A stretch of DNA of 64,000 nt from positions 2,880,001-2,944,000 of the forward strand of contig OZ242005.1 in assembly GCA_965204725.1 (NCBI GenBank). The letters run 5' to 3'. The notes below the pieces were generated by a model. It made no database searches. It was not told where the DNA came from and saw only the letters and a program-made list of their open reading frames with translations. A program made the translations under genes and the position numbers. The stretch's first letter is position 1, and each line of letters starts with the position of its first letter. This document shows positions 1 to 64,000 of this stretch, piece after piece. This DNA comes from Candidatus Latescibacterota bacterium (GTDB lineage Bacteria > Latescibacterota > UBA2968 > UBA8231).

Positions 1-238
1 GAGTATGGACCTTGCAGGCGGCTTGCGAGCGTTGCATCGGTTGGGCGCGGTTGGGAGTCGCTGGGGGGTTCCTCCTGACAGGCGACTAAGGTTAGGATCG
101 ACAGGTAGCAGAGTAGGGACATATTGAGGGTAGAGGCTTAGGCTTTCCGGGAACATCCATGCGAATCTTGACTTCTTCTTATCCTTATCCTAATAATATA
201 GGACAATTTTGGCATTCATAGATCGTCGGCATCTCATA

Positions 239-655
239 ATGAACAAAACAATAAAAAATTTAAGTTTCGCAAAACATCCTTCCTCGGTGAATGTTCTTGG
301 ATTCAAAGAAGAAGATGAATGGTGTGCGTTAGGGTTGGAAGTTGACATCCGGGGATACGGGCACACATTTGAAGAAGCCTGTTCCGATCTTACTGATTTG
401 ATCACCTCCCAAATCAGCTTTTCTATGTACAAAGATCAAGTAGAGCTTATCTTTCACTCTGCCGATCCCAAATTTTTCGACATTTTTAACACCATTAAAC
501 ATAAGCAACAACATAAAGTTAATGACGATACAAAACGCTATAGATCGAGCAAGGTTTCCTTACGTGAGATAATCGCAAAAATAACCTCCAATCCCCCAGA
601 GTTCGCTGACTATCAGAGGTTAAACGTCGAACATGGCGAAAACGTACTCCGTTGA
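239..655 (+). CDS. hicB: HicB-like antitoxin
   Basis: 'EEDEWCALGLEVDIRGYGHTFEEACSDL' resembles the HicB partial RNase H fold. Overlaps the downstream hicA-like gene. AT-rich. ATG 239 chosen over TTG 209. Confidence 0.7.
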   Translation: MNKTIKNLSFAKHPSSVNVLGFKEEDEWCALGLEVDIRGYGHTFEEACSDLTDLITSQISFSMYKDQVELIFHSADPKFFDIFNTIKHKQQHKVNDDTKRYRSSKVSLREIIAKITSNPPEFADYQRLNVEHGENVLR

Positions 656-869
656 CGAACTCTTCAGATTGCTCAAAAGTTATGACGAAAAATTTGAGTT
701 CTATAAAAATAGAGGTAAAGGTAGCCATAGAACCATTTATCACCCCGATATAAATGGAGAAGCAAAATCCTTCCCCATAAAATATCATGGTGGAAGCACT
801 GATGTCCGACGAGGAACACTCAGTGCCATAAAGAGACGATTTGAATTACCCAACGATCTATTTCAATAA
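633..869 (+). CDS. hicA: HicA-family mRNA interferase toxin
   Basis: 78 aa, basic, with the HicA motif 'RGKGSH' and the tail 'RRGTLSAIKRRF'. Confidence 0.85.
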   Translation: MAKTYSVDELFRLLKSYDEKFEFYKNRGKGSHRTIYHPDINGEAKSFPIKYHGGSTDVRRGTLSAIKRRFELPNDLFQ

Positions 870-1118
870 AATCCACTTCTATCAAATTGTCCGTTGCCTT
901 CACACTATATAATTGAAAAGACTGAGCAATGGATGCTTGACATGTAGGGCACTCTAAGCGACAGGTCGCATACATGGCCATAAAACAGTGGTTGCGTTGG
1001 CTGCGTTCGCATTCTTTGGATTTCTAGGTCGGCCTAGTCCCTAAAGGTTTCATTCATGGGTTGTGCCCGATACAGTCGAACCCCGCCCGGCCCCGTCTTC
1101 CCCACTGTGCTGCCGCCT

Positions 1119-1134
1119 TGGCATGGATATTGCA
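1119..1134 (+). promoter_or_regulatory. Putative sigma-54 (-24/-12) promoter upstream of rpn
   Basis: TGGCATGGATATTGCA matches TGGCAnnnnnnTTGCA with the correct GG-GC spacing, about 80 bp before ATG 1216. Confidence 0.5.
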
Positions 1135-1215
1135 ATAATTTGGTGGAAACGGACGTTACGCGGTCGGCTCCCGCGTGGCCCGTCCCCGTCGTCTTACCTG
1201 TCCAAGGCATGGCTT

Positions 1216-2094
1216 ATGGCCGAATTCGATACCATCGCCAAGCACCTCATTCACGCCTACTCGGCTGACTTCGCCCGCTTGTCCCTTCAGCGCGACGACC
1301 TTGAGGTGCTCAACGTCATCGACACCGAGCAACCCACGGTCAAAGCGCATCGCGCCGATAGCCTCATCCTCGTGTGCATCGGTGGAGACGAGGAGGCGTT
1401 GGTGCATCACGAATTTCAAACCACCGACAGCAAACAGCCCATGCCGCTCCGCATGGCCGGCTATATCGGGCGCGGCATTGAGCAGCACGGCCTGCCGATC
1501 TACTCCAGCGTCATCTACCTGCGCCCAGACGCCGGCCGGAATGATCCGGGGCACTATATCCAAGAGCGGCACGGCTTCCGCGTCCTAGTGCAATACCAAG
1601 TGATTCGGCTGAGTGAATTAGACGGCAAACGCATTCTCGACGGGAGGCCTGTGGGCTTGCTGCCGTTTGCTCCGTTGATGCAGCCGCCCGCGGGGATGGA
1701 TGCCGAGGCGTGGCTGCGCCAGTGTGTCAACCGAGCGCAACAGGTGCCGATGGACGAGTCCCTCAAAGCCAATTATATGGCCGATCTTGCCATTTTGAGC
1801 GGGTTGGTGTATAACTTAGAAACGATTACGACCGTCATTGAGGAGGAGACCATGTACGAATCGTCGGTAGTGCAGTATTTCACGGAAAAGGCGATCGAGC
1901 AAGGGATCGAGCAAGGGATCCAAGAAAGCATCCAAGAAGTGTTGGCTCTGCGCTTTCAGCCGGAGGACACACACCAGTTGGCCAGCCGCATTGGGTTGAT
2001 AGACGATGTGCAGCGCCTCAAGCAGTTGCACCGAGCGGCCATACAGGTCCCCAGCCTCGAAGCCTTTAGGCATCTGTTAGACGCGGATGAGTAG
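1216..2094 (+). CDS. Rpn/YhgA-like PD-(D/E)XK nuclease
   Basis: 'RADSL..HHEFQT..MPLRMAGY' core and C-terminal 'IEQGIEQGIQE' repeats. Start placed at MAEFD. Confidence 0.85.
   Translation: MAEFDTIAKHLIHAYSADFARLSLQRDDLEVLNVIDTEQPTVKAHRADSLILVCIGGDEEALVHHEFQTTDSKQPMPLRMAGYIGRGIEQHGLPIYSSVIYLRPDAGRNDPGHYIQERHGFRVLVQYQVIRLSELDGKRILDGRPVGLLPFAPLMQPPAGMDAEAWLRQCVNRAQQVPMDESLKANYMADLAILSGLVYNLETITTVIEEETMYESSVVQYFTEKAIEQGIEQGIQESIQEVLALRFQPEDTHQLASRIGLIDDVQRLKQLHRAAIQVPSLEAFRHLLDADE
1852..2094 (+). CDS. Putative internally translated small Rpn (RpnS-type antitoxin)
   Basis: In-frame ATG 1852 preceded by a strong SD (GAGGAGGAG) just before the repeat-rich C-terminal domain. Confidence 0.55.
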   Translation: MYESSVVQYFTEKAIEQGIEQGIQESIQEVLALRFQPEDTHQLASRIGLIDDVQRLKQLHRAAIQVPSLEAFRHLLDADE

Positions 2095-2135
2095 AGGTGT
2101 GCCACGTAACATCTTATATAAAGGAAGGGTGATCC

Positions 2136-2684
2136 ATGACGATTACCGATTTGATCACGGCCGACGAATTGTTGCAGATGAAGGACGATGGCTTCCGCTA
2201 TGAACTGAGCCGAGGAGAATTGATAAAGATGAGTCCAGCCGGCCACCACCACGGCAGAATCGCGCTCAATTTGACCGCGCCCTTGGACCAGTTCGTCCGG
2301 GCCAACCAACTTGGTTCCGTCTATGCGACCGGAACCGGCTTCAAACTAGCAGAGAATCCCGATGTGGTGCGTGCTCCAGACGCGGCCTTCATCCGGCGCG
2401 AGCGGGTCGAAGAGGTGGGCCAAACCGAGGGCTTTTGGCCCGGTGCCCCCGACCTAGCGGCCGAGGTCGTCTCACCGGGCGATACCTACGCCGAGGTACA
2501 GGACAAAATCGCCGATTGGCTCGACGCGGGCACCCGTTTAGTCGTAGTCGTCAATCCAAGTACCCAAGTGGTCACTCTGTACCGCTCGCGGAGCGACATC
2601 CGCATCCTGACCATTGACGACGTACTCGATGGCGGCGAAGTAGTGCCGAACTGGACCCTGCCGGTGCGCGATATATTCATCTAA
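2136..2684 (+). CDS. Uma2/DUF820 family endonuclease
   Basis: 'RYELSRGEL..MSP', 'RAPDAAF', 'APDLAAEVVSPGD'. Confidence 0.9.
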   Translation: MTITDLITADELLQMKDDGFRYELSRGELIKMSPAGHHHGRIALNLTAPLDQFVRANQLGSVYATGTGFKLAENPDVVRAPDAAFIRRERVEEVGQTEGFWPGAPDLAAEVVSPGDTYAEVQDKIADWLDAGTRLVVVVNPSTQVVTLYRSRSDIRILTIDDVLDGGEVVPNWTLPVRDIFI

Positions 2685-2690
2685 ATACCC

Positions 2691-3653
2691 CTACAACGCC
2701 CCCCGATGCCCCCGGCGAATGGCCTCGCACAAGCGCATGGTATGCACGGCGTCGTCCAAGTTCGACCACGGCGTGCGATCCGCTAGAATGCAATCGACGA
2801 AGTGGACGACTTCGTTGAAGCCCGCCCCGCCCACTGCTTCGATTTCCTCGGCTTCTATGGTAAAGGCCCGCCCCGCGTCATAGCCCTCCACCTGCGGCCC
2901 CCGGGTCATATCCAAGTAGATCGACAAATTTTCGCCGTGTACTTCGGCCCGCTGAATGCGATACCCCACGCCGTAGTGGCTCATCATAATGCCGAAGGTG
3001 CCCGTATCGAAACGCACGACCGCGTTGTGCCGATGGCACCCGGGCCGCGCACCGTCTTGCACCATGCCCTGCACCTCCACCGGCATGGCCGCTTCCACCG
3101 CGCTGCGGCCCGCTAGCCAGCGCAGCAGATCGACGTGGTGAATGGCGTCGCAGATCACTGGATCGGGCGTCCCCGGCCCCAACAGGGTCACCGGCTTGTT
3201 GTACGTAGCAGCGCAATGCACTGCGCCGCCGGCCGCCCGGATGCGCTGCCGCACGGCTAGCACTTGGGGAAAGTAACGCCGGTTAAAGGATACGAGGGCT
3301 TGGCCTTGGCTCTGTCGGGCCGCTTGGGCCATCTGCGCGGTCTCGGCCGCGGTCATACCCGGTGCTTTCTCCACAGAGGTGTGCAGCCCGCGCTCCAAGC
3401 AATCGAGCACGATGGGCAGCAAGTGGCCGGGCATGGTGACTACATGTACGACCTCCGGCCGGCAGACATCGAGCATCTCCCGGTAGTCGGCAAAGGCGTG
3501 TTGCGGCCCCCATTCGGCTTGGTTTTTGCGCCGCCGCTCCTCGTCTAGCTCGGCAATGCCCACCAAGCGCAGCCGCGGCTCAGCGGCAATCATGCGGAAG
3601 TGAGACTGGGCGTGGCCGCCGCAGCCGATGACCGCTACTTTCAAGTCTGCCAT
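2691..3653 (-). CDS. Gfo/Idh/MocA oxidoreductase
   Basis: 'VAVIGCGG', 'EKAP', 'NRRY', 'HHVD'. Start MADLK follows an SD. Confidence 0.9.
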   Translation of the reverse strand: MADLKVAVIGCGGHAQSHFRMIAAEPRLRLVGIAELDEERRRKNQAEWGPQHAFADYREMLDVCRPEVVHVVTMPGHLLPIVLDCLERGLHTSVEKAPGMTAAETAQMAQAARQSQGQALVSFNRRYFPQVLAVRQRIRAAGGAVHCAATYNKPVTLLGPGTPDPVICDAIHHVDLLRWLAGRSAVEAAMPVEVQGMVQDGARPGCHRHNAVVRFDTGTFGIMMSHYGVGYRIQRAEVHGENLSIYLDMTRGPQVEGYDAGRAFTIEAEEIEAVGGAGFNEVVHFVDCILADRTPWSNLDDAVHTMRLCEAIRRGHRGAL

Positions 3654-3742
3654 GATGATTTCCTTTCTCAGAAGGTTTGACAGGGAATTTGGGGGCCAGT
3701 ATAGTGTTTCATCTTGGTTCACGACATCCAAAGGATATGCTC

Positions 3743-3933
3743 ATGCGCGTCATTGCCGTTGGCTGCGAGTACTCAGGCGTCAGCACTCTCATCGAGCAGG
3801 TGCATCAATGGGGGCTGAGCCGCGGGATTAGCCACCACCTCGACGACCACTCCAACTCCTCCAGACCTTCCTCAGCCGCTCCATCCCCCACCTCAGCCCC
3901 GGCGACGCCGCCACGCGGCTTTTAGCGGATTAA
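3743..3933 (+). pseudogene. Start+end scar of a P-loop-like (kinase-like) gene
   Basis: SD then 'MRVIAVGCEYSGVSTLI...HHLDDH', joined out of frame to an apparent C-terminus 'QLLQTFLSRSIPHLSPGDAATRLLAD*'. Confidence 0.5.
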
Positions 3934-3966
3934 CCAACCACCAATCACAACGCACGGAGCACGGAA

Positions 3967-5253
3967 ATGGCAGATTCGAGAAGGGACTTTTTTAGAAAGG
4001 CCGGCAACCTCACGCTCGGCGCGGCGGCCGCGTCTATATGGGCCTCCGACAGCCGGCAGAAGGTCCACGCGGCCACGGAACGCCTCGGCCAAGCCTCGCC
4101 AGAGGCCAGTGCATTGGACGAACCTTTTTGGTACAGCGTGCGCGGCGCGTTCAACTTGTCGCCCCAGTTTATCAACTTTGAGAACGGATATTTCAGTCCA
4201 CAACCGGAAGCCGGGGTTGATGAGGTATGCAAAAACGTCCGCGCTATCAACGAGATTCCCTCGTTTTACATGCGGCGCAAACTGGAGGACGACACCCGCG
4301 AGATCCATCAATTGCTAGCGCGCTTTGCCGGTTGCTCAGACGAAGAAATCCTCCTGACGCGCAACACGACCGAATCGCTCAACATCGTCATCATGGGGCT
4401 GAAGCTGCAACCCGGCGACGAAGCCTTGTGGGGAACCTACGAATACGGCAGCATGAAGGTCGCGTTTGAGCAACGCGCCGCCCGCGAAGGCATCGTCAAC
4501 AAAGTGCTCGATCTGCCCATCACCTCTATGGACCAAGCCGAGATCGTCTCGGCCTACAAAAAGGCCATTACGCCGCGCACCAAAGTGATCCTCGTCTCCC
4601 ACATCGTCTATTTAACCGGCCAAGTGCTGCCGGTGCGCGCAATTTGCGACATGGCCCACGAGCAAGGGGTGGAAGTCATCGTCGATGGCGCCCATGCCTT
4701 TGCCCATTTGGCCACCCAAATCCCCGATCTACACTGCGATTACTACGGAGCAAGTTTGCACAAGTGGATGCTGGCGCCGCTGGGCACGGGCCTCCTATAC
4801 ATCAAAAAGGAAAACATCGAGAACGTGTGGCCACTGTTCGGCGACGCTGGGTACGCCTCGGACTCGATCCGCAAATTCGCTCACATCGGCACGTATCCTG
4901 CTTACTTGCAACTGGCCTTGGCCGAGGCCATTCGCTTTAACCAAACCATCGGCTTGGAGCGCAAAGAGGCGCGCTTGCGCTACATCAAAAACTACTGGGT
5001 CGATCGCCTGATTGACGTGCCCAACATCGTCTGCTACACGCCCCGCGAGGCCCATCGCTCGTGCGCCATTGCCACCGTTGGCATCAAGGGCCGCGACCCC
5101 GCAGATATTACCAACGCTCTCTACGACAAATACAAGATATTCACCGTGCCGCCGGGTTATCCTGGGGCAGTCCGCATCTGTCCGAACATATACACGACGC
5201 CCTACGAATTGGATCTGTTCGTCGCCGCGATGAAAGAGTTGGCCGCGGCCTGA
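3967..5253 (+). CDS. Tat-exported class V PLP aminotransferase (isopenicillin N epimerase-like)
   Basis: Twin-arginine 'SRRDFF', 'VDGAHA', PLP lysine motif 'SLHKW'. Confidence 0.9.
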   Translation: MADSRRDFFRKAGNLTLGAAAASIWASDSRQKVHAATERLGQASPEASALDEPFWYSVRGAFNLSPQFINFENGYFSPQPEAGVDEVCKNVRAINEIPSFYMRRKLEDDTREIHQLLARFAGCSDEEILLTRNTTESLNIVIMGLKLQPGDEALWGTYEYGSMKVAFEQRAAREGIVNKVLDLPITSMDQAEIVSAYKKAITPRTKVILVSHIVYLTGQVLPVRAICDMAHEQGVEVIVDGAHAFAHLATQIPDLHCDYYGASLHKWMLAPLGTGLLYIKKENIENVWPLFGDAGYASDSIRKFAHIGTYPAYLQLALAEAIRFNQTIGLERKEARLRYIKNYWVDRLIDVPNIVCYTPREAHRSCAIATVGIKGRDPADITNALYDKYKIFTVPPGYPGAVRICPNIYTTPYELDLFVAAMKELAAA

Positions 5254-5266
5254 TCCCCGTTCTGCG

Positions 5267-6679
5267 CTACGTTAGCTCGGCCGTCCAATACGCCTGCGGG
5301 TCTCGCGCGCTGTGGCCCACGCGCCGCACCAAGCCCCGAGCCGTCAATGCGTACAAATTCCTCAACACCACCGGACGCGAATAGCCAGTCAACGCCATCA
5401 ACTCGCCGGTCCGCAATCGGCCCGCCAGCGCGAGCTGTTCAAATAAATGGCGCGCTGCTTCGGGCATCCCTCGCAACTCATCCGGCTGGACTAGCGCACC
5501 GGCCAGCACTATCTCGACGCCGCCCGCCATCTGTCGGACCACCGGCCGCTGCCTCCCACTCGCTTCCATCACGGCCACCATGCGGCGCAACCCTTCTCCT
5601 AATTCCTGACCATAAGATAAGTCTGTCATTACCCGCGCAATGCGGGGATTGCGAGCAAACCGCCGCACCTTTAGCAAGTCGCCTAGGGGCGTTATTCCGG
5701 GAAATCGGCCCGGACTAGACACCTCAACCCTATCGTCGAACACCGCCAACCGGATGTGGTCGCCGAAGTTGCTGTACGCGCGATGAATGACTGCGTTCAC
5801 TAGCGCTTCCAGCCAAACCTCTTCTGGCACGATGCCAAACCAGCCAAAACGTCCATCCGGCCCCAAAGACTTGCGCTTGGGCACGGCCTCGCGCATGGCC
5901 TGACGCGCCGCGTCGATCTGCTGCGGCAACCGTCCCACGCAGCGGGTGTCGCTGATCAGGTTCTGCTCGCTGCCCGTGCGCCGCTCGCGCCCGGCGTATT
6001 TCAGGACCCGGACAAAGGCTTGAGGAAACGCCCTTTGCGGATCGGTCGCAAACAGCAATGCACCCGCCGTGTGCGTTTCCCCGTTGAGTCCGACCAAGTC
6101 GCGCGCCTGCAACAGCCGTTGCGGGTCTGGATGCTCCATCTGTTCGGCGTAGGCGGCTACGCTGTCTGAGTCGAGTACACAAGGCCCATAGGTGTTTGCG
6201 GGCGTGACTTCAAAACTGGTATCCCCGCGGTCGTACTGAAATTCAATGCGCTGTTCAAAGGACAACCGGCGGTTTTCATCGCCGGTGCGCAGGAAAACCT
6301 CGTCGCGGGTCGTGCTATGCACTTGACTGCTCGGAGGGATGGCCAGCAACAGCGCGTGGTCCGTCGCGCCCTGGGCATTGATGCACTGCAACAAGAGCGG
6401 CTCAAAGCGCACCGGCGGCAGCGTCAAATTAATCCCGGCCTGTCGCCACTCATTCTGCGCCTGTGGGCGGTCGTCAATTCCCTCACAAGTGCCGGCGCGA
6501 AAGCCGACGGCAATAACTCCCCCCTCGGCATTCGCCATCGCCACCAGTGTTTCAGCCAAGCTACGGGCTGAAATACGCGCACTTTTGCGGTCAAACCATT
6601 GCCCTTCCGGCTCGGCCAACAGCAGCTCAGTTACCGCATCCGGCGGCATGGCGACTAGATTCTCAATCGGCGGCAACAT
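5267..6679 (-). CDS. Schlafen/AlbA_2 + HATPase_c_4 + HTH protein
   Basis: 'EGQWFDRKS', 'AMANAEGG', 'EALVNAVIHR', 'RNPRIA', C-terminal wHTH. Confidence 0.85.
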   Translation of the reverse strand: MLPPIENLVAMPPDAVTELLLAEPEGQWFDRKSARISARSLAETLVAMANAEGGVIAVGFRAGTCEGIDDRPQAQNEWRQAGINLTLPPVRFEPLLLQCINAQGATDHALLLAIPPSSQVHSTTRDEVFLRTGDENRRLSFEQRIEFQYDRGDTSFEVTPANTYGPCVLDSDSVAAYAEQMEHPDPQRLLQARDLVGLNGETHTAGALLFATDPQRAFPQAFVRVLKYAGRERRTGSEQNLISDTRCVGRLPQQIDAARQAMREAVPKRKSLGPDGRFGWFGIVPEEVWLEALVNAVIHRAYSNFGDHIRLAVFDDRVEVSSPGRFPGITPLGDLLKVRRFARNPRIARVMTDLSYGQELGEGLRRMVAVMEASGRQRPVVRQMAGGVEIVLAGALVQPDELRGMPEAARHLFEQLALAGRLRTGELMALTGYSRPVVLRNLYALTARGLVRRVGHSARDPQAYWTAELT

Positions 6680-6711
6680 AATTTGGAGTCCACATAGCTT
6701 CTACTATATCA

Positions 6712-6732
6712 TACTATAAATAATTTATAGTA
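6712..6732. promoter_or_regulatory. Perfect palindrome, candidate operator of the Schlafen-HTH gene
   Basis: TACTATAAAT-A-ATTTATAGTA about 35 bp upstream of the start at 6679. Confidence 0.5.
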
Positions 6733-6748
6733 ACAGCGTAACAGCCCC

Positions 6749-7942
6749 TTATTTTTTGCCTTCCCCCGCCTTCAGCCCTCGGGCGATGTCTAAATTTTCG
6801 CGGAATCCTTGGTCCTCTGGGGCCAAGCGCACCGCGCTGGCAAACGCCGTTTGTGCGGCCGCAAAGTCTCGGCGCATCAGGTGCAGGTTGCCGAGGCTAT
6901 TGTACGCGTTGGCGTGCGTCGAATCCGCGGCGAGCGCTTGGGCAAAAAGCCGCTGGGCCGCGGCGAATCGCTCCTCGCGCAGGTAAATGTTGCCCAAGTT
7001 CACATAGGCGGCCGCAAAGGTCGAGTCGAGTTCGAGCGCACGGCGGTAGCGCGCCGCGGCCTTGGCGAATTGGCGACGCTGGCCGTAGAGTACGCCCAAG
7101 TCGTAGTGGCGGCGGGCGTCCCCGGCCTCGCTCAAGAGCGTAAACTCCAAGCTCTTGATCATCTTTTCCTCTTCTTCGAGACGCGCAAATCGCTCCAACA
7201 CCGCGCGGCCCTTTTCCCGCTCGCCCAAGCGCGTATAGACCTGCCCCAAATCGTAGTGGGGACGCGCCCAAAACGGGCGCAGCGCAACGGCCCGCAGCAA
7301 AAGAGCTTCGGCCTCCTCGTAGCGCCGCTCCTCCGCATACAGGGACCCCAAGCCCGCGTACGCGCCCGCTTGGGTCGTGTCCGCGCCAATCGCTTGGGCA
7401 AACGCCGCTTTCGCTGCTTCGCGCTCGCCGCGCTTGACTTCGACTTGGCCGAGATGATACCAGAGCTCATAATGAGTCGAATCCACCTGCAAGGCGCGCT
7501 CGTATAGAACGGCGGCCCCTTGGTATGCGCCCTGCCGGATGTGCAGCAGGCCCAAGGCATTGTACGCGGAAATGTGGCCGGGATCGCTTGCCAATGCCTT
7601 GCGGAGCGGCGCGTAGGCCGCCTCGTACTTTTTTTGCCGAATGTACACGCCGCCGAGTTGGTAGTGCGCGTCTGCGTAGTCGGGCTTGAGTGCTATGGCT
7701 TTTTGGTACGCGGCCTCGGCTTGGTCGAGGGCATCGGTTAAAAAATAGGCGTTGGCCAAGTTGTAGTAGATTTGGGGCGCGTCGGGCATCTGCACGGTCG
7801 CTTGCTGGTACGCGGCAATGGCTGCGTGGAAACGCCCGCGTTGGGCGTGTTCGAGCCCCTGATTGAAATACGTGCGCCCCGCCGCCGAGGGCGGCTCCGG
7901 CTCTTGGCAGCCGATGAGCAGAATCGCTAGAAGCCAGCGCAT
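6749..7942 (-). CDS. TPR-repeat lipoprotein
   Basis: Lipobox 'LLIGC' and about 10 TPR motifs (YYNLANAY, AHYQLG, AYNALG). Confidence 0.9.
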   Translation of the reverse strand: MRWLLAILLIGCQEPEPPSAAGRTYFNQGLEHAQRGRFHAAIAAYQQATVQMPDAPQIYYNLANAYFLTDALDQAEAAYQKAIALKPDYADAHYQLGGVYIRQKKYEAAYAPLRKALASDPGHISAYNALGLLHIRQGAYQGAAVLYERALQVDSTHYELWYHLGQVEVKRGEREAAKAAFAQAIGADTTQAGAYAGLGSLYAEERRYEEAEALLLRAVALRPFWARPHYDLGQVYTRLGEREKGRAVLERFARLEEEEKMIKSLEFTLLSEAGDARRHYDLGVLYGQRRQFAKAAARYRRALELDSTFAAAYVNLGNIYLREERFAAAQRLFAQALAADSTHANAYNSLGNLHLMRRDFAAAQTAFASAVRLAPEDQGFRENLDIARGLKAGEGKK

Positions 7943-7959
7943 AAAGGACGAGCTACCCC

Positions 7960-8074
7960 CTTACTACACGACACCATCCGCCAGCCTTTCAGGATCGAGG
8001 GCGGGACGCCCTTGATCCCGGCCACAGCGGGAACAACAGAAAATGCGGCCGCAAAGTAAGGGTCGCGTACTTAG
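7960..8074 (+). mobile_element. MITE-like element, copy 1
   Basis: Ends CTTACTACACGACAC...GGGTCGCGTACTTAG; internal hairpin GGATCGAGGGCGGGACGCCCTTGATCC; flanks agctacccc/ggcaacccc match 7/9. Confidence 0.65.
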
Positions 8075-8082
8075 GGCAACCC

Positions 8083-9666
8083 CTACCGCGGCTCCTTTGC
8101 GGTCAGCACTTGTCCGGCTAGCACCCCGTTGAGCCGCTGCACCTTGCCGCTGGGCCAGCGAATCACCACTTCGTCGGCTTGTGTGCTGGCCCCGAGGCCA
8201 AAAAAGACGCGCGGGTCGTGGCTCGACAGATAGCTGCCGCCGCGGCGCACTTCTCGCTCTTGTACGCGAGGCCCGGTGCGCACGCGGATGCGCGCACCGA
8301 CGCCATCGAGGTTGCTCTCCACGCCTACCGTGCGGACGGCCAAGTAGTTGCGCCGGCCGCCGAGGTCGTTGCGCAGGAGCGAGGGCCGCGCATTGACGTG
8401 GGCCACTGCAATATCGAGGTCGCCGTCGTTGTCGCAATCGCCCAAGGCCACCCCTCGGCTCGACTGCACACCCCCAAGCCCGGCCGCAACGCTGACCTCG
8501 GCAAACCCGGCCACCCCGTCGTTTCTGAACAACTGATTGGGCTGCGCGTACGTGGTCTCGGCGAAAAGCTCTACGTTGTCGTCAATGTGGCCATTGGCCA
8601 CGAAGAGGTCCTCGTCGCCGTCGAGATCCCAGTCGAAGAAAGCCGTGCCCCAAGCCAAGTACGCCAGCGAGGGCTTGCCCAATTTGGCGTCCGTCGTCCG
8701 GTCGCGGAAAAACCCCTCGCCTTCGTTTTGATACAAGGTATTGGTCTCCAAGTAAAAGTTCGTCACAAAAAAATCAAAGGCCCCGTCGTTGTCGTAGTCG
8801 CCTGCGGCCACGCCCATGCCGGCTTCGGATTGACCCTGCCTATTGTGGGAAACCCCGGCGATCAAGCCCACTTCCGTGAAAGGGCCGCCCTCGTTTTGAT
8901 AGAGCAAATTGGGCGTACCATCGCCCGCGATGAACAAGTCTAGGTCGCCGTCGAGATCCCAATCGGAAAAGACCGCGCCGAGCTCCCGCGCTCGCCCCGG
9001 AGCAAGACCCACTGCCGCGCCGACTTCGGCAAAGCGACCGCCGTCGTTGCGATAAAAAGCGTCCGCTTGGGGCGCGTAGGTCCACGGCGCACAATAGACC
9101 CGGACGCTGTCTTGGCGGAAACAAGCGCGGTCTGAGTCGGCGCGGAAGTCCAGATAATTGGCTACATACAGGTCTAAATCGCCGTCGAGATCCCAGTCGC
9201 CGAAGGCCGCGCCCGCGCCAAAGCCTTCATCGCCCACGCCGGCAGTCGCCGTGGCGTCGGCAAAGCGGCCGTCGCCGAGGTTCCGGTAGAGGATATTCGC
9301 GCCGTAGCAGGTAATGTACAGGTCTGAATCGCCATCGTTGTCGTAGTCAGCGGCCACCACGCCCATGCCGCACCCGGAATTTTTCACGCCGGCCGTTTGC
9401 GTCCGCTCGGCAAAACGGCCATTTCTCTCGTTGCGGTAGAGCGCGGCCGGGCCTGCTACATTAACCCAATACAGGTCGAGATAGCCATCGCCGTCATAGT
9501 CAAAAAAGGCGACGCCCGACCCCATAGTCTCGGGCAATTGCTTCTGTCCCCTAGCCCCGTTGCGGTGCTCGAATTCAATGCCAGCCGCCGCGGCCACATC
9601 CACGTATCGAGGTTGGGCGACCGCGGCCGCGCCCCACAGCGAGAGCAGCACAAAAACCGACTGCAT
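8083..9666 (-). CDS. CRTAC1/ASPIC-UnbV family FG-GAP protein
   Basis: Repeated 'DYDGDGYLD' and 'DWDLDGDLD' motifs, C-terminal 'GGSYLS..VFFGLG..IRWPSG', signal peptide. Confidence 0.9.
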   Translation of the reverse strand: MQSVFVLLSLWGAAAVAQPRYVDVAAAAGIEFEHRNGARGQKQLPETMGSGVAFFDYDGDGYLDLYWVNVAGPAALYRNERNGRFAERTQTAGVKNSGCGMGVVAADYDNDGDSDLYITCYGANILYRNLGDGRFADATATAGVGDEGFGAGAAFGDWDLDGDLDLYVANYLDFRADSDRACFRQDSVRVYCAPWTYAPQADAFYRNDGGRFAEVGAAVGLAPGRARELGAVFSDWDLDGDLDLFIAGDGTPNLLYQNEGGPFTEVGLIAGVSHNRQGQSEAGMGVAAGDYDNDGAFDFFVTNFYLETNTLYQNEGEGFFRDRTTDAKLGKPSLAYLAWGTAFFDWDLDGDEDLFVANGHIDDNVELFAETTYAQPNQLFRNDGVAGFAEVSVAAGLGGVQSSRGVALGDCDNDGDLDIAVAHVNARPSLLRNDLGGRRNYLAVRTVGVESNLDGVGARIRVRTGPRVQEREVRRGGSYLSSHDPRVFFGLGASTQADEVVIRWPSGKVQRLNGVLAGQVLTAKEPR

Positions 9667-9767
9667 TGCGATCATCGCCGCTCGGAGTTTTGCAATTGGG
9701 AGCACAGCCGCTATTTTTTATGCACGGACGAGCGCGGCCCGCCCGCGAATGCGAAAGGAGAAGTCTT

Positions 9768-10076
9768 ATGAACGAAGTTGAAACCAAAGTTCACGAACAC
9801 GACATCACCTTGACCCGCTTAGAGACGCTCATTGAGCAGAATGACCACCGCTTTGACGCTGTTGAGCGCCAGATCGAAAACTCAGAGAAAAACACCGCTG
9901 CTCGCTTTGACGCTGTTGAGCGCCAGATCGAAAACTCAGAGAAAAACACCGCTGCTCGCTTTGACGCCGTTGAACGCAAGATCGAAAGCCTAGACCGGCG
10001 CATGAATTGGTTTCTCGGCCTGTTGTTCACCAGTTGGCTATCGACCATCGGCGTGATTCTGTATAAGCTCCCGTAA
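9768..10076 (+). CDS. Small coiled-coil protein with C-terminal TM (DUF1640-like)
   Basis: SD AAGGAG; repeated 'RFDAVERQIENSEKNTAA'; hydrophobic tail. Confidence 0.7.
   Translation: MNEVETKVHEHDITLTRLETLIEQNDHRFDAVERQIENSEKNTAARFDAVERQIENSEKNTAARFDAVERKIESLDRRMNWFLGLLFTSWLSTIGVILYKLP
9849..9988 (+). repeat. Intragenic 54-bp tandem repeat (~2.6 copies)
   Basis: Identical units at 9849 and 9903, partial unit at 9957. Confidence 0.9.
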
Positions 10077-10110
10077 CGCCGTAACGCCCACCCCGCAGGC
10101 GTAGATCCCC

Positions 10111-10296
10111 GTGCTCGTCCTCAATTTCTCGCTGGTCACGTACACCTCGCTGGGGTACGGCGACATCGCGCCGTTGGGGCCGGCGCGGCTGTTGGCGGGT
10201 ATTGAGTCGCTGATTGGGTTGGGGCTGATTGCGTGGTCGGCGTCCTTTACGTATCTGGAAATGCAGCGTCATTGGTATGCAAACGACGGGGATTGA
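10111..10296 (+). pseudogene. C-terminal fragment of a K+ channel
   Basis: Selectivity filter 'YTSLGYGD' plus TM2; TM1 is missing. Confidence 0.7.
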
Positions 10297-10306
10297 AGCA
10301 CTCCCA

Positions 10307-11395
10307 TCACGCCCAGTCGTCAAACGGGTTCGCCGTGCTCGCCAGCGGCAGCTCAACCCGCGCTCCGGCCCGATGCGAGGCGTGGGCCATCATCGCCATT
10401 TCTAGATAGAGCCGCGCATTCTCCAGCGTTACCAACTCCCACTCTGGAGTACGACCTTCGATCTCGTCGATCATGGACCGCGCCATGCGGCGGTGGGCGT
10501 TGAGCCACTTGTGCTCGTCTGGCCGCGGCGACGAGGGCACGACCTCCCAGTGCGAGTCGCCGATCAGCCCGGGGTTGACCAGTGGGTGATAGAAAATGTC
10601 CGGTAGGTTGACCATCGGCCCGGGCAGCGACAGGGTCCCTTCCGTCCCGTGGATATCGATCCGGTAGGGGTTTTCTTTCCCGTCCCCTCGGTAGGACTCA
10701 AAATCGGCCGCCACTCCACCCGGGAACTCGTAGTACGCCTTGATCCCGTCGCCGGCCACCAAGCCCATCCCTTCAACGCCTTCCTGCAAATCGGCCGGCG
10801 TCGCGCTGCGCCCGCCCTGCGTCAGATGGGCATGACACCACAGCGGCGGCCCAAACAACTGATAGAGAAAGTCAAAGAAATGCGGATACAAGTCCAAAAA
10901 CAGTTGATCCCCACCGTGTGCGCCGCCCATCCCATAGATCCGGCACAGCCGCGGCGGGCCGATTTTTCCGGCCTTAATCGCTGGAATCGCCACCCGCTGG
11001 ATCGGCGGATGCCCTCGCCAAGGATGCGCCACCACCACCGTCACGCCGGCCTTGTCGCGCGCGGCGATCATCTGGTCAACTTGGGCGACCGAAGCCGCCA
11101 CCGGCTTTTCGAGGTACACATGCGCGCCGCGCTCCACGCAGTTGAGCACCAACGCCTTGTGATCGCCGATCTCCCGCGAGGCCACCACCGCAATATCCGG
11201 CTGCTCTGCCTCTAACATCTCCACGTAATCGGCGTATCCCTTGAGTGCTCCGGTCTTGGCGACAGCGGCTTGGCGTCCCGCCTCGTCGGGATCGGCCAGT
11301 GCCACAATCTCCGCTCCTTCTACCCCGACAAAGGCCATGTCGAGGTAGTGGCCGTAGTTGCCCCGGCCGGTGTGTCCAATGATGCCAACGCGCAT
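10307..11395 (-). CDS. Gfo/Idh/MocA oxidoreductase
   Basis: 'VGIIGHTGRGNYGH', 'LEKP'. Confidence 0.9.
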   Translation of the reverse strand: MRVGIIGHTGRGNYGHYLDMAFVGVEGAEIVALADPDEAGRQAAVAKTGALKGYADYVEMLEAEQPDIAVVASREIGDHKALVLNCVERGAHVYLEKPVAASVAQVDQMIAARDKAGVTVVVAHPWRGHPPIQRVAIPAIKAGKIGPPRLCRIYGMGGAHGGDQLFLDLYPHFFDFLYQLFGPPLWCHAHLTQGGRSATPADLQEGVEGMGLVAGDGIKAYYEFPGGVAADFESYRGDGKENPYRIDIHGTEGTLSLPGPMVNLPDIFYHPLVNPGLIGDSHWEVVPSSPRPDEHKWLNAHRRMARSMIDEIEGRTPEWELVTLENARLYLEMAMMAHASHRAGARVELPLASTANPFDDWA

Positions 11396-11440
11396 GACTC
11401 GTCCTTTCTTTGGTTAAAGTTCACAGCGCAGGGCGTGGTA

Positions 11441-12442
11441 TTACAACTCCACGACCCGCCCCGTCTCCATAGATTCCTTCACCGCGTCCAACACCCGCAT
11501 CTGCGCGACGCTGTGCTCCGGCGCGATCCGATGCTCTCCGCCCCCAGCCAAGCAGTCGCACAGGTGCTGCAACTGCAATGCAAACTGAAAGCAGGGCGGG
11601 AATTCGACGACCTCCACCCCACTCGGGGTGCGATGCTCAATGGTGACGGCTCGATTCTCGTTGTTCCACGCTTGGTCTAGCCGCAGCATCCCGCGGTGCC
11701 CGGAAATTTCCGCGTACTGCGAGCTGAACGCATTAAAACCCACGGCGATTTGCGCGGTGCGGCCCCCCGAAAAGACGAGCGTAATGGACGCGGCATCGTC
11801 GGTCTCTAGCCCTCGCTGCTGGGCGGCAAACACCCGCTCCGGCTCCGCGCCAAACGCGAACCGCGCATGGTGGATATTGTAACAGGCCAAGTCGTAGATG
11901 CTGCCGCCGCCTTTGGCCCTGTTGAAGCGCCAATTCGCCTCGGGCGTGCGCTCGGTGAGCGGCCCCCCGGAACTGGTGCAAAACGTGCTCCGCACGCCGA
12001 CTAAGTCGCCGATTGCGTCCGCGTCAATCAGGGCCTTGGCCCGCAAGTGCATGGGGTGATGGCGAAACTTAAACGCTTCGGCCACGAGAACGCGGTTTTT
12101 CCGGCCGGCCGCGGCAAAGGCCGCTGCTTGGGCTGCGTCTTGGGTGAAGGGCTTTTCGCAGAGCACGGCTTTGACTCGCCCCGAATTGCAGATATGAATC
12201 CCGGTCTCCGCGTGAAAGGCACCCCAAGTGCAGATGATGGCAATGTCTAGCTCGGCCTCGCGGAGCATGGCGTCGAGGTCGGTGTAGCGCGCTGTAATGC
12301 CAAACTCCTCGCCGTAGCGCGCCAACTGCGCTGCGGACACGTCGCAGACGGCCACGAGTTCGGCCGCGGCGATTTGTTGGCAGGCCCGGCCGTGAGCGCG
12401 GGCGATGCCGCCCGTTCCCACGAGGCCGACGCGATAGGACAT
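11441..12442 (-). CDS. Gfo/Idh/MocA oxidoreductase
   Basis: 'VGLVGTGGIA', 'CEKP', 'GGSIYDLACY'. Confidence 0.9.
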   Translation of the reverse strand: MSYRVGLVGTGGIARAHGRACQQIAAAELVAVCDVSAAQLARYGEEFGITARYTDLDAMLREAELDIAIICTWGAFHAETGIHICNSGRVKAVLCEKPFTQDAAQAAAFAAAGRKNRVLVAEAFKFRHHPMHLRAKALIDADAIGDLVGVRSTFCTSSGGPLTERTPEANWRFNRAKGGGSIYDLACYNIHHARFAFGAEPERVFAAQQRGLETDDAASITLVFSGGRTAQIAVGFNAFSSQYAEISGHRGMLRLDQAWNNENRAVTIEHRTPSGVEVVEFPPCFQFALQLQHLCDCLAGGGEHRIAPEHSVAQMRVLDAVKESMETGRVVEL

Positions 12443-12444
12443 GG

Positions 12445-12912
12445 TTATACCTGTGGGCTTAGGTCTTTGGGTTCAAAAAGCCGCGGCCGCAAGTAGATGG
12501 GTGCTCCGAGGCGCGTGACCAGCACCATGCCGTCGCTGGGCCGGCAATCGAGCACCCACTCGCCGGCCGCGGTTTCAATGTACAAGTTGGCGTGAAAGGT
12601 GTTGTCCTCGATGCTGTGGACGACGAGGTGCATTACCTCGCCTTGCAGCTTCTCCAGCATCGCTTCCAACAGATCGTACGCGAGCGGGCGCGGGAAATCC
12701 TCGTCCTGCATGGCCCCGACTAAGGCCCGCGCCTCGCAGTGGCCGATGATGATGGGTAGCGGCGGCACATCGTCCCCTTTGAGCACGACAGCGACCCCAT
12801 CGGAGCCGAAGTCGCGCACATCGACAATGCGGGCGGGGATGAGGTCAGCAGGGGGTTCTCGGCCACAGGCTGCCAGCGCAAGGGCCGCCAAGGCCACGAG
12901 GAGCTGTTTCAT
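12445..12912 (-). CDS. DUF151 bifunctional-nuclease family protein with lipoprotein signal
   Basis: 'LPIIIG..EA', 'PRPLAYDL', 'DCRPSD'; N-terminus 'MKQLLVALAALALAAC'. Confidence 0.75.
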   Translation of the reverse strand: MKQLLVALAALALAACGREPPADLIPARIVDVRDFGSDGVAVVLKGDDVPPLPIIIGHCEARALVGAMQDEDFPRPLAYDLLEAMLEKLQGEVMHLVVHSIEDNTFHANLYIETAAGEWVLDCRPSDGMVLVTRLGAPIYLRPRLFEPKDLSPQV

Positions 12913-13131
12913 TATATCGCTCCTGTTTCGGTTTGAGTCTTTTGCACACGGCCCAATTATAGGGGCTGTGGGCACGGCCTGCAAAAGTGAACGGGCCGCG
13001 GATAGAATACACTCAATAGCAGGATCGTTTGCGGCCTATCGAATGGAGGCATTTTACGGCCGTTCGCTCGGCAGCGGGAGTTTAATTACTAATTTAGTGC
13101 TAATTAGTAGTTTGTTAGTATTAACCCCCCA

Positions 13132-13290
13132 ATGCACCGAAACGTTCGTTTTTGTACACCGAGACGGATGACAACGACTTGACCTACTTTTGGCTTGCCC
13201 AGACCGAGGTGATCGCTCGATCTATATGCGAGCTGCGCCGCTATATCGAGCGAAAAGCGGCTCAACTGCGCCATGTACTCCAGCGCACCC
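13132..13290 (+). pseudogene. Fic-family gene remnant
   Basis: 'FLYTETDDNDLTYF..EVIARSI.ELRRYIERK' is typical of Fic C-terminal regions; catalytic motif absent; AT-rich palindromic region upstream. Confidence 0.6.
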
Positions 13291-13321
13291 TCGTCGAATC
13301 TCGCAGGTCGGGCGGCCCGGA

Positions 13322-13371
13322 AAAACTGACCAGTCAGTTTTATTGACAAAGATCGACGCCTCGTCTATACT
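13322..13371 (+). promoter_or_regulatory. TetR-type operator and sigma-70 promoter of the RND operon
   Basis: AAAACTGAC-CA-GTCAGTTTT next to TTGACA-N17-TATACT. Confidence 0.75.
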
Positions 13372-13437
13372 CTCTCGACGACACGCCAAAGAAAGGAATC
13401 CCGTGGACAACACACACACCATTAGGGCCTGCTCCAG

Positions 13438-14697
13438 ATGACGGCTCGCCAATACGCGCTGTCCATCGGCAGCGTCTTGCTCTTTGCGCTAGGCTGCGGC
13501 GAGGAGCAAGCAGCACAAGGCCCCGGGCGCGGCGGCTGGGGTGGGCGCGAAGCGGCGGCCATTCCGGTCAAGGGCGAACAGGTCACGCGCGGCGACATGA
13601 ACGCTTACATCGAGACGTACTCCCGCCTCGAAGCTGAGCGCCGAGTCAGCGTCTTGGCGCGCACGACCGGCCTCGTTGAGGAGCTAGCGGCCGAAGAGGG
13701 CGACTCGGTGCGCCAAGGCCAAGTCATGGTCCGCCTCAACAAGGACGAACTGAGCCTGAACAAGCGCCAAGCCGAAGAGGCTTTTGCCGACGCGAGCGCC
13801 AACTACAACCGCATCAAGGCACTGCACGAGCGCGGCATGGTCAGCCAGTCCGAGTACGAGACAGCCCGCCTCCGCTTGGACAACGCCAAGTTGGCCCTCG
13901 AAGAAGCCCAGCTCAATCTCGCGTATGCAGACATTACCGCGCCGATTGCCGGCATTGTCACCGAGCGGTTGGTCGAATTGGGCGATCTAGTTCGCGGCAA
14001 TCAAGAGGTCTTTGTCGTCGCCGACCTCAGTCCGCTGCTGGTGAAAATTTTCGCGCCCGAGCAGCGCATGTACCAGCTACACCCCGGCCAAGAGGCGACC
14101 ATCGCCGTTGAGGCCCTGCCCGACACGAGCTTCCGCGCCCGCATCCGCATGATGAGTCCAGAGGTCGATCCCGCCAGCGGCACCGTCAAGGTCACCCTAG
14201 AAGTCGCCAGCGGCGGCATCCTCAAGCCGGGGATGTTCGCTACCGTCCGCATTATTACCGCACGGCGGCCCCAGACCTTGATCATCCCCAAGAAGGCACT
14301 AGTCCTCGAAACCGACGAGGACGACGTCTTCCTCATTGAGGACGGCAAGGTGCGCCGGGTCGCGGTCGAGTTGGGTTTTGTCGAGGGCGATCAAGTCGAG
14401 ATCGTCGCCGGCCTCAGCGAAGGCGACCAAGTCGTGACCATTGGCCACGAGGGGCTCAAGGACGGTGCGGCCGTGCGGCTAGCCGGCGAGGGCCTAACGG
14501 CGCCGGCCGCATCGGCGGCCCCAAGTCCCGGCGCTCGGGGCGGCTGGCAGGGCCTGCCCGACAGCTTGCGCCAAGTCATAGCCGAGTACCGCCGCGCGGG
14601 CAAGCCCCTGCCCGACAGCTTGCGCCAACGCTTGCGCGCCCTGCGCGAGCAAGGCGGCGGGGGGCCACCGCGGCGCGGGCAAGGTAGGGGCGAGTGA
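13438..14697 (+). CDS. RND efflux periplasmic adaptor (MFP)
   Basis: Lipobox 'ALGC', 'ITAPIAG', 'LKPGMFA'. Confidence 0.9.
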   Translation: MTARQYALSIGSVLLFALGCGEEQAAQGPGRGGWGGREAAAIPVKGEQVTRGDMNAYIETYSRLEAERRVSVLARTTGLVEELAAEEGDSVRQGQVMVRLNKDELSLNKRQAEEAFADASANYNRIKALHERGMVSQSEYETARLRLDNAKLALEEAQLNLAYADITAPIAGIVTERLVELGDLVRGNQEVFVVADLSPLLVKIFAPEQRMYQLHPGQEATIAVEALPDTSFRARIRMMSPEVDPASGTVKVTLEVASGGILKPGMFATVRIITARRPQTLIIPKKALVLETDEDDVFLIEDGKVRRVAVELGFVEGDQVEIVAGLSEGDQVVTIGHEGLKDGAAVRLAGEGLTAPAASAAPSPGARGGWQGLPDSLRQVIAEYRRAGKPLPDSLRQRLRALREQGGGGPPRRGQGRGE

Positions 14698-17600
14698 AAC
14701 TCGTCGAGTTTTCCACTCGTCGCCGCGTCACCGTGGCGATGCTGATGGTGGCGATCATCGCCTTTGGCGGGGTCGGCTTTTCGCGCCTAGCCGTCAACCT
14801 CCTCCCGGACATCACCTATCCCACGATCACCGTCCGCACCGAATACGAGGGCGTGGCCCCCTTGGAGATTGAGCGTCTCATTTCCGAGCCGGTCGAGGGA
14901 TTGGTCGGCGTGGTCAGCAACGTGGTCCGCGTGGCGTCGATTTCGCGACCGGGCATCTCGGATGTGGTCGTAGAGTTCGGCTGGGGCACCAACATGGACT
15001 TTGCCTCGCTCGACATCCGCGAAAAGCTCGATTTGGCCAATCTGCCGCGCGACGCCAGCAAGCCCATCCTCTTGCGCTTCGACCCCTCGCTCGACCCGGT
15101 AATGCGCTTGGCGTTTTACGGCACGTTGAGCCTGATGGAGATGCGGCGCGTTGCCGAAGAACGCCTGCGCCCCGACCTCGAAAGCCTCGAAGGCGTCGCG
15201 GCCATCCGCATCAACGGCGGCCTAGAGGAAGAGATCCAAGTCGAGGTCGAAGCCCGGCGCCTCGCCCACCTCGGCATCTCCATCCACGAGGTCACCAGCC
15301 GCCTCGCCGCGGAAAATGTCAACCTGACCGGCGGGGTGCTCAAGGACGGCGAAGCCGAGTTCCTCGTCAGGACCCTCAACGAGTTCCAAGGCATAGACGA
15401 GATCGGGGAGATCGTCATCGGTCAGATCGATCGCGCGCCGATCAAGCTCAAGGACGTGGGGCGCGTCTTCCGCGGCCACCGCGAGCGCGACCTCGTCACC
15501 CGCATTAACGGCCGCGAGGGCGTCGAGGTCTCGGTCTTTAAGGAAGGCGACGCCAATACCGTCCAAGTCAGCGCGGCGGTGCAGGAGCGTTTAGACGAGT
15601 TTCTCGCGGAAAACGCCTCCCTGCTTGAGGGCAGCGGCATGGAGGTTGTCTTTAACCAAGCGACCTTTATCCAGCAAGCCGTTGACGAGGTGCTCAACAC
15701 CGCCATTCTCGGCGGCATCCTCGCCGTTGTCATCCTTTTCCTCTTTCTCCGCGACCTCAAAAGCACGGCCATCATCGGCCTGTCGATCCCCCTCTCCGTG
15801 GTCGCGACCTTTTTCCTGATGTTCGGCTCGGACGTCAGCCTCAACATCATGTCGCTGGGCGGGCTGGCTTTGGGGGTCGGGATGCTGGTTGACAACTCCA
15901 TTGTGGTCTTGGAAAGCGTGCAGCGCTACCGCGACCAAGGGCTGAGTGTCTTGGCCGCGGCCGTGCGCGGGGCCAGCGAGGTAGGCCGCGCCGTCATCGC
16001 CGCGACCACTACCACTATCTGCGTCTTTTTGCCCATCGTCTTTGTCGAGGGGGTTGCCGGCCAGCTCTTTCGCGATCAGGCACTCGCCGTCACCTACTCG
16101 CTGGTCTCTTCCCTCGTGGTCGCGCTGATGCTGATACCCATGCTCTCGTCCCTGAGCCTTGAGCGCATGATTGCCGAGGCCGAAGAAATTGGCCCCAAAC
16201 GCGGCGTCCAAGGCCCGGCGTTCCTCATCGGCCTGCTCCGCACCCTAGGCCGCGGCGTCGGCCGCGTCTTTTCCACCCTGCTCTTCCCCCTGTACTGGCT
16301 ATTCGACCTCGTATTCAATGCGTTCAACACAGCGTATCCACCCTTTTTGAGTTGGGCGTTGCGCCGGCGCTTGCTGGTCCTCGCCGTCTTTATTGGGCTA
16401 GGGGCCTTGGTCCTCGGGCGGGCGCAGCACCTAGGGCTGGAGCTGATCCCAGAGATGAGCCAAGGCGAGTTCCTCGTCGATCTCGAATGGCGTGCGGGCA
16501 CTCCGCTGGAGCAGACCGCCGCCCAAGTCGCCGCGCTCGATAGACAGGTCCGCAGGCTCTGGGGAATCGCCTCGGTCTTTGCGCTCGTCGGCAGCAGTGC
16601 CCAAACCGGCGGCACGGCCGCCGACAAAAAGGAACACACCGCCCATCTCCACGTGCGGCTCGCGCCGGAGATGAGCGAAGAGGCGGCCATCGAAGCGGTC
16701 CGCAGCCTCCTCGGGCGCGTCCCCGACCTGAAGTTCAAATTCTCGCGGCCCGCGTACTTTTCCTTCCGCACCCCGATAGAGGTGGAAATCAGCGGCTACA
16801 GCCTGAGTGCGCTCGACCTGTTGGCCGAGCAAGCGGTCGAGCACCTGCACTCCATCCCCGGGCTGACCGACATCCGCTCGAGCACGGCCGGCGGCCAACC
16901 CGAAGTCCAGATCGTATTCGACCGTCGGCGCGTCGCCGAGCTGGGGACTACCGTGCAGAACATCGGCGAACTGTTGCGCAACAAGCTGCAAGGCGATGTC
17001 GCCACCGAGCTAGCCCGCCGCGACCGCAAGGTCGATATTCGGGTTCGTGCGCTCGACGAGGAGCGCCAGACCGTCGCCGACCTCAAGCAGATGGTCGTCA
17101 GCCCGGCTTCCTATCCCGTGCCGGTCGCGCTCGAATCGGTCGCCCAAGTGCGGGCGGTAGAAGGCCCGGCCGAGATCCGTCGCCTCGACCAAGAGCGCGT
17201 CGCCGTCCTCTCGGCCAACCTCGACGGACGCGATCTGGGCGGCGTGGTAGCAGAGATTGAAGCCGTCCTCGCCGACTTGCCCCTGCCCGAAGGCTTCACC
17301 GTGGCGATCGGCGGCCAAAACGAGGAAATGGTCCGCTCCTTTGACAGCATGAAGTTCGCCCTGCTGTTGGCGGTATTCTTGGTCTATCTGGTCATGGCTT
17401 CGCAATTTGAGTCGCTTTTGCACCCGCTGGTCATCATGTTCACCATTCCCTTGGGCCTGATTGGCAGCGCCCTCGGCCTGCTCGCGACGGGCACCACCAT
17501 CAGCGTGGTGGTGCTCATTGGCCTGATCATGCTCGCCGGCATTGTCGTCAACAACGCCATCGTCCTCGTCGATTATATCAACCACTTGCGCCGCGACGAG

Positions 17601-17834
17601 GGGATGGAAAAATTCGCTGCCGTGCTGCGCGCCGGCGAGGTGCGCTTCCGGCCGATTCTAATGACGACCTCGACGACGGTCTTGGGGCTGTTGCCCATGG
17701 CCTTGGGGCTGGGCGAGGGGGCCGAGATCCGCGCCCCCATGGCCATTACGGTCATTGGCGGCCTCTTGGTCTCCACGCTGCTGACCCTCGTGCTCATTCC
17801 CGTCGTCTATACGCTACTCGATCGCAGCACCTAG
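14694..17834 (+). CDS. RND efflux permease (AcrB family)
   Basis: 'GMLVDNSIVV', 'GIVVNNAIVL', 'RFRPILMT'. Confidence 0.95.
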   Translation: MKLVEFSTRRRVTVAMLMVAIIAFGGVGFSRLAVNLLPDITYPTITVRTEYEGVAPLEIERLISEPVEGLVGVVSNVVRVASISRPGISDVVVEFGWGTNMDFASLDIREKLDLANLPRDASKPILLRFDPSLDPVMRLAFYGTLSLMEMRRVAEERLRPDLESLEGVAAIRINGGLEEEIQVEVEARRLAHLGISIHEVTSRLAAENVNLTGGVLKDGEAEFLVRTLNEFQGIDEIGEIVIGQIDRAPIKLKDVGRVFRGHRERDLVTRINGREGVEVSVFKEGDANTVQVSAAVQERLDEFLAENASLLEGSGMEVVFNQATFIQQAVDEVLNTAILGGILAVVILFLFLRDLKSTAIIGLSIPLSVVATFFLMFGSDVSLNIMSLGGLALGVGMLVDNSIVVLESVQRYRDQGLSVLAAAVRGASEVGRAVIAATTTTICVFLPIVFVEGVAGQLFRDQALAVTYSLVSSLVVALMLIPMLSSLSLERMIAEAEEIGPKRGVQGPAFLIGLLRTLGRGVGRVFSTLLFPLYWLFDLVFNAFNTAYPPFLSWALRRRLLVLAVFIGLGALVLGRAQHLGLELIPEMSQGEFLVDLEWRAGTPLEQTAAQVAALDRQVRRLWGIASVFALVGSSAQTGGTAADKKEHTAHLHVRLAPEMSEEAAIEAVRSLLGRVPDLKFKFSRPAYFSFRTPIEVEISGYSLSALDLLAEQAVEHLHSIPGLTDIRSSTAGGQPEVQIVFDRRRVAELGTTVQNIGELLRNKLQGDVATELARRDRKVDIRVRALDEERQTVADLKQMVVSPASYPVPVALESVAQVRAVEGPAEIRRLDQERVAVLSANLDGRDLGGVVAEIEAVLADLPLPEGFTVAIGGQNEEMVRSFDSMKFALLLAVFLVYLVMASQFESLLHPLVIMFTIPLGLIGSALGLLATGTTISVVVLIGLIMLAGIVVNNAIVLVDYINHLRRDEGMEKFAAVLRAGEVRFRPILMTTSTTVLGLLPMALGLGEGAEIRAPMAITVIGGLLVSTLLTLVLIPVVYTLLDRST

Positions 17835-17844
17835 GAGGTTGGTT

Positions 17845-20800
17845 ATGACCCTGTCGGAATTTTCGCTCAAACGGCCCGTGACCACCCTGATGCTCACCCT
17901 CTGCGCCTTGGTGGTGGGCTTTGTCGCCTTAGATCGCTTGCCCATGGAGCAGTTGCCGAGCATTTCCTCGTCGGGGATCACGGCCCGCGTCCAATACAAC
18001 TCCTCCTCGCCCGAAGAAGTTGAGCGCCTGATTACTCTGCCGCTGGAGCAGACGCTGGGGACTCTTAACAACATCGACCGCATTAGTTCGAGCTCGGGGC
18101 ACAATCGGGGCGAGGTGCGCGTTGACTTTAAGGCCGGCACCGACATGGACTTGGCCAACATGGAAATGCGCGAAAAGCTCGACCAAGCCCGCGCCCTCCT
18201 GCCCGCAGACGTCGATCGCGTCAGCCTGCGCCGCTGGCAGTCCGACCAGCGCCCCATTGTGTACGCCAATTTAGCGTGGCGCGGCGACGGCGACCGCTTG
18301 CTCGACGTAATCCAGAAAGTCATTGAGCCTCGGCTGTTGCGGCTCAACGGCGTCGCCAACGTGGTCATCGACGACCTCGAGGAGAAACAGCTCATCGTCG
18401 AACTCGACCAAGAGCGCTTGCAGACCCACCATATATCGCTGCCCTCGCTCGGCTGGCAGCTCAACGAGAACAACACCAACCTCTCGCTGGGCCGGGTCAT
18501 GGACGGGGGCCAGCGCTACATGGCCCGCGCCGTCGGCGAGTTCACCCGCGTCGAGGATATTGCCAGCATGCCGCTTTTGGGCGGCCAGTTCCGCCTCGGC
18601 GACATCGGCGCGATCAACTACGGCTTCCCCGAAAAGCGCCGCTACGAGCGGCTCAACGGCGTCGATGCGCTCCAGCTAGAAATTTTCAAAGCCTCCACCG
18701 CCAATGTCGTCGATGTCGGCGAGGCCATCGTCGCGGAGCTAAAGGCGATTGAGGGCGAATACGCGGGCCAGCTCGATGTGGCCATCGTCCGCAACCGCGC
18801 TGAGGATGTGCTGCAAGAAGCCGACACGCTCGTCAATTCGGCGCTGCTCGGCGCGTTTTTGGCGATGATCATCATCTTCGTCTTTCTGCGCAATATCCGC
18901 TCGACCATTGTCATCGCCCTCGCCATTCCCACCTCGGCACTCTGCGTCTTTATCGGCATGTACGTCGCCCGCGAGGTCTTTGAGTCCACCATCACCCTCA
19001 ACATGGTCTCCATGATGGGCCTGATGCTGGCGGTGGGGATGTTGGTCGATCCGGCCGTGGTGGTGCTGGAGAGCATTTTCCGCCGGCGTCAAGAAGACGG
19101 CCTCGCAGCCGATGAGGCCGCCCACGTTGGCAGCCGCGAAGTCGGCATGGCGGTCTTGGCCTCGGCCCTGACGACGATCTGCGTCTTCGTGCCCTTCTTC
19201 TTCCTCTCCGAGGGGCGCTCGGCCGCGTGGATGAAGGACGCCGGGATCGCGATATGCCTCGCGGTGGTAGTGTCGATGATCGTCTCGTTGTCCCTGATTC
19301 CGCTGGCTTCTTCCCGGCTGTTCCGCGCCGGGGTTGAGCGCTTCGACCGCTGGCTCAAGCTGCTGGTGGTCGCGGTCGTGGTGGGCATGGCCTGCTGGCA
19401 GGTGCGCGCCGTTGGCTGGCTCGGTTTGCAGGCTTGGTGGGACCGCTGGTCTGGGCTGATTGCCGCTTCGATCGGCGGGATGCAGTGGCAGACCATGCTC
19501 GGGTGTGCGCTGGCTGCGCTGGCCGGGGCCGCGCTCGGCTGGTACTGCTCCCGCCACGGCCTGCGCGCCTCATACAGCCGCTTGCTCAACTGGACGCTCG
19601 ACCACCGCTGGGTCGCCCTGCTGGCCACAGTGGCGTTGACCGGCACCGGGTACTACCTCTACAACCAAATCGAGCAACGCGGCACTCCTTGGACCCCAGA
19701 GCGCCGGGTCGATATGACGGTGGTCATCGACCGCAGCTACAGCCTCGAAGAGATTCGCACGCATTTCGACCAAATCGAGGACATCCTCCTCGCGCAACAG
19801 GACTCGCTCGACCTTGAATCGCTCACGACCCGCTTTGGCCTGCGCCGCGGCAGCATCCGCGCCTATCTCGTCGATGCCGACGCGGGCCGGTTCTCGACCA
19901 TGGAAGCGGGCAACGCCATCAAGCAGTTGCTGCCAGAAAAGGTGGGGTACACGTACAAAATGGGCCGCTCGCGCAGTTGGACCGGCAACCAACTGGGCGT
20001 CGAAGTCCAGCTTCACGGCCGCAATCCAGAGGTCCTAGCAGTGCTGATGGAGGACGTCAAAGCCGGTCTCGAACAGTTCCCCGGGGTCCAAGACGTCGAT
20101 AGCAGCCTCGAAGACGGCGAGGAGGAAGTCCGCGTTGAGATCAACCGCGCTCAGGCGCTCGGTTATGGGCTGTCGCCGCGCGAGGTGGCCCAAGGAATCT
20201 CCGCGGCCTTGGGCACTCGCCGCACCAGTGGCTTCAAAAGCGACGACCGCGAGATCGACATCGTCATGCAGCTCAACGAGGGCGACCGCGCCACCCTCGA
20301 ACAGCTCAAAAACAGCCGCTACGAGACCCGCGACGGCAGCTCGGTCCAACTCGCGTCGTTGGCCGACTTCGAGCTGGGCTACGGCCCCCGCGATCTCAAG
20401 CGCGAGAATCGGGTCCTCAACGTCACCGTCTTTGCCAACACCAAAGACCGCGGCACCGCCCGCATGCTGATGGAGCCGATCCGCCAAATGATGGAAGGGA
20501 TGCAACTGCCCCCTGGGTATAGCTGGGATTTGGGTCGGGCGGCGCGCTGGGAGCAGGAGGAGGCCCGCGACAACCACTTCACCGCCATTTTTGCCGTGCT
20601 GTTGATCTATCTAATTATGGCCTCGCTCTTTGAGTCCCTGATCCATCCCCTAACCATCATCTTCGCCATCCCCTTCTCGGTGATCGGCGTGGCCTTGGGG
20701 CTGTATGCCCTCGACGTGCCTTTTGACAATAACGGCGTCTTGGGGCTGTTGATCCTCTTTGGCATCGTCGTCAACAACGGCATCGTGCTCATAGCCCATA

Positions 20801-21111
20801 TTAACCACCTGCGGGCCAGCGGGCTGTCGCGACGAGAAGCGATTTGCCTCGGCGGTCAGCACCGGCTCAGGCCCATTCTGATGACCGCCTTTACCACCAT
20901 CCTCAACCTAATGCCGATCGTGCTGCCGATGGTGTATGGCACGTCCGAGGGCTTTGCCCGCCGCTGGGGGCCGGTCGGCTTGGTCGTTGCCAGCGGCTTG
21001 GCGACCTCGACGGTGCTGACCCTGATGCTGGCCCCGACGCTCTATTCGCTGTTGGACGATCTGGCGCTGTGGTGCAAGCGCGTGATGCGCACGGCGCGCA
21101 GCATGGCATAA
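17845..21111 (+). CDS. Second RND efflux permease
   Basis: SD AGGAGG; 'GMLVDPAVVV', 'RLRPILMT'. Confidence 0.95.
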   Translation: MTLSEFSLKRPVTTLMLTLCALVVGFVALDRLPMEQLPSISSSGITARVQYNSSSPEEVERLITLPLEQTLGTLNNIDRISSSSGHNRGEVRVDFKAGTDMDLANMEMREKLDQARALLPADVDRVSLRRWQSDQRPIVYANLAWRGDGDRLLDVIQKVIEPRLLRLNGVANVVIDDLEEKQLIVELDQERLQTHHISLPSLGWQLNENNTNLSLGRVMDGGQRYMARAVGEFTRVEDIASMPLLGGQFRLGDIGAINYGFPEKRRYERLNGVDALQLEIFKASTANVVDVGEAIVAELKAIEGEYAGQLDVAIVRNRAEDVLQEADTLVNSALLGAFLAMIIIFVFLRNIRSTIVIALAIPTSALCVFIGMYVAREVFESTITLNMVSMMGLMLAVGMLVDPAVVVLESIFRRRQEDGLAADEAAHVGSREVGMAVLASALTTICVFVPFFFLSEGRSAAWMKDAGIAICLAVVVSMIVSLSLIPLASSRLFRAGVERFDRWLKLLVVAVVVGMACWQVRAVGWLGLQAWWDRWSGLIAASIGGMQWQTMLGCALAALAGAALGWYCSRHGLRASYSRLLNWTLDHRWVALLATVALTGTGYYLYNQIEQRGTPWTPERRVDMTVVIDRSYSLEEIRTHFDQIEDILLAQQDSLDLESLTTRFGLRRGSIRAYLVDADAGRFSTMEAGNAIKQLLPEKVGYTYKMGRSRSWTGNQLGVEVQLHGRNPEVLAVLMEDVKAGLEQFPGVQDVDSSLEDGEEEVRVEINRAQALGYGLSPREVAQGISAALGTRRTSGFKSDDREIDIVMQLNEGDRATLEQLKNSRYETRDGSSVQLASLADFELGYGPRDLKRENRVLNVTVFANTKDRGTARMLMEPIRQMMEGMQLPPGYSWDLGRAARWEQEEARDNHFTAIFAVLLIYLIMASLFESLIHPLTIIFAIPFSVIGVALGLYALDVPFDNNGVLGLLILFGIVVNNGIVLIAHINHLRASGLSRREAICLGGQHRLRPILMTAFTTILNLMPIVLPMVYGTSEGFARRWGPVGLVVASGLATSTVLTLMLAPTLYSLLDDLALWCKRVMRTARSMA

Positions 21112-21112
21112 C

Positions 21113-21844
21113 GTGAACAAGACCCAACGCAAAGAGCCGCCTTTGCGCGCCGCAGTGCCCGTGCAGGTTCGGCGCGCACTGGCCGAGCTAGTCGATCCCG
21201 ACGTTGCGCTCTGCTTGGCGGTCGCTACGGACATCAAGCTCGATGGTCAGTACGGCGAGGCGTGGCTCATGGCCACGGACGACCTGCTGCGGGGCGAGTT
21301 GCGGGTGGCGTGGATGCGCAGCCTGTTCGGCCCGGTCATGGCCTTTATAACCTCTCTGGGCACCATCATTTTCTACGAGCCGCAGGCCGGTGCCATTCTC
21401 ATCGACGGCCACGACACCCGCCACCTAAACCTCAAGTCGCTGCGCGAGCAGATCGGCGTGGTCTTGCAGGATCCATTCCTCTTCAACGGCACGGTGGCCG
21501 ACAACATTGCCTACGGCCATCCCGCCGCCTCGCTTGAGCAAATAGTGACCGCGACCAAGGCCGCCAACGCGCACGACTTCGTCATGGACATGCCCGACGG
21601 GTACGACACCATGGTCGGCGAGCGCGGCGTCCGCGTATCTGGCGGCGAGCGGCAGCGGCTGTCGATTGCCCGGGCCATTTTGCGCGACCTGCGCACCTTT
21701 GAGATCTATTCTAGCCGCCGCGATGTGCGCGATCTAGGCAGCGGCCGAGTGCTGGTGCAAGACGCCGACGGCAACCGCTACGAAATTCCCGACTATCGGC
21801 GGCTAGACCCAGCGAGCCGAGCCTCGGTCGAGGAAATGATTTAA
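21113..21844 (+). pseudogene. In-frame mosaic remnant of an ABC exporter-DUF1854 locus
   Basis: Consecutive pieces: ABC N-terminal domain, one TM segment, an NBD lacking Walker A and B, and a DUF1854 C-terminus ('DADGNRYEIP'). Paralogous to 24607-29613. Confidence 0.75.
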
Positions 21845-21884
21845 CGCGCTGTCCCATGATGCCGACGCGCAACCTAGCCTACGA

Positions 21885-22358
21885 ATGAGTTTGAACGTGA
21901 CGTCCAATAAAAAAAGAGCCGGTAGCGTCCTGTCTTTGCGGCGCGGTGCCTTGCTGATTTTTGTCCTCGGAACTTTGGGGCTGGGAGCCGAACTGCTGCT
22001 GTTGGGACATTTTGAAGAATGGCGTCAACAAGTGCCCATGGTGTTGCTGGGGCTCGGGTTGATCTTGTTGGCGGCGCGCCTGCTCTACCGAGGTGCGCTT
22101 GTTCTGCGCTTGTTCCGCTGGACCATGCTAGCTTTCGTCTTGGGCGGCCTAGCTGGCCTCTGGTTGCACCTGAGTGCCAATATGGAATTTGAACTGGAGA
22201 TGTACCCGACGCTGAGCGGGTTGGAACTGCTAGCTAAGGCATTGGGCGGCGCCCTGCCGGCGTTGGCCCCTGGGGCGCTGGTTCAGCTCGGATTGATTGG
22301 GTTCCTTTATACACACCAACACCCGGCCCTGAGCCGGGGGCAAACCAAGGAGAATTAA
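21885..22358 (+). CDS. Four-TM membrane protein of unknown function
   Basis: Hydrophobic helices; 'ELLLLGHFE', 'PALAPG'. Confidence 0.7.
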   Translation: MSLNVTSNKKRAGSVLSLRRGALLIFVLGTLGLGAELLLLGHFEEWRQQVPMVLLGLGLILLAARLLYRGALVLRLFRWTMLAFVLGGLAGLWLHLSANMEFELEMYPTLSGLELLAKALGGALPALAPGALVQLGLIGFLYTHQHPALSRGQTKEN

Positions 22359-22361
22359 GCC

Positions 22362-22991
22362 ATGCAGCGAGTCGTTTTAGCCGGGGTTTTAGCCATCTGC
22401 CTCTGCGGTAGCACTCATGGGCAGGTGGGTAAAAACGAAACGGTCCTCAATCCCAACCGCGCCGGCGTCGAGCAGCTATTGGCCTTGACGTCCCTCGATT
22501 CGGCGTTGGTCGAGGGCCTCATGGCGCGGCGGCCCTTTATCGGGATGGAAGCGTTCGACGCCTATTTGGATTCGACCCTAGCGGATTCAGTCAGAGCCGA
22601 ACTGTACGTCGAGATCTTCCTGCCGATCAACCTCAACAGCGCGAGCGACGCCGCGATGCAACTGGTGCCGGGGGTTGGTCCGCGGCTGGCACACGAGTTT
22701 GACGAGTATCGTCCCTACCAGAGCTTGGCTCAGTGGCGGCGCGAAATCGGCAAATACGTCGATGACGACGAACTCGCCCGCTTGGAGCAGTACGTCTTCG
22801 TGCCGCTCGAACTCAACAGCACCAGCGAGGCCGATTTCCGCACGATCCCAGGGGTTGGTCCGCGGCTGGCACACGAGTTTGACGAGTATCGTCCCTACCA
22901 GAGCCTAGCTCAGTGGCGGCGCGAAATCGGCAAATACGTCGATGACGACGAACTCGCCCGCTTGGAACGGTATGTATTTCTAAAAGAGTGA
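22362..22991 (+). CDS. Exported helix-hairpin-helix (ComEA-like) protein
   Basis: Signal peptide; repeated 'INLNSAS..VPGVGPRLA' HhH units. Confidence 0.8.
   Translation: MQRVVLAGVLAICLCGSTHGQVGKNETVLNPNRAGVEQLLALTSLDSALVEGLMARRPFIGMEAFDAYLDSTLADSVRAELYVEIFLPINLNSASDAAMQLVPGVGPRLAHEFDEYRPYQSLAQWRREIGKYVDDDELARLEQYVFVPLELNSTSEADFRTIPGVGPRLAHEFDEYRPYQSLAQWRREIGKYVDDDELARLERYVFLKE
22671..22966 (+). repeat. Intragenic duplication with 180-bp period
   Basis: 22671-22786 vs 22851-22966: 116 bp with 2 mismatches. Confidence 0.9.
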
Positions 22992-23569
22992 TGGCTAAAA
23001 CCGACCGCAAAAAGCAAATCATCGAAGAGGCGGCCCGCCTCTTTTCGGCCAAGCGCTTCGACGAAGTGCTCATGGACGACATTGCCCAGCAGGCCGGCGT
23101 CGGCAAGGGGACGATTTACACGTATTTTGCCGACAAGGAAGAGCTGTACTTTGCGGTGGTCTTTGAAGGGATTCGGCGGCTCAACGAGCAGCTTCAGCGC
23201 GAGGCCAATCGCCCGCAGGACCCCGAGGAGGAACTGCGCCGCATGGTCCACGCCATCGTCTCCTTCTTCAGCCAAAACCGCTTCTTCTTCCGCTTGATGT
23301 CGCAGGAGGACGGCAAGAGCGAAGGCGGCAAGGGCGAAAACCGCAAGCGCTGGCGGGCAGAACGGCGCATCCAGCTCGCCGCGATCGAGACGGTCCTGCA
23401 AAACGGTGCTGAACAGGGCGTCTTCTCGGTTGAGCATCCGAAGGTTGAAACCGCCATCCTCCGCGACATGGTGCGCTCGGTGATGATCCACGCGAAGGGC
23501 CTGAGTGCCGAGGCGATGGTCAATACCATCATGCGCATTTTCCTCCAAGGCATCCGCAAAAGGCCCTGA
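22991..23569 (+). CDS. TetR/AcrR family regulator
   Basis: 'IAQQAGVGKGTIYTYFADKEEL'. Confidence 0.92.
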   Translation: MAKTDRKKQIIEEAARLFSAKRFDEVLMDDIAQQAGVGKGTIYTYFADKEELYFAVVFEGIRRLNEQLQREANRPQDPEEELRRMVHAIVSFFSQNRFFFRLMSQEDGKSEGGKGENRKRWRAERRIQLAAIETVLQNGAEQGVFSVEHPKVETAILRDMVRSVMIHAKGLSAEAMVNTIMRIFLQGIRKRP

Positions 23570-23609
23570 GCGACCTGTCTAGCGCGGAGTTCGGATTATA
23601 ACCATCGGC

Positions 23610-24365
23610 TCATATATTGTAGTGCAGCCCGCACTCTTTGTGATCGCTCGCGCCGCTGTCGTGCCCGTTGAACCAGCGCCAGCGACCGACGCGCTTGTGT
23701 TCGCCCGGGCGGGTCGGGGTAGAGCATATAATGCAGCCAAAGCTCGGATAGCCCTGCCCGTAGAGCGGATGGACCGGCAACTCGTTTTCCTTGGTAAATT
23801 CCATTAGCTGCTCCTCGGTCCAATCCACCAACGGGTTGAGCTTGACTATTTTTCGCTGCGTGCCGTATTCATTGATCAAGGCCGCCTTCTTCGCCGTCTG
23901 CTGGCGGTGCTCGGACTGATCCCAACGCTGCCCGGAAATCCAACAATCCGCGGTCCGCAACAGCGCGTTGTTGGGCCATTCTTTGCGGACTTGGCAGCAG
24001 TGCTCCTGTTTTTCCTTGGAATCAAAAAACAAGTACTCGCCGTGGCGCGAAACCATAAGCTGGACATCGCGGCGCTTGGGCTGAAAGACCTCAATGTGGC
24101 AGCCGTAGCGCGCCTCAACTTCTTGGAGAAACGCGTACGTCTCCGGGTGGAGCCGGAGGGTGTCAATGGTTGCGAGGCGCAAGTCTAGCCCCAAGGACGA
24201 GGCTATGTGGATCATGGCCACGCCAGTGTACTGGAAGCTGGTGTTGAGGACGGCCCGGCCGGGAAAGGTCTCGCTGGCCCAGCGCAGCAGGTCCTCGGCC
24301 GACATCTGGGCTAGGGGCAAGTCGCGGATGTAGTGTTCTAACTGCTGATTGCGTTCTTTGTCCAT
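23610..24365 (-). CDS. cysH: APS/PAPS reductase
   Basis: 'IDTLRLHPET', 'CC..RK', 'GCIICS', C-terminal 'ECGLH'. Confidence 0.88.
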   Translation of the reverse strand: MDKERNQQLEHYIRDLPLAQMSAEDLLRWASETFPGRAVLNTSFQYTGVAMIHIASSLGLDLRLATIDTLRLHPETYAFLQEVEARYGCHIEVFQPKRRDVQLMVSRHGEYLFFDSKEKQEHCCQVRKEWPNNALLRTADCWISGQRWDQSEHRQQTAKKAALINEYGTQRKIVKLNPLVDWTEEQLMEFTKENELPVHPLYGQGYPSFGCIICSTPTRPGEHKRVGRWRWFNGHDSGASDHKECGLHYNI

Positions 24366-24442
24366 CTCGTCGTCTGAAGCAGGGGAAAATGACCTTATAA
24401 TATAAGATATGGAGAACATATTGAGAAAAGAGACGCGCAGGG

Positions 24443-24513
24443 CTAAGTACGCGACACCTGCTTTAAGTCCGCCTTTTCTGGTGCTCCCGCTACGTCCGGG
24501 ATCGAGGGCGTCC
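24443..24513 (-). mobile_element. Truncated MITE, copy 2 (reverse orientation)
   Basis: Begins CTAAGTACGCGACAC and ends inside the hairpin (CCGGGATCGAGGGCGTCC). Confidence 0.55.
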
Positions 24514-24606
24514 TTAGCAGGTTGGCCGCTTCATCCTCTTGCCATTGTTCAAACGGCAGGATTAGCTTTTTCAGGCTAGATAGGCGAACCAAAGCGAGCA
24601 CGAGCC

Positions 24607-26841
24607 ATGAGCACCCCAAAACTACTAGAGGCCGCCGACGCGCCCGCGGCGGCGCGGATTGCCGCCGCCCTGCCCGCTGAGGAGGAGGTGCTAATCCGCG
24701 CCTCTACGGATTTGGCCGCCGACGGGCGCTTTGGCCGCCAGTGGCTGGTCGCCACCCCGCGCCGGGTCCTCGTCGTGCCCGCTCAGGGCGAGATCGTCGA
24801 TATCCCCCTCGCCTCGCTGGCCGAGGTGCATACCGACGCGCTCGTCGGCGGCGGCCAGTTGGCGATTGAGCGCGTGGATGCGCCAGCCTTATCGCTGGGC
24901 TATACTAGCTCTGAGGCCGAAAAAATGTCCGAGGTGGCGCGGGGCTTGGAGCAGTTGCGCCAAGGCCAACCCTTTGCCATCAATGGGCGCTTAGACCGGA
25001 CCCGCTGCGAGCACTGCCACCGGCTCTTGCCCGAGCGAAACGGGATCTGTCCGGCGTGCATCAAGAAGCTGGCGACCCTCAAGCGCATTGCCAGCTATCT
25101 CGGCCCGTACAAACTCAAAGCGGGCGTTTTGGCCTTCGCCTCCATTGCCACCACGGCCGCCGAGCTGGCCCCACCGCTGATTACCAAGCGCATCGTCGAT
25201 GAGGTGTTGGTCCCGGTGGAGGGCCGCGCCACAGGGTTTGACGAGCGCATTCACCTCTTGGGCCTGTTCGTCCTAGGCTTAATCGGCGTCCGCTTCTTTG
25301 CTTGGGTCGCCGAATGGGCCCACGGCTGGATTGCCACTTGGCTCGGCGCGCAACTCACCGCGGATATTCGCTCGCTTCTCTACCGCCGGTTGGAAATGCT
25401 GTCTTTGCAGTTTTACGACAAACGCAAGGTCGGCTCCCTCATCTCGCGGGCCACCCGCGACGCCGGCATGTTGCAAGACTTCCTCGTCAATGGCTTGCCC
25501 TATATCGTCATCAACGGCCTGATGGTCTTTGGCATCCTCGGGTTTTTGTTTTGGATGAGTTGGTCGTTGAGCCTGTACGTGTTGATCCCCGTGCCGCTAA
25601 TCATGCTGTGGGGGGTGATCTTCTGGCAGCGGCTGCGCGGGTTTTTCGTCAAGTGGGGCGAGGTCTGGTCTGGCCTGACCGAGCGCACGGTGGAGACGCT
25701 TTCCGGCATCCGCGTGGTCAAGGCGTTTGCCCAAGAAGGCCGGGAAATCGCGGCCTTTGCCAAGCCCAATGCTCGGCTGCGCCAAGTCGCGGAAAAGACC
25801 GCGATAAATCGCGGCGTGTTCTTCGCTACCATCTCGTTCCTAACCGGGTTGGGGGTCTTGGTCGTCTGGCTGCTCGGCGGGCTACAGGTCCTCGGCGGCA
25901 AGATGACCTTGGGCACGCTGCTGGCCTTTTACTCGTACATGTGGCTGTTTTACGGCCCCCTAGAGTGGTTCGGTCAAGTCAATTCTTGGATGTCGCGGGC
26001 CTTTGCCGGGGCCGAGCGCATCTTCGAGGTCATCGACACCCCGCCCGAGGCGTATGAGGACCCGACTGCAAAGCGGGTGCCGCGTATGAAAGGGGGCATC
26101 CGCTTCCGGGGCGTCACGTTTGGCTATGACAAGAGCAAGCCCGTGCTAAAAAACTTTGACTTGGACATCCAGCCGGGCGAGATGATCGGCCTCGTGGGCA
26201 AGTCCGGGGTCGGCAAGACGACGACCGTCAATCTCATCGCCCGCTTTTACGACGTCGATTACGGGGCCATTGAAATCGACGGAATGGACATCCGCCGCAT
26301 CGCCCTGCGCGACTTGCGCTCGCAGATCGGCATCGTGCTGCAGGAGCCAGTGCTTTTTTCTGGCACCATTGCCGAAAACATCGGCTACGGCCGGCCCGGT
26401 TCCTCCTTTGCCGACATCATGGCGGCCGCCCGCGCGGCCAACGCCCACAACTTCATCGTCGCCAAGCCCGATGGCTATGAGACCCAAGTCGGAGAGAAGG
26501 GGGCGGGGCTTTCGGGTGGGGAACGCCAGCGCGTCTCCATTGCCCGCGCCATCCTTCACAACCCCCGCGTCTTGATCCTCGACGAAGCCACCGCCTCGGT
26601 CGATGTGGAGACCGAGTTGCAGATCCAAGAGGCGATTCAGCGGCTCGTCGAGGGGCGCACTACCGTGGCCATTGCCCACCGGCTCTCAACCTTGCGCCAC
26701 GCCGACCGCCTGATGGTTCTCGACGACGGTCGCATCGTCGAGGCGGGGACGCACGCCGCGCTCATGGAGAAGCGGGGGACCTTTTACGAGTTGGTCAACA
26801 TGCAAAAAGAGGTGGCCGAGATCATCGCCATTAAGGAGTAG
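24607..26841 (+). CDS. ABC exporter (TMD+NBD) with N-terminal extension and 4-Cys motif
   Basis: 'CEHC..CPAC'; Walker A GKSGVGKT; LSGGE; ILDEAT. Confidence 0.92.
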   Translation: MSTPKLLEAADAPAAARIAAALPAEEEVLIRASTDLAADGRFGRQWLVATPRRVLVVPAQGEIVDIPLASLAEVHTDALVGGGQLAIERVDAPALSLGYTSSEAEKMSEVARGLEQLRQGQPFAINGRLDRTRCEHCHRLLPERNGICPACIKKLATLKRIASYLGPYKLKAGVLAFASIATTAAELAPPLITKRIVDEVLVPVEGRATGFDERIHLLGLFVLGLIGVRFFAWVAEWAHGWIATWLGAQLTADIRSLLYRRLEMLSLQFYDKRKVGSLISRATRDAGMLQDFLVNGLPYIVINGLMVFGILGFLFWMSWSLSLYVLIPVPLIMLWGVIFWQRLRGFFVKWGEVWSGLTERTVETLSGIRVVKAFAQEGREIAAFAKPNARLRQVAEKTAINRGVFFATISFLTGLGVLVVWLLGGLQVLGGKMTLGTLLAFYSYMWLFYGPLEWFGQVNSWMSRAFAGAERIFEVIDTPPEAYEDPTAKRVPRMKGGIRFRGVTFGYDKSKPVLKNFDLDIQPGEMIGLVGKSGVGKTTTVNLIARFYDVDYGAIEIDGMDIRRIALRDLRSQIGIVLQEPVLFSGTIAENIGYGRPGSSFADIMAAARAANAHNFIVAKPDGYETQVGEKGAGLSGGERQRVSIARAILHNPRVLILDEATASVDVETELQIQEAIQRLVEGRTTVAIAHRLSTLRHADRLMVLDDGRIVEAGTHAALMEKRGTFYELVNMQKEVAEIIAIKE

Positions 26842-26854
26842 GATTAGACCATCC

Positions 26855-29068
26855 ATGCCCACCTTTTTGGAAAATCTGCCGCGCACGGTTGAAGCCAAAG
26901 TCCGCTCGCGCAAGGGCCGAGAGGAAAAGGTCCTGATTCAGGTCTCTACGGACATGGCCGGCGAGGACCGCTTTGAGCAGCGCTGGTTGGTCGTAACGCC
27001 GAAGCGGCTGATGGTCCTCGCGCCCAACGGCGCAAGCAGCGACGTGGAGTTTTCCCTGCAAGCGGTCAAATCCGCCCGCATTGAGGCGTTAGTCGGGGGC
27101 GGGCGCTTAGAACTGGAGCGCGGGGAGGGCGCACCGACCCACCTGTATTACTCCAACTCCCTAGCGCCCAAGTTCGCCGAGGTGGCCGAGGGCATCGAAC
27201 AGATCAAACAGGGCCAAGCCCTCAACCTGCCCCGCGAATTGGACCGTACGCACTGCGAGCAGTGCCAGCGTCGCCTGCCCGAGATAGGCGGGATATGCCC
27301 GGTCTGCCTCGCCAAATTCGACACCTTTAAGCGCCTCATCGGCTACATGCTGCCCTATCGCTTCCAGCTCGTCTTGTTGCTCGGTCTGACTGTGGCATCC
27401 TCGCTTTTGGAGCTGGCACCGCCCTACATCGTCAAGCATCTCATTGACGATGTGCTCGTCGCCGAGGCCGCCAACGTCAGCCTGCTCTACTATCTGGTCG
27501 GCGGCCTTTTCGCGATCGGGGTCGTCGAGTGGGGCGTCGGCGTGGTCCGCCGCTGGCTCAACACCCGGGTCGGCTTCCGCGCCATTGAGCACTTGCGCTC
27601 AGACTTGTTCAAGGCACTCCAGTACCTGCCCCTGCGCTTTTACGACAAGCGCAAGGTCGGTGCCTTGATCTCCCGCATGAACAACGACTCGGAGATGGTC
27701 GAGGATTTTCTGCTCTTTGACATGCCCTATATCGTCTCCAATGCCGCGATGATCGTCGGCATCTTGGGGCTGCTGTTCTACATGAACTGGGAGCTAACTC
27801 TCTACGTACTGGCCCCGGTGCCGCCGATTGTCATCGGCTCAAGCCTAATATGGAATCGCCTCCAGCGGTTCTGGGGCCGTTGGTCGGCGCGCTGGTCGCG
27901 GCTGACCACGCATCTCAACGAGTCGATCGCCGGCATCCGCGTGGTCAAGGCTTTCGCGCAAGAGCACCGCGAGTCCGAGCGCTTTGATCAGCGCAACCAC
28001 GCCCTGCGTCAAATTAGCGTCAGTGCCGAGCGCTCTTGGTTGGTCTTCTTCATGGTGACCAACTTCTTTATGAGCTTTGGCGGGTTCTTCGTGTGGTATT
28101 TTGGCGGTCGTCAGATCGTTGAGGGCGGGCTGTCGCTGGGCGAGCTCATGGCCTTTATCGCCTATCTGTGGATGCTCTACCACCCGCTCAAGTGGTTTGG
28201 CGATTTCTACAGCTTCATGGTGCGAGCCTTTGCCGGGGCCGAGCGCATCTTTGAACTCGTCGATGCGCCCTCCGAGCCGTTCGACAATCCAAGCGCCCAG
28301 CGCGTCCCCGGGCTCAAGGGCCAAGTCGCTTTTGAGGGCGCGGCCTTTGGCTACGACCCGGGCAAAATTGTCCTGCGGAACCTCGACTTAGTGGTGCAGC
28401 CGGGCGAGATGATCGGCTTGGTGGGCAAGTCCGGGGCGGGCAAGAGCACGTTGATCAACCTCATCACGCGCTTTTACGATGTCTCGCATGGCCGCCTCGC
28501 CATCGACGGGGTCGATATTCGCAACATTCGCCTGCGCGACCTGCGCTCGCAGATCGGCTTGGTGGCTCAGCAGTCGTTTTTGTTCAACGGCACGATTGCC
28601 GAAAACATCGCCTACGGCAAGCCCGGTGCCACATTCGACGAGATTTTGCGTGCGGCCCGCGCCGCCAACGCCCACGAGTTCATCGTCAAACAGCCGGATG
28701 GCTACGACATGGTCGTCGGCGAACAGGGCGACAAACTCGCTGGCGGCGAGAAGCAGCGCATCGCGATTGCGCGGGCCATTCTCCACGACCCGAGGATCCT
28801 GATTTTAGACGAGGCGACCTCGTCGCTCGACACGCCGACCGAGAAAAAGATCCAAGAGGCGATTCAGCGGCTGGTCCAAGGCCGCACGACTTTTGCCATT
28901 GCCCATCGGCTCTCGACCTTGCGCAGCGCCGATCGCCTCGTGGTGCTCGACGCGGGCAAAATAGCCGAGGTTGGCACGCACGAGGAACTCATGGGGCGCG
29001 AAGGCATTTTCTACCATCTGGTAAACACCCAACGCGAGACATCGGCCGTCATGGCCACTAGCGGCTAG
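26855..29068 (+). CDS. Second ABC exporter subunit with N-terminal extension and 4-Cys motif
   Basis: 'CEQC..CPVC'; GKSGAGKS; degenerate signature LAGGE. Confidence 0.92.
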   Translation: MPTFLENLPRTVEAKVRSRKGREEKVLIQVSTDMAGEDRFEQRWLVVTPKRLMVLAPNGASSDVEFSLQAVKSARIEALVGGGRLELERGEGAPTHLYYSNSLAPKFAEVAEGIEQIKQGQALNLPRELDRTHCEQCQRRLPEIGGICPVCLAKFDTFKRLIGYMLPYRFQLVLLLGLTVASSLLELAPPYIVKHLIDDVLVAEAANVSLLYYLVGGLFAIGVVEWGVGVVRRWLNTRVGFRAIEHLRSDLFKALQYLPLRFYDKRKVGALISRMNNDSEMVEDFLLFDMPYIVSNAAMIVGILGLLFYMNWELTLYVLAPVPPIVIGSSLIWNRLQRFWGRWSARWSRLTTHLNESIAGIRVVKAFAQEHRESERFDQRNHALRQISVSAERSWLVFFMVTNFFMSFGGFFVWYFGGRQIVEGGLSLGELMAFIAYLWMLYHPLKWFGDFYSFMVRAFAGAERIFELVDAPSEPFDNPSAQRVPGLKGQVAFEGAAFGYDPGKIVLRNLDLVVQPGEMIGLVGKSGAGKSTLINLITRFYDVSHGRLAIDGVDIRNIRLRDLRSQIGLVAQQSFLFNGTIAENIAYGKPGATFDEILRAARAANAHEFIVKQPDGYDMVVGEQGDKLAGGEKQRIAIARAILHDPRILILDEATSSLDTPTEKKIQEAIQRLVQGRTTFAIAHRLSTLRSADRLVVLDAGKIAEVGTHEELMGREGIFYHLVNTQRETSAVMATSG

Positions 29069-29082
29069 TGGGGAACGACCCA

Positions 29083-29613
29083 ATGACAGACAACCAAAAA
29101 CTAGCGATCACGCCGATTTCCGTTTCTCACCCCGAGCGCGTGGAAATCGACACGATACGCCTCTTCCGCGAGCCGGCGTGGATCTTGCGCCTGACCATCG
29201 ACGGCGACCGCTCGTACCTGAAGGTCAAGGTCGTTCGCGCCGCGCCCCTGTCCCATCCGACCCGCTATATCTGCCTCCTCGACGCCAAAGACGAGGAAAT
29301 CTGCATGATCGACGATCCCAGCCAGCTCAATCGAGCGGCCCGCGCCTTGATTGAGGAGGAGTTGGACCGCCGCTATTTGACTGCGGCCATTCAGCGGGTC
29401 CATGCGGTGCGCAACGAATACGGCACCTCGTATTGGGACGTGCAGACCGACCGCGGCCCGCGCGAGTTCGTCGTCCAGAACGTCGCGGAAAACGCCCAGT
29501 GGCTCGGCGACCACCGGCTGCTGATCACCGATGTCGATGGCAACCGCTTTGAAATCCCGCACCTCAACGAGCTGGACAAGAAGAGTCTGGCCGCGGTCGA
29601 GCAGGTCGTCTAA
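29083..29613 (+). CDS. DUF1854 family protein
   Basis: 'VRAAPLSHP..YI', 'WDVQTDRG', 'DVDGNRFEIP'. Confidence 0.85.
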   Translation: MTDNQKLAITPISVSHPERVEIDTIRLFREPAWILRLTIDGDRSYLKVKVVRAAPLSHPTRYICLLDAKDEEICMIDDPSQLNRAARALIEEELDRRYLTAAIQRVHAVRNEYGTSYWDVQTDRGPREFVVQNVAENAQWLGDHRLLITDVDGNRFEIPHLNELDKKSLAAVEQVV

Positions 29614-29676
29614 ATCTCTGTACCGAGTTGTAAGTACTGCGACCTGCGCACTGATTGCCCCTATTTGGAAGTGTGA
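29614..29676 (+). pseudogene. Possible C-terminal stub of an AddB/Cas4-like Fe-S nuclease
   Basis: Reads 'ISVPSCKYCDLRTDCPYLEV*' (CxxC-x5-C) with no start codon. Confidence 0.35.
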
Positions 29677-29738
29677 TAGGCAATCGTTAGCTTGCTTCTA
29701 TAGCCAGAAAACCATGTACCCAACACAAAGGAACCGCC

Positions 29739-30464
29739 ATGGAAGCTCCCCAAGCAGCAATCAGCGTCGTCGGCCGCATGGTGCGCGTCTTCTACGCGCC
29801 GAGCGAGACCTTTGAGGCCGTAAGCGAGCAGCGCACGGCCGCCGACTGGCTGGTGCCGACCGCGCTGGTCGCCGCGGTGACGACGGTCGCGGCCCTTTTC
29901 GTCCTGCCCATCGTCACCGAGTTCAACCAAGAGGCCATGCAGCAGCAGATGCAGAGCATGTCCGCCGAAGAGCGCGAAATGGCGGAGAAATTCCAGTCCC
30001 AAGGCGCAGCGCAAGTAGCGACCCTAATCGCCACGCCGATTATGATGTTCATTTATCTCTTCACCTCGGCGGCACTTTGCCTAGTGCTGGGCAAATTGTT
30101 CGGCGGCTTACTCTCCTACGGCCAAGCCCTAGCCATAACCGCGTATGCCGGGCTGATCACCCTTCCCCAACAAGTGCTCACTGCGTTGCTCGTCTCGGCC
30201 AAGAGGACGCCGGAAGTGCAAATGGGGTTGGGGCTTTTCCTCTCCGAGGAGGCACTACAAAGTTTCGGTGGACGCTTTCTGGCCTCGATTGATCCCTTCT
30301 TAGTTTGGTGGATGGTGCTCATCGGAATCGGCCTGTCCATCGTCGGGCAATTAGACCGCAACCGGGCCTACATTGGGGCCGCCGTGCTGGCGATTCTTTG
30401 GATAGCCGGATTCGCCGGGTGGGTCACTCTCGGCGCGGCCTTTACCCCCAACTCCAATGGCTGA
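29739..30464 (+). CDS. Yip1-family membrane protein
   Basis: 'FYAPSETF', multiple TMs, 'IDPFLVW'. Confidence 0.8.
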   Translation: MEAPQAAISVVGRMVRVFYAPSETFEAVSEQRTAADWLVPTALVAAVTTVAALFVLPIVTEFNQEAMQQQMQSMSAEEREMAEKFQSQGAAQVATLIATPIMMFIYLFTSAALCLVLGKLFGGLLSYGQALAITAYAGLITLPQQVLTALLVSAKRTPEVQMGLGLFLSEEALQSFGGRFLASIDPFLVWWMVLIGIGLSIVGQLDRNRAYIGAAVLAILWIAGFAGWVTLGAAFTPNSNG

Positions 30465-31749
30465 GTCGGTCACCATGTCTCCCAAAAGCGGCAAGAAACG
30501 CCCCCTTCTGAAACTCCTCGTCTTTTTGCTGTTGGCCGGCTCGGTCGGGGCTGCGATCTACTTCAACTTGCAGCGAGAAAAGGACGAAGAAACCTATCCC
30601 ACAGCGCTCGTCGAGCGGGGCGAGATCGTCGATAAGCTGGCCGAAACCGGCCGCATCGAGCTGGTGCGCACCGTGGAGGTCAAATCCACGATTGCCGGCG
30701 AAATCCGCAACCTGCCCATTGAGGCCGGCGCGTGGGTAAAAACCGGCGAACTAATGGCCGTCATCGAGCCGGACCCCAATCAATCGCTACAATTATATCA
30801 GAAGCGTTCCAGCGTGGAGCAGGGCAAGATCGACCTAGCGGAGCAGGAGCGGAACTTTGAGCGTCAGAAGGCCCTGTTCGACCGCAAGATGATACCGGCC
30901 AAGCAGTTTGAGGAAGCCGAGGTGCGCCTGACCCGCGTGCGTACCAACCTGCGCTTGGCTCAACTCGAACTCCAGATGCTCGAAGCCAAGGCCAACTTGC
31001 AACGCGCCCAGCTTTCAGAAGACCAAGTCGCGCTTGACGAGGTGCGGGTCCTCGCGCCGATTGACGGTATCGTCATCCGCCGCAACGTGGAAATCGGCGA
31101 GGTGGTCGCCTCTGGGCTATCGTCCTATTCCGGCGGGACGGTCCTTTTCCAGATCGGCGACCCCAGCCAACTCATCGTGCGCGGCGACATCGCGGAAATC
31201 GACATTGGCCGAGTGGAGACCGGCCAAGACGTGGACATCGTCGTGGATGCCTATCCCGACACCACCTATCGCGGCCGGGTGCGCTGGATCGCGCCGGTAG
31301 GCCAGCGCAAGCAGGGCAGCACCATCGTCACCTTTGACACTGAGATCGAGATTACCGACGCCGCGCCGCGCCTGCGTCAGGGCATGTCCTGCGACATCGA
31401 CATCCTCTTTGCGCGGCGCGACAGCGCGTTGTACTTGCCGGTCGAGCAGGTGCTAGAAGTCTTTGACGACGAGGACGAAGAAGCCGAGCGCGGCCGCTTT
31501 GTCGCCTACATCGCCCAGTCGCCGGATTCGCTAGCCGCGGCTCCAGACAGCACGCGCCCGGACAGCGCGTTGCACCTGCCCCTGAGTGCCTTCGCCGAGG
31601 TGGAATTAGCCATCGGCATTGAGACCTCAACCCGCTTTGAAATCCTCTCCGGCCTCGCTAGCGGCGACCGCGTCGCCGAAGACCCAAGCCTCATTCGCAA
31701 CCAGCTTGAGCAAAAGGACGAGGAGCAGGACGAGGACGAGGAAGGCTGA
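30457..31749 (+). CDS. MacA-like periplasmic adaptor
   Basis: N-terminal TM, 'VLAPIDG', 'LRQGMS'. Confidence 0.88.
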   Translation: MAESVTMSPKSGKKRPLLKLLVFLLLAGSVGAAIYFNLQREKDEETYPTALVERGEIVDKLAETGRIELVRTVEVKSTIAGEIRNLPIEAGAWVKTGELMAVIEPDPNQSLQLYQKRSSVEQGKIDLAEQERNFERQKALFDRKMIPAKQFEEAEVRLTRVRTNLRLAQLELQMLEAKANLQRAQLSEDQVALDEVRVLAPIDGIVIRRNVEIGEVVASGLSSYSGGTVLFQIGDPSQLIVRGDIAEIDIGRVETGQDVDIVVDAYPDTTYRGRVRWIAPVGQRKQGSTIVTFDTEIEITDAAPRLRQGMSCDIDILFARRDSALYLPVEQVLEVFDDEDEEAERGRFVAYIAQSPDSLAAAPDSTRPDSALHLPLSAFAEVELAIGIETSTRFEILSGLASGDRVAEDPSLIRNQLEQKDEEQDEDEEG

Positions 31750-31922
31750 TGACTGACCTAGCGTATCTTCTCGTCGTCGAGTGGTCGGAAGAAGATCAGG
31801 TATTTATCGGTTCATGCCCCGGAATTGTTGGACCTTGCTGTCACGGATTAAACCGCAGAGATGTACTCCGCCAGCTAGTCCAAATCGTAAATGATTGGCT
31901 GGAAGATGAGGAGGTTGGCTAG
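31749..31922 (+). CDS. Short orphan HicB-like protein or remnant (57 aa, not in the ORF track)
   Basis: Manual translation MTDLAYLLVVEWSEEDQVFIGSCPGIVGPCCHG...DWLEDEEVG*. Confidence 0.65.
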   Translation: MTDLAYLLVVEWSEEDQVFIGSCPGIVGPCCHGLNRRDVLRQLVQIVNDWLEDEEVG

Positions 31923-31939
31923 CTCAAAGCTGGGTGCAT

Positions 31940-33325
31940 TTAAGTCCGCGTCTCTAACTCTAAGCGCAGCAAGGTCTGGGGCAGGAACTCGACGGGAATA
32001 CCTCCCATGTTCGTCGGCGCACTCTGGCGGGCGAGGATGCGGCTGTTGGCGTACTTGCCTATCTGTTTGAGCGTCTTAGGCCGCAACTGGCCCGTCCACT
32101 TAACTTCCACCGGCCAAAAACGACCGTCCTTTATATATGCGATATCCACTTCACCCTCGCCTTTGATATAGTAAGTGGGATAGTGCCGGCCATAATGAGC
32201 AACGGCGCAGGCTTCCACTAGAGGGCCGGTGCGCTCCGGGTCGGCGAGCAGGGGGCGCACCTGTGCGGTGAAAGGATCACTTGCCTCGTGCAGCCAGCTT
32301 TGCACCGCGTGGAAAATGAAGGGATCGCAAAAGCTAATTTTGCGCGCCTTTTTCGGCGCACCGGCCAGCTTGTCCTCGCGCAAGGCTGGTTGGACGCGGA
32401 GGACGTCCATAGAGGCGAGCAGGGCGATATAGTCGCTCACCGTAGCGGGATGGTCTATGCTCAGGGTGCGGGCTAAGGAGTTATAGGTGGTCTGGGTGCC
32501 GTAGCAGCGGACAACAGCGGCCAGCACTTCGCCCAAATAGTGTTCCTGCTTGCCGCGCTTGAGCACATCGCCGCGTATCCAGTCGCTGTACGTGGCGAAG
32601 GTGGCCGGGAGGATGCGGTCGTGGCGGGCCATATCGTTAATGGCAGTGAGAAAGCCGCCGTGGACTAGATAGGCGAGAAATTCCTCGCGCAGGACTTGCT
32701 CGGTCTCTTCGGGCAGCGGCGATCTAGGCTGCGCTAACTGTAGCAACTCTGGGCCGCTCAGCGAACGCTTTAGCCCTACGGCCGCGGCAAAGCTCAAGGG
32801 ATGGAGGTGAAAGTCAACGGTCGCGGCTTGCCCCCGGCGGCCGGGAAACCGCATGCGGGCCTCTTGGATGACCGCCGTATCCGAGCCGGTCGCAATGAGC
32901 ACGACGCCTTCGAGCAAGCCGGCATCGGCGAGATACTTAATCCCCTTGTCCCAACCGGCGATATAGGTCACTTCGTCGAGCAGGATATAGCGCCGGCCCT
33001 CGGTCGGCATGGCTCGCTGGACGGTCGATACCAAGCGCACCAGCGAGTGGTGATCGTCGATGAGTTCGCCGGTGAAAAAGCGCAGCCGGGCCGGGTCGAG
33101 GCCGGTTGCAAGCAAGTCGGCCATCCACTGCTTGAGCAGGGTCGTTTTGCCAATCTGGCGGCCCCCACCCACCGTGTAAATGCCCGGCTGGGTGCGCGGC
33201 AGGCGGTCGAGGAGGGGAAAGCGATAGATTAGGGGCAGCGCGCGCAGGCGTCTGAGGTGCGGGTCCAGTTTGGAAAAGGCACCGTCGAGATGGGTATTGT
33301 GAATTTGGAATTCTTCTAAGTTCAT
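31940..33325 (-). CDS. AAA+ ATPase (AAA_14 + DUF4143)
   Basis: 'GGRQIGKTT', 'LLDEV', 'ATGS', C-terminal 'EVDIA..PVEVK'. Confidence 0.88.
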   Translation of the reverse strand: MNLEEFQIHNTHLDGAFSKLDPHLRRLRALPLIYRFPLLDRLPRTQPGIYTVGGGRQIGKTTLLKQWMADLLATGLDPARLRFFTGELIDDHHSLVRLVSTVQRAMPTEGRRYILLDEVTYIAGWDKGIKYLADAGLLEGVVLIATGSDTAVIQEARMRFPGRRGQAATVDFHLHPLSFAAAVGLKRSLSGPELLQLAQPRSPLPEETEQVLREEFLAYLVHGGFLTAINDMARHDRILPATFATYSDWIRGDVLKRGKQEHYLGEVLAAVVRCYGTQTTYNSLARTLSIDHPATVSDYIALLASMDVLRVQPALREDKLAGAPKKARKISFCDPFIFHAVQSWLHEASDPFTAQVRPLLADPERTGPLVEACAVAHYGRHYPTYYIKGEGEVDIAYIKDGRFWPVEVKWTGQLRPKTLKQIGKYANSRILARQSAPTNMGGIPVEFLPQTLLRLELETRT

Positions 33326-33498
33326 TAAATATGTATGGTTACGTTTATTGCGAAAATTTAGTCAATCGGCTCTGAATAAACTTAGGCAACGCAAATCAAT
33401 GGCGCAATTTTGCACATTCCCCGCCTTTCTCAGAAGCGGTCTGGAAATTCTGATGGAGTGCCGTTGGGTTTGTGATTCGTCTAACCTATCTTTAACGC

Positions 33499-33623
33499 CT
33501 TACTACACGACACCAGCCGCTCGCCTTCCAAGGATCGAGGGCATCTTGCCCTCGTCGAGGGTGGGACGCCCTCGATCCCGGATGCAACGGGAGCCGTAGA
33601 AAAAGTAAGTGTCGCGTACTTAG
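33499..33623 (+). mobile_element. MITE, copy 3, with perfect 9-bp target-site duplication
   Basis: TIRs CTTACTACACGACAC / GTGTCGCGTACTTAG (12/15 inverted match); CTTTAACGC at 33490-33498 and 33624-33632; internal GC hairpins. Confidence 0.8.
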
Positions 33624-33672
33624 CTTTAACGCTTAATTGCTGCCCTTCGACCTGCAAGGACGAAAGACCCCG

Positions 33673-34902
33673 ATGACCCTTCTCGAACCTCTCTTCGCTG
33701 GCTTGGGCCAGCTCCGGGCGCACAAGCTGCGCTCGCTGCTGACGCTGTTGGGCATTGTCATTGGCGTGGCGGCCATCATCGCCGTGGTGTCGCTCGGAGA
33801 AGGGCTGCGTCGCCAAGTGATCTCCCAGTTCATCTTCAGCGGCGGCGCGGGCATGATCCGGGTGGAGCCGCCGCGCCAGTGGGTGCGCAAGGATGGCCGC
33901 TGGGTCCGTCGCCCGTGGCAGGAGTACCTGACCGAGGCCGACATGGCGGCCATGCAGCGGGAAATCGACGAGCTACACGCCCTCGTGCCCGAGGTGCAAG
34001 GCAATGCCTCGCTACAGCGCGGCAAGACCACCGTGCAGGCGAGCTATACGGGCACTTCGGATGCGTTCAACGAGGGCTTCAACTGGCCCTTGACCAGCGG
34101 CCGGCCCCTGAGCGCGTTAGACTTGCGCCTCGCCCGCAAGGTCTGCCTGCTCGGCCACGACGTGCGTAAAGACCTCTTTCAGGAAGCCGATCCGCTGGGC
34201 GAGGAGATCAAGCTCAACGGCGACCGCTACGTGGTCGTGGGCGTGCTCGCCGAGCGCGTCCGCTTTGGCCAAAGTGAGGGCAATCGCGTGTTGGTCCCAT
34301 ACACCACGGCTCAAAAGCGGCTCAACGGCGAGGATCACTTCTCAGAGCTCACGCTTTTCGTGGAGGATTTGGACGCTGTCGAGCGGGTCATCGAAGCGGT
34401 GCGCCGCGTTCTCCGGCGACGCCACGAGCACGGCGACGCCTTTGAGGTAGAAACCAGCCAAGGGCAGATAGACAACGCCAACGAGTTCTTCCGCGTCCTG
34501 CAGCAAGTGGGCGGTGGGATTGCCGGGATTTCGCTGTTGGTCGGCGGCATTGGCATTATGAACATCTTGCTGGTGTCGGTGGCCGAGCGCACCCGCGAGA
34601 TCGGCATCCGCAAGGCCCTCGGCGCCAAGCCGCGCCACATCCTCGGCCAGTTCCTCGCCGAGGCCGTAGTCTTGAGCATGGTCGGCGGTCTGTTGGGCAT
34701 CCTCAGCGGCTTGGGTTTGGGCTTGGGGGCGGCCTTCATTATTCAGCAGCTCGCGCCCGGCTCGCCTTTTACCAGCATTGTCTCGGCTGAGTCCGTGCTC
34801 TGGGCCGTCGGCTTTTCATCGGCTGTCGGCATCTTTTTCGGCGTCTATCCCGCCTTTCGCGCGGCCCGGCTCGATCCGGTAGAGGCGTTGCGCCGCACGT
34901 GA
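33673..34902 (+). CDS. MacB/FtsX-like ABC permease
   Basis: 'RSLLTLLGIVIGV', '[22 protein letters not shown]'. Confidence 0.92.
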   Translation: MTLLEPLFAGLGQLRAHKLRSLLTLLGIVIGVAAIIAVVSLGEGLRRQVISQFIFSGGAGMIRVEPPRQWVRKDGRWVRRPWQEYLTEADMAAMQREIDELHALVPEVQGNASLQRGKTTVQASYTGTSDAFNEGFNWPLTSGRPLSALDLRLARKVCLLGHDVRKDLFQEADPLGEEIKLNGDRYVVVGVLAERVRFGQSEGNRVLVPYTTAQKRLNGEDHFSELTLFVEDLDAVERVIEAVRRVLRRRHEHGDAFEVETSQGQIDNANEFFRVLQQVGGGIAGISLLVGGIGIMNILLVSVAERTREIGIRKALGAKPRHILGQFLAEAVVLSMVGGLLGILSGLGLGLGAAFIIQQLAPGSPFTSIVSAESVLWAVGFSSAVGIFFGVYPAFRAARLDPVEALRRT

Positions 34903-36122
34903 TCTTCCTCGAAGCCATCCGCATTGCCCTCGGGCAAATATGGGTCAACAAACTGCGCACGGCCCTGACCCTGCTGGGCATGATGATTGGGGTCGGCGCG
35001 GTCGTCGGCATCGTGTCCATTGGCGAGGGGATGCGGCAGTTTGTCATCGACGAGTTCGGCAAGCTGGGCGGGGCGCAGTTCGTGATGGTCTCGCCGCAAT
35101 ACATGCATCTCAAGGACGGCCGCTGGGTCCCCAATCCTCGCTATAAGCCCTTGACCATGGACGACCTGCACGTGGTTGAGCAAGCCTCCGACCGCTTAGC
35201 CGCGGTCCTGCCCTCTATGACGCACGGGGCCGATCTGCGCTATCGCAAGGCCAGCTACCAGAGCCGGGCGGCCGGGACCTTGCCCGAGTTCGCCGCGGTG
35301 TACAATTGGCAGGTCGCCGCGGGCCGCTTCCTAATCAACGACGACTTAGACAAGGTGCGCCGGGTCTGCGTGATTGGGGAAAAGGTGCGCGAGGAGGTGT
35401 TTGGCTTGGCCCCCTTCTTGGGACGCGAGCTCAAGCTCAACGGCCAGCGCTTTACGGTCGTCGGCCTGATGGAGGACCGCCAGACCTTTGGCGAGGACTG
35501 GGGCGATCAAGTGCTGGTGCCGGTGACGACAGCCCAGCGCCGTCTCGCCGGCAACAAGTTCATCCAAGCCTTGGTAGCCCACGCCAAGGAGCCCGAAGAC
35601 GTGCCTCACATTACCGTTGCCATTGAAGAGGCCCTCAAAAAGCACCACGGCCCGGAGGCTGGCTATCAGATCTTCAGCGGCCGCAGCATCTTAGAGCAGG
35701 TCGAGCAGATCATTTTGCTGTTGAAGTTGGTCGTGGGTGGGATTGCCGGGATTTCGCTGTTGGTCGGCGGCATTGGCATTATGAACATCTTGCTGGTGTC
35801 GGTGGCCGAGCGCACCCGCGAGATTGGCATCCGCAAGGCCCTCGGCGCCAAGCCGGTGACGCTACTGTGGCAATTCGTGATAGAGGCGATGGCCCTGAGC
35901 TTGACCGGGGGCGTGCTCGGGGTGGCGGCGGGCTACGGGTTGGGCGAGGGCATTGCGCGCGTCATCTCCCACTACAGCGAATTGAACTTTCCCAGCATTG
36001 TCTCGCCGGAGGCCACGCTGCTGGTGCTGGCCTTGTCCATCGCGATTGGTCTTTTCTTTGGCATCTATCCGGCGGCCCGCGCCTCGCGGCTCGACCCGGT
36101 GGATGCTTTGCGCTCGGAGTGA
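34899..36122 (+). CDS. MacB/FtsX-like ABC permease
   Basis: Same motifs as the upstream permease. Confidence 0.92.
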
Positions 36123-36126
36123 TCTC

Positions 36127-36807
<681 letters not shown>

Positions 36808-36903
36808 TAGCCCGAGGAGCCGCATCCGCTGCTAATTGACGCAATTTTTGCGTTCTACTACTCTTGCATAGAACATCCTCAGTTTAGCAAAAGGAATACC
36901 ACC

Positions 36904-37794
36904 ATGTTCGTCGTCCGTGCATTCGCGTCCATCGCCCTCGTCTTTCTTCCCCTCTCGGCTACAGCTCAGATTACCCTCTCTCCCGACGATTTACGCCTGC
37001 CCTTGGGCATGACTTGGGAACAAGAAATCGCCACAGCCCAAGGCAGCCTAGAAGACTCCGAATTCAACATCGGCACTACTGGTGCCGACCAATCCTTCGA
37101 CCTGACTAGCGTCCTCGCCAACAGTACGTCCATCCGCGCTCGCAGTTCGGTCATCCCGCTGGAGCAGGCCCCCAATGCCGCTCGCTTCCCCGACGCGGAT
37201 TACGCCGTCCACAACATTGTGACCGCGCCCAACGCCACCGGCACCCTTGAAGAGTTCGAGACGTACGACTATTTCCAGCGCAGTGCCGCAGGCGATGTTC
37301 TCGTCGGGAGCGAAGGACCGGCCGGACAAGTCCCCTTCCCGACTATCGATGTAGAAACGCCTTGGCCGCTGGAATTCGGCAAAAACTGGATGGTCGAAAA
37401 TCTCTCCTTGGACGAGACTATAGCACCGGGGCTAACACGTTCCGGCCTGCACGATTATCAATACGTCGTTGATGCATGGGGAGAGATTCGGCTACCAGCG
37501 GGCACCTTTGAGTGTCTGCGCCTCCACCAGACTGGCTCTGGCGTCGTTACCTTCACGGGCGACGCTCACCTCGAGTCGTTGGGCGAAGTGACAGCCGAGA
37601 TAGACGCCTATGTTTGGTATGCCCGCGGGATTGGCACCGTCGCCATAGTCGTAGAGACGAGGCAGACTTTCGCCAGCGGCAACATCCCGCCGACTACGAC
37701 CACTCAAGTCGCCCGCCTCACTGAGATATCCAGCCCGGCCAGCGCGATAGCCGCCACGAGTTGGGGAGCCTTCAAGCAAAAGTTCGCCGAATAG
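36904..37794 (+). CDS. Secreted protein with C-terminal 'ATSWGAFK' tail
   Basis: Signal peptide; 'VDAWGEIRLPAGTFECLR'; promoter TTGACG-N17-TACTCT upstream. Confidence 0.8.
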   Translation: MFVVRAFASIALVFLPLSATAQITLSPDDLRLPLGMTWEQEIATAQGSLEDSEFNIGTTGADQSFDLTSVLANSTSIRARSSVIPLEQAPNAARFPDADYAVHNIVTAPNATGTLEEFETYDYFQRSAAGDVLVGSEGPAGQVPFPTIDVETPWPLEFGKNWMVENLSLDETIAPGLTRSGLHDYQYVVDAWGEIRLPAGTFECLRLHQTGSGVVTFTGDAHLESLGEVTAEIDAYVWYARGIGTVAIVVETRQTFASGNIPPTTTTQVARLTEISSPASAIAATSWGAFKQKFAE

Positions 37795-37959
37795 ATTGAT
37801 TTACTGCCACTTGGTGTCGAGCAAGTACTCCTCTTATTGTTAGTAATCTCCTTCGTTGACACAATTTTCGCGTTTCACTATTCTTGCGTTACAGAGACCA
37901 TGACGAACCACTCTCGGTCTTTGTTGTCAACTATATGCTGCGAATACTGGAGGTCTGGC

Positions 37960-38202
37960 ATGAAGAACATCACTATCACTCTACCCGAGGATGTCGCCCG
38001 GTGGCTGCGGGTCAAAGCTGCCGAGAACGAGCGCAGTGTCTCCAAATGGCTGGCCGAACTGCTGGAAAGTATGAAGCGTCAGGAAGACGAGTATGAGGTC
38101 GCAATGAAGCGCTACTTGGCGATGAAGCCACGCGAGATCAACTGGCCGCAGGGCCGCAGGCCGACGCGCGAGGAATTGTATGACCGTCCCGGTCTTCGTT
38201 GA
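37960..38202 (+). CDS. Ribbon-helix-helix antitoxin (VapB-like)
   Basis: 'MKNITITLPEDVARWLRVKAAE..SVS', '..TREELYDR'. Confidence 0.8.
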   Translation: MKNITITLPEDVARWLRVKAAENERSVSKWLAELLESMKRQEDEYEVAMKRYLAMKPREINWPQGRRPTREELYDRPGLR

Positions 38203-38644
38203 CACGAATATCTTCGTTTACCGCCACGACAGCTCGGACCCGTCAAAGCAGGCTTGCGCCGAGCAATGGATCAGACTGCTCGCGCACAATCGCTCTGGTC
38301 GGCTGAGTTTTCAGGTACTTCAAGAACTCTACGTGAGTCTCACGCACGAACGGCGGCTGAATTTCGGTCGGTCAGAGGCCCAAGAGATCATCAAGGTACT
38401 CACAGCGTGGCAACCGGTAGCCGCTGACCTCGCGATGCTGAACCGAGCTTGGGTCTTGCAGGATCGCTTTCCCTTGTCTTGGTGGGATGCGCTCATCGTC
38501 GCCGCCGCGCAGACCTGCGAGTGCAGGGTTTTGCTGACCGAGGACCTGCAAGACGGTCAAGAGTTCGGCGCGGTTCGGGTGGTCAATCCGTTTGCCTCGC
38601 CGGACCGAACGCCGGAAGAGATACTGGCAGCTTTGGCGTCGTGA
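38180..38644 (+). CDS. vapC: PIN-domain toxin
   Basis: 'FVDTNIFVY', 'QVLQE', 'WDALIV', 'LLTEDL'. Confidence 0.9.
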   Translation: MTVPVFVDTNIFVYRHDSSDPSKQACAEQWIRLLAHNRSGRLSFQVLQELYVSLTHERRLNFGRSEAQEIIKVLTAWQPVAADLAMLNRAWVLQDRFPLSWWDALIVAAAQTCECRVLLTEDLQDGQEFGAVRVVNPFASPDRTPEEILAALAS

Positions 38645-38819
38645 GCGTTTGATTGTCGCACGGCCTCGTTCCCGTGTCGTCGGGCAGACTTTCGCCAGCG
38701 GCAACATCGCACCAACTACGACCACTCAAGTCGCCCGCCTCACTGAGATGCCCAGCCCGGCCAGCGCGATAGCCGCCACGAGTTGAGGAGCCTTCAAGCA
38801 AAAGTTCGCCGAATAGATT

Positions 38820-39218
38820 TTACTGCCACTTGGTTTGCACGTGTGGATAGGAGCGCAGCCGTTGGTCGGCGCTGATTAGCACTAGATTATGTACCCGCGC
38901 TGTGGCGACGATCATTTGGTCGGCTGGGTCTTTGTGGAAGGGACTCGGCAAATGCGCCGATTCGAGGGCTATATCCACCGTAAGGGGCAAAAGTTCTATA
39001 AACGGGGCTTGGGTGGCGCACTCAACCCACTGACGCACAGGCATAGATAAATGCAAGTGCCCCTTGGACTCTTTTTTCGCCACTTCCCAAGGACTGATCG
39101 CCGCTAGCCCAAAGGGCAAGTGATCCGGCTCCAGCAGCACCTCCCTGATCGGGGCGGGCAGCTTTTCCGGTGCCTCCAAGGCCCAGAGCCACGCATTGGT
39201 ATCGAGCAAGTACTTCAC
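38820..39218 (-). CDS. vapC: PIN-domain toxin
   Basis: 'YLLDTNAWLW', 'SPWE', 'HKDPADQMIVA'; GTG overlaps the antitoxin stop. Confidence 0.9.
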   Translation of the reverse strand: MKYLLDTNAWLWALEAPEKLPAPIREVLLEPDHLPFGLAAISPWEVAKKESKGHLHLSMPVRQWVECATQAPFIELLPLTVDIALESAHLPSPFHKDPADQMIVATARVHNLVLISADQRLRSYPHVQTKWQ

Positions 39219-39454
39219 TGGCAGGTTTCCCAATCATCTTCGCCGAGCGGTTCATCCCAACCGGGCTGGTACGCGACCGTATCTCGGAGCGAGCCGAAGA
39301 AGGATTGGGGGTCGGGTTTGGTCTCCGGCTCAGGGGGGACGACCTGCGCTATGACTTTGCCGCGATTGGTCAACTCCACGGTTTTGTATTTGGTGCCGAC
39401 TTCGCGCACGACTTGGGTGCATTTGGCTTTGAACTCGCTGATGGGCATCCGCAT
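39215..39454 (-). CDS. Phd/YefM antitoxin
   Basis: 'ISEFKAKC..LTNRGKVIAQVVP'. Confidence 0.88.
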   Translation of the reverse strand: MRMPISEFKAKCTQVVREVGTKYKTVELTNRGKVIAQVVPPEPETKPDPQSFFGSLRDTVAYQPGWDEPLGEDDWETCQ

Positions 39455-39466
39455 GGCCTCAACTCC

Positions 39467-39496
39467 TGACTATATAGTCATTTTATATGACTATAT
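39467..39496. promoter_or_regulatory. Operator palindromes of the phd-vapC operon
   Basis: Perfect TGACTATATAGTCA, overlapping ATATAGTCAT-N5-ATGACTATAT. Confidence 0.65.
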
Positions 39497-39540
39497 TAAA
39501 CGGCACACCGCCTGTTGTCAATAATCTCCGCAGTGCCCCG

Positions 39541-40824
39541 CTACACCCCCGCCGGTGCTGGCCCCCCCGTCGCCCAATCCAACAGCTCGACAGTATGCAC
39601 GACCGGCACCTCAGCGCGGGCGGCGATTTGCTCCATGCAGCCGATGTTGCCCGCCGCTACGATCTGCGGCGCAACGCTAGCGATGTGCTCCACTTTGCGC
39701 GCTTGCAGCTTTTGCGCCAAATGGGGGCGCAGCATGTTATAAGTGCCCGCACTGCCGCAGCAGATATGCCCCTCGGGTACCTCAACAACCTCAAAGCCCG
39801 CTGCCCTCAGCAGGTGCCGCGGCGGCTCGGTGATGTGCAGGCCGTGTTGGAGCGAACAGGCGTCGTGATAGGCCACCCGCAGAGCCGGCGCGTGACGAGC
39901 CTCGCCCAACCCCAACTGCGCCACCACCTCAGAAACATCCCGCACTCGCTCCACCACCGCTTTGGCCTTGTCGGCCCACTGGGAGTCGTGGCGGAAGATG
40001 TGATCGTATTCCTTGATCGCCGTGCCGCACCCCGACGTGTTGAGCACAATCGCGTCTAAGCCGCCCGTTTCTAGCTCGCGATGCCAAACCGCAATGGCGC
40101 GCTGCATCAGTTCGCGGCTGTGCCGACGCTCTCCTAGGTGGAACGTCAGCGCACCGCAACAGCCCAGGTCCGGCGGAATGACCACCTCAGCCCCCAGCCG
40201 CGTCAGCAGCCGCACGGTCGCATCGTTGATCTGCGGCCCCAACACCCGTTGGACGCACCCGGTGAGCAGGGCCACGCGCAGCCGCGCCGTGCCCTCGGCT
40301 GGCACGACCCCGGGCCGAGCTACTGCCGCCGGGCGCGGCAACCGCTTGGGTGCCATGGCCAACAGCGGTCGCAGAGCGCGGGGCAGCAGGCCGGAGAACG
40401 CACGGCCCACGCCAGCCATTTTGAGCGCCCAGCGCGTGCGGCCGGGATAGGGCAACAGCCGCGTCAGCAGGGCGCGCAGCAAGCGGTCCGCCAGAGGCCG
40501 CTTGACGAGCTGGTCCAGCCGCGGCCGGGCCGTTTCCAAGAGGCGCGAATAATCCACGCCGCTCGGGCAGGTGGTCTCGCACGCGAGGCAGCCGAGGCAG
40601 TTGTCGATGTGCTCAACCGTCTGCTGGCTCGGGGGGACGTCCTCTTCGAGAACGCTTTTGATGAGGTAAATGCGGCCGCGCGGGCCTTCGAGTTCATTGC
40701 CGGTGAGCAAATAGGTGGGGCAGGTGGCGTTGCAAAAGCCGCAGTGGACGCAGGCGCGCAAGACCTTTTCGGACGCTGCAACCTCCGGGTCTTGCAGCAA
40801 ATGTGGGGGAATGACCGTGCGCAT
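39541..40824 (-). CDS. glcF: Glycolate oxidase Fe-S subunit
   Basis: 'CVHCGFCNATCP', 'CLGCLACETTCP', CCG domains. Confidence 0.88.
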   Translation of the reverse strand: MRTVIPPHLLQDPEVAASEKVLRACVHCGFCNATCPTYLLTGNELEGPRGRIYLIKSVLEEDVPPSQQTVEHIDNCLGCLACETTCPSGVDYSRLLETARPRLDQLVKRPLADRLLRALLTRLLPYPGRTRWALKMAGVGRAFSGLLPRALRPLLAMAPKRLPRPAAVARPGVVPAEGTARLRVALLTGCVQRVLGPQINDATVRLLTRLGAEVVIPPDLGCCGALTFHLGERRHSRELMQRAIAVWHRELETGGLDAIVLNTSGCGTAIKEYDHIFRHDSQWADKAKAVVERVRDVSEVVAQLGLGEARHAPALRVAYHDACSLQHGLHITEPPRHLLRAAGFEVVEVPEGHICCGSAGTYNMLRPHLAQKLQARKVEHIASVAPQIVAAGNIGCMEQIAARAEVPVVHTVELLDWATGGPAPAGV

Positions 40825-41291
40825 TACAGTTCGTCCCGCAGCCAGCGCGACAGGGCCTTGTCGGGCGCACTAATCTCCGCGAGCGAGGTGTAGTAATAGG
40901 CTTCCCAGCCGTCTTGCGGCAGGCCGGTGAACAGCATCAGGTTCAGGGGGTAGTTTTCCGAATCCGTGCAGCGGCGGAAGTCGTCGCGAAACAGGAAGGT
41001 CGGCTTGCCGAGGGCAATGGCCGCCCCCAGCTCGACCATCACCCCTTCGTCCGGGGGCGTCCCGTTGACAATGGCGAAGATCGCGTCGGCCTCAACCACG
41101 TCGCGCAAGTCTGCTTGGCCGACCGCATAGGCCCAGCCCGGCGCGGAAAAATCAACTTGGTTGTTGCGGGCAAAAGGCTCCCAGACTTCGGCCCCCAAGG
41201 CCCCTAACGCGGCGACAAACTGCGGCAAGAGCCGCTCCTTCCAATGAGGCGAGAATCCATAAGGACTAGCGAGATAGAGGGTCTTTTTCAT
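40824..41291 (-). CDS. Nucleoside 2-deoxyribosyltransferase family protein
   Basis: 'LYLASPYGFS', 'DEGVMVELG', 'NLML'. Confidence 0.85.
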   Translation of the reverse strand: MKKTLYLASPYGFSPHWKERLLPQFVAALGALGAEVWEPFARNNQVDFSAPGWAYAVGQADLRDVVEADAIFAIVNGTPPDEGVMVELGAAIALGKPTFLFRDDFRRCTDSENYPLNLMLFTGLPQDGWEAYYYTSLAEISAPDKALSRWLRDEL

Positions 41292-41384
41292 ATTCAACTC
41301 CAGCGTTGTGTATTATATGCTCTATATTCTGTAATATAGGCAGGGCAACGCAAATCTCTTACCTACAAAACGAGACGTCACCGC

Positions 41385-42419
41385 ATGGAAAAGCCAACCT
41401 TCATCCTCCGCGAAAACATCCCCCTCGCTTCCCTCACCACCATGGGCCTCGGCGGCCCGGCGCGCTATTTCGCCGAGTGTACCACGCTACCTGATATGCG
41501 CACCTGCTTGATGTGGGCGCTGGGCGAGGGCCTGCCCGTGCAAGTGATCGGCGGCGGCAGCAACGTGCTGTTTGCCGACGCGGGCTACCGCGGCTTGGTG
41601 CTCAAAATGGGCTTCACCGGCATGACCTTCTCCGGCGATACCGTTGAGGTCGCGGCGGGCGAGGACTGGGACGGCTTTGTGCAGTGCTGCGTGGAGCGCG
41701 GCTTGGCCGGCGTCGAATGTCTTTCGGGCATCCCCGGGTCGGTGGGTGGGACGCCCATCCAAAACGTGGGTGCTTATGGCCAAGAAGTAAAAGACACCAT
41801 CGTGGAAGTGCGCGCCCTCGACCGGCTGACCCTGTCGGAAACCTCGTTTGCCCCGGCCGAATGCGACTTTGCCTACCGTCAGAGCCGCTTTAAGGGGGCC
41901 AACGGCGAGCGCTTTATCGTGACCTCGGTGACGTATCGCTTGGATCCCAGCGGCCAGCCGCAAATCCGCTACCCCGAGCTGCGCCGGCACCTAACCGACG
42001 CCCAGCCGACCTTAGCCGCAGTGCGCGACGCAGTGCTCGGGCTCCGCCGCAGCAAGTCCATGGTCATCGACCCGCAAGACCCCAACTCCCGCTCGGTCGG
42101 CTCTTTCTTCCTCAACCCAGTCGTCAGCGCGGCCGCTTTTGCCGCCTTGCAGGACCGCTATCCGAGTGTCCCGCACTTTCCCGATGCGGCTGGCGTCAAA
42201 GTCCCGGCCGCTTGGCTCGTGGAGCAAGCGGGGTTTCACAAGGGGCTGCAAAGGGGCGGGATTGGCATTTCAGAGCGGCACGCGCTGGCCTTAGTCAATC
42301 GCGGCGGCACGACCCGCCAAGTCCTCGCCTTGGCCGGTGAAATTCGGGATGCGGTCGAGCAAACCTTTGGCATCCGGCTGGTGCAGGAGCCGGTGTTGGC
42401 GGAGGAGCCTCGGCCGTGA
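41385..42419 (+). CDS. murB: UDP-N-acetylmuramate dehydrogenase
   Basis: 'GGGSN', 'IPGSVGGTPIQNVGAYG', 'GSFFLNP', 'HALALVN'. Confidence 0.95.
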   Translation: MEKPTFILRENIPLASLTTMGLGGPARYFAECTTLPDMRTCLMWALGEGLPVQVIGGGSNVLFADAGYRGLVLKMGFTGMTFSGDTVEVAAGEDWDGFVQCCVERGLAGVECLSGIPGSVGGTPIQNVGAYGQEVKDTIVEVRALDRLTLSETSFAPAECDFAYRQSRFKGANGERFIVTSVTYRLDPSGQPQIRYPELRRHLTDAQPTLAAVRDAVLGLRRSKSMVIDPQDPNSRSVGSFFLNPVVSAAAFAALQDRYPSVPHFPDAAGVKVPAAWLVEQAGFHKGLQRGGIGISERHALALVNRGGTTRQVLALAGEIRDAVEQTFGIRLVQEPVLAEEPRP

Positions 42420-44935
42420 ACGAGGCAACCGCTCGTCGCAAGATCGACCGGCTGCTCGAAAACGCGGGGTGGCGCTTCTTCGACAGCGACGACGGGCGAG
42501 CCAATATCCGCTTGGAAGCGCAGGTCGCCCTCCAGCGCGACGACCTCGACCGCTTGGGCGACGATTTCGAGCGTTCCGGCCGAGGGTTCGTCGATTTCCT
42601 GCTCCTCGACGACCGGGGCTTTCCGTTCATCGTGTTGGAGGCCAAGTCCGAGGCCAAAGACCCCCTCGTCGGCAAGGAGCAGGCCCGCCGCTATGCCCGC
42701 TCGCTAGACTGCCGCTTCGTCCTCCTCTCCAACGGCAACCTGCACTACTTCTGGGACTTAGAGCGCGGCAACCCGCATATCATCACCGCGTTTCCAACGC
42801 CGGACTCGGTGGAAGGATACAAACAGATCGTTCCCAACCCGCAGCGTCTGATCGATGAACAGGTTGGTGCCGACTACATCGCCCTCACGCAGCGGCCCAA
42901 CTATGCGGCCGAGGCCGGGTGGCGCGACGAGGCCGAGCGACCCGGCTACATCGAGACGCACGGGCTGCGCTTTTTGCGCGACTATCAGGTCCGAGCGATC
43001 CATCGTTTGCAGCGGGCCGTCCGCGACGGGCGCGACCGCTTCCTGTTCGAGATGGCGACCGGCACCGGCAAGACGCTGGTGGCCGCGGCCGTCATCAAGC
43101 TGTTTCTCCGCACTGGCAACGCCCGCCGCGTCCTCTTCTTGGTCGATCGGTTGGAGCTGGAAGACCAAGCGGCGCGCAAGTCCTTCGTCCCGTACTTGAC
43201 TCCCGACTTCGACGCAGTCATCTACAAGGAAAAACGCGACGACTGGCGTCGGGCACACATCGTGGTGTCCACCGTTCAGTCACTGCTGTTCAATAACAAG
43301 TACCAAGCGCAGTTTTCGCCCACGGATTTCGACTTGGTGATTTCGGACGAGGCGCACCGCTCCATCAGCGGCAACGCCCGCGCCGTATTCGATTACTTCG
43401 TCGGCTACAAGCTGGGGCTGACGGCTACGCCCCGCGACTTTCTCAGAGGCATCCAAGCGACCGACCCGCGTGCGGTGGAGCGCCGGTTGCTGCTCGACAC
43501 CTACCGCACCTTTGGCTGCGAGCGGGGCGAGCCGACGTTTCGCTACTCCCTGCTCGACGGGGTGCGCGATGGGCATCTGGTCAATCCTCGGGTCATTGAC
43601 GCACGCACCGAGGTGACCACCCAACTGCTCGCCGCCGAGGGCTTTGTGGTGTCTTTCACCGATGACGAAGGCGAGCAACAAGCGGAGGCGTTCAAACGAC
43701 GCGATTTCGAGCGGGCGTTCTTCTCGGAAGCCACCAACGCGGTCTTTTGCCGGACCTTCCTAGAGAATGCGCTCCGCGATCCGATTAGCGGGGAGGTCGG
43801 CAAATCCATCGTCTTCGCCGTGAGCCAGACCCACGCGGCCAAGCTAACGCAGCTATTCAACCAGATCGCCGACCGCATGTTTCCGGGCCGGTATCAGTCG
43901 GACTTTGCAGTGCAAGTCACGTCGCACGTTGCGGACGCCCAGCAATTCGCGGTCAACTTTGCCAACAACAACCTCTTGGGGGCTGGCAACTTCATGCGTG
44001 AGTACCGGACGAGCAAGGCGCGGGTCTGCGTAACCGTCGGCATGATGACCACCGGCTACGACTGCACAGACATTCTCAATTTGGGCCTGTTCAGGCCGAT
44101 ATTCTCGCCGACCGACTTCGTCCAGATCAAGGGGCGCGGCACGCGCAAACACAACTTCCTCGACCTTATGATCGGGCACCGCACCACCGGCGACGCCGCG
44201 CCAGAAAAGACCACCTTCAAGCTGTTCGACTTCTTCGGCAACTGCCAATACTTCGAGACCGAGTTCAACTACGACGAGGTATTGGAACTGCCGCGGTTGC
44301 GCGATAGAAGCGGCGAGCGAGGGGACGAGCCAAGGCCGGTTGTATATGCTGGCCCCTACGAGCACTTGGGGAGCGACTTTCTCTCGACGATTGAGCAAGC
44401 GCAGATCGGGGCCGAGGGGATGAGAATTGACCGGATGTTTTTCGACCGCTTTGCCGACGAGGTGCGCGAAAACGACTTCATTGCCCAAGCCGTTGAAGCG
44501 GGCCAATGGGATCGCGCCATTGACTATGTAAATCGAGAAGTCTTTGACCAGCCCGAGGAGTACTACACCCTCTCCAAGCTGCGCCAAGCCGCGGCCGTGG
44601 ATCGCCGCGTGAGCTTGCGCGAGATACTGGAGAAGGTCTTTGACCTCATCCCGCGTTTTAAGTCGAGAGACGAGTTGCTCGAAGAGGAGTTCGCCAAATT
44701 CGTGGCGGATTACAAGCCCGACGAAGCGGCGTCTGTCGCGGCGATTCGGGCGTACTTCAAGGCGTATCTGACCAGCGGCCGAACCCGAGACATCATTGAG
44801 AACCGGACCTTCACCGAACTGGCGACCAATCCGGCCTTTTCCTCCCGCGACTTTCGCGCCGTGCCGGTGCCATACCGCGCCCTCGTTCCCGAGTATGTCA
44901 AGGATTACGTGTCTCTGAATCAGTTCGCCGTTTAG
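42416..44935 (+). CDS. hsdR: Type I restriction subunit R
   Basis: 'VDFLL..LEAK' nuclease, 'MATGTGKT', 'DEAHRS', 'QIKGRGTR'. Confidence 0.9.
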   Translation: MNEATARRKIDRLLENAGWRFFDSDDGRANIRLEAQVALQRDDLDRLGDDFERSGRGFVDFLLLDDRGFPFIVLEAKSEAKDPLVGKEQARRYARSLDCRFVLLSNGNLHYFWDLERGNPHIITAFPTPDSVEGYKQIVPNPQRLIDEQVGADYIALTQRPNYAAEAGWRDEAERPGYIETHGLRFLRDYQVRAIHRLQRAVRDGRDRFLFEMATGTGKTLVAAAVIKLFLRTGNARRVLFLVDRLELEDQAARKSFVPYLTPDFDAVIYKEKRDDWRRAHIVVSTVQSLLFNNKYQAQFSPTDFDLVISDEAHRSISGNARAVFDYFVGYKLGLTATPRDFLRGIQATDPRAVERRLLLDTYRTFGCERGEPTFRYSLLDGVRDGHLVNPRVIDARTEVTTQLLAAEGFVVSFTDDEGEQQAEAFKRRDFERAFFSEATNAVFCRTFLENALRDPISGEVGKSIVFAVSQTHAAKLTQLFNQIADRMFPGRYQSDFAVQVTSHVADAQQFAVNFANNNLLGAGNFMREYRTSKARVCVTVGMMTTGYDCTDILNLGLFRPIFSPTDFVQIKGRGTRKHNFLDLMIGHRTTGDAAPEKTTFKLFDFFGNCQYFETEFNYDEVLELPRLRDRSGERGDEPRPVVYAGPYEHLGSDFLSTIEQAQIGAEGMRIDRMFFDRFADEVRENDFIAQAVEAGQWDRAIDYVNREVFDQPEEYYTLSKLRQAAAVDRRVSLREILEKVFDLIPRFKSRDELLEEEFAKFVADYKPDEAASVAAIRAYFKAYLTSGRTRDIIENRTFTELATNPAFSSRDFRAVPVPYRALVPEYVKDYVSLNQFAV

Positions 44936-44942
44936 GAACCGC

Positions 44943-45036
44943 TATTCACGCATTTATCCAGAAAAACCGTGAATGGAACCCATTTTTCGCGGTCTATTCA
45001 CGGATATTTGACAATATAGCGTGAATACGATACCAT
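44943..45036 (+). promoter_or_regulatory. fic promoter with two inverted-repeat operators
   Basis: TATTCACG-N17-CGTGAAT at 44943-44974 and 44995-45027; TTGACA(45008)-N17-TACCAT(45031). Confidence 0.7.
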
Positions 45037-45042
45037 AACGAT

Positions 45043-45933
45043 ATGGCGACTACGCAGCCGATAAGAAACCGCATCCAGGGGCTGAAGCGGGCGTACGATG
45101 CCTTGCGCCGAGGCAAGGAATCGCTGCTGTCGATGATCGACGAAGTGGAGATACCAGAGCATGTGTACAACTCGAACGCGATTGAGAATTCAACTCTTAC
45201 GCTCGAGGAGACAGAGCGAGTCCTGTTGGAGCAGATGTTGTCCCGAAATGTGTCTGTGCGGGAATTATTTGAGGCGAAAAATCTAGCCCGCGTCACAGAA
45301 TACAAACGGGCTAAAGTTAAAGATAGCGAGCTGAACAAAGACCTGATACTGCTCTTACATAGGATGCTCATCGGCGGCATTAACGATGCCATCGCCGGTC
45401 GCTTTCGCCAGCAGGGGGAATACGTGCGGGTGGGTACTCATATCGCGCCGGCACCCGAACATGTAGAGCGCATGATAGACGACATTCTCATCGAGTATTC
45501 CAGCGATCTCAGCACCTATTTCCTCGATAAAATTGCCCGATTTCACTTGGATTTTGAGGGCATCCATCCCTTTTGCGACGGCAATGGTCGCTTGGGGCGG
45601 GTTCTCATCAATTTTCAACTCCTCCAGCACGGGCTGCCGTGCCTTATTATTCGCAACTCGGAAAAGGAGCGGTACTATCAGGCGTTTAGGAGCTATGAGA
45701 ACCGCCAAACGACTCGGGCGATGGAAGAGATTTTGGCGTTAGGGCTCGTGGAGGCGCTACACAAGCGGTTGGGTTATTTACAGGGGGAGGCCATTATCCG
45801 GCTATCAGACTATATCAAGCAGCATGGCCTCTCAGCACCGATGGTCACGAACGCCGCCCGTCGCCAGACTATCCCCGCTTTTCGCGAGAAGGGAGTGTGG
45901 AAAATCGGGGCGGAATTCGCGTACCGGAGCTAG
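45043..45933 (+). CDS. Class II Fic protein with C-terminal HTH
   Basis: Inhibitory 'SNAIEN', catalytic 'HPFCDGNGRLGR', HTH_17-like tail. Confidence 0.9.
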   Translation: MATTQPIRNRIQGLKRAYDALRRGKESLLSMIDEVEIPEHVYNSNAIENSTLTLEETERVLLEQMLSRNVSVRELFEAKNLARVTEYKRAKVKDSELNKDLILLLHRMLIGGINDAIAGRFRQQGEYVRVGTHIAPAPEHVERMIDDILIEYSSDLSTYFLDKIARFHLDFEGIHPFCDGNGRLGRVLINFQLLQHGLPCLIIRNSEKERYYQAFRSYENRQTTRAMEEILALGLVEALHKRLGYLQGEAIIRLSDYIKQHGLSAPMVTNAARRQTIPAFREKGVWKIGAEFAYRS

Positions 45934-45934
45934 T

Positions 45935-46015
45935 ATGCTCGACACTGCGACCAAACGCCGCATTGACACGACCCGCGACATCCTCGTCGCTGAACCAGTT
46001 CGTGGCAGGGTCTAA
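45935..46015 (+). pseudogene. Stub: first 55 bp of hsdM fused to an hsdR-like 3' end
   Basis: 45935-45989 matches 46484-46538; then TCGCTGAACCAGTTC (SLNQF) resembles hsdR 44912-44926. Confidence 0.75.
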
Positions 46016-46032
46016 CTCAAACGAGAGGTGGA

Positions 46033-46242
46033 ATGATGAGACAAGTCGTTGTTTATCCCGGCGAAGATGGGTATTGGGTTGCTGAATGTCCCAGCTTGTT
46101 GGGCTGCATCAGTCAAGGAAAAACGAAGCAGGAAGCCATTGCCAACATCAAAGAGGCCATTGAAGGATACGTCGCATCTCTTGAGGAAGACGGACTGCCC
46201 GTTCCCGAAGAACACTTTGAGGCCATGGTCGTGGCCGTATGA
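46033..46242 (+). CDS. hicB: HicB antitoxin
   Basis: 'YWVAECPSLLGCISQGKTKQEAIANIKEAI'. Confidence 0.9.
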   Translation: MMRQVVVYPGEDGYWVAECPSLLGCISQGKTKQEAIANIKEAIEGYVASLEEDGLPVPEEHFEAMVVAV

Positions 46243-46460
46243 GTAGTCTGCCGAGAATTTCAGGGCGGAACTGTGCCAGAGCTCTCAGTAAAATTGGATT
46301 TCGCCTGAGACGGCAGCGTGGCAGTCATATAATTTTGCGTCGAGACAATCCTTTCTCTCAGGTCGTTGTTCCCGATCATAAGGAACTGGACAGAGGCACT
46401 TTGCGAAGCATTATCAGACACGTAGAGATCAGTGTAGAAGATTTTGTGAAACTGTTATAG
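46239..46460 (+). CDS. hicA: HicA toxin
   Basis: 'RQRGSH', 'VPDHKELDRGTLRSI'. Confidence 0.9.
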   Translation: MSSLPRISGRNCARALSKIGFRLRRQRGSHIILRRDNPFSQVVVPDHKELDRGTLRSIIRHVEISVEDFVKLL

Positions 46461-46483
46461 CCGCATTCGACCGGAAAACGACT

Positions 46484-48994
46484 ATGCTCGACACTGCGAC
46501 CAAACGCCGCATTGACACGGCCCGCGACATTCTCGTCGGCAAGGTGCCCGATCCCAAAAGCCAAGTGGAGCAGATCACCATCGCGCTCATCTACAAGTTC
46601 ATGGACGACATCGACGCTGAGAGCGAGGAGTTGGGGGGGCAGCGCACGTTCTTTGCCGGCGAATTTGCCGGCTATGGGTGGGCTAAGCTGATGCGAGCCG
46701 GCTTGGGCGGCCACGAAATGTTGAACCTATACGCCGAGGCCATTGCGCGGCTGCCGGAAAACCCAGGCATGCCGCCGTTGTTCCGCAGCATTTTCAACAA
46801 CGCCTATCTTCCCTACCGCGACCCGGAGACCTTGCGCGCCTTCCTCAAGGTCGTTGACGAGTTTACGTATGATCACAGCGAGCGGCTGGGCGACGCCTTT
46901 GAGTATCTGCTGTCGGTGCTGGGCTCGCAGGGCGACGCCGGGCAGTTTCGCACGCCGCGCCATATCATCGACTTCATGGTCGCCGTCGTTGACCCTCAGA
47001 AAGACCAAACGGTGCTCGATCCGGCCTGCGGCACGGCCGGGTTCTTGATTTCGTCGTACAAGCACATTCTCAAGGCCAACACCGACGCCGAGGGGCACAG
47101 TACGCTGACGCCCGACGAAAAGGGGGCACTCGCGGCCAATTTCAGGGGCTATGACATTTCGCCCGATATGGTGCGGCTGTCGCTGGTGAATCTGTATCTG
47201 CACGGCTTTGTCGAGCCGCATATTGCCGAATACGATACCCTGACCAGCGAGGAGCGCTGGAACGAGTATGCCGACGTGATTTTGGCGAATCCGCCGTTTA
47301 TGTCGCCCAAGGGCGGCATTCGTCCGCACAACCGCTTTTCGGTTCAGTCCAAGCGCAGCGAAGTGCTGTTTGTCGATTACATTGCCGAGCATCTGACGCC
47401 GGCGGGGCGGGCGGGGGTCATCGTGCCGGAGGGCATTATCTTTCAGAGCCAGCGTGCTCACAAGCAGTTGCGGAAGATGCTGGTTGAGGAGTATCTCGTC
47501 GCGGTGGTGTCGTTGCCGGCGGGGGTGTTTCAGCCTTATTCGGGGGTTAAGACGTCTATTCTGCTGCTGGACAGATCGCTTGCGACAAAGACCGAGCACA
47601 TTGCCTTTTTCAAGGTGGAGAACGATGGGTTTGATTTGGGGGCGCAACGGCGGGAGATTGCCGAGAATGATTTGCCGAAGGTGAAGGAGGAGCTTGGCGA
47701 ATACTTGCGCCGTTTGCACATAGGAGAATCCGTGGCAGATTTCGCGCCAACGTTGGGACTGGTCAGTAAAAAAGAAAGAGTTGCAGAGGGTGGGGAATAC
47801 AATCTGAGCGGGGAAAGGTATCGGGAGAGTGGAACAAGGCAGTCTGATTGGCCGGTGGTCTCGTTAGGAGAGCAAGAGATTTTCAGCGTTGAAAGTGGTG
47901 GCACACCTAAATCAGGGGTCAAGGAATACTGGAATGGTGGCGTCCCCTGGATCACGCTGGTTGACTTGCCGACAGGCGATTTCATCACAGAAATTACTGA
48001 CACACAGAGGACGATAAGCGAGAAGGGTTTGCGGAACTCGGCTGCAAAGATGCTTCCTGCCAACTCTGTTGTCGTTTCATCAAGAGCGACCATTGGTCGA
48101 ATCGGTATCAATCGCATACCTCTCGCCACCAACCAAGGCTTCAAAAATGTCGTCATCAAGGATATAAATAGGGCAATTCCTGAATACGTTGCATTGGCAT
48201 TGACGAAATTGGTGCCGACAATGCAAGCCCAAGCCAGCGGCTCAACTTACAAAGAAATTATCAAGTCAAGGTTCAGTGAACTACGCATCCCTTTGCCGAC
48301 ACTGGAAGTCCAGCGAGAAATCGTCGCGGAGATTGAGGGCTATCAGCAGGTGATAGAGGGGGCGCGGGCGGTGGTCGAGAACTATCGGCCGCATATTGCG
48401 ATTGATCCACAGTGGCCGATGGTGGCGATTGGAAAAACCTGTATTGTGAATCCGCGAAAATCAGAACTCGCCGGACTCGATGAGTCAACGACTGTTTCAT
48501 TCGTACCTATGGCAGATATGGACGAAGGTACAATGTATTTTGCCCCAAAGGATTGCAAATGCCTGAAAGAGGTTGGTTCCAGCTATACCTATTTCAAGGA
48601 CGATGACGTGCTGATTGCAAAAGTGACGCCGTGTTTTGAAAACGGCAAAGCGGGAATTGCAAAAGGCTTGAGTAATGGAATCGGCTTCGGCTCAAGCGAG
48701 TTCTATGTTTTGAGGCCGTCGGAGGCCGCGCTTCCCGAATGGATTTTCCTATGCGTAGCCACGCCAGCCTTCCGTGCATGGGCGACGCCCCGAATGACAG
48801 GAACCGGCGGCTTGCAACGAGTTCCGAGGTCAGTGATAGAAAATTACAAAATCCCTCTGCCATCATTGACAATACAACAAGCCATCGTCACCGAGATCGA
48901 AGTGGAGCAATCTCTCGTTGTTGCCAACCGGGAGTTGATGGAGCGGATGGAGGAGAAGATTCGGACGGCGATTGGGCGGGTGTGGAACGGTTAA
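46484..48994 (+). CDS. hsdM: Type I N6-adenine methyltransferase fused to a two-TRD specificity subunit (HsdM-HsdS)
   Basis: 'GQFRTPR', 'LDPACGTAGF', 'NPPF'; two TRDs, each ending 'IPLP.L..Q..IV.EIE'. Confidence 0.92.
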   Translation: MLDTATKRRIDTARDILVGKVPDPKSQVEQITIALIYKFMDDIDAESEELGGQRTFFAGEFAGYGWAKLMRAGLGGHEMLNLYAEAIARLPENPGMPPLFRSIFNNAYLPYRDPETLRAFLKVVDEFTYDHSERLGDAFEYLLSVLGSQGDAGQFRTPRHIIDFMVAVVDPQKDQTVLDPACGTAGFLISSYKHILKANTDAEGHSTLTPDEKGALAANFRGYDISPDMVRLSLVNLYLHGFVEPHIAEYDTLTSEERWNEYADVILANPPFMSPKGGIRPHNRFSVQSKRSEVLFVDYIAEHLTPAGRAGVIVPEGIIFQSQRAHKQLRKMLVEEYLVAVVSLPAGVFQPYSGVKTSILLLDRSLATKTEHIAFFKVENDGFDLGAQRREIAENDLPKVKEELGEYLRRLHIGESVADFAPTLGLVSKKERVAEGGEYNLSGERYRESGTRQSDWPVVSLGEQEIFSVESGGTPKSGVKEYWNGGVPWITLVDLPTGDFITEITDTQRTISEKGLRNSAAKMLPANSVVVSSRATIGRIGINRIPLATNQGFKNVVIKDINRAIPEYVALALTKLVPTMQAQASGSTYKEIIKSRFSELRIPLPTLEVQREIVAEIEGYQQVIEGARAVVENYRPHIAIDPQWPMVAIGKTCIVNPRKSELAGLDESTTVSFVPMADMDEGTMYFAPKDCKCLKEVGSSYTYFKDDDVLIAKVTPCFENGKAGIAKGLSNGIGFGSSEFYVLRPSEAALPEWIFLCVATPAFRAWATPRMTGTGGLQRVPRSVIENYKIPLPSLTIQQAIVTEIEVEQSLVVANRELMERMEEKIRTAIGRVWNG

Positions 48995-49096
48995 TCTACC
49001 AAGATAACATAAGATGAATATGTATATTTCTCAAGTATCAGGACGGCAGATTCCGGCAACTCTTGAAATCCTTTTTGGCGAGGTTTCTACAATCAA

Positions 49097-52000
49097 ATGA
49101 GACACATTCCCACATCTTTGTATATTGATACAGAGGTATTCAAGCACCAAGGATTACGTTTGGATACAGACGACTTTAAATCACTGAAGGGCACATTCGT
49201 CAAGGGAGGACTACGTTTATTGATTCCGGCTATGATGGAACGCGAGCTTCTTCGGCATTACCGGAGGCAGGCTGAAGAATGTGCAGACGCAATTCACAAG
49301 GCACAATGGAAGCACCCTATGCCATTCTTGGGAATGTGGACGCCACTATCTGAAAACGAGATTATAGATAAATGTTTCAGCGAGCTTAAATCACAGTGGG
49401 AGCAATTCAAATTACATTTCGTTGTTGAAACACTACCACTTGTTGGGGACATAAACCATGTCGTGGATTGGTATTTTTCGGTTAAGCCACCATTTTCTGA
49501 GAAGAAAAAGAAAGAATTTCCTGATGCCTTTATTTTAAGTGTACTGGAGGCATACCACAATGACCACAAGGCAAACATCGCCGTGGTGAGTGGAGATAAA
49601 GATTTTAGTGAAGCCTGCAAGATTAGACGTTATATATATCATTTTGACAGTCTTAAAGAATACGTCAACATGTTTAAGCCTGAGCTCACTAAAGAGCAGC
49701 ATTTAACCGAGGAGCCTGTCGATCCTACTCAACCGATTGTCACCGAAGACTTGCAGGAACTGAAAGCCATATTAGATCGAGGAATCGATGCTACTCAGAT
49801 TGAGATTGACCGAGTAATAAAATTGTTACAACGTCGAGGTGAAAACTACCGCTATTTCTTCAATAATGCAGATAAGCCGATGTGGCTTCCTCATCTAAGG
49901 ACCAGTGGACTGTTAGATAACATACCGGAAGTTGAACAAACTGAAGATGGAGGTTTAAAGATTCCTTATTGGCCACCGATTTACTATCTCGAGAAAATTT
50001 GTGACTCAGCTCGTGAAGAAGTCTTGACCATATTGGAAGGACTACCTAAAAACACTAACCCACGTGTACTTGAGGGAATTTTGAACATAGTTCTAAAGTC
50101 GGACGATATGAATGACCTGATGCGTCTCTCTGAAAAAGTTCTCGCCTTTATAGATCACTCTCAATGGAGCCATGAGAAAATCATACAACTAGTTGATAGG
50201 CTTTCGCTTATGGACAGACGTTTCATCGGATTTTCAGAACCATTTTTACTCAAGATAATTGAGTTCCAACCCGACCAGCAAGCCGAAGACAAACAGGCCC
50301 GCCGCAGAGCGAATCCCGAAGATTGGACAACTCGACTGGAGCCACAACCACGCTTTAGCGAGTGGGAGTATCATCAGATACTGGAAAAAGGTGTCAAACC
50401 TTTGGCAGAGCGAGAGCCTTACCAAACCGCTCGAATACTGCTTGATGCCACCGCGACCGTGATACGCCTCATGTTCCATCAAGACGATCTTGAAGAGAAC
50501 AGTAGTAATGATTCTACCTTTATTTGGTTTGAGCGTATAAACGAACTTGGCGGTAGCCTCCCAGACTCGAAGAGTATTCTTGTTCACACACTAACGTTCG
50601 CCTGCGAAAAAGTTTACGAGAGAGCACCGGAAACCGTACCGGCATTGGATCAAGTGTTGCGAAACCAGCGTTGGGAAATTTTTACACGCATCCGCCAGCA
50701 TCTTTACGCATTGCATTTAAATGAACAGACTAAGCCTTGGATACGTGAGATGATCCTTGCTCACGAAGATTACGATAAATGGCATCATCGTTTTGAGTTC
50801 CAGCGCATGATTCGCCTGTCGTGCGAAAAATTCGGTGCTGATTTGCTCCCCGAGACCGAAAAGAAGCGAATATTTGAGGCCATCCTTAGCGGCCCATCGG
50901 AACAGAGTTCTCGGGACTGGATGGGAGCTCGTTTTACCCAAGAATTATTTGAAGAATGGAAACGCAATTTTCACAGAATGCAACTAAATCCATTTGCTTC
51001 AGTACTCTTCGGTAAGTACGACGAATACTTCAAAGAGCTAAATGCGGGAGCAGAAAAGTCGATTACGGATGACGACTATACACCTTATGGATTGGAAGAT
51101 ATGGAAGGGAAGAGAGTAGAAGAACGCAGTCCAAAGCCAGCTAAAGAACTGAAGAAAATGTCAGATGAGGAAATCCTTTCGTTCTTGAATGAATGGGAAA
51201 ATGTTGGTCGCGATTCTGATGAGTGGTGGGTACACATCAACTTTGAAGGACTTGCTCAGACATTTCAGGCATTATTCAAAGAAAGTATAATATCAGACGA
51301 ATCACGGCTACATTTTTGGCTCGAAAACCGGAACCAGTTGGAGAGACCTATCTATGTTAAGGCGATAGTGTCTGCTATTCATGAGCAAGTAAAACTCAAG
51401 CAATTTGACAACCTCGGTCAATGGTTTGAACTCTGCGAATGGGTATTGTCCCATCCTGACCAGCCAAAGGAAGAAGGTGTCAATCGTAGCGATGTATCCA
51501 GAGAGCATCCAAGTTGGCAAAGTGCGCGTCGAACGGTGGGTGACTTCGTCGGGATGTGCCTAGAGGAGAATATCAATGTCCCAATCTCAGGGCGTCAGCA
51601 TATCGCCTCTCTGTTGGATAAGCTCTGCACCCAATACGACAGGCGACTAGAGGAGGGTGAGCCTGTTTTTCTGAATCGAGATGACCAACTAAACGAAGCA
51701 CTCAATAATACACGAAGTATGGCACTGGAGCACTTGGTCAGATTCGGTTATTGGATACGCCGCCAGTTGGAGGATGATCAAGCAGCTACACCTGAAGTTT
51801 TTACCATCCTTGAAAAACGGCTCGGTTCAGAATGCGAGTACGCACTGACGCTGCCTGAATATGCCTTCCTTGGACTGAATTACGGTCGTATCTATGGTTT
51901 GGATAGAGAGTGGGCGATTCGGCATAAGAATGATCTTCTTCCGCAGGAGAAACTACCGGCATGGACGGAAGCCTTTGGAAATTTCCTTCGGTATAATCGG

Positions 52001-52687
52001 CCATACAAACAGATCTTTGATATTGTCCGAGACGACATTGAATTCGCACTTGAGAACATTGACAAATTCAAGACGAACAGTGCAAATACTCTCGGCGAAC
52101 ACTTATTTACCTACTATCTATGGAAAGTTTATCCACTTACAGGAGACAGTAGCTTACTGGAAAAATTTTACGAAAAGACCAAGAAAGACAAAGAGCGATG
52201 GTCTCACTTGTTTTATTATGTGGGCCGCCGTTTGAAAGACAGCGGTAAGCAACTGGAAGCAGACCTTAAGCAGAGAATTATCGACTTTTTCGACTGGCGT
52301 TTTGAGAGAAAGGAACCATCTGAACTTAAAGAGTTTACGTTTTGGCTGGAAGCAGAGTGCTTGGACGCCGAGTGGCGTCTGACTTCGTTATCGAAAGTCC
52401 TCGATATAAACGAATTAAAGAATAGAAAAACATACACGCAGATAAGTGCCCTACGAGAGATGGTTGAGGATCATACTACCCTAGTCGTAGAGTGCTTTGC
52501 CAAATTGACTGAGATCGATAATGAGAATGACGGGAACTTTTATATCCGTATCCCAACCGATAAAGCGAAACCTATCCTCCGAGCAGGATTAAACAGCAGC
52601 GATGACACGGTACGAGCAAATGCCGAACGGGCTCGCGAGAACCTACTTCGATGCGGACGCTTTGATTTTTTGGACATGGAAGGATAA
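49097..52687 (+). CDS. Large PIN (PIN_12/DUF4935-like) protein with ~1000-aa helical C-terminus
   Basis: 'LYIDTEVF', 'PPFS..KKEFPDAF', 'VVSGDKDF'; AT-rich. Confidence 0.75.
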   Translation: MRHIPTSLYIDTEVFKHQGLRLDTDDFKSLKGTFVKGGLRLLIPAMMERELLRHYRRQAEECADAIHKAQWKHPMPFLGMWTPLSENEIIDKCFSELKSQWEQFKLHFVVETLPLVGDINHVVDWYFSVKPPFSEKKKKEFPDAFILSVLEAYHNDHKANIAVVSGDKDFSEACKIRRYIYHFDSLKEYVNMFKPELTKEQHLTEEPVDPTQPIVTEDLQELKAILDRGIDATQIEIDRVIKLLQRRGENYRYFFNNADKPMWLPHLRTSGLLDNIPEVEQTEDGGLKIPYWPPIYYLEKICDSAREEVLTILEGLPKNTNPRVLEGILNIVLKSDDMNDLMRLSEKVLAFIDHSQWSHEKIIQLVDRLSLMDRRFIGFSEPFLLKIIEFQPDQQAEDKQARRRANPEDWTTRLEPQPRFSEWEYHQILEKGVKPLAEREPYQTARILLDATATVIRLMFHQDDLEENSSNDSTFIWFERINELGGSLPDSKSILVHTLTFACEKVYERAPETVPALDQVLRNQRWEIFTRIRQHLYALHLNEQTKPWIREMILAHEDYDKWHHRFEFQRMIRLSCEKFGADLLPETEKKRIFEAILSGPSEQSSRDWMGARFTQELFEEWKRNFHRMQLNPFASVLFGKYDEYFKELNAGAEKSITDDDYTPYGLEDMEGKRVEERSPKPAKELKKMSDEEILSFLNEWENVGRDSDEWWVHINFEGLAQTFQALFKESIISDESRLHFWLENRNQLERPIYVKAIVSAIHEQVKLKQFDNLGQWFELCEWVLSHPDQPKEEGVNRSDVSREHPSWQSARRTVGDFVGMCLEENINVPISGRQHIASLLDKLCTQYDRRLEEGEPVFLNRDDQLNEALNNTRSMALEHLVRFGYWIRRQLEDDQAATPEVFTILEKRLGSECEYALTLPEYAFLGLNYGRIYGLDREWAIRHKNDLLPQEKLPAWTEAFGNFLRYNRPYKQIFDIVRDDIEFALENIDKFKTNSANTLGEHLFTYYLWKVYPLTGDSSLLEKFYEKTKKDKERWSHLFYYVGRRLKDSGKQLEADLKQRIIDFFDWRFERKEPSELKEFTFWLEAECLDAEWRLTSLSKVLDINELKNRKTYTQISALREMVEDHTTLVVECFAKLTEIDNENDGNFYIRIPTDKAKPILRAGLNSSDDTVRANAERARENLLRCGRFDFLDMEG

Positions 52688-52749
52688 ACCATCTGTTTGG
52701 CTACTGAACCGTGGGCAAGGAGAAGCAAATGAATAACCGCAAAGAGACC

Positions 52750-52950
52750 ATGATGAGGTACAAAATTGCCCTTCACCAATCTGACGAAGGCTACAGTGTG
52801 TCGATCCCCGGCTTTCCGGGCTGTTGGTCCGAGGGAAGAACAGAAGAAGAAGCCCTCGTTAATATCGAAGCCGCCATTCGAGAATATCTCAGCGTAGTAG
52901 AAGACCTTTTGAAGGATGCCGAAGTCCGAGAAATCGAACTGGCTGTATAA
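52750..52950 (+). CDS. hicB: HicB antitoxin
   Basis: 'GYSVSIPGFPGCWSEGRTEEEALVNI'. Confidence 0.88.
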   Translation: MMRYKIALHQSDEGYSVSIPGFPGCWSEGRTEEEALVNIEAAIREYLSVVEDLLKDAEVREIELAV

Positions 52951-52952
52951 AC

Positions 52953-53165
52953 ATGCCCAAGATTCCGGGCGTCAATCATCTTAACGCGGTGCGAGCTTTG
53001 GAAAAAGCAGGCTTTCGCATTGCACGTCAGGGCAAGCACATCGTCATGACGGATGGAGTGCGTATTCTGACTGTTCCAAGAAACAACCCTGTTAATGCCT
53101 TTACTATGGGGGGTATTGTAAGAGACGCAGGATTAACCGTTGAAGAATTCCGTGATCTTTTGTGA
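52953..53165 (+). CDS. hicA: HicA toxin
   Basis: 'RALEKAGF..RQGKH..TVPR'. Confidence 0.88.
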   Translation: MPKIPGVNHLNAVRALEKAGFRIARQGKHIVMTDGVRILTVPRNNPVNAFTMGGIVRDAGLTVEEFRDLL

Positions 53166-53269
53166 TGGAACGTGTTGATGTGTGAAAGAATTTATCAGAG
53201 GTTCTGGTGGTGGAGAGGTTCGTACTCGATCCGTATCCACCGCGAGATAAGTGATAGGATATTGCGTAA

Positions 53270-53389
53270 ATGAATTGGCCGATCCGAAAGAGGTGCTCCC
53301 ATGAAATCCATATCCTTGCAGATCACCTATCGAAAGGGCAAGCCCTTCGCGGCTTATCAGCGGAGTTAGAGCCACTCAGAGCGGCCTAA
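53270..53389 (+). pseudogene. Deleted DUF4258/DUF2283-like TA pair, copy 1
   Basis: 'MNWP' joined to 'PKEVLP*'; then 'MKSISLQITYRKGKPFAAY' joined to 'SAELEPLRAA*'. Confidence 0.55.
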
Positions 53390-53486
53390 CTGTTCTTCTC
53401 ACCTCTGCGGTGGGTCTGCGGTACTCATGCACAGATAGATGGGGTGTTCTTCGTAGATAAGCTCATCGCGGTCACACGATTCTGGC

Positions 53487-53515
53487 TTGACCTCTGGTCG
53501 GGAATATACTATACT
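53487..53515 (+). promoter_or_regulatory. Sigma-70 promoter upstream of DUF5131
   Basis: TTGACC-N17-TATACT. Confidence 0.55.
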
Positions 53516-53632
53516 TATGTTCAGTTATTTATTGCGAACCGGAGGGATGCTACGCAGATTGCCAAGCGTATGCTGATTTGCGCGTAACATCCGCTAGTCA
53601 GTAAATGCAGAATGGACACGGGAGCCGACGGC

Positions 53633-54469
53633 ATGTCTCGCAAAAGCACCATTGAATGGACCAACAGCACTTGGAACCCGGTCACCGGTTGCACAAAGGT
53701 GAGTGCGGGATGCGACCATTGCTATGCCGAACGCCTTTCCGAGCGTTTTCGCGGCGTCAAGGGCCATCCTTTTGAGACCGGCTTTGATCTCACCCTGCGG
53801 CCCGAGCGTATCAAGCAACCCTTGCGCTGGCGGCGTCCACAACTCGTCTTCGTCAATTCGATGAGCGATCTTTTTCACAAGAACATTCCCACCGAGTACA
53901 TCGCCCGCGTATTCGACACAATGGAACGCGCCGATTGGCACATCTATCAGGTGCTAACCAAGCGCAGTTCGCTGATGCGCGATTTCGTCCATCAGCACTA
54001 CCGGGGACAAGCCGCGCCCCCGCATATCTGGCTCGGCGTCTCGATTGAAAACGCCGCGGCCATGACGCGCCTGCGACACTTGAAACAGACCAACGCCTCT
54101 GTGCGCTTCGTCTCGTTCGAGCCGCTGCTCGGCCCCCTCGGCGCGGTAAATTTGGAGGGCATTCACTGGATCATCGCCGGCGGCGAGAGTGGGCCGGGTG
54201 TGCGTCCGATGCAAATAGAGTGGGTGCGCGCCTTACGCGATCAGTGCCAAGCCCAGCGCGTCGCCTTCTTCTTTAAGCAGTGGGGTGGGCGCACCCCCAA
54301 AACAGGCGGCAATACGCTCGACGGACGCCAATGGTTGGAATATCCGCGAGTGGAATCTGAGCAGCAACTTGGCATGCCGTTACAAGTGGCTGGAGTACCA
54401 AAAGACGATGCAAACGATGTGCCCGACGTTGGCCCTTGGGCGAGGGAGAAACTGAGGCGTGTTCAGTAG
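53633..54469 (+). CDS. DUF5131 (phage Gp37/Gp68, three-Cys motif) protein
   Basis: 'IEWT..TWNPVTGCTKVSAGCDHCYA', 'FVNSMSDLFH', 'FFFKQWGG'. Confidence 0.9.
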   Translation: MSRKSTIEWTNSTWNPVTGCTKVSAGCDHCYAERLSERFRGVKGHPFETGFDLTLRPERIKQPLRWRRPQLVFVNSMSDLFHKNIPTEYIARVFDTMERADWHIYQVLTKRSSLMRDFVHQHYRGQAAPPHIWLGVSIENAAAMTRLRHLKQTNASVRFVSFEPLLGPLGAVNLEGIHWIIAGGESGPGVRPMQIEWVRALRDQCQAQRVAFFFKQWGGRTPKTGGNTLDGRQWLEYPRVESEQQLGMPLQVAGVPKDDANDVPDVGPWAREKLRRVQ

Positions 54470-54529
54470 AATCAAGTGCGACACGTTGCTTTTATCGACG
54501 GTTCACGGCACAGAGAAAACCCTGCTTGA

Positions 54530-54766
54530 GCTTGGCGCGTAGTTGTCGAGCTCGATCTAGACGACGAGCCTCTTGCCATTGTAACCGCATATCCGCAAGA
54601 GGTGCTCCCATGAAATCCATATCCTTGCAGATCACCTATCGAAAGGGCAAGCCCCTCGCGGCTTATATTCACCTCGCTTCCAATAGATGAAATCCAGCGC
54701 GTTTTTGAACTTCTAGGTCTCGATAAACCGGCATCAGCGGAGTTAGAGCCACTCAGAGCGGCCTAA
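54530..54766 (+). pseudogene. Deleted DUF4258/DUF2283-like TA pair, copy 2
   Basis: 'WRVVVELD..LAIVTAYPQEVLP*' overlapping 'MKSISLQITYRKGKPLAAYIHL' and a later 'IDEIQRVFELLG..ELEPLRAA*'; 54597-54807 repeats 53288-53430 with 68 extra bp. Confidence 0.6.
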
Positions 54767-55000
54767 CTGTTCTTCTCACCTCTGCGGTGGTTGTGCGGTG
54801 CTCATGCTTCGGGCGGCGATTGGACGTGTCGAAGGGGAGGGGGAATAGGCTAAAAGCCAAGCGGGCAAGGCTGTTGACAACCGACAGTGCTTCGGATAAA
54901 TTGATCTCACATGGACTGCAACAGAGTATCCTATCCGCAGAGCAGGATCTTAAAGGCATGTCTGTTTTTTAGCGGTTTAACCAATTAGGAGGTAGCCGTC

Positions 55001-55201
55001 ATGTGTGACAGGACTAAAAAAGAAAAAACCTCAGATGATTATCTGAAAACTTTGGAGCGGGTCAAAAAGCAATACCAGCAGTATGTGGAAATCAGTGACC
55101 TTTATACCTTGCCGATTCAGCAAGAGGAGGAGCCGATACAATATCAGCCTCCTAGCTTGGAAAATCCCCTGACGACAAATACAACTAGTATCCGTCAATA
55201 A
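55001..55201 (+). CDS. Small hypothetical protein upstream of the Clp-fold protease
   Basis: SD AGGAGG; promoter TTGACA(54874)-N17-TAAATT. Confidence 0.6.
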   Translation: MCDRTKKEKTSDDYLKTLERVKKQYQQYVEISDLYTLPIQQEEEPIQYQPPSLENPLTTNTTSIRQ

Positions 55202-55213
55202 AACGGAGTGAAT

Positions 55214-56194
55214 ATGGCTTCTTGGAGTGAACTCCTGAGCGCATTGCATGCTCATGCTCAGAACGACCCTAATTGGCTTGATAAAAAACTGCAAGAGCAT
55301 TTGACCACTATCTCAACGCATCGCAAGAATGCTACCGTTATCTTCTACGCATCGGGTTTTTTGCAAAAGGCCGCCGATAATGTGCTCATTGACAGAGAAG
55401 ATATTAACGGGTTCATGAACGCGCTTTACAAAGCACAAAAAAATAAAAATCTCACATTGATACTTCATACTCCTGGCGGAGACCCGAACGCCGTTGAAAG
55501 CATCGTTGAGTACCTACATTCAAAGTTTGATTATATTGAAGTAATCGTACCTTATCTAGCAATGTCTGGCGGCGCGATGATAAGTCTGGCAAGCAATCTT
55601 TTGATACTCGGCAAACAGGGCCAACTGGGACCTATTGACCCTCAGCTAGTCACTGGCAACAAAACGCACTCAGCGAGGGCGATCCAAGAAGGGTTTAGCA
55701 AGGCGAAAGAGGATATTGAAAACGACACGAGATTAGCACATCTTTGGGCACCCATTTTACAAAATATGGGACCTTCACTGGTTTTGGAAGCGGATAAAGC
55801 TTTGTCGTACAGTAAAGAATTGGTCGTCAACTGGCTCAATAAAAGGATGTTCAAGGATATAGATAAGAAAAAAAGAAAAAAGAGAGCGGATACCATTGCA
55901 GCCTATTTTAACGCTGAACGTACCTCTGGTCATGACCAAATTCATGTTCATGGTCAAAGAATTGGAGTGACAAAACTTAAAGAGCTCGGGATCAAGCTGG
56001 AACTTCTTGAAGATGACCAGTCATTACAAAATGATGTTTTGACTGCATACCACTTGATGACCTTGATTTTTGAGATGACACCTTCCTTAAAAATCATCGC
56101 CAGTGATGCAGGAAAAATGTGGGTTAAACAAGAACAGCAAGTTCTTGTTCCAGCCTCCCTGCCTACCCCTCAACCCCCCCTCAACAATCCTTAA
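55214..56194 (+). CDS. SDH_sah / Clp-fold serine protease
   Basis: 'LILHTPGG', 'AMSGGAMI', 'LGPIDPQ', distal His in 'HVHG'. Confidence 0.85.
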   Translation: MASWSELLSALHAHAQNDPNWLDKKLQEHLTTISTHRKNATVIFYASGFLQKAADNVLIDREDINGFMNALYKAQKNKNLTLILHTPGGDPNAVESIVEYLHSKFDYIEVIVPYLAMSGGAMISLASNLLILGKQGQLGPIDPQLVTGNKTHSARAIQEGFSKAKEDIENDTRLAHLWAPILQNMGPSLVLEADKALSYSKELVVNWLNKRMFKDIDKKKRKKRADTIAAYFNAERTSGHDQIHVHGQRIGVTKLKELGIKLELLEDDQSLQNDVLTAYHLMTLIFEMTPSLKIIASDAGKMWVKQEQQVLVPASLPTPQPPLNNP

Positions 56195-56207
56195 ACTCAT
56201 AGGGCGA

Positions 56208-56269
56208 GCGCATCCCCAAAACGGGCGGCAATACACTCGACGGACGCCAATGGTTGGAATATCCGCGAG
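56208..56269 (+). repeat. Second copy of the DUF5131 3' region
   Basis: Matches 54289-54350 with 3 mismatches in 62 bp. Confidence 0.9.
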
Positions 56270-56311
56270 CGCAACGCACCCAACAACTCTGTGCTGAAGA
56301 AAAGGAAGGCA

Positions 56312-56384
56312 TGTCATGCTGACGAAGCATCTTTGACCATTATGCTGACACTAAAACGAGATTCTTCGACTCCGCTCAGAATGA
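56312..56384. repeat. REP-like inverted repeat pair (left arm degraded)
   Basis: TCATGCTGA..CGAAGCATCT / AGATTCTTCGACTCCGCTCAGAATGA. Confidence 0.55.
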
Positions 56385-56464
56385 TTTACAAACGACGGCG
56401 ACCTCCGCTCGCCACAGTATGAAAAATAATCTGGAGCATTCAACAGACGCGAGGAGACAAAGCC

Positions 56465-57508
56465 ATGTTGAAACGTTTGCAAATACAGAATTTCCGCGGC
56501 TTCAACGCGCTCGAAATCGACCAATTGAGCGGCATCAACCTCATTGCTGGCAAAAACAATTCTGGCAAGACCAGCTTACTGGAAGCAGTTTTTCTGCTGT
56601 CTGGAGGCGGAAACGCGCAACTGGCTGTAAATGCCAATGTCATTCGCGGCATAGAAAAAGATGGCGTTTCGGTGAGGGATTTCTTCTGGAAGCAGCTCTT
56701 CTTCAATCTTGATATGGAACAGTCCATTAAAATTGAAGGGGAGTATAAGTCGCATGGTCAATTCGCCTTGGAAATCGCATCGGAGCAACAGCCCACCACT
56801 GAAATTACTCTTGATAGTACGGACGGATCTTCGGCGACGAACCTTTTTGACGAACGCTCTCTCATATTCCAGTATAGCGATCCTTCTGATCAAAAAATTA
56901 AAAGCCATATACGTTTTAAGGGACAAAAGCTCGAGGTTCAGCAGCCCGCTATAAATGTCCCGTTTATTGCGGCAATTCTCTTGTCTCGAGGTAGAAATAT
57001 CCATGAAGATGCCAAGAGGCTGGGAATGTTGAAAAAGAAAAAACAGGGCGATCTGCTCTTAAAAGCACTACAAGTTGTCGAGCCGAAGCTACAGAGCATT
57101 GAGGACAGCTTCGCCAGCGGCACCCCCATGATCTGGGGAGATATCGGGTTGTCCGAACTAGTGCCACTGCCAGCAATGGGCGAAGGCATGACCCAGCTAG
57201 CTCGGCTGGTTTTGGCCATAGCTACCGTACCGAACGGCGTCGTTTTGGTAGATGAGGTTGAAAACGGCATTCACCACTCCGTACTGCCCGATGTCTGGCG
57301 AGCCATCGACGAAGCGGCCAAGCAGTTCCACACGCAGATATTTGCAACCACGCACAGTTTTGAGTGCATAGAAGCAGCCCATCAAGCTCTCGGCCCTGAC
57401 GGCTTTCGCCTACACCGGCTTGAAGCCCGCGATGCGGAAAATCGCTGTGTTACCTTTAAGCCAAATGGAATCAGCGCCGCGCTTCGACACAATCTTGAGG
57501 TGCGCTAG
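56465..57508 (+). CDS. AAA_15/AAA_21 ABC-type ATPase
   Basis: 'IQNFRGF', 'GKNNSGKT', 'MGEG', 'LVDEVENGIH', 'TTHS'. Confidence 0.9.
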   Translation: MLKRLQIQNFRGFNALEIDQLSGINLIAGKNNSGKTSLLEAVFLLSGGGNAQLAVNANVIRGIEKDGVSVRDFFWKQLFFNLDMEQSIKIEGEYKSHGQFALEIASEQQPTTEITLDSTDGSSATNLFDERSLIFQYSDPSDQKIKSHIRFKGQKLEVQQPAINVPFIAAILLSRGRNIHEDAKRLGMLKKKKQGDLLLKALQVVEPKLQSIEDSFASGTPMIWGDIGLSELVPLPAMGEGMTQLARLVLAIATVPNGVVLVDEVENGIHHSVLPDVWRAIDEAAKQFHTQIFATTHSFECIEAAHQALGPDGFRLHRLEARDAENRCVTFKPNGISAALRHNLEVR

Positions 57509-57510
57509 AT

Positions 57511-58137
57511 ATGCCGCAACCAGCAGCAATCAAATCGGCGACCCAACTTCTCGTTGAGGGCAATGATCAGCGCAATTTCTTCGAGGCATTTACCCGTCAT
57601 CTTTCGATCTCCAATGTCCAGATTCAGAACTTTGGCGGGGTCAACGAACTGCGCGATTTCCTAGAGGGACTCGTGAGCGCGACCGGATTTCGTGAAACCG
57701 TCCAGAGTATCGGCATCGTTCGAGATGCGGAAACGTCCGCCAGAGGAGCGTTCCAAAGCGTTCAGTCGGCACTGAGCAATGCCGCCCTGCCCGCGCCGAA
57801 CAGACCCGCAGAACGCACTGGCACCAGTCCGGCGGTAACAGTGCTGATACTGCCCGGCGATGATCGCCAAGGGATGCTTGAGACGCTACTGTGCGAGAGC
57901 TTTGCGGCTACGCCGGTGGAGGACTGCATCGACGACTTTTTCAAGTGTGTCGAATCTTTGCCGGACATGTCCATCGACAGACCCGACAAGGCCCGTGCCC
58001 ATGCCTACCTGACCACAAAGCCCAATCCTCATTTTTCCGTCGGTGTGGCAGCAAAGAACGACTACTGGGATTTGGATCACAGCGTCTTCAGCCCGGTCCG
58101 CGATTTTCTACAAACGATAGCTGCAAGTGCTCCGTGA
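57511..58137 (+). CDS. DUF3226 / TOPRIM-like protein
   Basis: 'LLVEGND', 'GIVRDAE', 'GMLETL', 'DKA'. Confidence 0.8.
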   Translation: MPQPAAIKSATQLLVEGNDQRNFFEAFTRHLSISNVQIQNFGGVNELRDFLEGLVSATGFRETVQSIGIVRDAETSARGAFQSVQSALSNAALPAPNRPAERTGTSPAVTVLILPGDDRQGMLETLLCESFAATPVEDCIDDFFKCVESLPDMSIDRPDKARAHAYLTTKPNPHFSVGVAAKNDYWDLDHSVFSPVRDFLQTIAASAP

Positions 58138-58182
58138 ACGGCCATAGGAGGGACAGAATCGGCCGGAAGCTCCGCTGAACGG

Positions 58183-58929
58183 TCAAGGGACCAAAGGCTT
58201 AAAATCCTCGCTGCTCATTGGTTCGTACTCATCCCAACGGCCATACATCTCAATCAGTACGCGTTGCTTCAACAGGATGGTCTGAGGATTAACCCGCACC
58301 ACTTTCGCCCCGAATTTACCAGGTCCTTCGGCCATCGCCGCAACCAGATCTGCCACCAAGTAACGCGGCGCCCACCCGATCGTACAGTAGTCCACTGTCT
58401 GAAGCTGCACGGCCAACCCGGTCGCCGGATTGGTCAACTCCAGTGTGACATACAGTTTTTCTTCCTGCTCTAAACGATCAAGTCGATCTTTAGCCGCATC
58501 ATTGATATGTCGCCAGCCATGCAGAAAGAACCGGCAAGAGAAACTCCCGGTATCGTCTTTCTCGATCTTTGGAAAAACCTCATAAGCGTCCGTTACGCGG
58601 CGGCCTCCGTTGGTGGACAGAATCTCAATGGGATCAGCTTCCTCGGTCAGATCAAGCCTGCGAAGATAATCGGTAAAGTCCGGCCTTGCCCGATTCATAA
58701 CCCGATTTTGGAATAGCGGAAACAGTTCCACAGACCGATAATCTCGGTTCAAATCGGGAAAATCGATCAACGGAGGAAACCCCACTTCCTTTTTTGCTCG
58801 CTCTGCGCCGCCAATGTAACGGAAGCGATAGAGCGAACGCTCGACATCAGCATCTAGCTGACCTACCGGGAACCATGCCTTACTAGGCTTGTGGTCCTGC
58901 CAAGCTAGAAATAAAGTTCTCGTGCTCAT
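58183..58929 (-). CDS. HIRAN-domain protein
   Basis: 'LFPLFQNRV..RPD', HIRAN-like 'ELTNP..AV..IGWAPRYL'. Confidence 0.75.
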   Translation of the reverse strand: MSTRTLFLAWQDHKPSKAWFPVGQLDADVERSLYRFRYIGGAERAKKEVGFPPLIDFPDLNRDYRSVELFPLFQNRVMNRARPDFTDYLRRLDLTEEADPIEILSTNGGRRVTDAYEVFPKIEKDDTGSFSCRFFLHGWRHINDAAKDRLDRLEQEEKLYVTLELTNPATGLAVQLQTVDYCTIGWAPRYLVADLVAAMAEGPGKFGAKVVRVNPQTILLKQRVLIEMYGRWDEYEPMSSEDFKPLVP

Positions 58930-59819
58930 CGAATAAGCTCCTGCAATTGTTTGAGGTTATGGCACATCAGCGCAATCGCGAATTTTTTGGCTGAAGAGGA
59001 CATCCAATCACTAGGTACGCGGTTTACGAGGTTATCCACAGATCGCTCGTCCAATTTTTTGAGTTTCATCAGCGCGAAAAAGAAAAGTTTAGGGTATTTG
59101 CAAGTAGCCCGCTGTACCAACTCCAGTGGGCTACAACCGTATCGATCGTCCTCCGACCAGTAAATCGCGCCGCGTCCTTTTTTAACATAGTCACCTATGC
59201 GATCCTCCGCCAGTATCCTATCACGTCGCGTATCTTGAAGCTCCCGACCCAACGATGAGGCGTGGTCGAACGATGGTGCCACGAACCCTTCCCAGCGGTC
59301 GTCCTTTTGCTCCCGTAGTATGCCCCAATTCTCGTGATGGCGATCCGTGTTACCAATCAACGCATCTAGGACCACGTACTCTGCAAGGCGACACTTCTCC
59401 TGTTCTGCATCTTCAGACTCTACAAAAACACGGTCTATTGTCTGCCAGATATTCGCCAAAGTATGGCTTGACTGATAATATTCTCGCCTGTGATCGTAAC
59501 CATGGACAGCTCTTGCCAAGATCTGATTGCCGTGGATCAATTCCTGACCCTCTTGTGCGAACGATTTCGTCACAGATCCTTTATCCTCTTCAAATACCGC
59601 CAATTCCACCCTCGCATGTAGAATCTCTAGTACGGCCGCGACCTCGGCGACAATTTTTTCCGCCCAGTGCTCCCCTGTATTACAGCGGGGGTATTTGAAG
59701 AGCCAATCTCCTTCTTCCGTCTTCGGATGGAGATACCAGAACTTATCTTTGCTCCCCATATCCTCGGACTCTCTGATCGATTCTCTCTTTACCTCAACGA
59801 TTGGGTATAGGTCAGACAT
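58926..59819 (-). CDS. HipA-like kinase
   Basis: 'GSKDKFW', 'LFK', 'GEHWAE', 'DALIGNTDRHHENWG', 'APSFDHASSL'. Confidence 0.85.
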   Translation of the reverse strand: MSDLYPIVEVKRESIRESEDMGSKDKFWYLHPKTEEGDWLFKYPRCNTGEHWAEKIVAEVAAVLEILHARVELAVFEEDKGSVTKSFAQEGQELIHGNQILARAVHGYDHRREYYQSSHTLANIWQTIDRVFVESEDAEQEKCRLAEYVVLDALIGNTDRHHENWGILREQKDDRWEGFVAPSFDHASSLGRELQDTRRDRILAEDRIGDYVKKGRGAIYWSEDDRYGCSPLELVQRATCKYPKLFFFALMKLKKLDERSVDNLVNRVPSDWMSSSAKKFAIALMCHNLKQLQELIR

Positions 59820-59866
59820 AGCAATAACTTCGCGTCCTCAGTTCCAAGTCGCCATCGCTTCCCCAA

Positions 59867-60493
59867 TCAGGCCATCGGCCTCTGCGACAAGTCCAGTTCC
59901 GCGGAATCACGGGCGGGCGCAAGCTCCGCTCCCGGCCTAGACGGTTCCATGAACGTAATGGCCTCGTAGAAGTCGTCTAACGCGACAAATACGCCGTTTT
60001 CTTGCGCCCATCGGCGCATCCGCTGGTTGCAAGAATGCGCCCACGACAGGATTTCCACCCGCCAACCGCGCTTGTGCATGCGCTCCAACGTGCTGTGAAA
60101 ACCCGCGCCTTCGAGATAGCCGGCACCATCGCCTGTCAGCAACACCACAATGCCGGGGTCGCCGTTGTAATCCAGAGCATCTTCCAACATCCGTAGCTGC
60201 AATACCCGGTCGGGCATTTCCTGTTCGCCGCGCCCAGAGTCGCCGCGGTCAAACAGTCGGACTTCTATGCCCTTGCTTTCCATTCGATTCCACAACTGGC
60301 GCATTTCCGGCGGCACGGAGCCGGTGGCCAGTGCCTTTTTCAGCGGGCGATCGGCGTGTGCTAGACGCAGTATATTGTCAAAGTTGACCCGCACACGGTA
60401 ACGGGCATTAGCCCCTTCTCGTCGTTCTTCGGCCAGCCGCTGGGCCTCGTGGAAGATGTTGGAGTTGTCCCAATAAATGAAAACGCGGTTCAT
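59867..60493 (-). CDS. NYN-domain RNase
   Basis: 'FIYWDNSN', 'EQEMPD', 'LLTGDG'. Confidence 0.85.
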   Translation of the reverse strand: MNRVFIYWDNSNIFHEAQRLAEERREGANARYRVRVNFDNILRLAHADRPLKKALATGSVPPEMRQLWNRMESKGIEVRLFDRGDSGRGEQEMPDRVLQLRMLEDALDYNGDPGIVVLLTGDGAGYLEGAGFHSTLERMHKRGWRVEILSWAHSCNQRMRRWAQENGVFVALDDFYEAITFMEPSRPGAELAPARDSAELDLSQRPMA

Positions 60494-60506
60494 GTCGGAT
60501 TGCCTC

Positions 60507-61780
60507 CTACCAGTAGCGCAGCGCGTCCGCGAAAATCGCCGCTAGCTCCTCGGCGTCGGCCGGGCGCGGCGAGAGCTTGGTCACTCGGTGCTGCGGCAGC
60601 GTGCCCTCGACCAGCACCGAGATGTGCTGGGGCCGTAGCCGAGCGCACTGAGGCCGTTGGGCGCACCGAGCAGGCGCATCAGCGCGACGATGCGGTCGGC
60701 CAAAATCGCGCCCGCGTCTTCGTCTTTCGCTCCGCTGCAATCGGCCCCCAAGACCGCCGCGGCCCGCAGATGCCGCTGAGGGCTGGCCGGCGCGGTAAAG
60801 CGAAAAACAGCCGGCGCGTTGACGATAACGGCAAACCCGTGCGGCACCAGCGGGTAATCAACCGCGTATCCGGCCGGCACATAGCCTTCCACCATGCCAG
60901 CCACCGGATAGGACATGCCGTGCGGCAAGTGAACGCCGGCGTTGCCAAAACCAATGCCGGCGAGGGCCGCGGCCAAGCTCATCGCGTTGCGGGCCTCGTC
61001 GTCGCTGGGGTCGGCCACGGCGCGGGGCAGAAACCGCGCCACCAACCGCAAAGCCTCCAACGCCCACAAGTCGCTGATGGGATTGGAGCCTTGGTAGGCC
61101 GGTCGCAGTTGGGGCCGGTCGGGGCGGGGGCGCTGGTCAAACGGCAGGGCCGTGTAGGACTCCAAGGCATGAGAGAGCACATCGAGGCCGGTTGAAGCGG
61201 CCACCTGCGGCGGCATGGAGCGCGTGTTGTCTGGATCGACGATCCCCAAAGTCGGGCGCATGTAGCGGTGCGCCATGCCGGTCTTGGCCTTCATCGCGAG
61301 AAAATCGAAAATCGCCACGCCCGTCGTCTCGCTGCCGGTGCCAGCGGTGGTGGGAACGGCGATTAGCGGCTTGAGCGGGCCGGGCACGGGCGCACCCCGG
61401 CCAATCGGTGCGTTGACATATTCGAGGAAATCGGCCGGATGGGTGGTGTACACATTAGCCGCTTTGGCCGTGTCGATCACCGACCCGCCGCCGACCGCGA
61501 CGAACCCGTCAAACCCTTGTTGGGCATACGCAATCGCCGCCTTGAACGAGGCGTCGGTCGGCTCCACGCGCACTTGGTCGAACAGCGCGTACTCGACGCC
61601 GGCCTCCGCAATGGCCGCCAAGGCCGTCTGCACCGGCGCTTGCGCGCACAAATTTGGATCGGTCAATACCAAGACCCGCTTCAGCCCCCAGTCCTTTAGA
61701 TCCATGCCGATCTCCTGAGTAGTGCCCGGGCCGAAGCGGATGTTGGAGGTGGCGATTTCGTAAGCCGTGTCAAAAATCAT
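60507..61780 (-). CDS. Hydroxyacid-oxoacid transhydrogenase (Fe-ADH family), frameshifted near the 3' end
   Basis: 'GGGSVID', 'PTTAGTGSE', 'AYQGSNP', 'HLPHGMSY'; the native-looking C-terminus 'QHRVTKLSP..ALRYW' continues in another frame after the run at 60629-60632. Confidence 0.85.
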
Positions 61781-61854
61781 GGCGTCGTCCTTTAATTTAA
61801 GGCGGGGAATATAGGGTTGACGCGAGGCGAGAGGCAAGGTCTATTAAAAGAGCT

Positions 61855-62298
61855 TTGACAGAGGAGATCGTCGTGGTTGAACGAGCAGGTATGACGCCCG
61901 AGGACGTGGAGGAAGGGCCGCGATTGGCCTTGGATTTTGGCAAGCTGCAACGGGCGGTGGCCGGGGGCGAGGGCTTGGTGCCGGTGGCGGTGCAGGACGC
62001 AGACAGCGGCGAGGTGCTAATCGTGGCGTACGCCAATGAAGAGGCCCTCAACTATGCGCGGCGCACGGGCGTGGCCGCGTTTTGGAGCACGTCGCGCAAC
62101 GAGCTGTGGGTGAAGGGCGCGACCTCGGGCAACGTGCTCGAACTGGTCGAAATCCGCGTCAACTGCGAGCAAAATTCGCTGCTGTATCGCGTCCGACCCA
62201 AAGCAGGGGGGGCCTGCCACACCCGGGACGCAGCCGGGCGGGCGCGGTCGGGGTGCTATTATCGGCGACTCGTGGGAGACTGGCTCGAACCCGTTTGA
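61855..62298 (+). CDS. hisI: Phosphoribosyl-AMP cyclohydrolase
   Basis: 'WSTSRNELWVKGATSG', 'NCEQNSLL', 'ACHT..CYYR'; exact start uncertain. Confidence 0.9.
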   Translation: MTEEIVVVERAGMTPEDVEEGPRLALDFGKLQRAVAGGEGLVPVAVQDADSGEVLIVAYANEEALNYARRTGVAAFWSTSRNELWVKGATSGNVLELVEIRVNCEQNSLLYRVRPKAGGACHTRDAAGRARSGCYYRRLVGDWLEPV

Positions 62299-62364
62299 AT
62301 CGTATTTTTTTACCGTCACCGGAGGACTAGGCCATGCCAATCCACTGTATCGAAATATAGTGAA

Positions 62365-62500
62365 CCGGCTATCAGACTATATCAAGCAGCATGGCCTCTC
62401 AGCACCGATGGTCACGAACGCCGCCCGTCGCCAGACTATTCCCGCTTTTCGCGAGAAGGGAGTGTGGAAAATCGGGGCGGAATTCGCGTACCGGAGCTAG
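62365..62500 (+). pseudogene. Duplicated fic 3' end
   Basis: Near-identical to 45798-45933. Confidence 0.9.
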
Positions 62501-62501
62501 T

Positions 62502-64000
62502 ATGCTCGACACCGCGACCAAACGCCGCATTGACACGGCCCGCGACATCCTCGTCGGCAAGGTGCCCGATCCCAAAAGCCAAGTGGAGCAGATTACCATC
62601 GCGCTCATCTACAAGTTTATGGACGACATCGACGCCGAGAGCGAGGAGTTGGGGGGGCAGCGCACGTTCTTTGCCGGCGAATTTGCCGGCTATGGATGGG
62701 CTAAGCTGATGCGGGCCGGCTTGGGCGGCCACGAAATGTTGAACCTATACGCCGAGGCCATTGCGCGGCTGCCGGAAAACCCAGGCATGCCGCCGTTGTT
62801 CCGCAGCATTTTCAACAACGCTTACCTTCCCTACCGCGACCCGGAGACCTTGCGCGCCTTCCTCAAGGTCATCGACGAGTTTACGTATGATCACAGCGAG
62901 CGGCTGGGCGATGCCTTTGAGTATCTGCTGTCGGTGCTGGGCTCGCAGGGCGACGCCGGGCAGTTTCGCACGCCGCGCCATATCATCGACTTCATGGTCG
63001 CTGTGATTGACCCTCAGAAAGACCAAACGGTGCTCGATCCGGCCTGTGGCACGGCCGGGTTCTTGATTTCGTCGTACAAGCACATTCTCAAGGCCAATAC
63101 CGACGCCGAGGGGCACAGTGTGCTGACGCCTGACGAAAAGGGGGCACTCGCGGCCAATTTCAGGGGCTATGACATTTCGCCCGATATGGTGCGGCTGTCG
63201 TTGGTGAATCTGTATCTGCACGGCTTTGTCGAGCCGCATATTGCCGAATACGATACCCTGACCAGCGAGGAGCGCTGGAACGAGTATGCCGACGTGATTT
63301 TGGCGAATCCGCCGTTTATGTCGCCCAAGGGCGGGATTCGCCCGCACAACCGCTTCTCGGTTCAGTCCAAGCGCAGCGAAGTGCTGTTTGTCGATTACAT
63401 TGCCGAACATCTGACGCCTGCGGGGCGGGCGGGTGTCATCGTGCCAGAGGGCATTATCTTTCAGAGCCAGCGTGCTCACAAGCAGTTGCGGAAGATGCTG
63501 GTCGAGGAGTATCTCGTCGCGGTGGTGTCGCTGCCGGCGGGGGTGTTTCAGCCTTATTCGGGGGTTAAGACGTCTATTCTGCTGCTGGACAGATCGCTTG
63601 CGACAAAGGCCGAGCACATTGCCTTTTTCAAGGTGGAGAACGATGGGTTTGATTTGGGGGCGCAGCGGCGGGAGATTGCCGAGAATGACTTGCCGACGGT
63701 GAAGGAGGAGCTTGGCGAATACTTGCGCCGTTTGCACACAGGAGAATCCGTGGCAGATTTCGCGCCAACGTTGGGACTGGTCAGTAAAAAAGAAAGAGTT
63801 GCAGAGGGTGGGGAATACAATCTGAGCGGGGAAAGGTATCGGGAGAGTGGAACAAGGCAGTCTGATTGGCCGGTGGTCTCGTTAGGAGAGCAAGAGATTT
63901 TCAGCGTTGAAAGTGGTGGCACACCTAAATCAGGGGTCAAGGAATACTGGAATGGTGGCGTCCCCTGGATCACGCTGGTTGACTTGCCGACAGGCGATTT
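62502..64000 (+). CDS. hsdM: Second HsdM-HsdS copy (runs off the window)
   Basis: Colinear with 46484-47982 at a constant offset of 16018, with scattered substitutions. Confidence 0.92.
   Translation, partial: MLDTATKRRIDTARDILVGKVPDPKSQVEQITIALIYKFMDDIDAESEELGGQRTFFAGEFAGYGWAKLMRAGLGGHEMLNLYAEAIARLPENPGMPPLFRSIFNNAYLPYRDPETLRAFLKVIDEFTYDHSERLGDAFEYLLSVLGSQGDAGQFRTPRHIIDFMVAVIDPQKDQTVLDPACGTAGFLISSYKHILKANTDAEGHSVLTPDEKGALAANFRGYDISPDMVRLSLVNLYLHGFVEPHIAEYDTLTSEERWNEYADVILANPPFMSPKGGIRPHNRFSVQSKRSEVLFVDYIAEHLTPAGRAGVIVPEGIIFQSQRAHKQLRKMLVEEYLVAVVSLPAGVFQPYSGVKTSILLLDRSLATKAEHIAFFKVENDGFDLGAQRREIAENDLPTVKEELGEYLRRLHTGESVADFAPTLGLVSKKERVAEGGEYNLSGERYRESGTRQSDWPVVSLGEQEIFSVESGGTPKSGVKEYWNGGVPWITLVDLPTGD

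Follow-up and report, generated by a model that had tools for sequence, protein, structure and literature searches.

Defence cassettes between imperfect duplicated gene ends in a Candidatus Latescibacterota bacterium: probable scars of head-to-tail joining of two versions of an interval

Introduction

The 64,000-nucleotide stretch of a Candidatus Latescibacterota chromosome analysed here (the window) contains a defence island in which short pieces of genes recur on either side of toxin–antitoxin (TA) and other defence cassettes. The host is an uncultured, sponge-associated bacterium. A preliminary description, made from the sequence alone, had recognized three loci at which two diverged copies of one neighbourhood lie head to tail, each with its own cargo and with redundant genes cut to stubs, and had suggested that the lineage captures relatives' alleles next to its own and prunes the redundancy. 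The island thus raises two questions: what process leaves cassettes between duplicated gene ends, and where does the second copy come from?

Architecture of the stacked sites

Direct repeats (56–155 bp, 93–97% identical) are present at all three loci, bearing out the head-to-tail copies, different cargo and reciprocal stubs described for them, and a fourth stacked site lies just beyond that interval, between hisI and pncA. At these four sites TA or defence cassettes are enclosed by gene ends that occur twice, as imperfect copies, in the adjoining genes, and at all four a congeneric genome, G019, has the single-copy, 'empty' state. Set beside a relative, a site looks like an inserted segment with a long, imperfect copy of the target on either side, usually across the start or stop of a gene that is left intact. 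Two of the structures (locus 2 and hisI/pncA) are common to another species, G046, and analogous stacks occur in the relatives G007, G001, G042 and G045. Pruning is polymorphic, with further deletions in other strains.

At locus 1, the sole vapBC remnant of the first copy is a 33 nt promoter/leader stub (36836–36868, +; 27/33 identical to 37856–37888), a sequence with just these two copies genome-wide. It is contiguous with the intact ATPase–promoter–vapBC of G046, and a different strain, in run X1, carries a further 484 letters at 36867/36868, the position of the stub here. Gene A (36904–37794, +; 296 aa), which matched no Pfam or PADLOC family and has orthologues at 79–87% in relatives, is intact in this copy. 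The first copy of the direct repeat (37661–37815), found once in G019, consists of the last 137 bp of gene A closed by an 18 bp 3′ stub (37798–37815) of a PIN gene that is convergent to gene A; it matches 38683–38834 over 155 nt at 94%. Between the repeats lies the cargo of copy 2, a vapBC-type pair (37960–38644, +) of an RHH antitoxin (37960–38202; Pfam RHH_5) and a PIN toxin (38180–38644; Pfam PIN), 88–89% identical to the vapBC behind an ABC ATPase in G003, G010 and G021. Ahead of the two vapBC promoters, the spacers cannot be aligned with each other. In the second repeat copy a 137 bp gene A 3′ stub (38683–38819) is joined to an intact PIN toxin gene (38820–39233), which with its Phd/YefM antitoxin (39215–39454) remains whole in copy 2 (38820–39454, −; Pfam). 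No insert breaks the gene A|PIN junction at the orthologous locus of G019, an unstacked ATPase–vapBC–geneA–PIN unit is present in G046 and other relatives carry cyclic permutations and stubs of the three cassettes. Such comparisons suggest that locus 1 reads as two of these units with reciprocal losses. The gene A|PIN junction of G007 is occupied by another kind of element, which has a TnpB remnant and lies exactly behind the letters TTAC, with no duplication, indicating that true mobile elements use this hotspot.

At locus 2, the type I restriction gene hsdR (42416–44935, +; Pfam ResIII and HSDR_N, PADLOC REase_I) is followed by a first slot copy with a Fic/DOC gene as cargo (45043–45933, +; Pfam Fic, PADLOC PDC-S04 and SoFic) and a 56 nt hsdM 5′ stub at its end (45934–45989, +; 96% identical to 46483–46538). 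The second slot copy starts with a 17 nt hsdR 3′ stub (45986–46002, +), which matches the hsdR 3′ end of G007 at 16/17 positions and that of the resident hsdR at 15/17. Its cargo is hicBA (46033–46460, +; hicB 46033–46242, Pfam HicB_lk_antitox; hicA 46239–46460, Pfam HicA_toxin), flanked by the duplicated hsdM 5′ end; G019 and most relatives lack it at their hsd locus. Next comes hsdMS1, a fused type I methylase–specificity gene (46484–48994, +; Pfam N6_Mtase and Methylase_S, PADLOC). The joint is therefore head to tail, an hsdM 5′ stub and then an hsdR 3′ stub, and the latter is the trace expected ahead of hicB from the hsdR–hicBA–hsdM allele that had been predicted. The junction microhomology, which the preliminary description proposed to score, amounts at the one joint resolved to an overlap of only 3–4 nt between the stubs (GTC/GTCG), barely above chance. 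G046 has the same hsdM-stub joint, its stub with a further 15 bp internal deletion, and in G007 an independent joint links hsdM(1–365) to the final 74 bp of hsdR and accompanies different cargo. A seemingly pure hicBA allele on a contig from run X1 retains the same joint, so that a stack after pruning is the better interpretation.

Locus 3 is preceded by a second hicBA pair (52711–53165, +; Pfam), within or beside which G019 and G046 carry the DUF5131 cassette, with other target duplications. Two remnants of a DUF2283 gene, 96–97% identical, have lost different internal segments relative to G046: 179 bp from the first (53282–53430, +) and 113 bp from the second (54591–54807, +). Their full-length counterpart in G046 (89 aa) matches Pfam DUF2283. 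The DUF5131 gene (53612–54469, +; PADLOC PDC-M41B/M30B) lies between the remnants, and the cargo of the second copy is a 66 aa ORF with an SDH-type ClpP-like serine protease gene (55001–56194, +; Pfam SDH_protease), a cassette found in none of the five relatives compared (G019, G046, G023, G001 and G007). After it comes a DUF5131 stub (56202–56274, +) homologous to 54283–54355 (93% between 54283–54350 and 56202–56269).

The fourth site has a 5.9 kb insert between repeats of 65 nt (62278–62341 and window-equivalent 68155–68219; 97%). The first repeat copy spans the hisI 3′ end, the intergenic region and the first pncA codons, a sequence occurring once in G019 and G007. The insert opens with a 136 bp fic 3′ stub (62365–62500, +; 98.4% over 192 nt to 45798–45989), the start of a pruned second copy of the fic-to-pncA interval. 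It continues with hsdMS2 (62502–64000, continuing to 64937 past the window, +; Pfam, PADLOC), two genes, a C5 methylase gene, an NYN 3′ stub (49 nt at 96%), an ADH 5′/hisI intergenic stub (about 140 nt at 81%) and the hisI 3′ end (97% to the upstream copy) within repeat copy 2, before pncA. The order of the upstream copy (fic, hsdMS2, NYN, ADH/hisI, hisI) is kept, and such neighbour-gene stubs in chromosomal order within inserts point to tandem joining of two interval copies. Segment identities between copies are mosaic (81–98%). Although the stack is common to G046, whose orthologues are 90–92% alike, hsdMS1 and hsdMS2 are 97.7% alike over 1500 nt, so gene conversion has blurred any clock.

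Genome-wide pattern

The recurrence proposed in the preliminary description extends well beyond these four sites. Among unique chromosomal repeats of 40–450 bp with at least 90% identity, close direct repeats are more numerous than expected by chance: 37 direct and no inverted pairs lie 0.3–8 kb apart, against 28 direct and 32 inverted pairs more than 128 kb apart. TA, restriction–modification (RM), Abi, TIR or nuclease genes are enclosed by 11 of 20 further annotated regions. Simple repeat–cargo–repeat cases include an AbiE site (3.90 Mb) and a vapBC cassette (5.32 Mb), the latter with an empty, single-copy state in G004 and G043.

Origin of the stacks

The established features to be explained are the architecture, with its stubs in collinear order, the single-copy states of relatives, the restriction of close repeats to direct orientation and the lack of any recombinase signature. 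We propose that each site is probably a scar left when two versions of a short interval were joined in tandem, head to tail, and then pruned. One illegitimate unequal crossover, with an overlap of a few bases at most, would link a late point in one copy to an early point in the other. Later deletions would then remove genes present twice, leaving stubs of 17–300 bp, and content differing between the copies (a TA pair, a specificity subunit or a defence gene) would be retained. We infer that the copies were already unlike when joined, a resident allele and that of a co-resident strain, because their cargo is unrelated, the 17 nt hsdR stub is too short to guide later homologous replacement, the identities are mosaic and the vapBC spacers do not align. 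Capture of a relative's allele, as first suggested, is thus the favoured candidate source of the second copy, with duplication in situ as the alternative. The search of relatives yielded single-copy states, but neither of the predicted single alleles, hsdR–hicBA–hsdM and fic–hsdMS2–x–y–Dcm–NYN, among 30 congeneric genomes.

Tandem duplication between sister chromosomes, with random duplicate loss, later cargo turnover and no foreign allele at the joining, would be a rather unlikely origin, yet it would fit part of locus 1. There the repeat copies are mutually closest (95.6%, versus at most 93% to any other species) and differ at six positions, all derived in the stub copy; the state of copy 1 is found at all six columns in 19 of 21 sequences from relatives. 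This divergence would suit duplication in situ with neutral decay as well as it suits a close donor. Random loss would also yield the cyclic vapBC/gene A/PIN–Phd permutations seen among species, and G042 has gene A in two full tandem copies. Unrelated cargo (fic versus hicBA; a 1196 aa gene set versus x–y–Dcm) would, however, require extra events, for which the left homology at locus 2 is limited to the 17 nt stub, and neither the unalignable spacers nor a paired segment of merely 81% identity is readily accommodated.

Insertion–duplication of the Campbell type, in which a circle of cargo and a host-gene piece integrates by a single RecA crossover and so duplicates the piece, is improbable for these sites. 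Its single novel joint explains the simple AbiE and vapBC cases, and repeats of variable length across gene ends are what it predicts. Homology of 56–65 bp is nevertheless short for a RecA-mediated crossover, no circular joints were noticed, and the model would predict neither the collinear stubs of distant genes in the hisI/pncA insert nor the piece of neighbouring hsdR beside the hsdM stub. A cycle of insertion, amplification via the repeats and release figures among the proposals in Furuta et al. (2010; PMC2853133).

A trans-acting site-specific recombinase, with islands bringing replacement gene ends, or an integron-like mechanism is disfavoured and seems very improbable. The e14 and phage 21 islands at icd in Escherichia coli provide the model. 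Here too the repeats cover gene 3′ or 5′ ends and the genes stay intact, and the TnpB-remnant element of G007 shows that mobile elements can use the gene A|PIN hotspot. Against this, no integrase, attC site or transposase was seen in the preliminary description, and the ORFs scanned (31.9–74.5 kb) bear this out; the three tyrosine recombinases of the genome are all over 200 kb distant from the window, serine recombinase, rve and TnpB domains are absent from the genome, and none of its 25 DDE_Tnp_1 copies is within the window. Across 24 sites the repeats vary in length (56–297 bp), their junctions have no 8-mer in common, and terminal inverted repeats do not exceed the control. No recombinase site or IS end is shared.

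An assembly artefact, with haplotypes from strains living together run into one sequence, is scarcely credible, even for a genome assembled from a metagenome. In a public run (X14, perhaps the source sample), independently built de Bruijn contigs cross both junctions of locus 1, both of locus 2 and, over 55099–56265, the protease|stub junction of locus 3, all with 0 differences; the fic-stub joint of the fourth site is visible as a loose end. Summed contig depth in X14 varies from about 30 to 340 between core and cargo, hinting at co-resident variants, although depth is not copy number. G046, a different species, has both the locus 2 joint and the hisI/pncA stack, which are therefore not assembly artefacts; the analogous stacks of the four other relatives argue in the same direction.

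Comparison with known systems

For RM genes, insertion with long target duplication is said to have been reported by Nobusato and colleagues in 2000. The RM inserts described by Furuta et al. (2010; PMC2853133), mostly from naturally competent species, have long, variable, imperfect direct target repeats (e.g. 44/46, 384/412 and 417/423). As in those descriptions, the sites here have target-repeat flanks, no mobility genes and a single repeat at the empty site of a relative, and the repeats often cross a start or stop codon while the target gene stays intact. The cargo here, in contrast, is mostly non-RM (vapBC, hicBA, AbiE, TIR genes, DUF5131, protease and ankyrin proteins), which argues against the RM-wide driver, such as double-strand breakage, suggested in that account. 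Neighbour-gene stubs in chromosomal order further set these sites apart from the inserts as its descriptive passages portray them.

For T6SS effector–immunity arrays of Vibrio cholerae, the relevant sections of Kirchberger et al. (2017; PMC5361080) give an integrase-free model resembling homology-facilitated illegitimate recombination and an explicit comparison with integrons. In these arrays, as in Rhs C-terminal displacement and CDI orphan modules, a new module arrives at a conserved anchor and the old one is pushed downstream and kept with a gene remnant, much as here. A single conserved toxin gene anchors those arrays, and their retention is attributed there to the value of immunity genes, whereas the present sites use the 5′ and 3′ ends of many unrelated anchor genes and hold TA or anti-phage cargo. 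Stacking is thus not new in kind, the same architecture being present in both accounts.

Transformation-triggered merodiploidy in Streptococcus pneumoniae, as outlined by Johnston et al. (2013; PMC3784515), involves alternative donor pairing, unequal chromatid crossing-over and tandem duplication, so that intact and altered gene copies can coexist, as they do here. The duplications outlined there span 100–900 kb and are bounded by IS-derived repeats; the units here span 0.5–17 kb and are joined at non-repeated sequence, and transformation, the trigger in S. pneumoniae, is for this bacterium a candidate route only. The TA islets treated by Belot et al. (2026; PMC13617665) are similarly small, TA-only, devoid of mobility genes and often eroded. 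Their described mode of spread is homologous recombination in the core genes on either side, a model that swaps the interval with no target duplication, whereas here resident and incoming content are both kept. As with integron gene cassettes, small units that are poor in promoters or self-contained, many of them TA, gather in arrays at one place; unlike integrons, they have no IntI, attI or attC, and their junctions are host-gene stubs.

The best reading of the sites, tandem joining and pruning, agrees with 'insertion with long target duplication' and with Rhs/CDI/T6SS orphan-module arrays, as far as these are described in the accounts cited. Delivery of the second allele by DNA uptake is speculative, and homology-facilitated illegitimate recombination is likewise only a candidate mechanism: the survey of competence genes called for at the outset found ComEC, DprA and ComEA homologues, but they are not distinctive, being matched likewise in 10–11 of 14 control genomes. 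Equally speculatively, addictive cargo such as TA and RM systems may tilt the survivors of such events in this bacterium towards stacking rather than replacement.

Structure of the stacked loci

The genome under study (G000; 5.43 Mb in two contigs, GC content 0.60) has as its closest relatives MAGs of Candidatus Latescibacterota, several of them chromosome-level, and the sequencing runs that contain the window sequence, from seven studies, carry sponge or marine metagenome labels. Single-contig genomes of the genus score ∼93–95% for completeness and 6–13% for contamination; these values probably reflect lineage-specific marker duplications and absences and not real contamination. Annotation with Pfam and PADLOC identifies the region from 42 to 60 kb of the window as a defence island, with a type I hsdR, a Fic gene (PDC-S04/SoFic), a fused hsdM-S gene, a 1196-residue PIN_12 protein with a Dsr1-like C-terminal part, two hicBA pairs, a DUF5131 gene (PDC-M41B/M30B), an SDH-type protease, an AAA_15 and DUF3226 pair (AbiLi/PDC-M38A and B) and a HipA-like and HIRAN pair (PDC-M03A and B). 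Upstream of the stacked loci, the window also contains a 184-nt tandem repeat (22615-22798 and 22795-22978, 87% identity) and a paralogous gene pair (25910-26767 and 28137-28994, 70% identical).

A preliminary description had reported two diverged copies of one neighbourhood in tandem at each of three loci. Self-comparison recovered direct repeats at all three and added a fourth site, between hisI and pncA. At locus 1 the repeat (37661-37815 and 38683-38834, 155 nt, 94% identity) comprises 137 bp of the 3' end of gene A, which encodes 296 residues and matches no known family, and 18 bp of the 3' end of a convergent PIN gene. Copy 1 retains gene A followed by a PIN stub, copy 2 a gene A stub followed by intact PIN/Phd, and an RHH and PIN (vapBC) pair sits between them. 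Directly 3' of the ABC ATPase gene lies a 33-nt vapBC promoter stub (36836-36868), identical to the promoter of the intact vapBC at 27 of 33 positions. In G046, the closest relative, the unit is unstacked and runs ATPase, promoter, vapBC, gene A, partly deleted PIN and Phd, glcF; locus 1 of G000 can therefore be read as a pair of these units placed head to tail, of which the first would have lost vapBC and PIN/Phd and the second most of gene A. Other species carry the same three cassettes in different orders and with different stubs: gene A, PIN/Phd, vapB-like (G019); gene A stub, PIN/Phd, vapBC (G001); gene A, a PIN stub of ∼85 bp, vapBC (G023); PIN/Phd, a vapBC remnant, the 3' half of gene A, vapBC (G044); and gene A twice followed by PIN/Phd (G042).

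In the congener G007, the junction of gene A and PIN serves as a hotspot for another kind of insertion as well. In that genome an element of ∼930 bp (L018:4993-5932; G007:C2:4150001-4150932), carrying a lipoprotein gene of the Phage_VG64 family and a remnant of the TnpB TNB domain, lies exactly after TTAC without a target duplication. This is typical of IS200/IS605 elements, and the event belongs to the relative and not to G000.

The repeat at locus 2 (45934-45989 and 46483-46538) is 56 nt long and 96% identical by self-comparison. This segment is single in G019 and in many other species, where the order is hsdR, fic, hsdM. In G000 the 56-nt hsdM stub is followed directly by 17 nt of the last codons of hsdR, which match G007 at 16 of 17 positions and the resident hsdR at 15 of 17; 3' of this stub come hicBA and then an intact hsdM-S. 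The locus has one novel joint, its other boundary being the natural hicA–hsdM junction. Because hsdM(+56) is joined to the 3' end of hsdR, the joint has the signature expected of two hsdR-to-hsdM slots lying head to tail, the first with fic and the second with hicBA. Of the two single alleles anticipated in the preliminary description, hsdR-fic-hsdM thus exists in G019 and many species, whereas hsdR-hicBA-hsdM was not found in 30 congeners, nor was fic-hsdMS2-x-y-Dcm-NYN, the corresponding arrangement around the second fused hsdM-S gene (hsdMS2).

The same joint is present in G046 with an extra 15-bp deletion within the stub. An independent hsd stack occurs in G007, in which hsdM(1-365) is fused to the final 74 bp of hsdR and is followed by ∼2 kb of other sequence, the conserved leader and a full hsdM; in G001 the order is hsdR, leader, hsdM-S(a) and then leader, fic, hsdM-S(b). 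G046 also has an eroded hsd island at the native murB site (G046:C13:624496-626472, L154), where the 5' 140 bp of hsdR are joined to the 5' 656 bp of hsdM and accompanied by fragments. A complete hsd island lies 4.9 Mb from this remnant, behind genes for T9SS-signal proteins (G046:C13:5527935-5542687, L013–L014); no recombinase was found in the four upstream ORFs scanned.

At locus 3 two repeat pairs (53282-53357 and 54591-54666, 97%; 53356-53430 and 54733-54807, 96%) are both what is left of a DUF2283 gene, of which G046 has an intact version (89 residues, Pfam DUF2283). The remnants, A and A', have internal losses of 179 and 113 bp, respectively, and flank DUF5131; downstream of A' come, in this order, a 66-residue ORF, the gene for the SDH protease and a DUF5131 stub of 68–73 nt. 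A further repeat pairs 54283-54350 with 56202-56269 (93%). In G023 and G001 the AAA_15 gene follows hicBA nearly directly. The DUF5131 cassette of G019 and G046 lies elsewhere relative to hicBA, each with its own hicBA duplication (∼79 bp in G019 and ∼260 bp in G046).

The fourth site is a 5.9-kb block between hisI and pncA within a 65-nt direct repeat (62278-62341 and 68155-68219, 97%). These two genes are adjacent in G019 and G007 and the repeat is single there. The insert contains, in order, 136 bp of the fic 3' end, hsdMS2, a pair of genes of which one has a PD-Lambda-5_A-like N-terminus, a C5 methylase, a stub of 49 nt from the NYN 3' end (96% to 59843-59891), ∼140 nt of the ADH 5' end and ADH/hisI intergenic region (81% to 61703-61861) and the second repeat copy. 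Methylase and specificity functions and the C5 methylase are thus present; Pfam and PADLOC recognised no restriction gene in the insert. Since its stubs are arranged as in the upstream interval (fic … NYN, ADH, hisI, pncA), the insert is read as a pruned second copy of that whole 16.5-kb interval. G046 has a more eroded version of the same stack, so that the event is old. From position 62502 hsdMS2 is 97.7% identical to the first copy (hsdMS1) over 1500 nt, with a 192-nt match of 98.4% in the fic stub region, whereas G000 and G046 orthologues are 90–92% identical. This excess likeness points to gene conversion, which makes repeat divergence no clock, and dating of the stacks by repeat divergence was dropped on these grounds.

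Past pncA/pncB, a phage-like cluster at L001:10850-14537 (window-equivalent 70850-74537) encodes a terminase large subunit, an HNH endonuclease, a major capsid protein and a prohead protease; no integrase was found nearby. It could represent a decayed prophage; alternatively, it could encode a gene-transfer-agent-like particle shuttling chromosomal fragments among strains.

Genome-wide distribution

Self-comparison of G000 gave 51 short repeat pairs (40–450 bp, at least 90% identity) lying 0.3–8 kb apart. Among unique repeats on contig C1, 37 are direct and none inverted at 0.3–8 kb, five direct and none inverted at 8–16 kb, and 28 direct and 32 inverted beyond 128 kb. Part of the close pairs are conversion tracts of tandem paralogues such as the two ABC permeases at 34513 and 35736. 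In these MacB-like paralogues a 120-nt tract (34513-34632 and 35736-35855) is 99% identical, against ∼72% elsewhere, and the pair recurs in G007, G023 and G046 (96.7–98.3%), which suggests a gene-conversion tract. The window also contains multi-copy intergenic repeats of 55–120 nt at 7959-8074, 24442-24513 (inverted) and 33498-33623; two others, L134:1015-1080 and L134:4830-4909, have many copies at 92–97% identity in G000 and its relatives. These repeats look MITE- or REP-like.

Open frames were inspected for 31 pairs, and 20 further regions were taken, in which 132 greedy ORFs were annotated. TA, RM, Abi, TIR or nuclease genes lie between the repeats in 11 of the 20: Trypsin_2 and ThsB-TIR behind a glycogen-debranching gene, the repeat being a 297-bp 3' stub (0.066 Mb); an MmeI-type RM gene and HTH (0.60 Mb); SLFN/AlbA_2 (0.85 Mb); two unknown genes within a type ISP RM gene, the repeat being a 3' duplication (1.14 Mb); DUF2442/DUF4160 (1.76 Mb); a β-CASP nuclease and an unknown gene (3.54 Mb); AbiEi/AbiEii (3.90 Mb); DUF5615/DUF433 (4.10 Mb); Mrr (4.52 Mb); three TIR genes and 8xMP (4.76 Mb); and PIN with a FitA-like RHH (5.32 Mb). 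The remaining regions carry ankyrin-repeat genes (three of 20) or other or unknown genes (six of 20). The 5.32-Mb vapBC site is empty, with a single repeat, in G004 and G043. At 0.066 Mb the debranching gene and cargo are common to G046, G014 and G042, and the debranching stub was not found in these three genomes. Sites at 0.864 and 4.64 Mb adjoin DDE transposases and may be IS-related.

Ankyrin-repeat genes, one of them a Ser/Thr-kinase fusion, lie inside similar direct repeats at G000:C1:110000-115500, 1632500-1635500 and 2657500-2661500 (L140, L143 and L151), and an LRR protein adjoins the debranching-enzyme stub at 0.066 Mb. The gain of eukaryote-like proteins seems to follow the route taken by defence genes.

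Origin of the stacks

The arrangement of genes and stubs best supports a history in which one illegitimate crossover would have joined two copies of an interval head to tail, with reciprocal deletions following. The observation made in the preliminary description is confirmed and extended, and its interpretation, capture of a relative's allele beside the resident one followed by pruning, is supported in part: tandem copies with reciprocal stubs are present, but a relative as the source is not required at locus 1. A product of homology-facilitated illegitimate recombination (HFIR), as envisaged there, would combine one homologous anchor with one novel joint of 3–10 bp microhomology. At the novel joint of locus 2 the two sides overlap by 3–4 nt (GTC/GTCG), barely above chance, and no donor allele was observed; locus 1, locus 3 and the hisI/pncA site have extra deletion joints besides the joining point. 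It is favoured that the copies already differed when joined, given their unrelated cargo, the mosaic identities of paired segments (81–98%), the spacers 5' of the two vapBC promoters, which do not align with each other, and the 17-nt hsdR stub, which would be too short to guide later replacement.

Against such prior divergence stands that neither predicted single allele was recovered from the 30 congeners. The locus 1 repeat is explained equally well by a very close donor or by duplication in situ with later decay. The repeat copies there are mutually closest (131 of 137 positions, versus at most 128 of 137 to any relative), and all six differences are derived in the stub, 19 of 21 sequences from relatives agreeing with the intact copy at all six columns.

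Concatenation of strain haplotypes by the assembler, the artefact feared in the preliminary description, was checked against Logan contigs from four metagenome runs of four studies and is disfavoured. Run X14, in which a fraction of 0.96 of the sampled words occurs and which is possibly the source sample, has single contigs with no differences across the two joints of locus 1 (37768-38744), the two of locus 2 (45941-46512) and the protease|stub joint of locus 3 (55099-56265), and a loose end displays the left joint of the hisI/pncA site. The G046 assembly independently supports stacked forms. No contig crosses the G000 junctions among the matches listed for X16, X1 and X17. X1 and X17 show alternative forms of the loci: 484 extra letters at 36867/36868, so that copy 1 is less pruned; in both runs, links from 38867 back to 38270 and from 38312 to 39526; 45026 joined to 45984 via 13 letters; and 55160 joined back to 53582. 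The 45026–45984 form of X1 was considered as a pure hicBA-only single allele and rejected, because its 13 letters form the beginning of the leader that is native to the fic-less alleles in G001 and G007 and the same hsdM|hsdR joint comes next; it is read as a probable further-pruned stack, not the single hicBA allele that had been predicted.

Mobile elements account poorly for the sites, in agreement with the absence of integrase, attC site and transposase reported earlier. The 25 DDE_Tnp_1 matches of the genome all lie outside the window, and its three tyrosine recombinases (Phage_integrase; 0.72, 1.69 and 3.17 Mb) are all more than 200 kb away, with no IntI-type recombinase next to the arrays. 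Terminal inverted repeats in the first and last 60 nt of inserts at 24 sites score 5–9, at the level of the control (mean 6.8, 95th percentile 9), and no junction 8-mer is shared among these sites above random sets, of the kind that a common recombinase site or IS end would leave; repeat lengths of 56–297 bp indicate no fixed target-duplication length. The window sites thus lack the transposase, terminal inverted repeats and fixed short duplication of a DNA transposon or IS, and judged by inverted-repeat scores and 8-mers no attC-like repeats bound the cassettes, as they would in an integron. The vapBC promoter-like 33-mer of locus 1 was rejected as a conserved cassette-start motif or shared site, there being only two copies in the genome. 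An IS200/IS605 element behind the G000 stacks is rejected, since the TTAC-precise insertion is confined to G007 and the G000 genome has no TnpB TNB domain, nor Resolvase or rve.

Natural transformation may have delivered the incoming DNA; homologues of ComEC, DprA and ComEA are present in G000, but these families are near-universal (10–11 of 14 control genomes). Ku (NHEJ) was not found in G000; the family matches in only one of 14 control genomes.

Relation to known systems

For RM genes, the term 'insertion with long target duplication' (Furuta et al., 2010; PMC2853133) covers long, variable and imperfect repeats, often across start or stop codons, that are single at the empty site, without mobility genes and mostly in competent species; the suggested cause is a trait of RM systems, for example double-strand breakage. 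The G000 sites have the same structure as described there. Direct repeats exceed 30 bp (56–155 bp at loci 1–3, 65 bp at hisI/pncA and 56–297 bp across the 24 sites), the repeat is single at empty sites (G019 for loci 1 and 2 and hisI/pncA, G007 for hisI/pncA, G004 and G043 for 5.32 Mb), and the window inserts of 0.5–5.9 kb, below 20 kb, contain no mobile-element genes according to Pfam and PADLOC. The cargo differs in being mostly non-RM: the inserts of that study carry both R and M genes, whereas loci 1–3 carry TA, DUF5131 or protease genes. The joint presence of R and M served there to find cases and is not a mechanistic feature. The G000 sites add collinear stubs of neighbouring genes, pointing to tandem joining.

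Related proposals appear in three other papers. HFIR has been proposed for orphan immunity arrays, and the same idea for Rhs and CDI loci, with a parallel drawn to integrons although no integrase takes part (Kirchberger et al., 2017; PMC5361080); unequal crossing-over in transformation can yield tandem duplications (Johnston et al., 2013; PMC3784515); and TA islets that lack mobile elements are described as spreading through replacement at their core flanks (Belot et al., 2026; PMC13617665). A topical literature search, not aimed at proving absence, found no publication in which collinear stubs accompany TA or defence cargo.

Implications

How defence islands and TA arrays grow without visible mobile-element genes is an open practical question. 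Replacement through homologous recombination at flanking core genes is the current default, and additive arrays are beyond its reach. Addictive cargo may favour stacking over replacement; Handa and Kobayashi have reportedly carried out experiments on the resistance of RM genes to replacement. The genus has ∼30 sequenced species, many of them closed, with dozens of fresh scars whose stubs record the order of events, and strain variants co-reside in public metagenomes; the mechanism is therefore testable by population genomics, and such tests on many fresh polymorphic scars are the main use of the finding. Stubs of this kind are easily taken for small ORFs or assembly errors, which calls for caution in annotation.

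RM genes and polymorphic toxins are the known cases of this phenomenon; TA, Abi, TIR and eukaryote-like genes of an uncultured phylum are now added to them. A broader proposal, possible although we think it rather unlikely, is that recombinase-free 'stack and prune' is the main genome-wide route of accessory-gene gain in this lineage of symbionts: an unequal, illegitimate crossover between the resident allele and that of a co-resident strain would be followed by reciprocal deletion, with TA and RM addiction acting as a filter that leads to adding and not swapping. If true, this would provide a general, cargo-independent mechanism for the 'long target duplication' of Kobayashi's group and an integron-like array builder that needs host recombination only.
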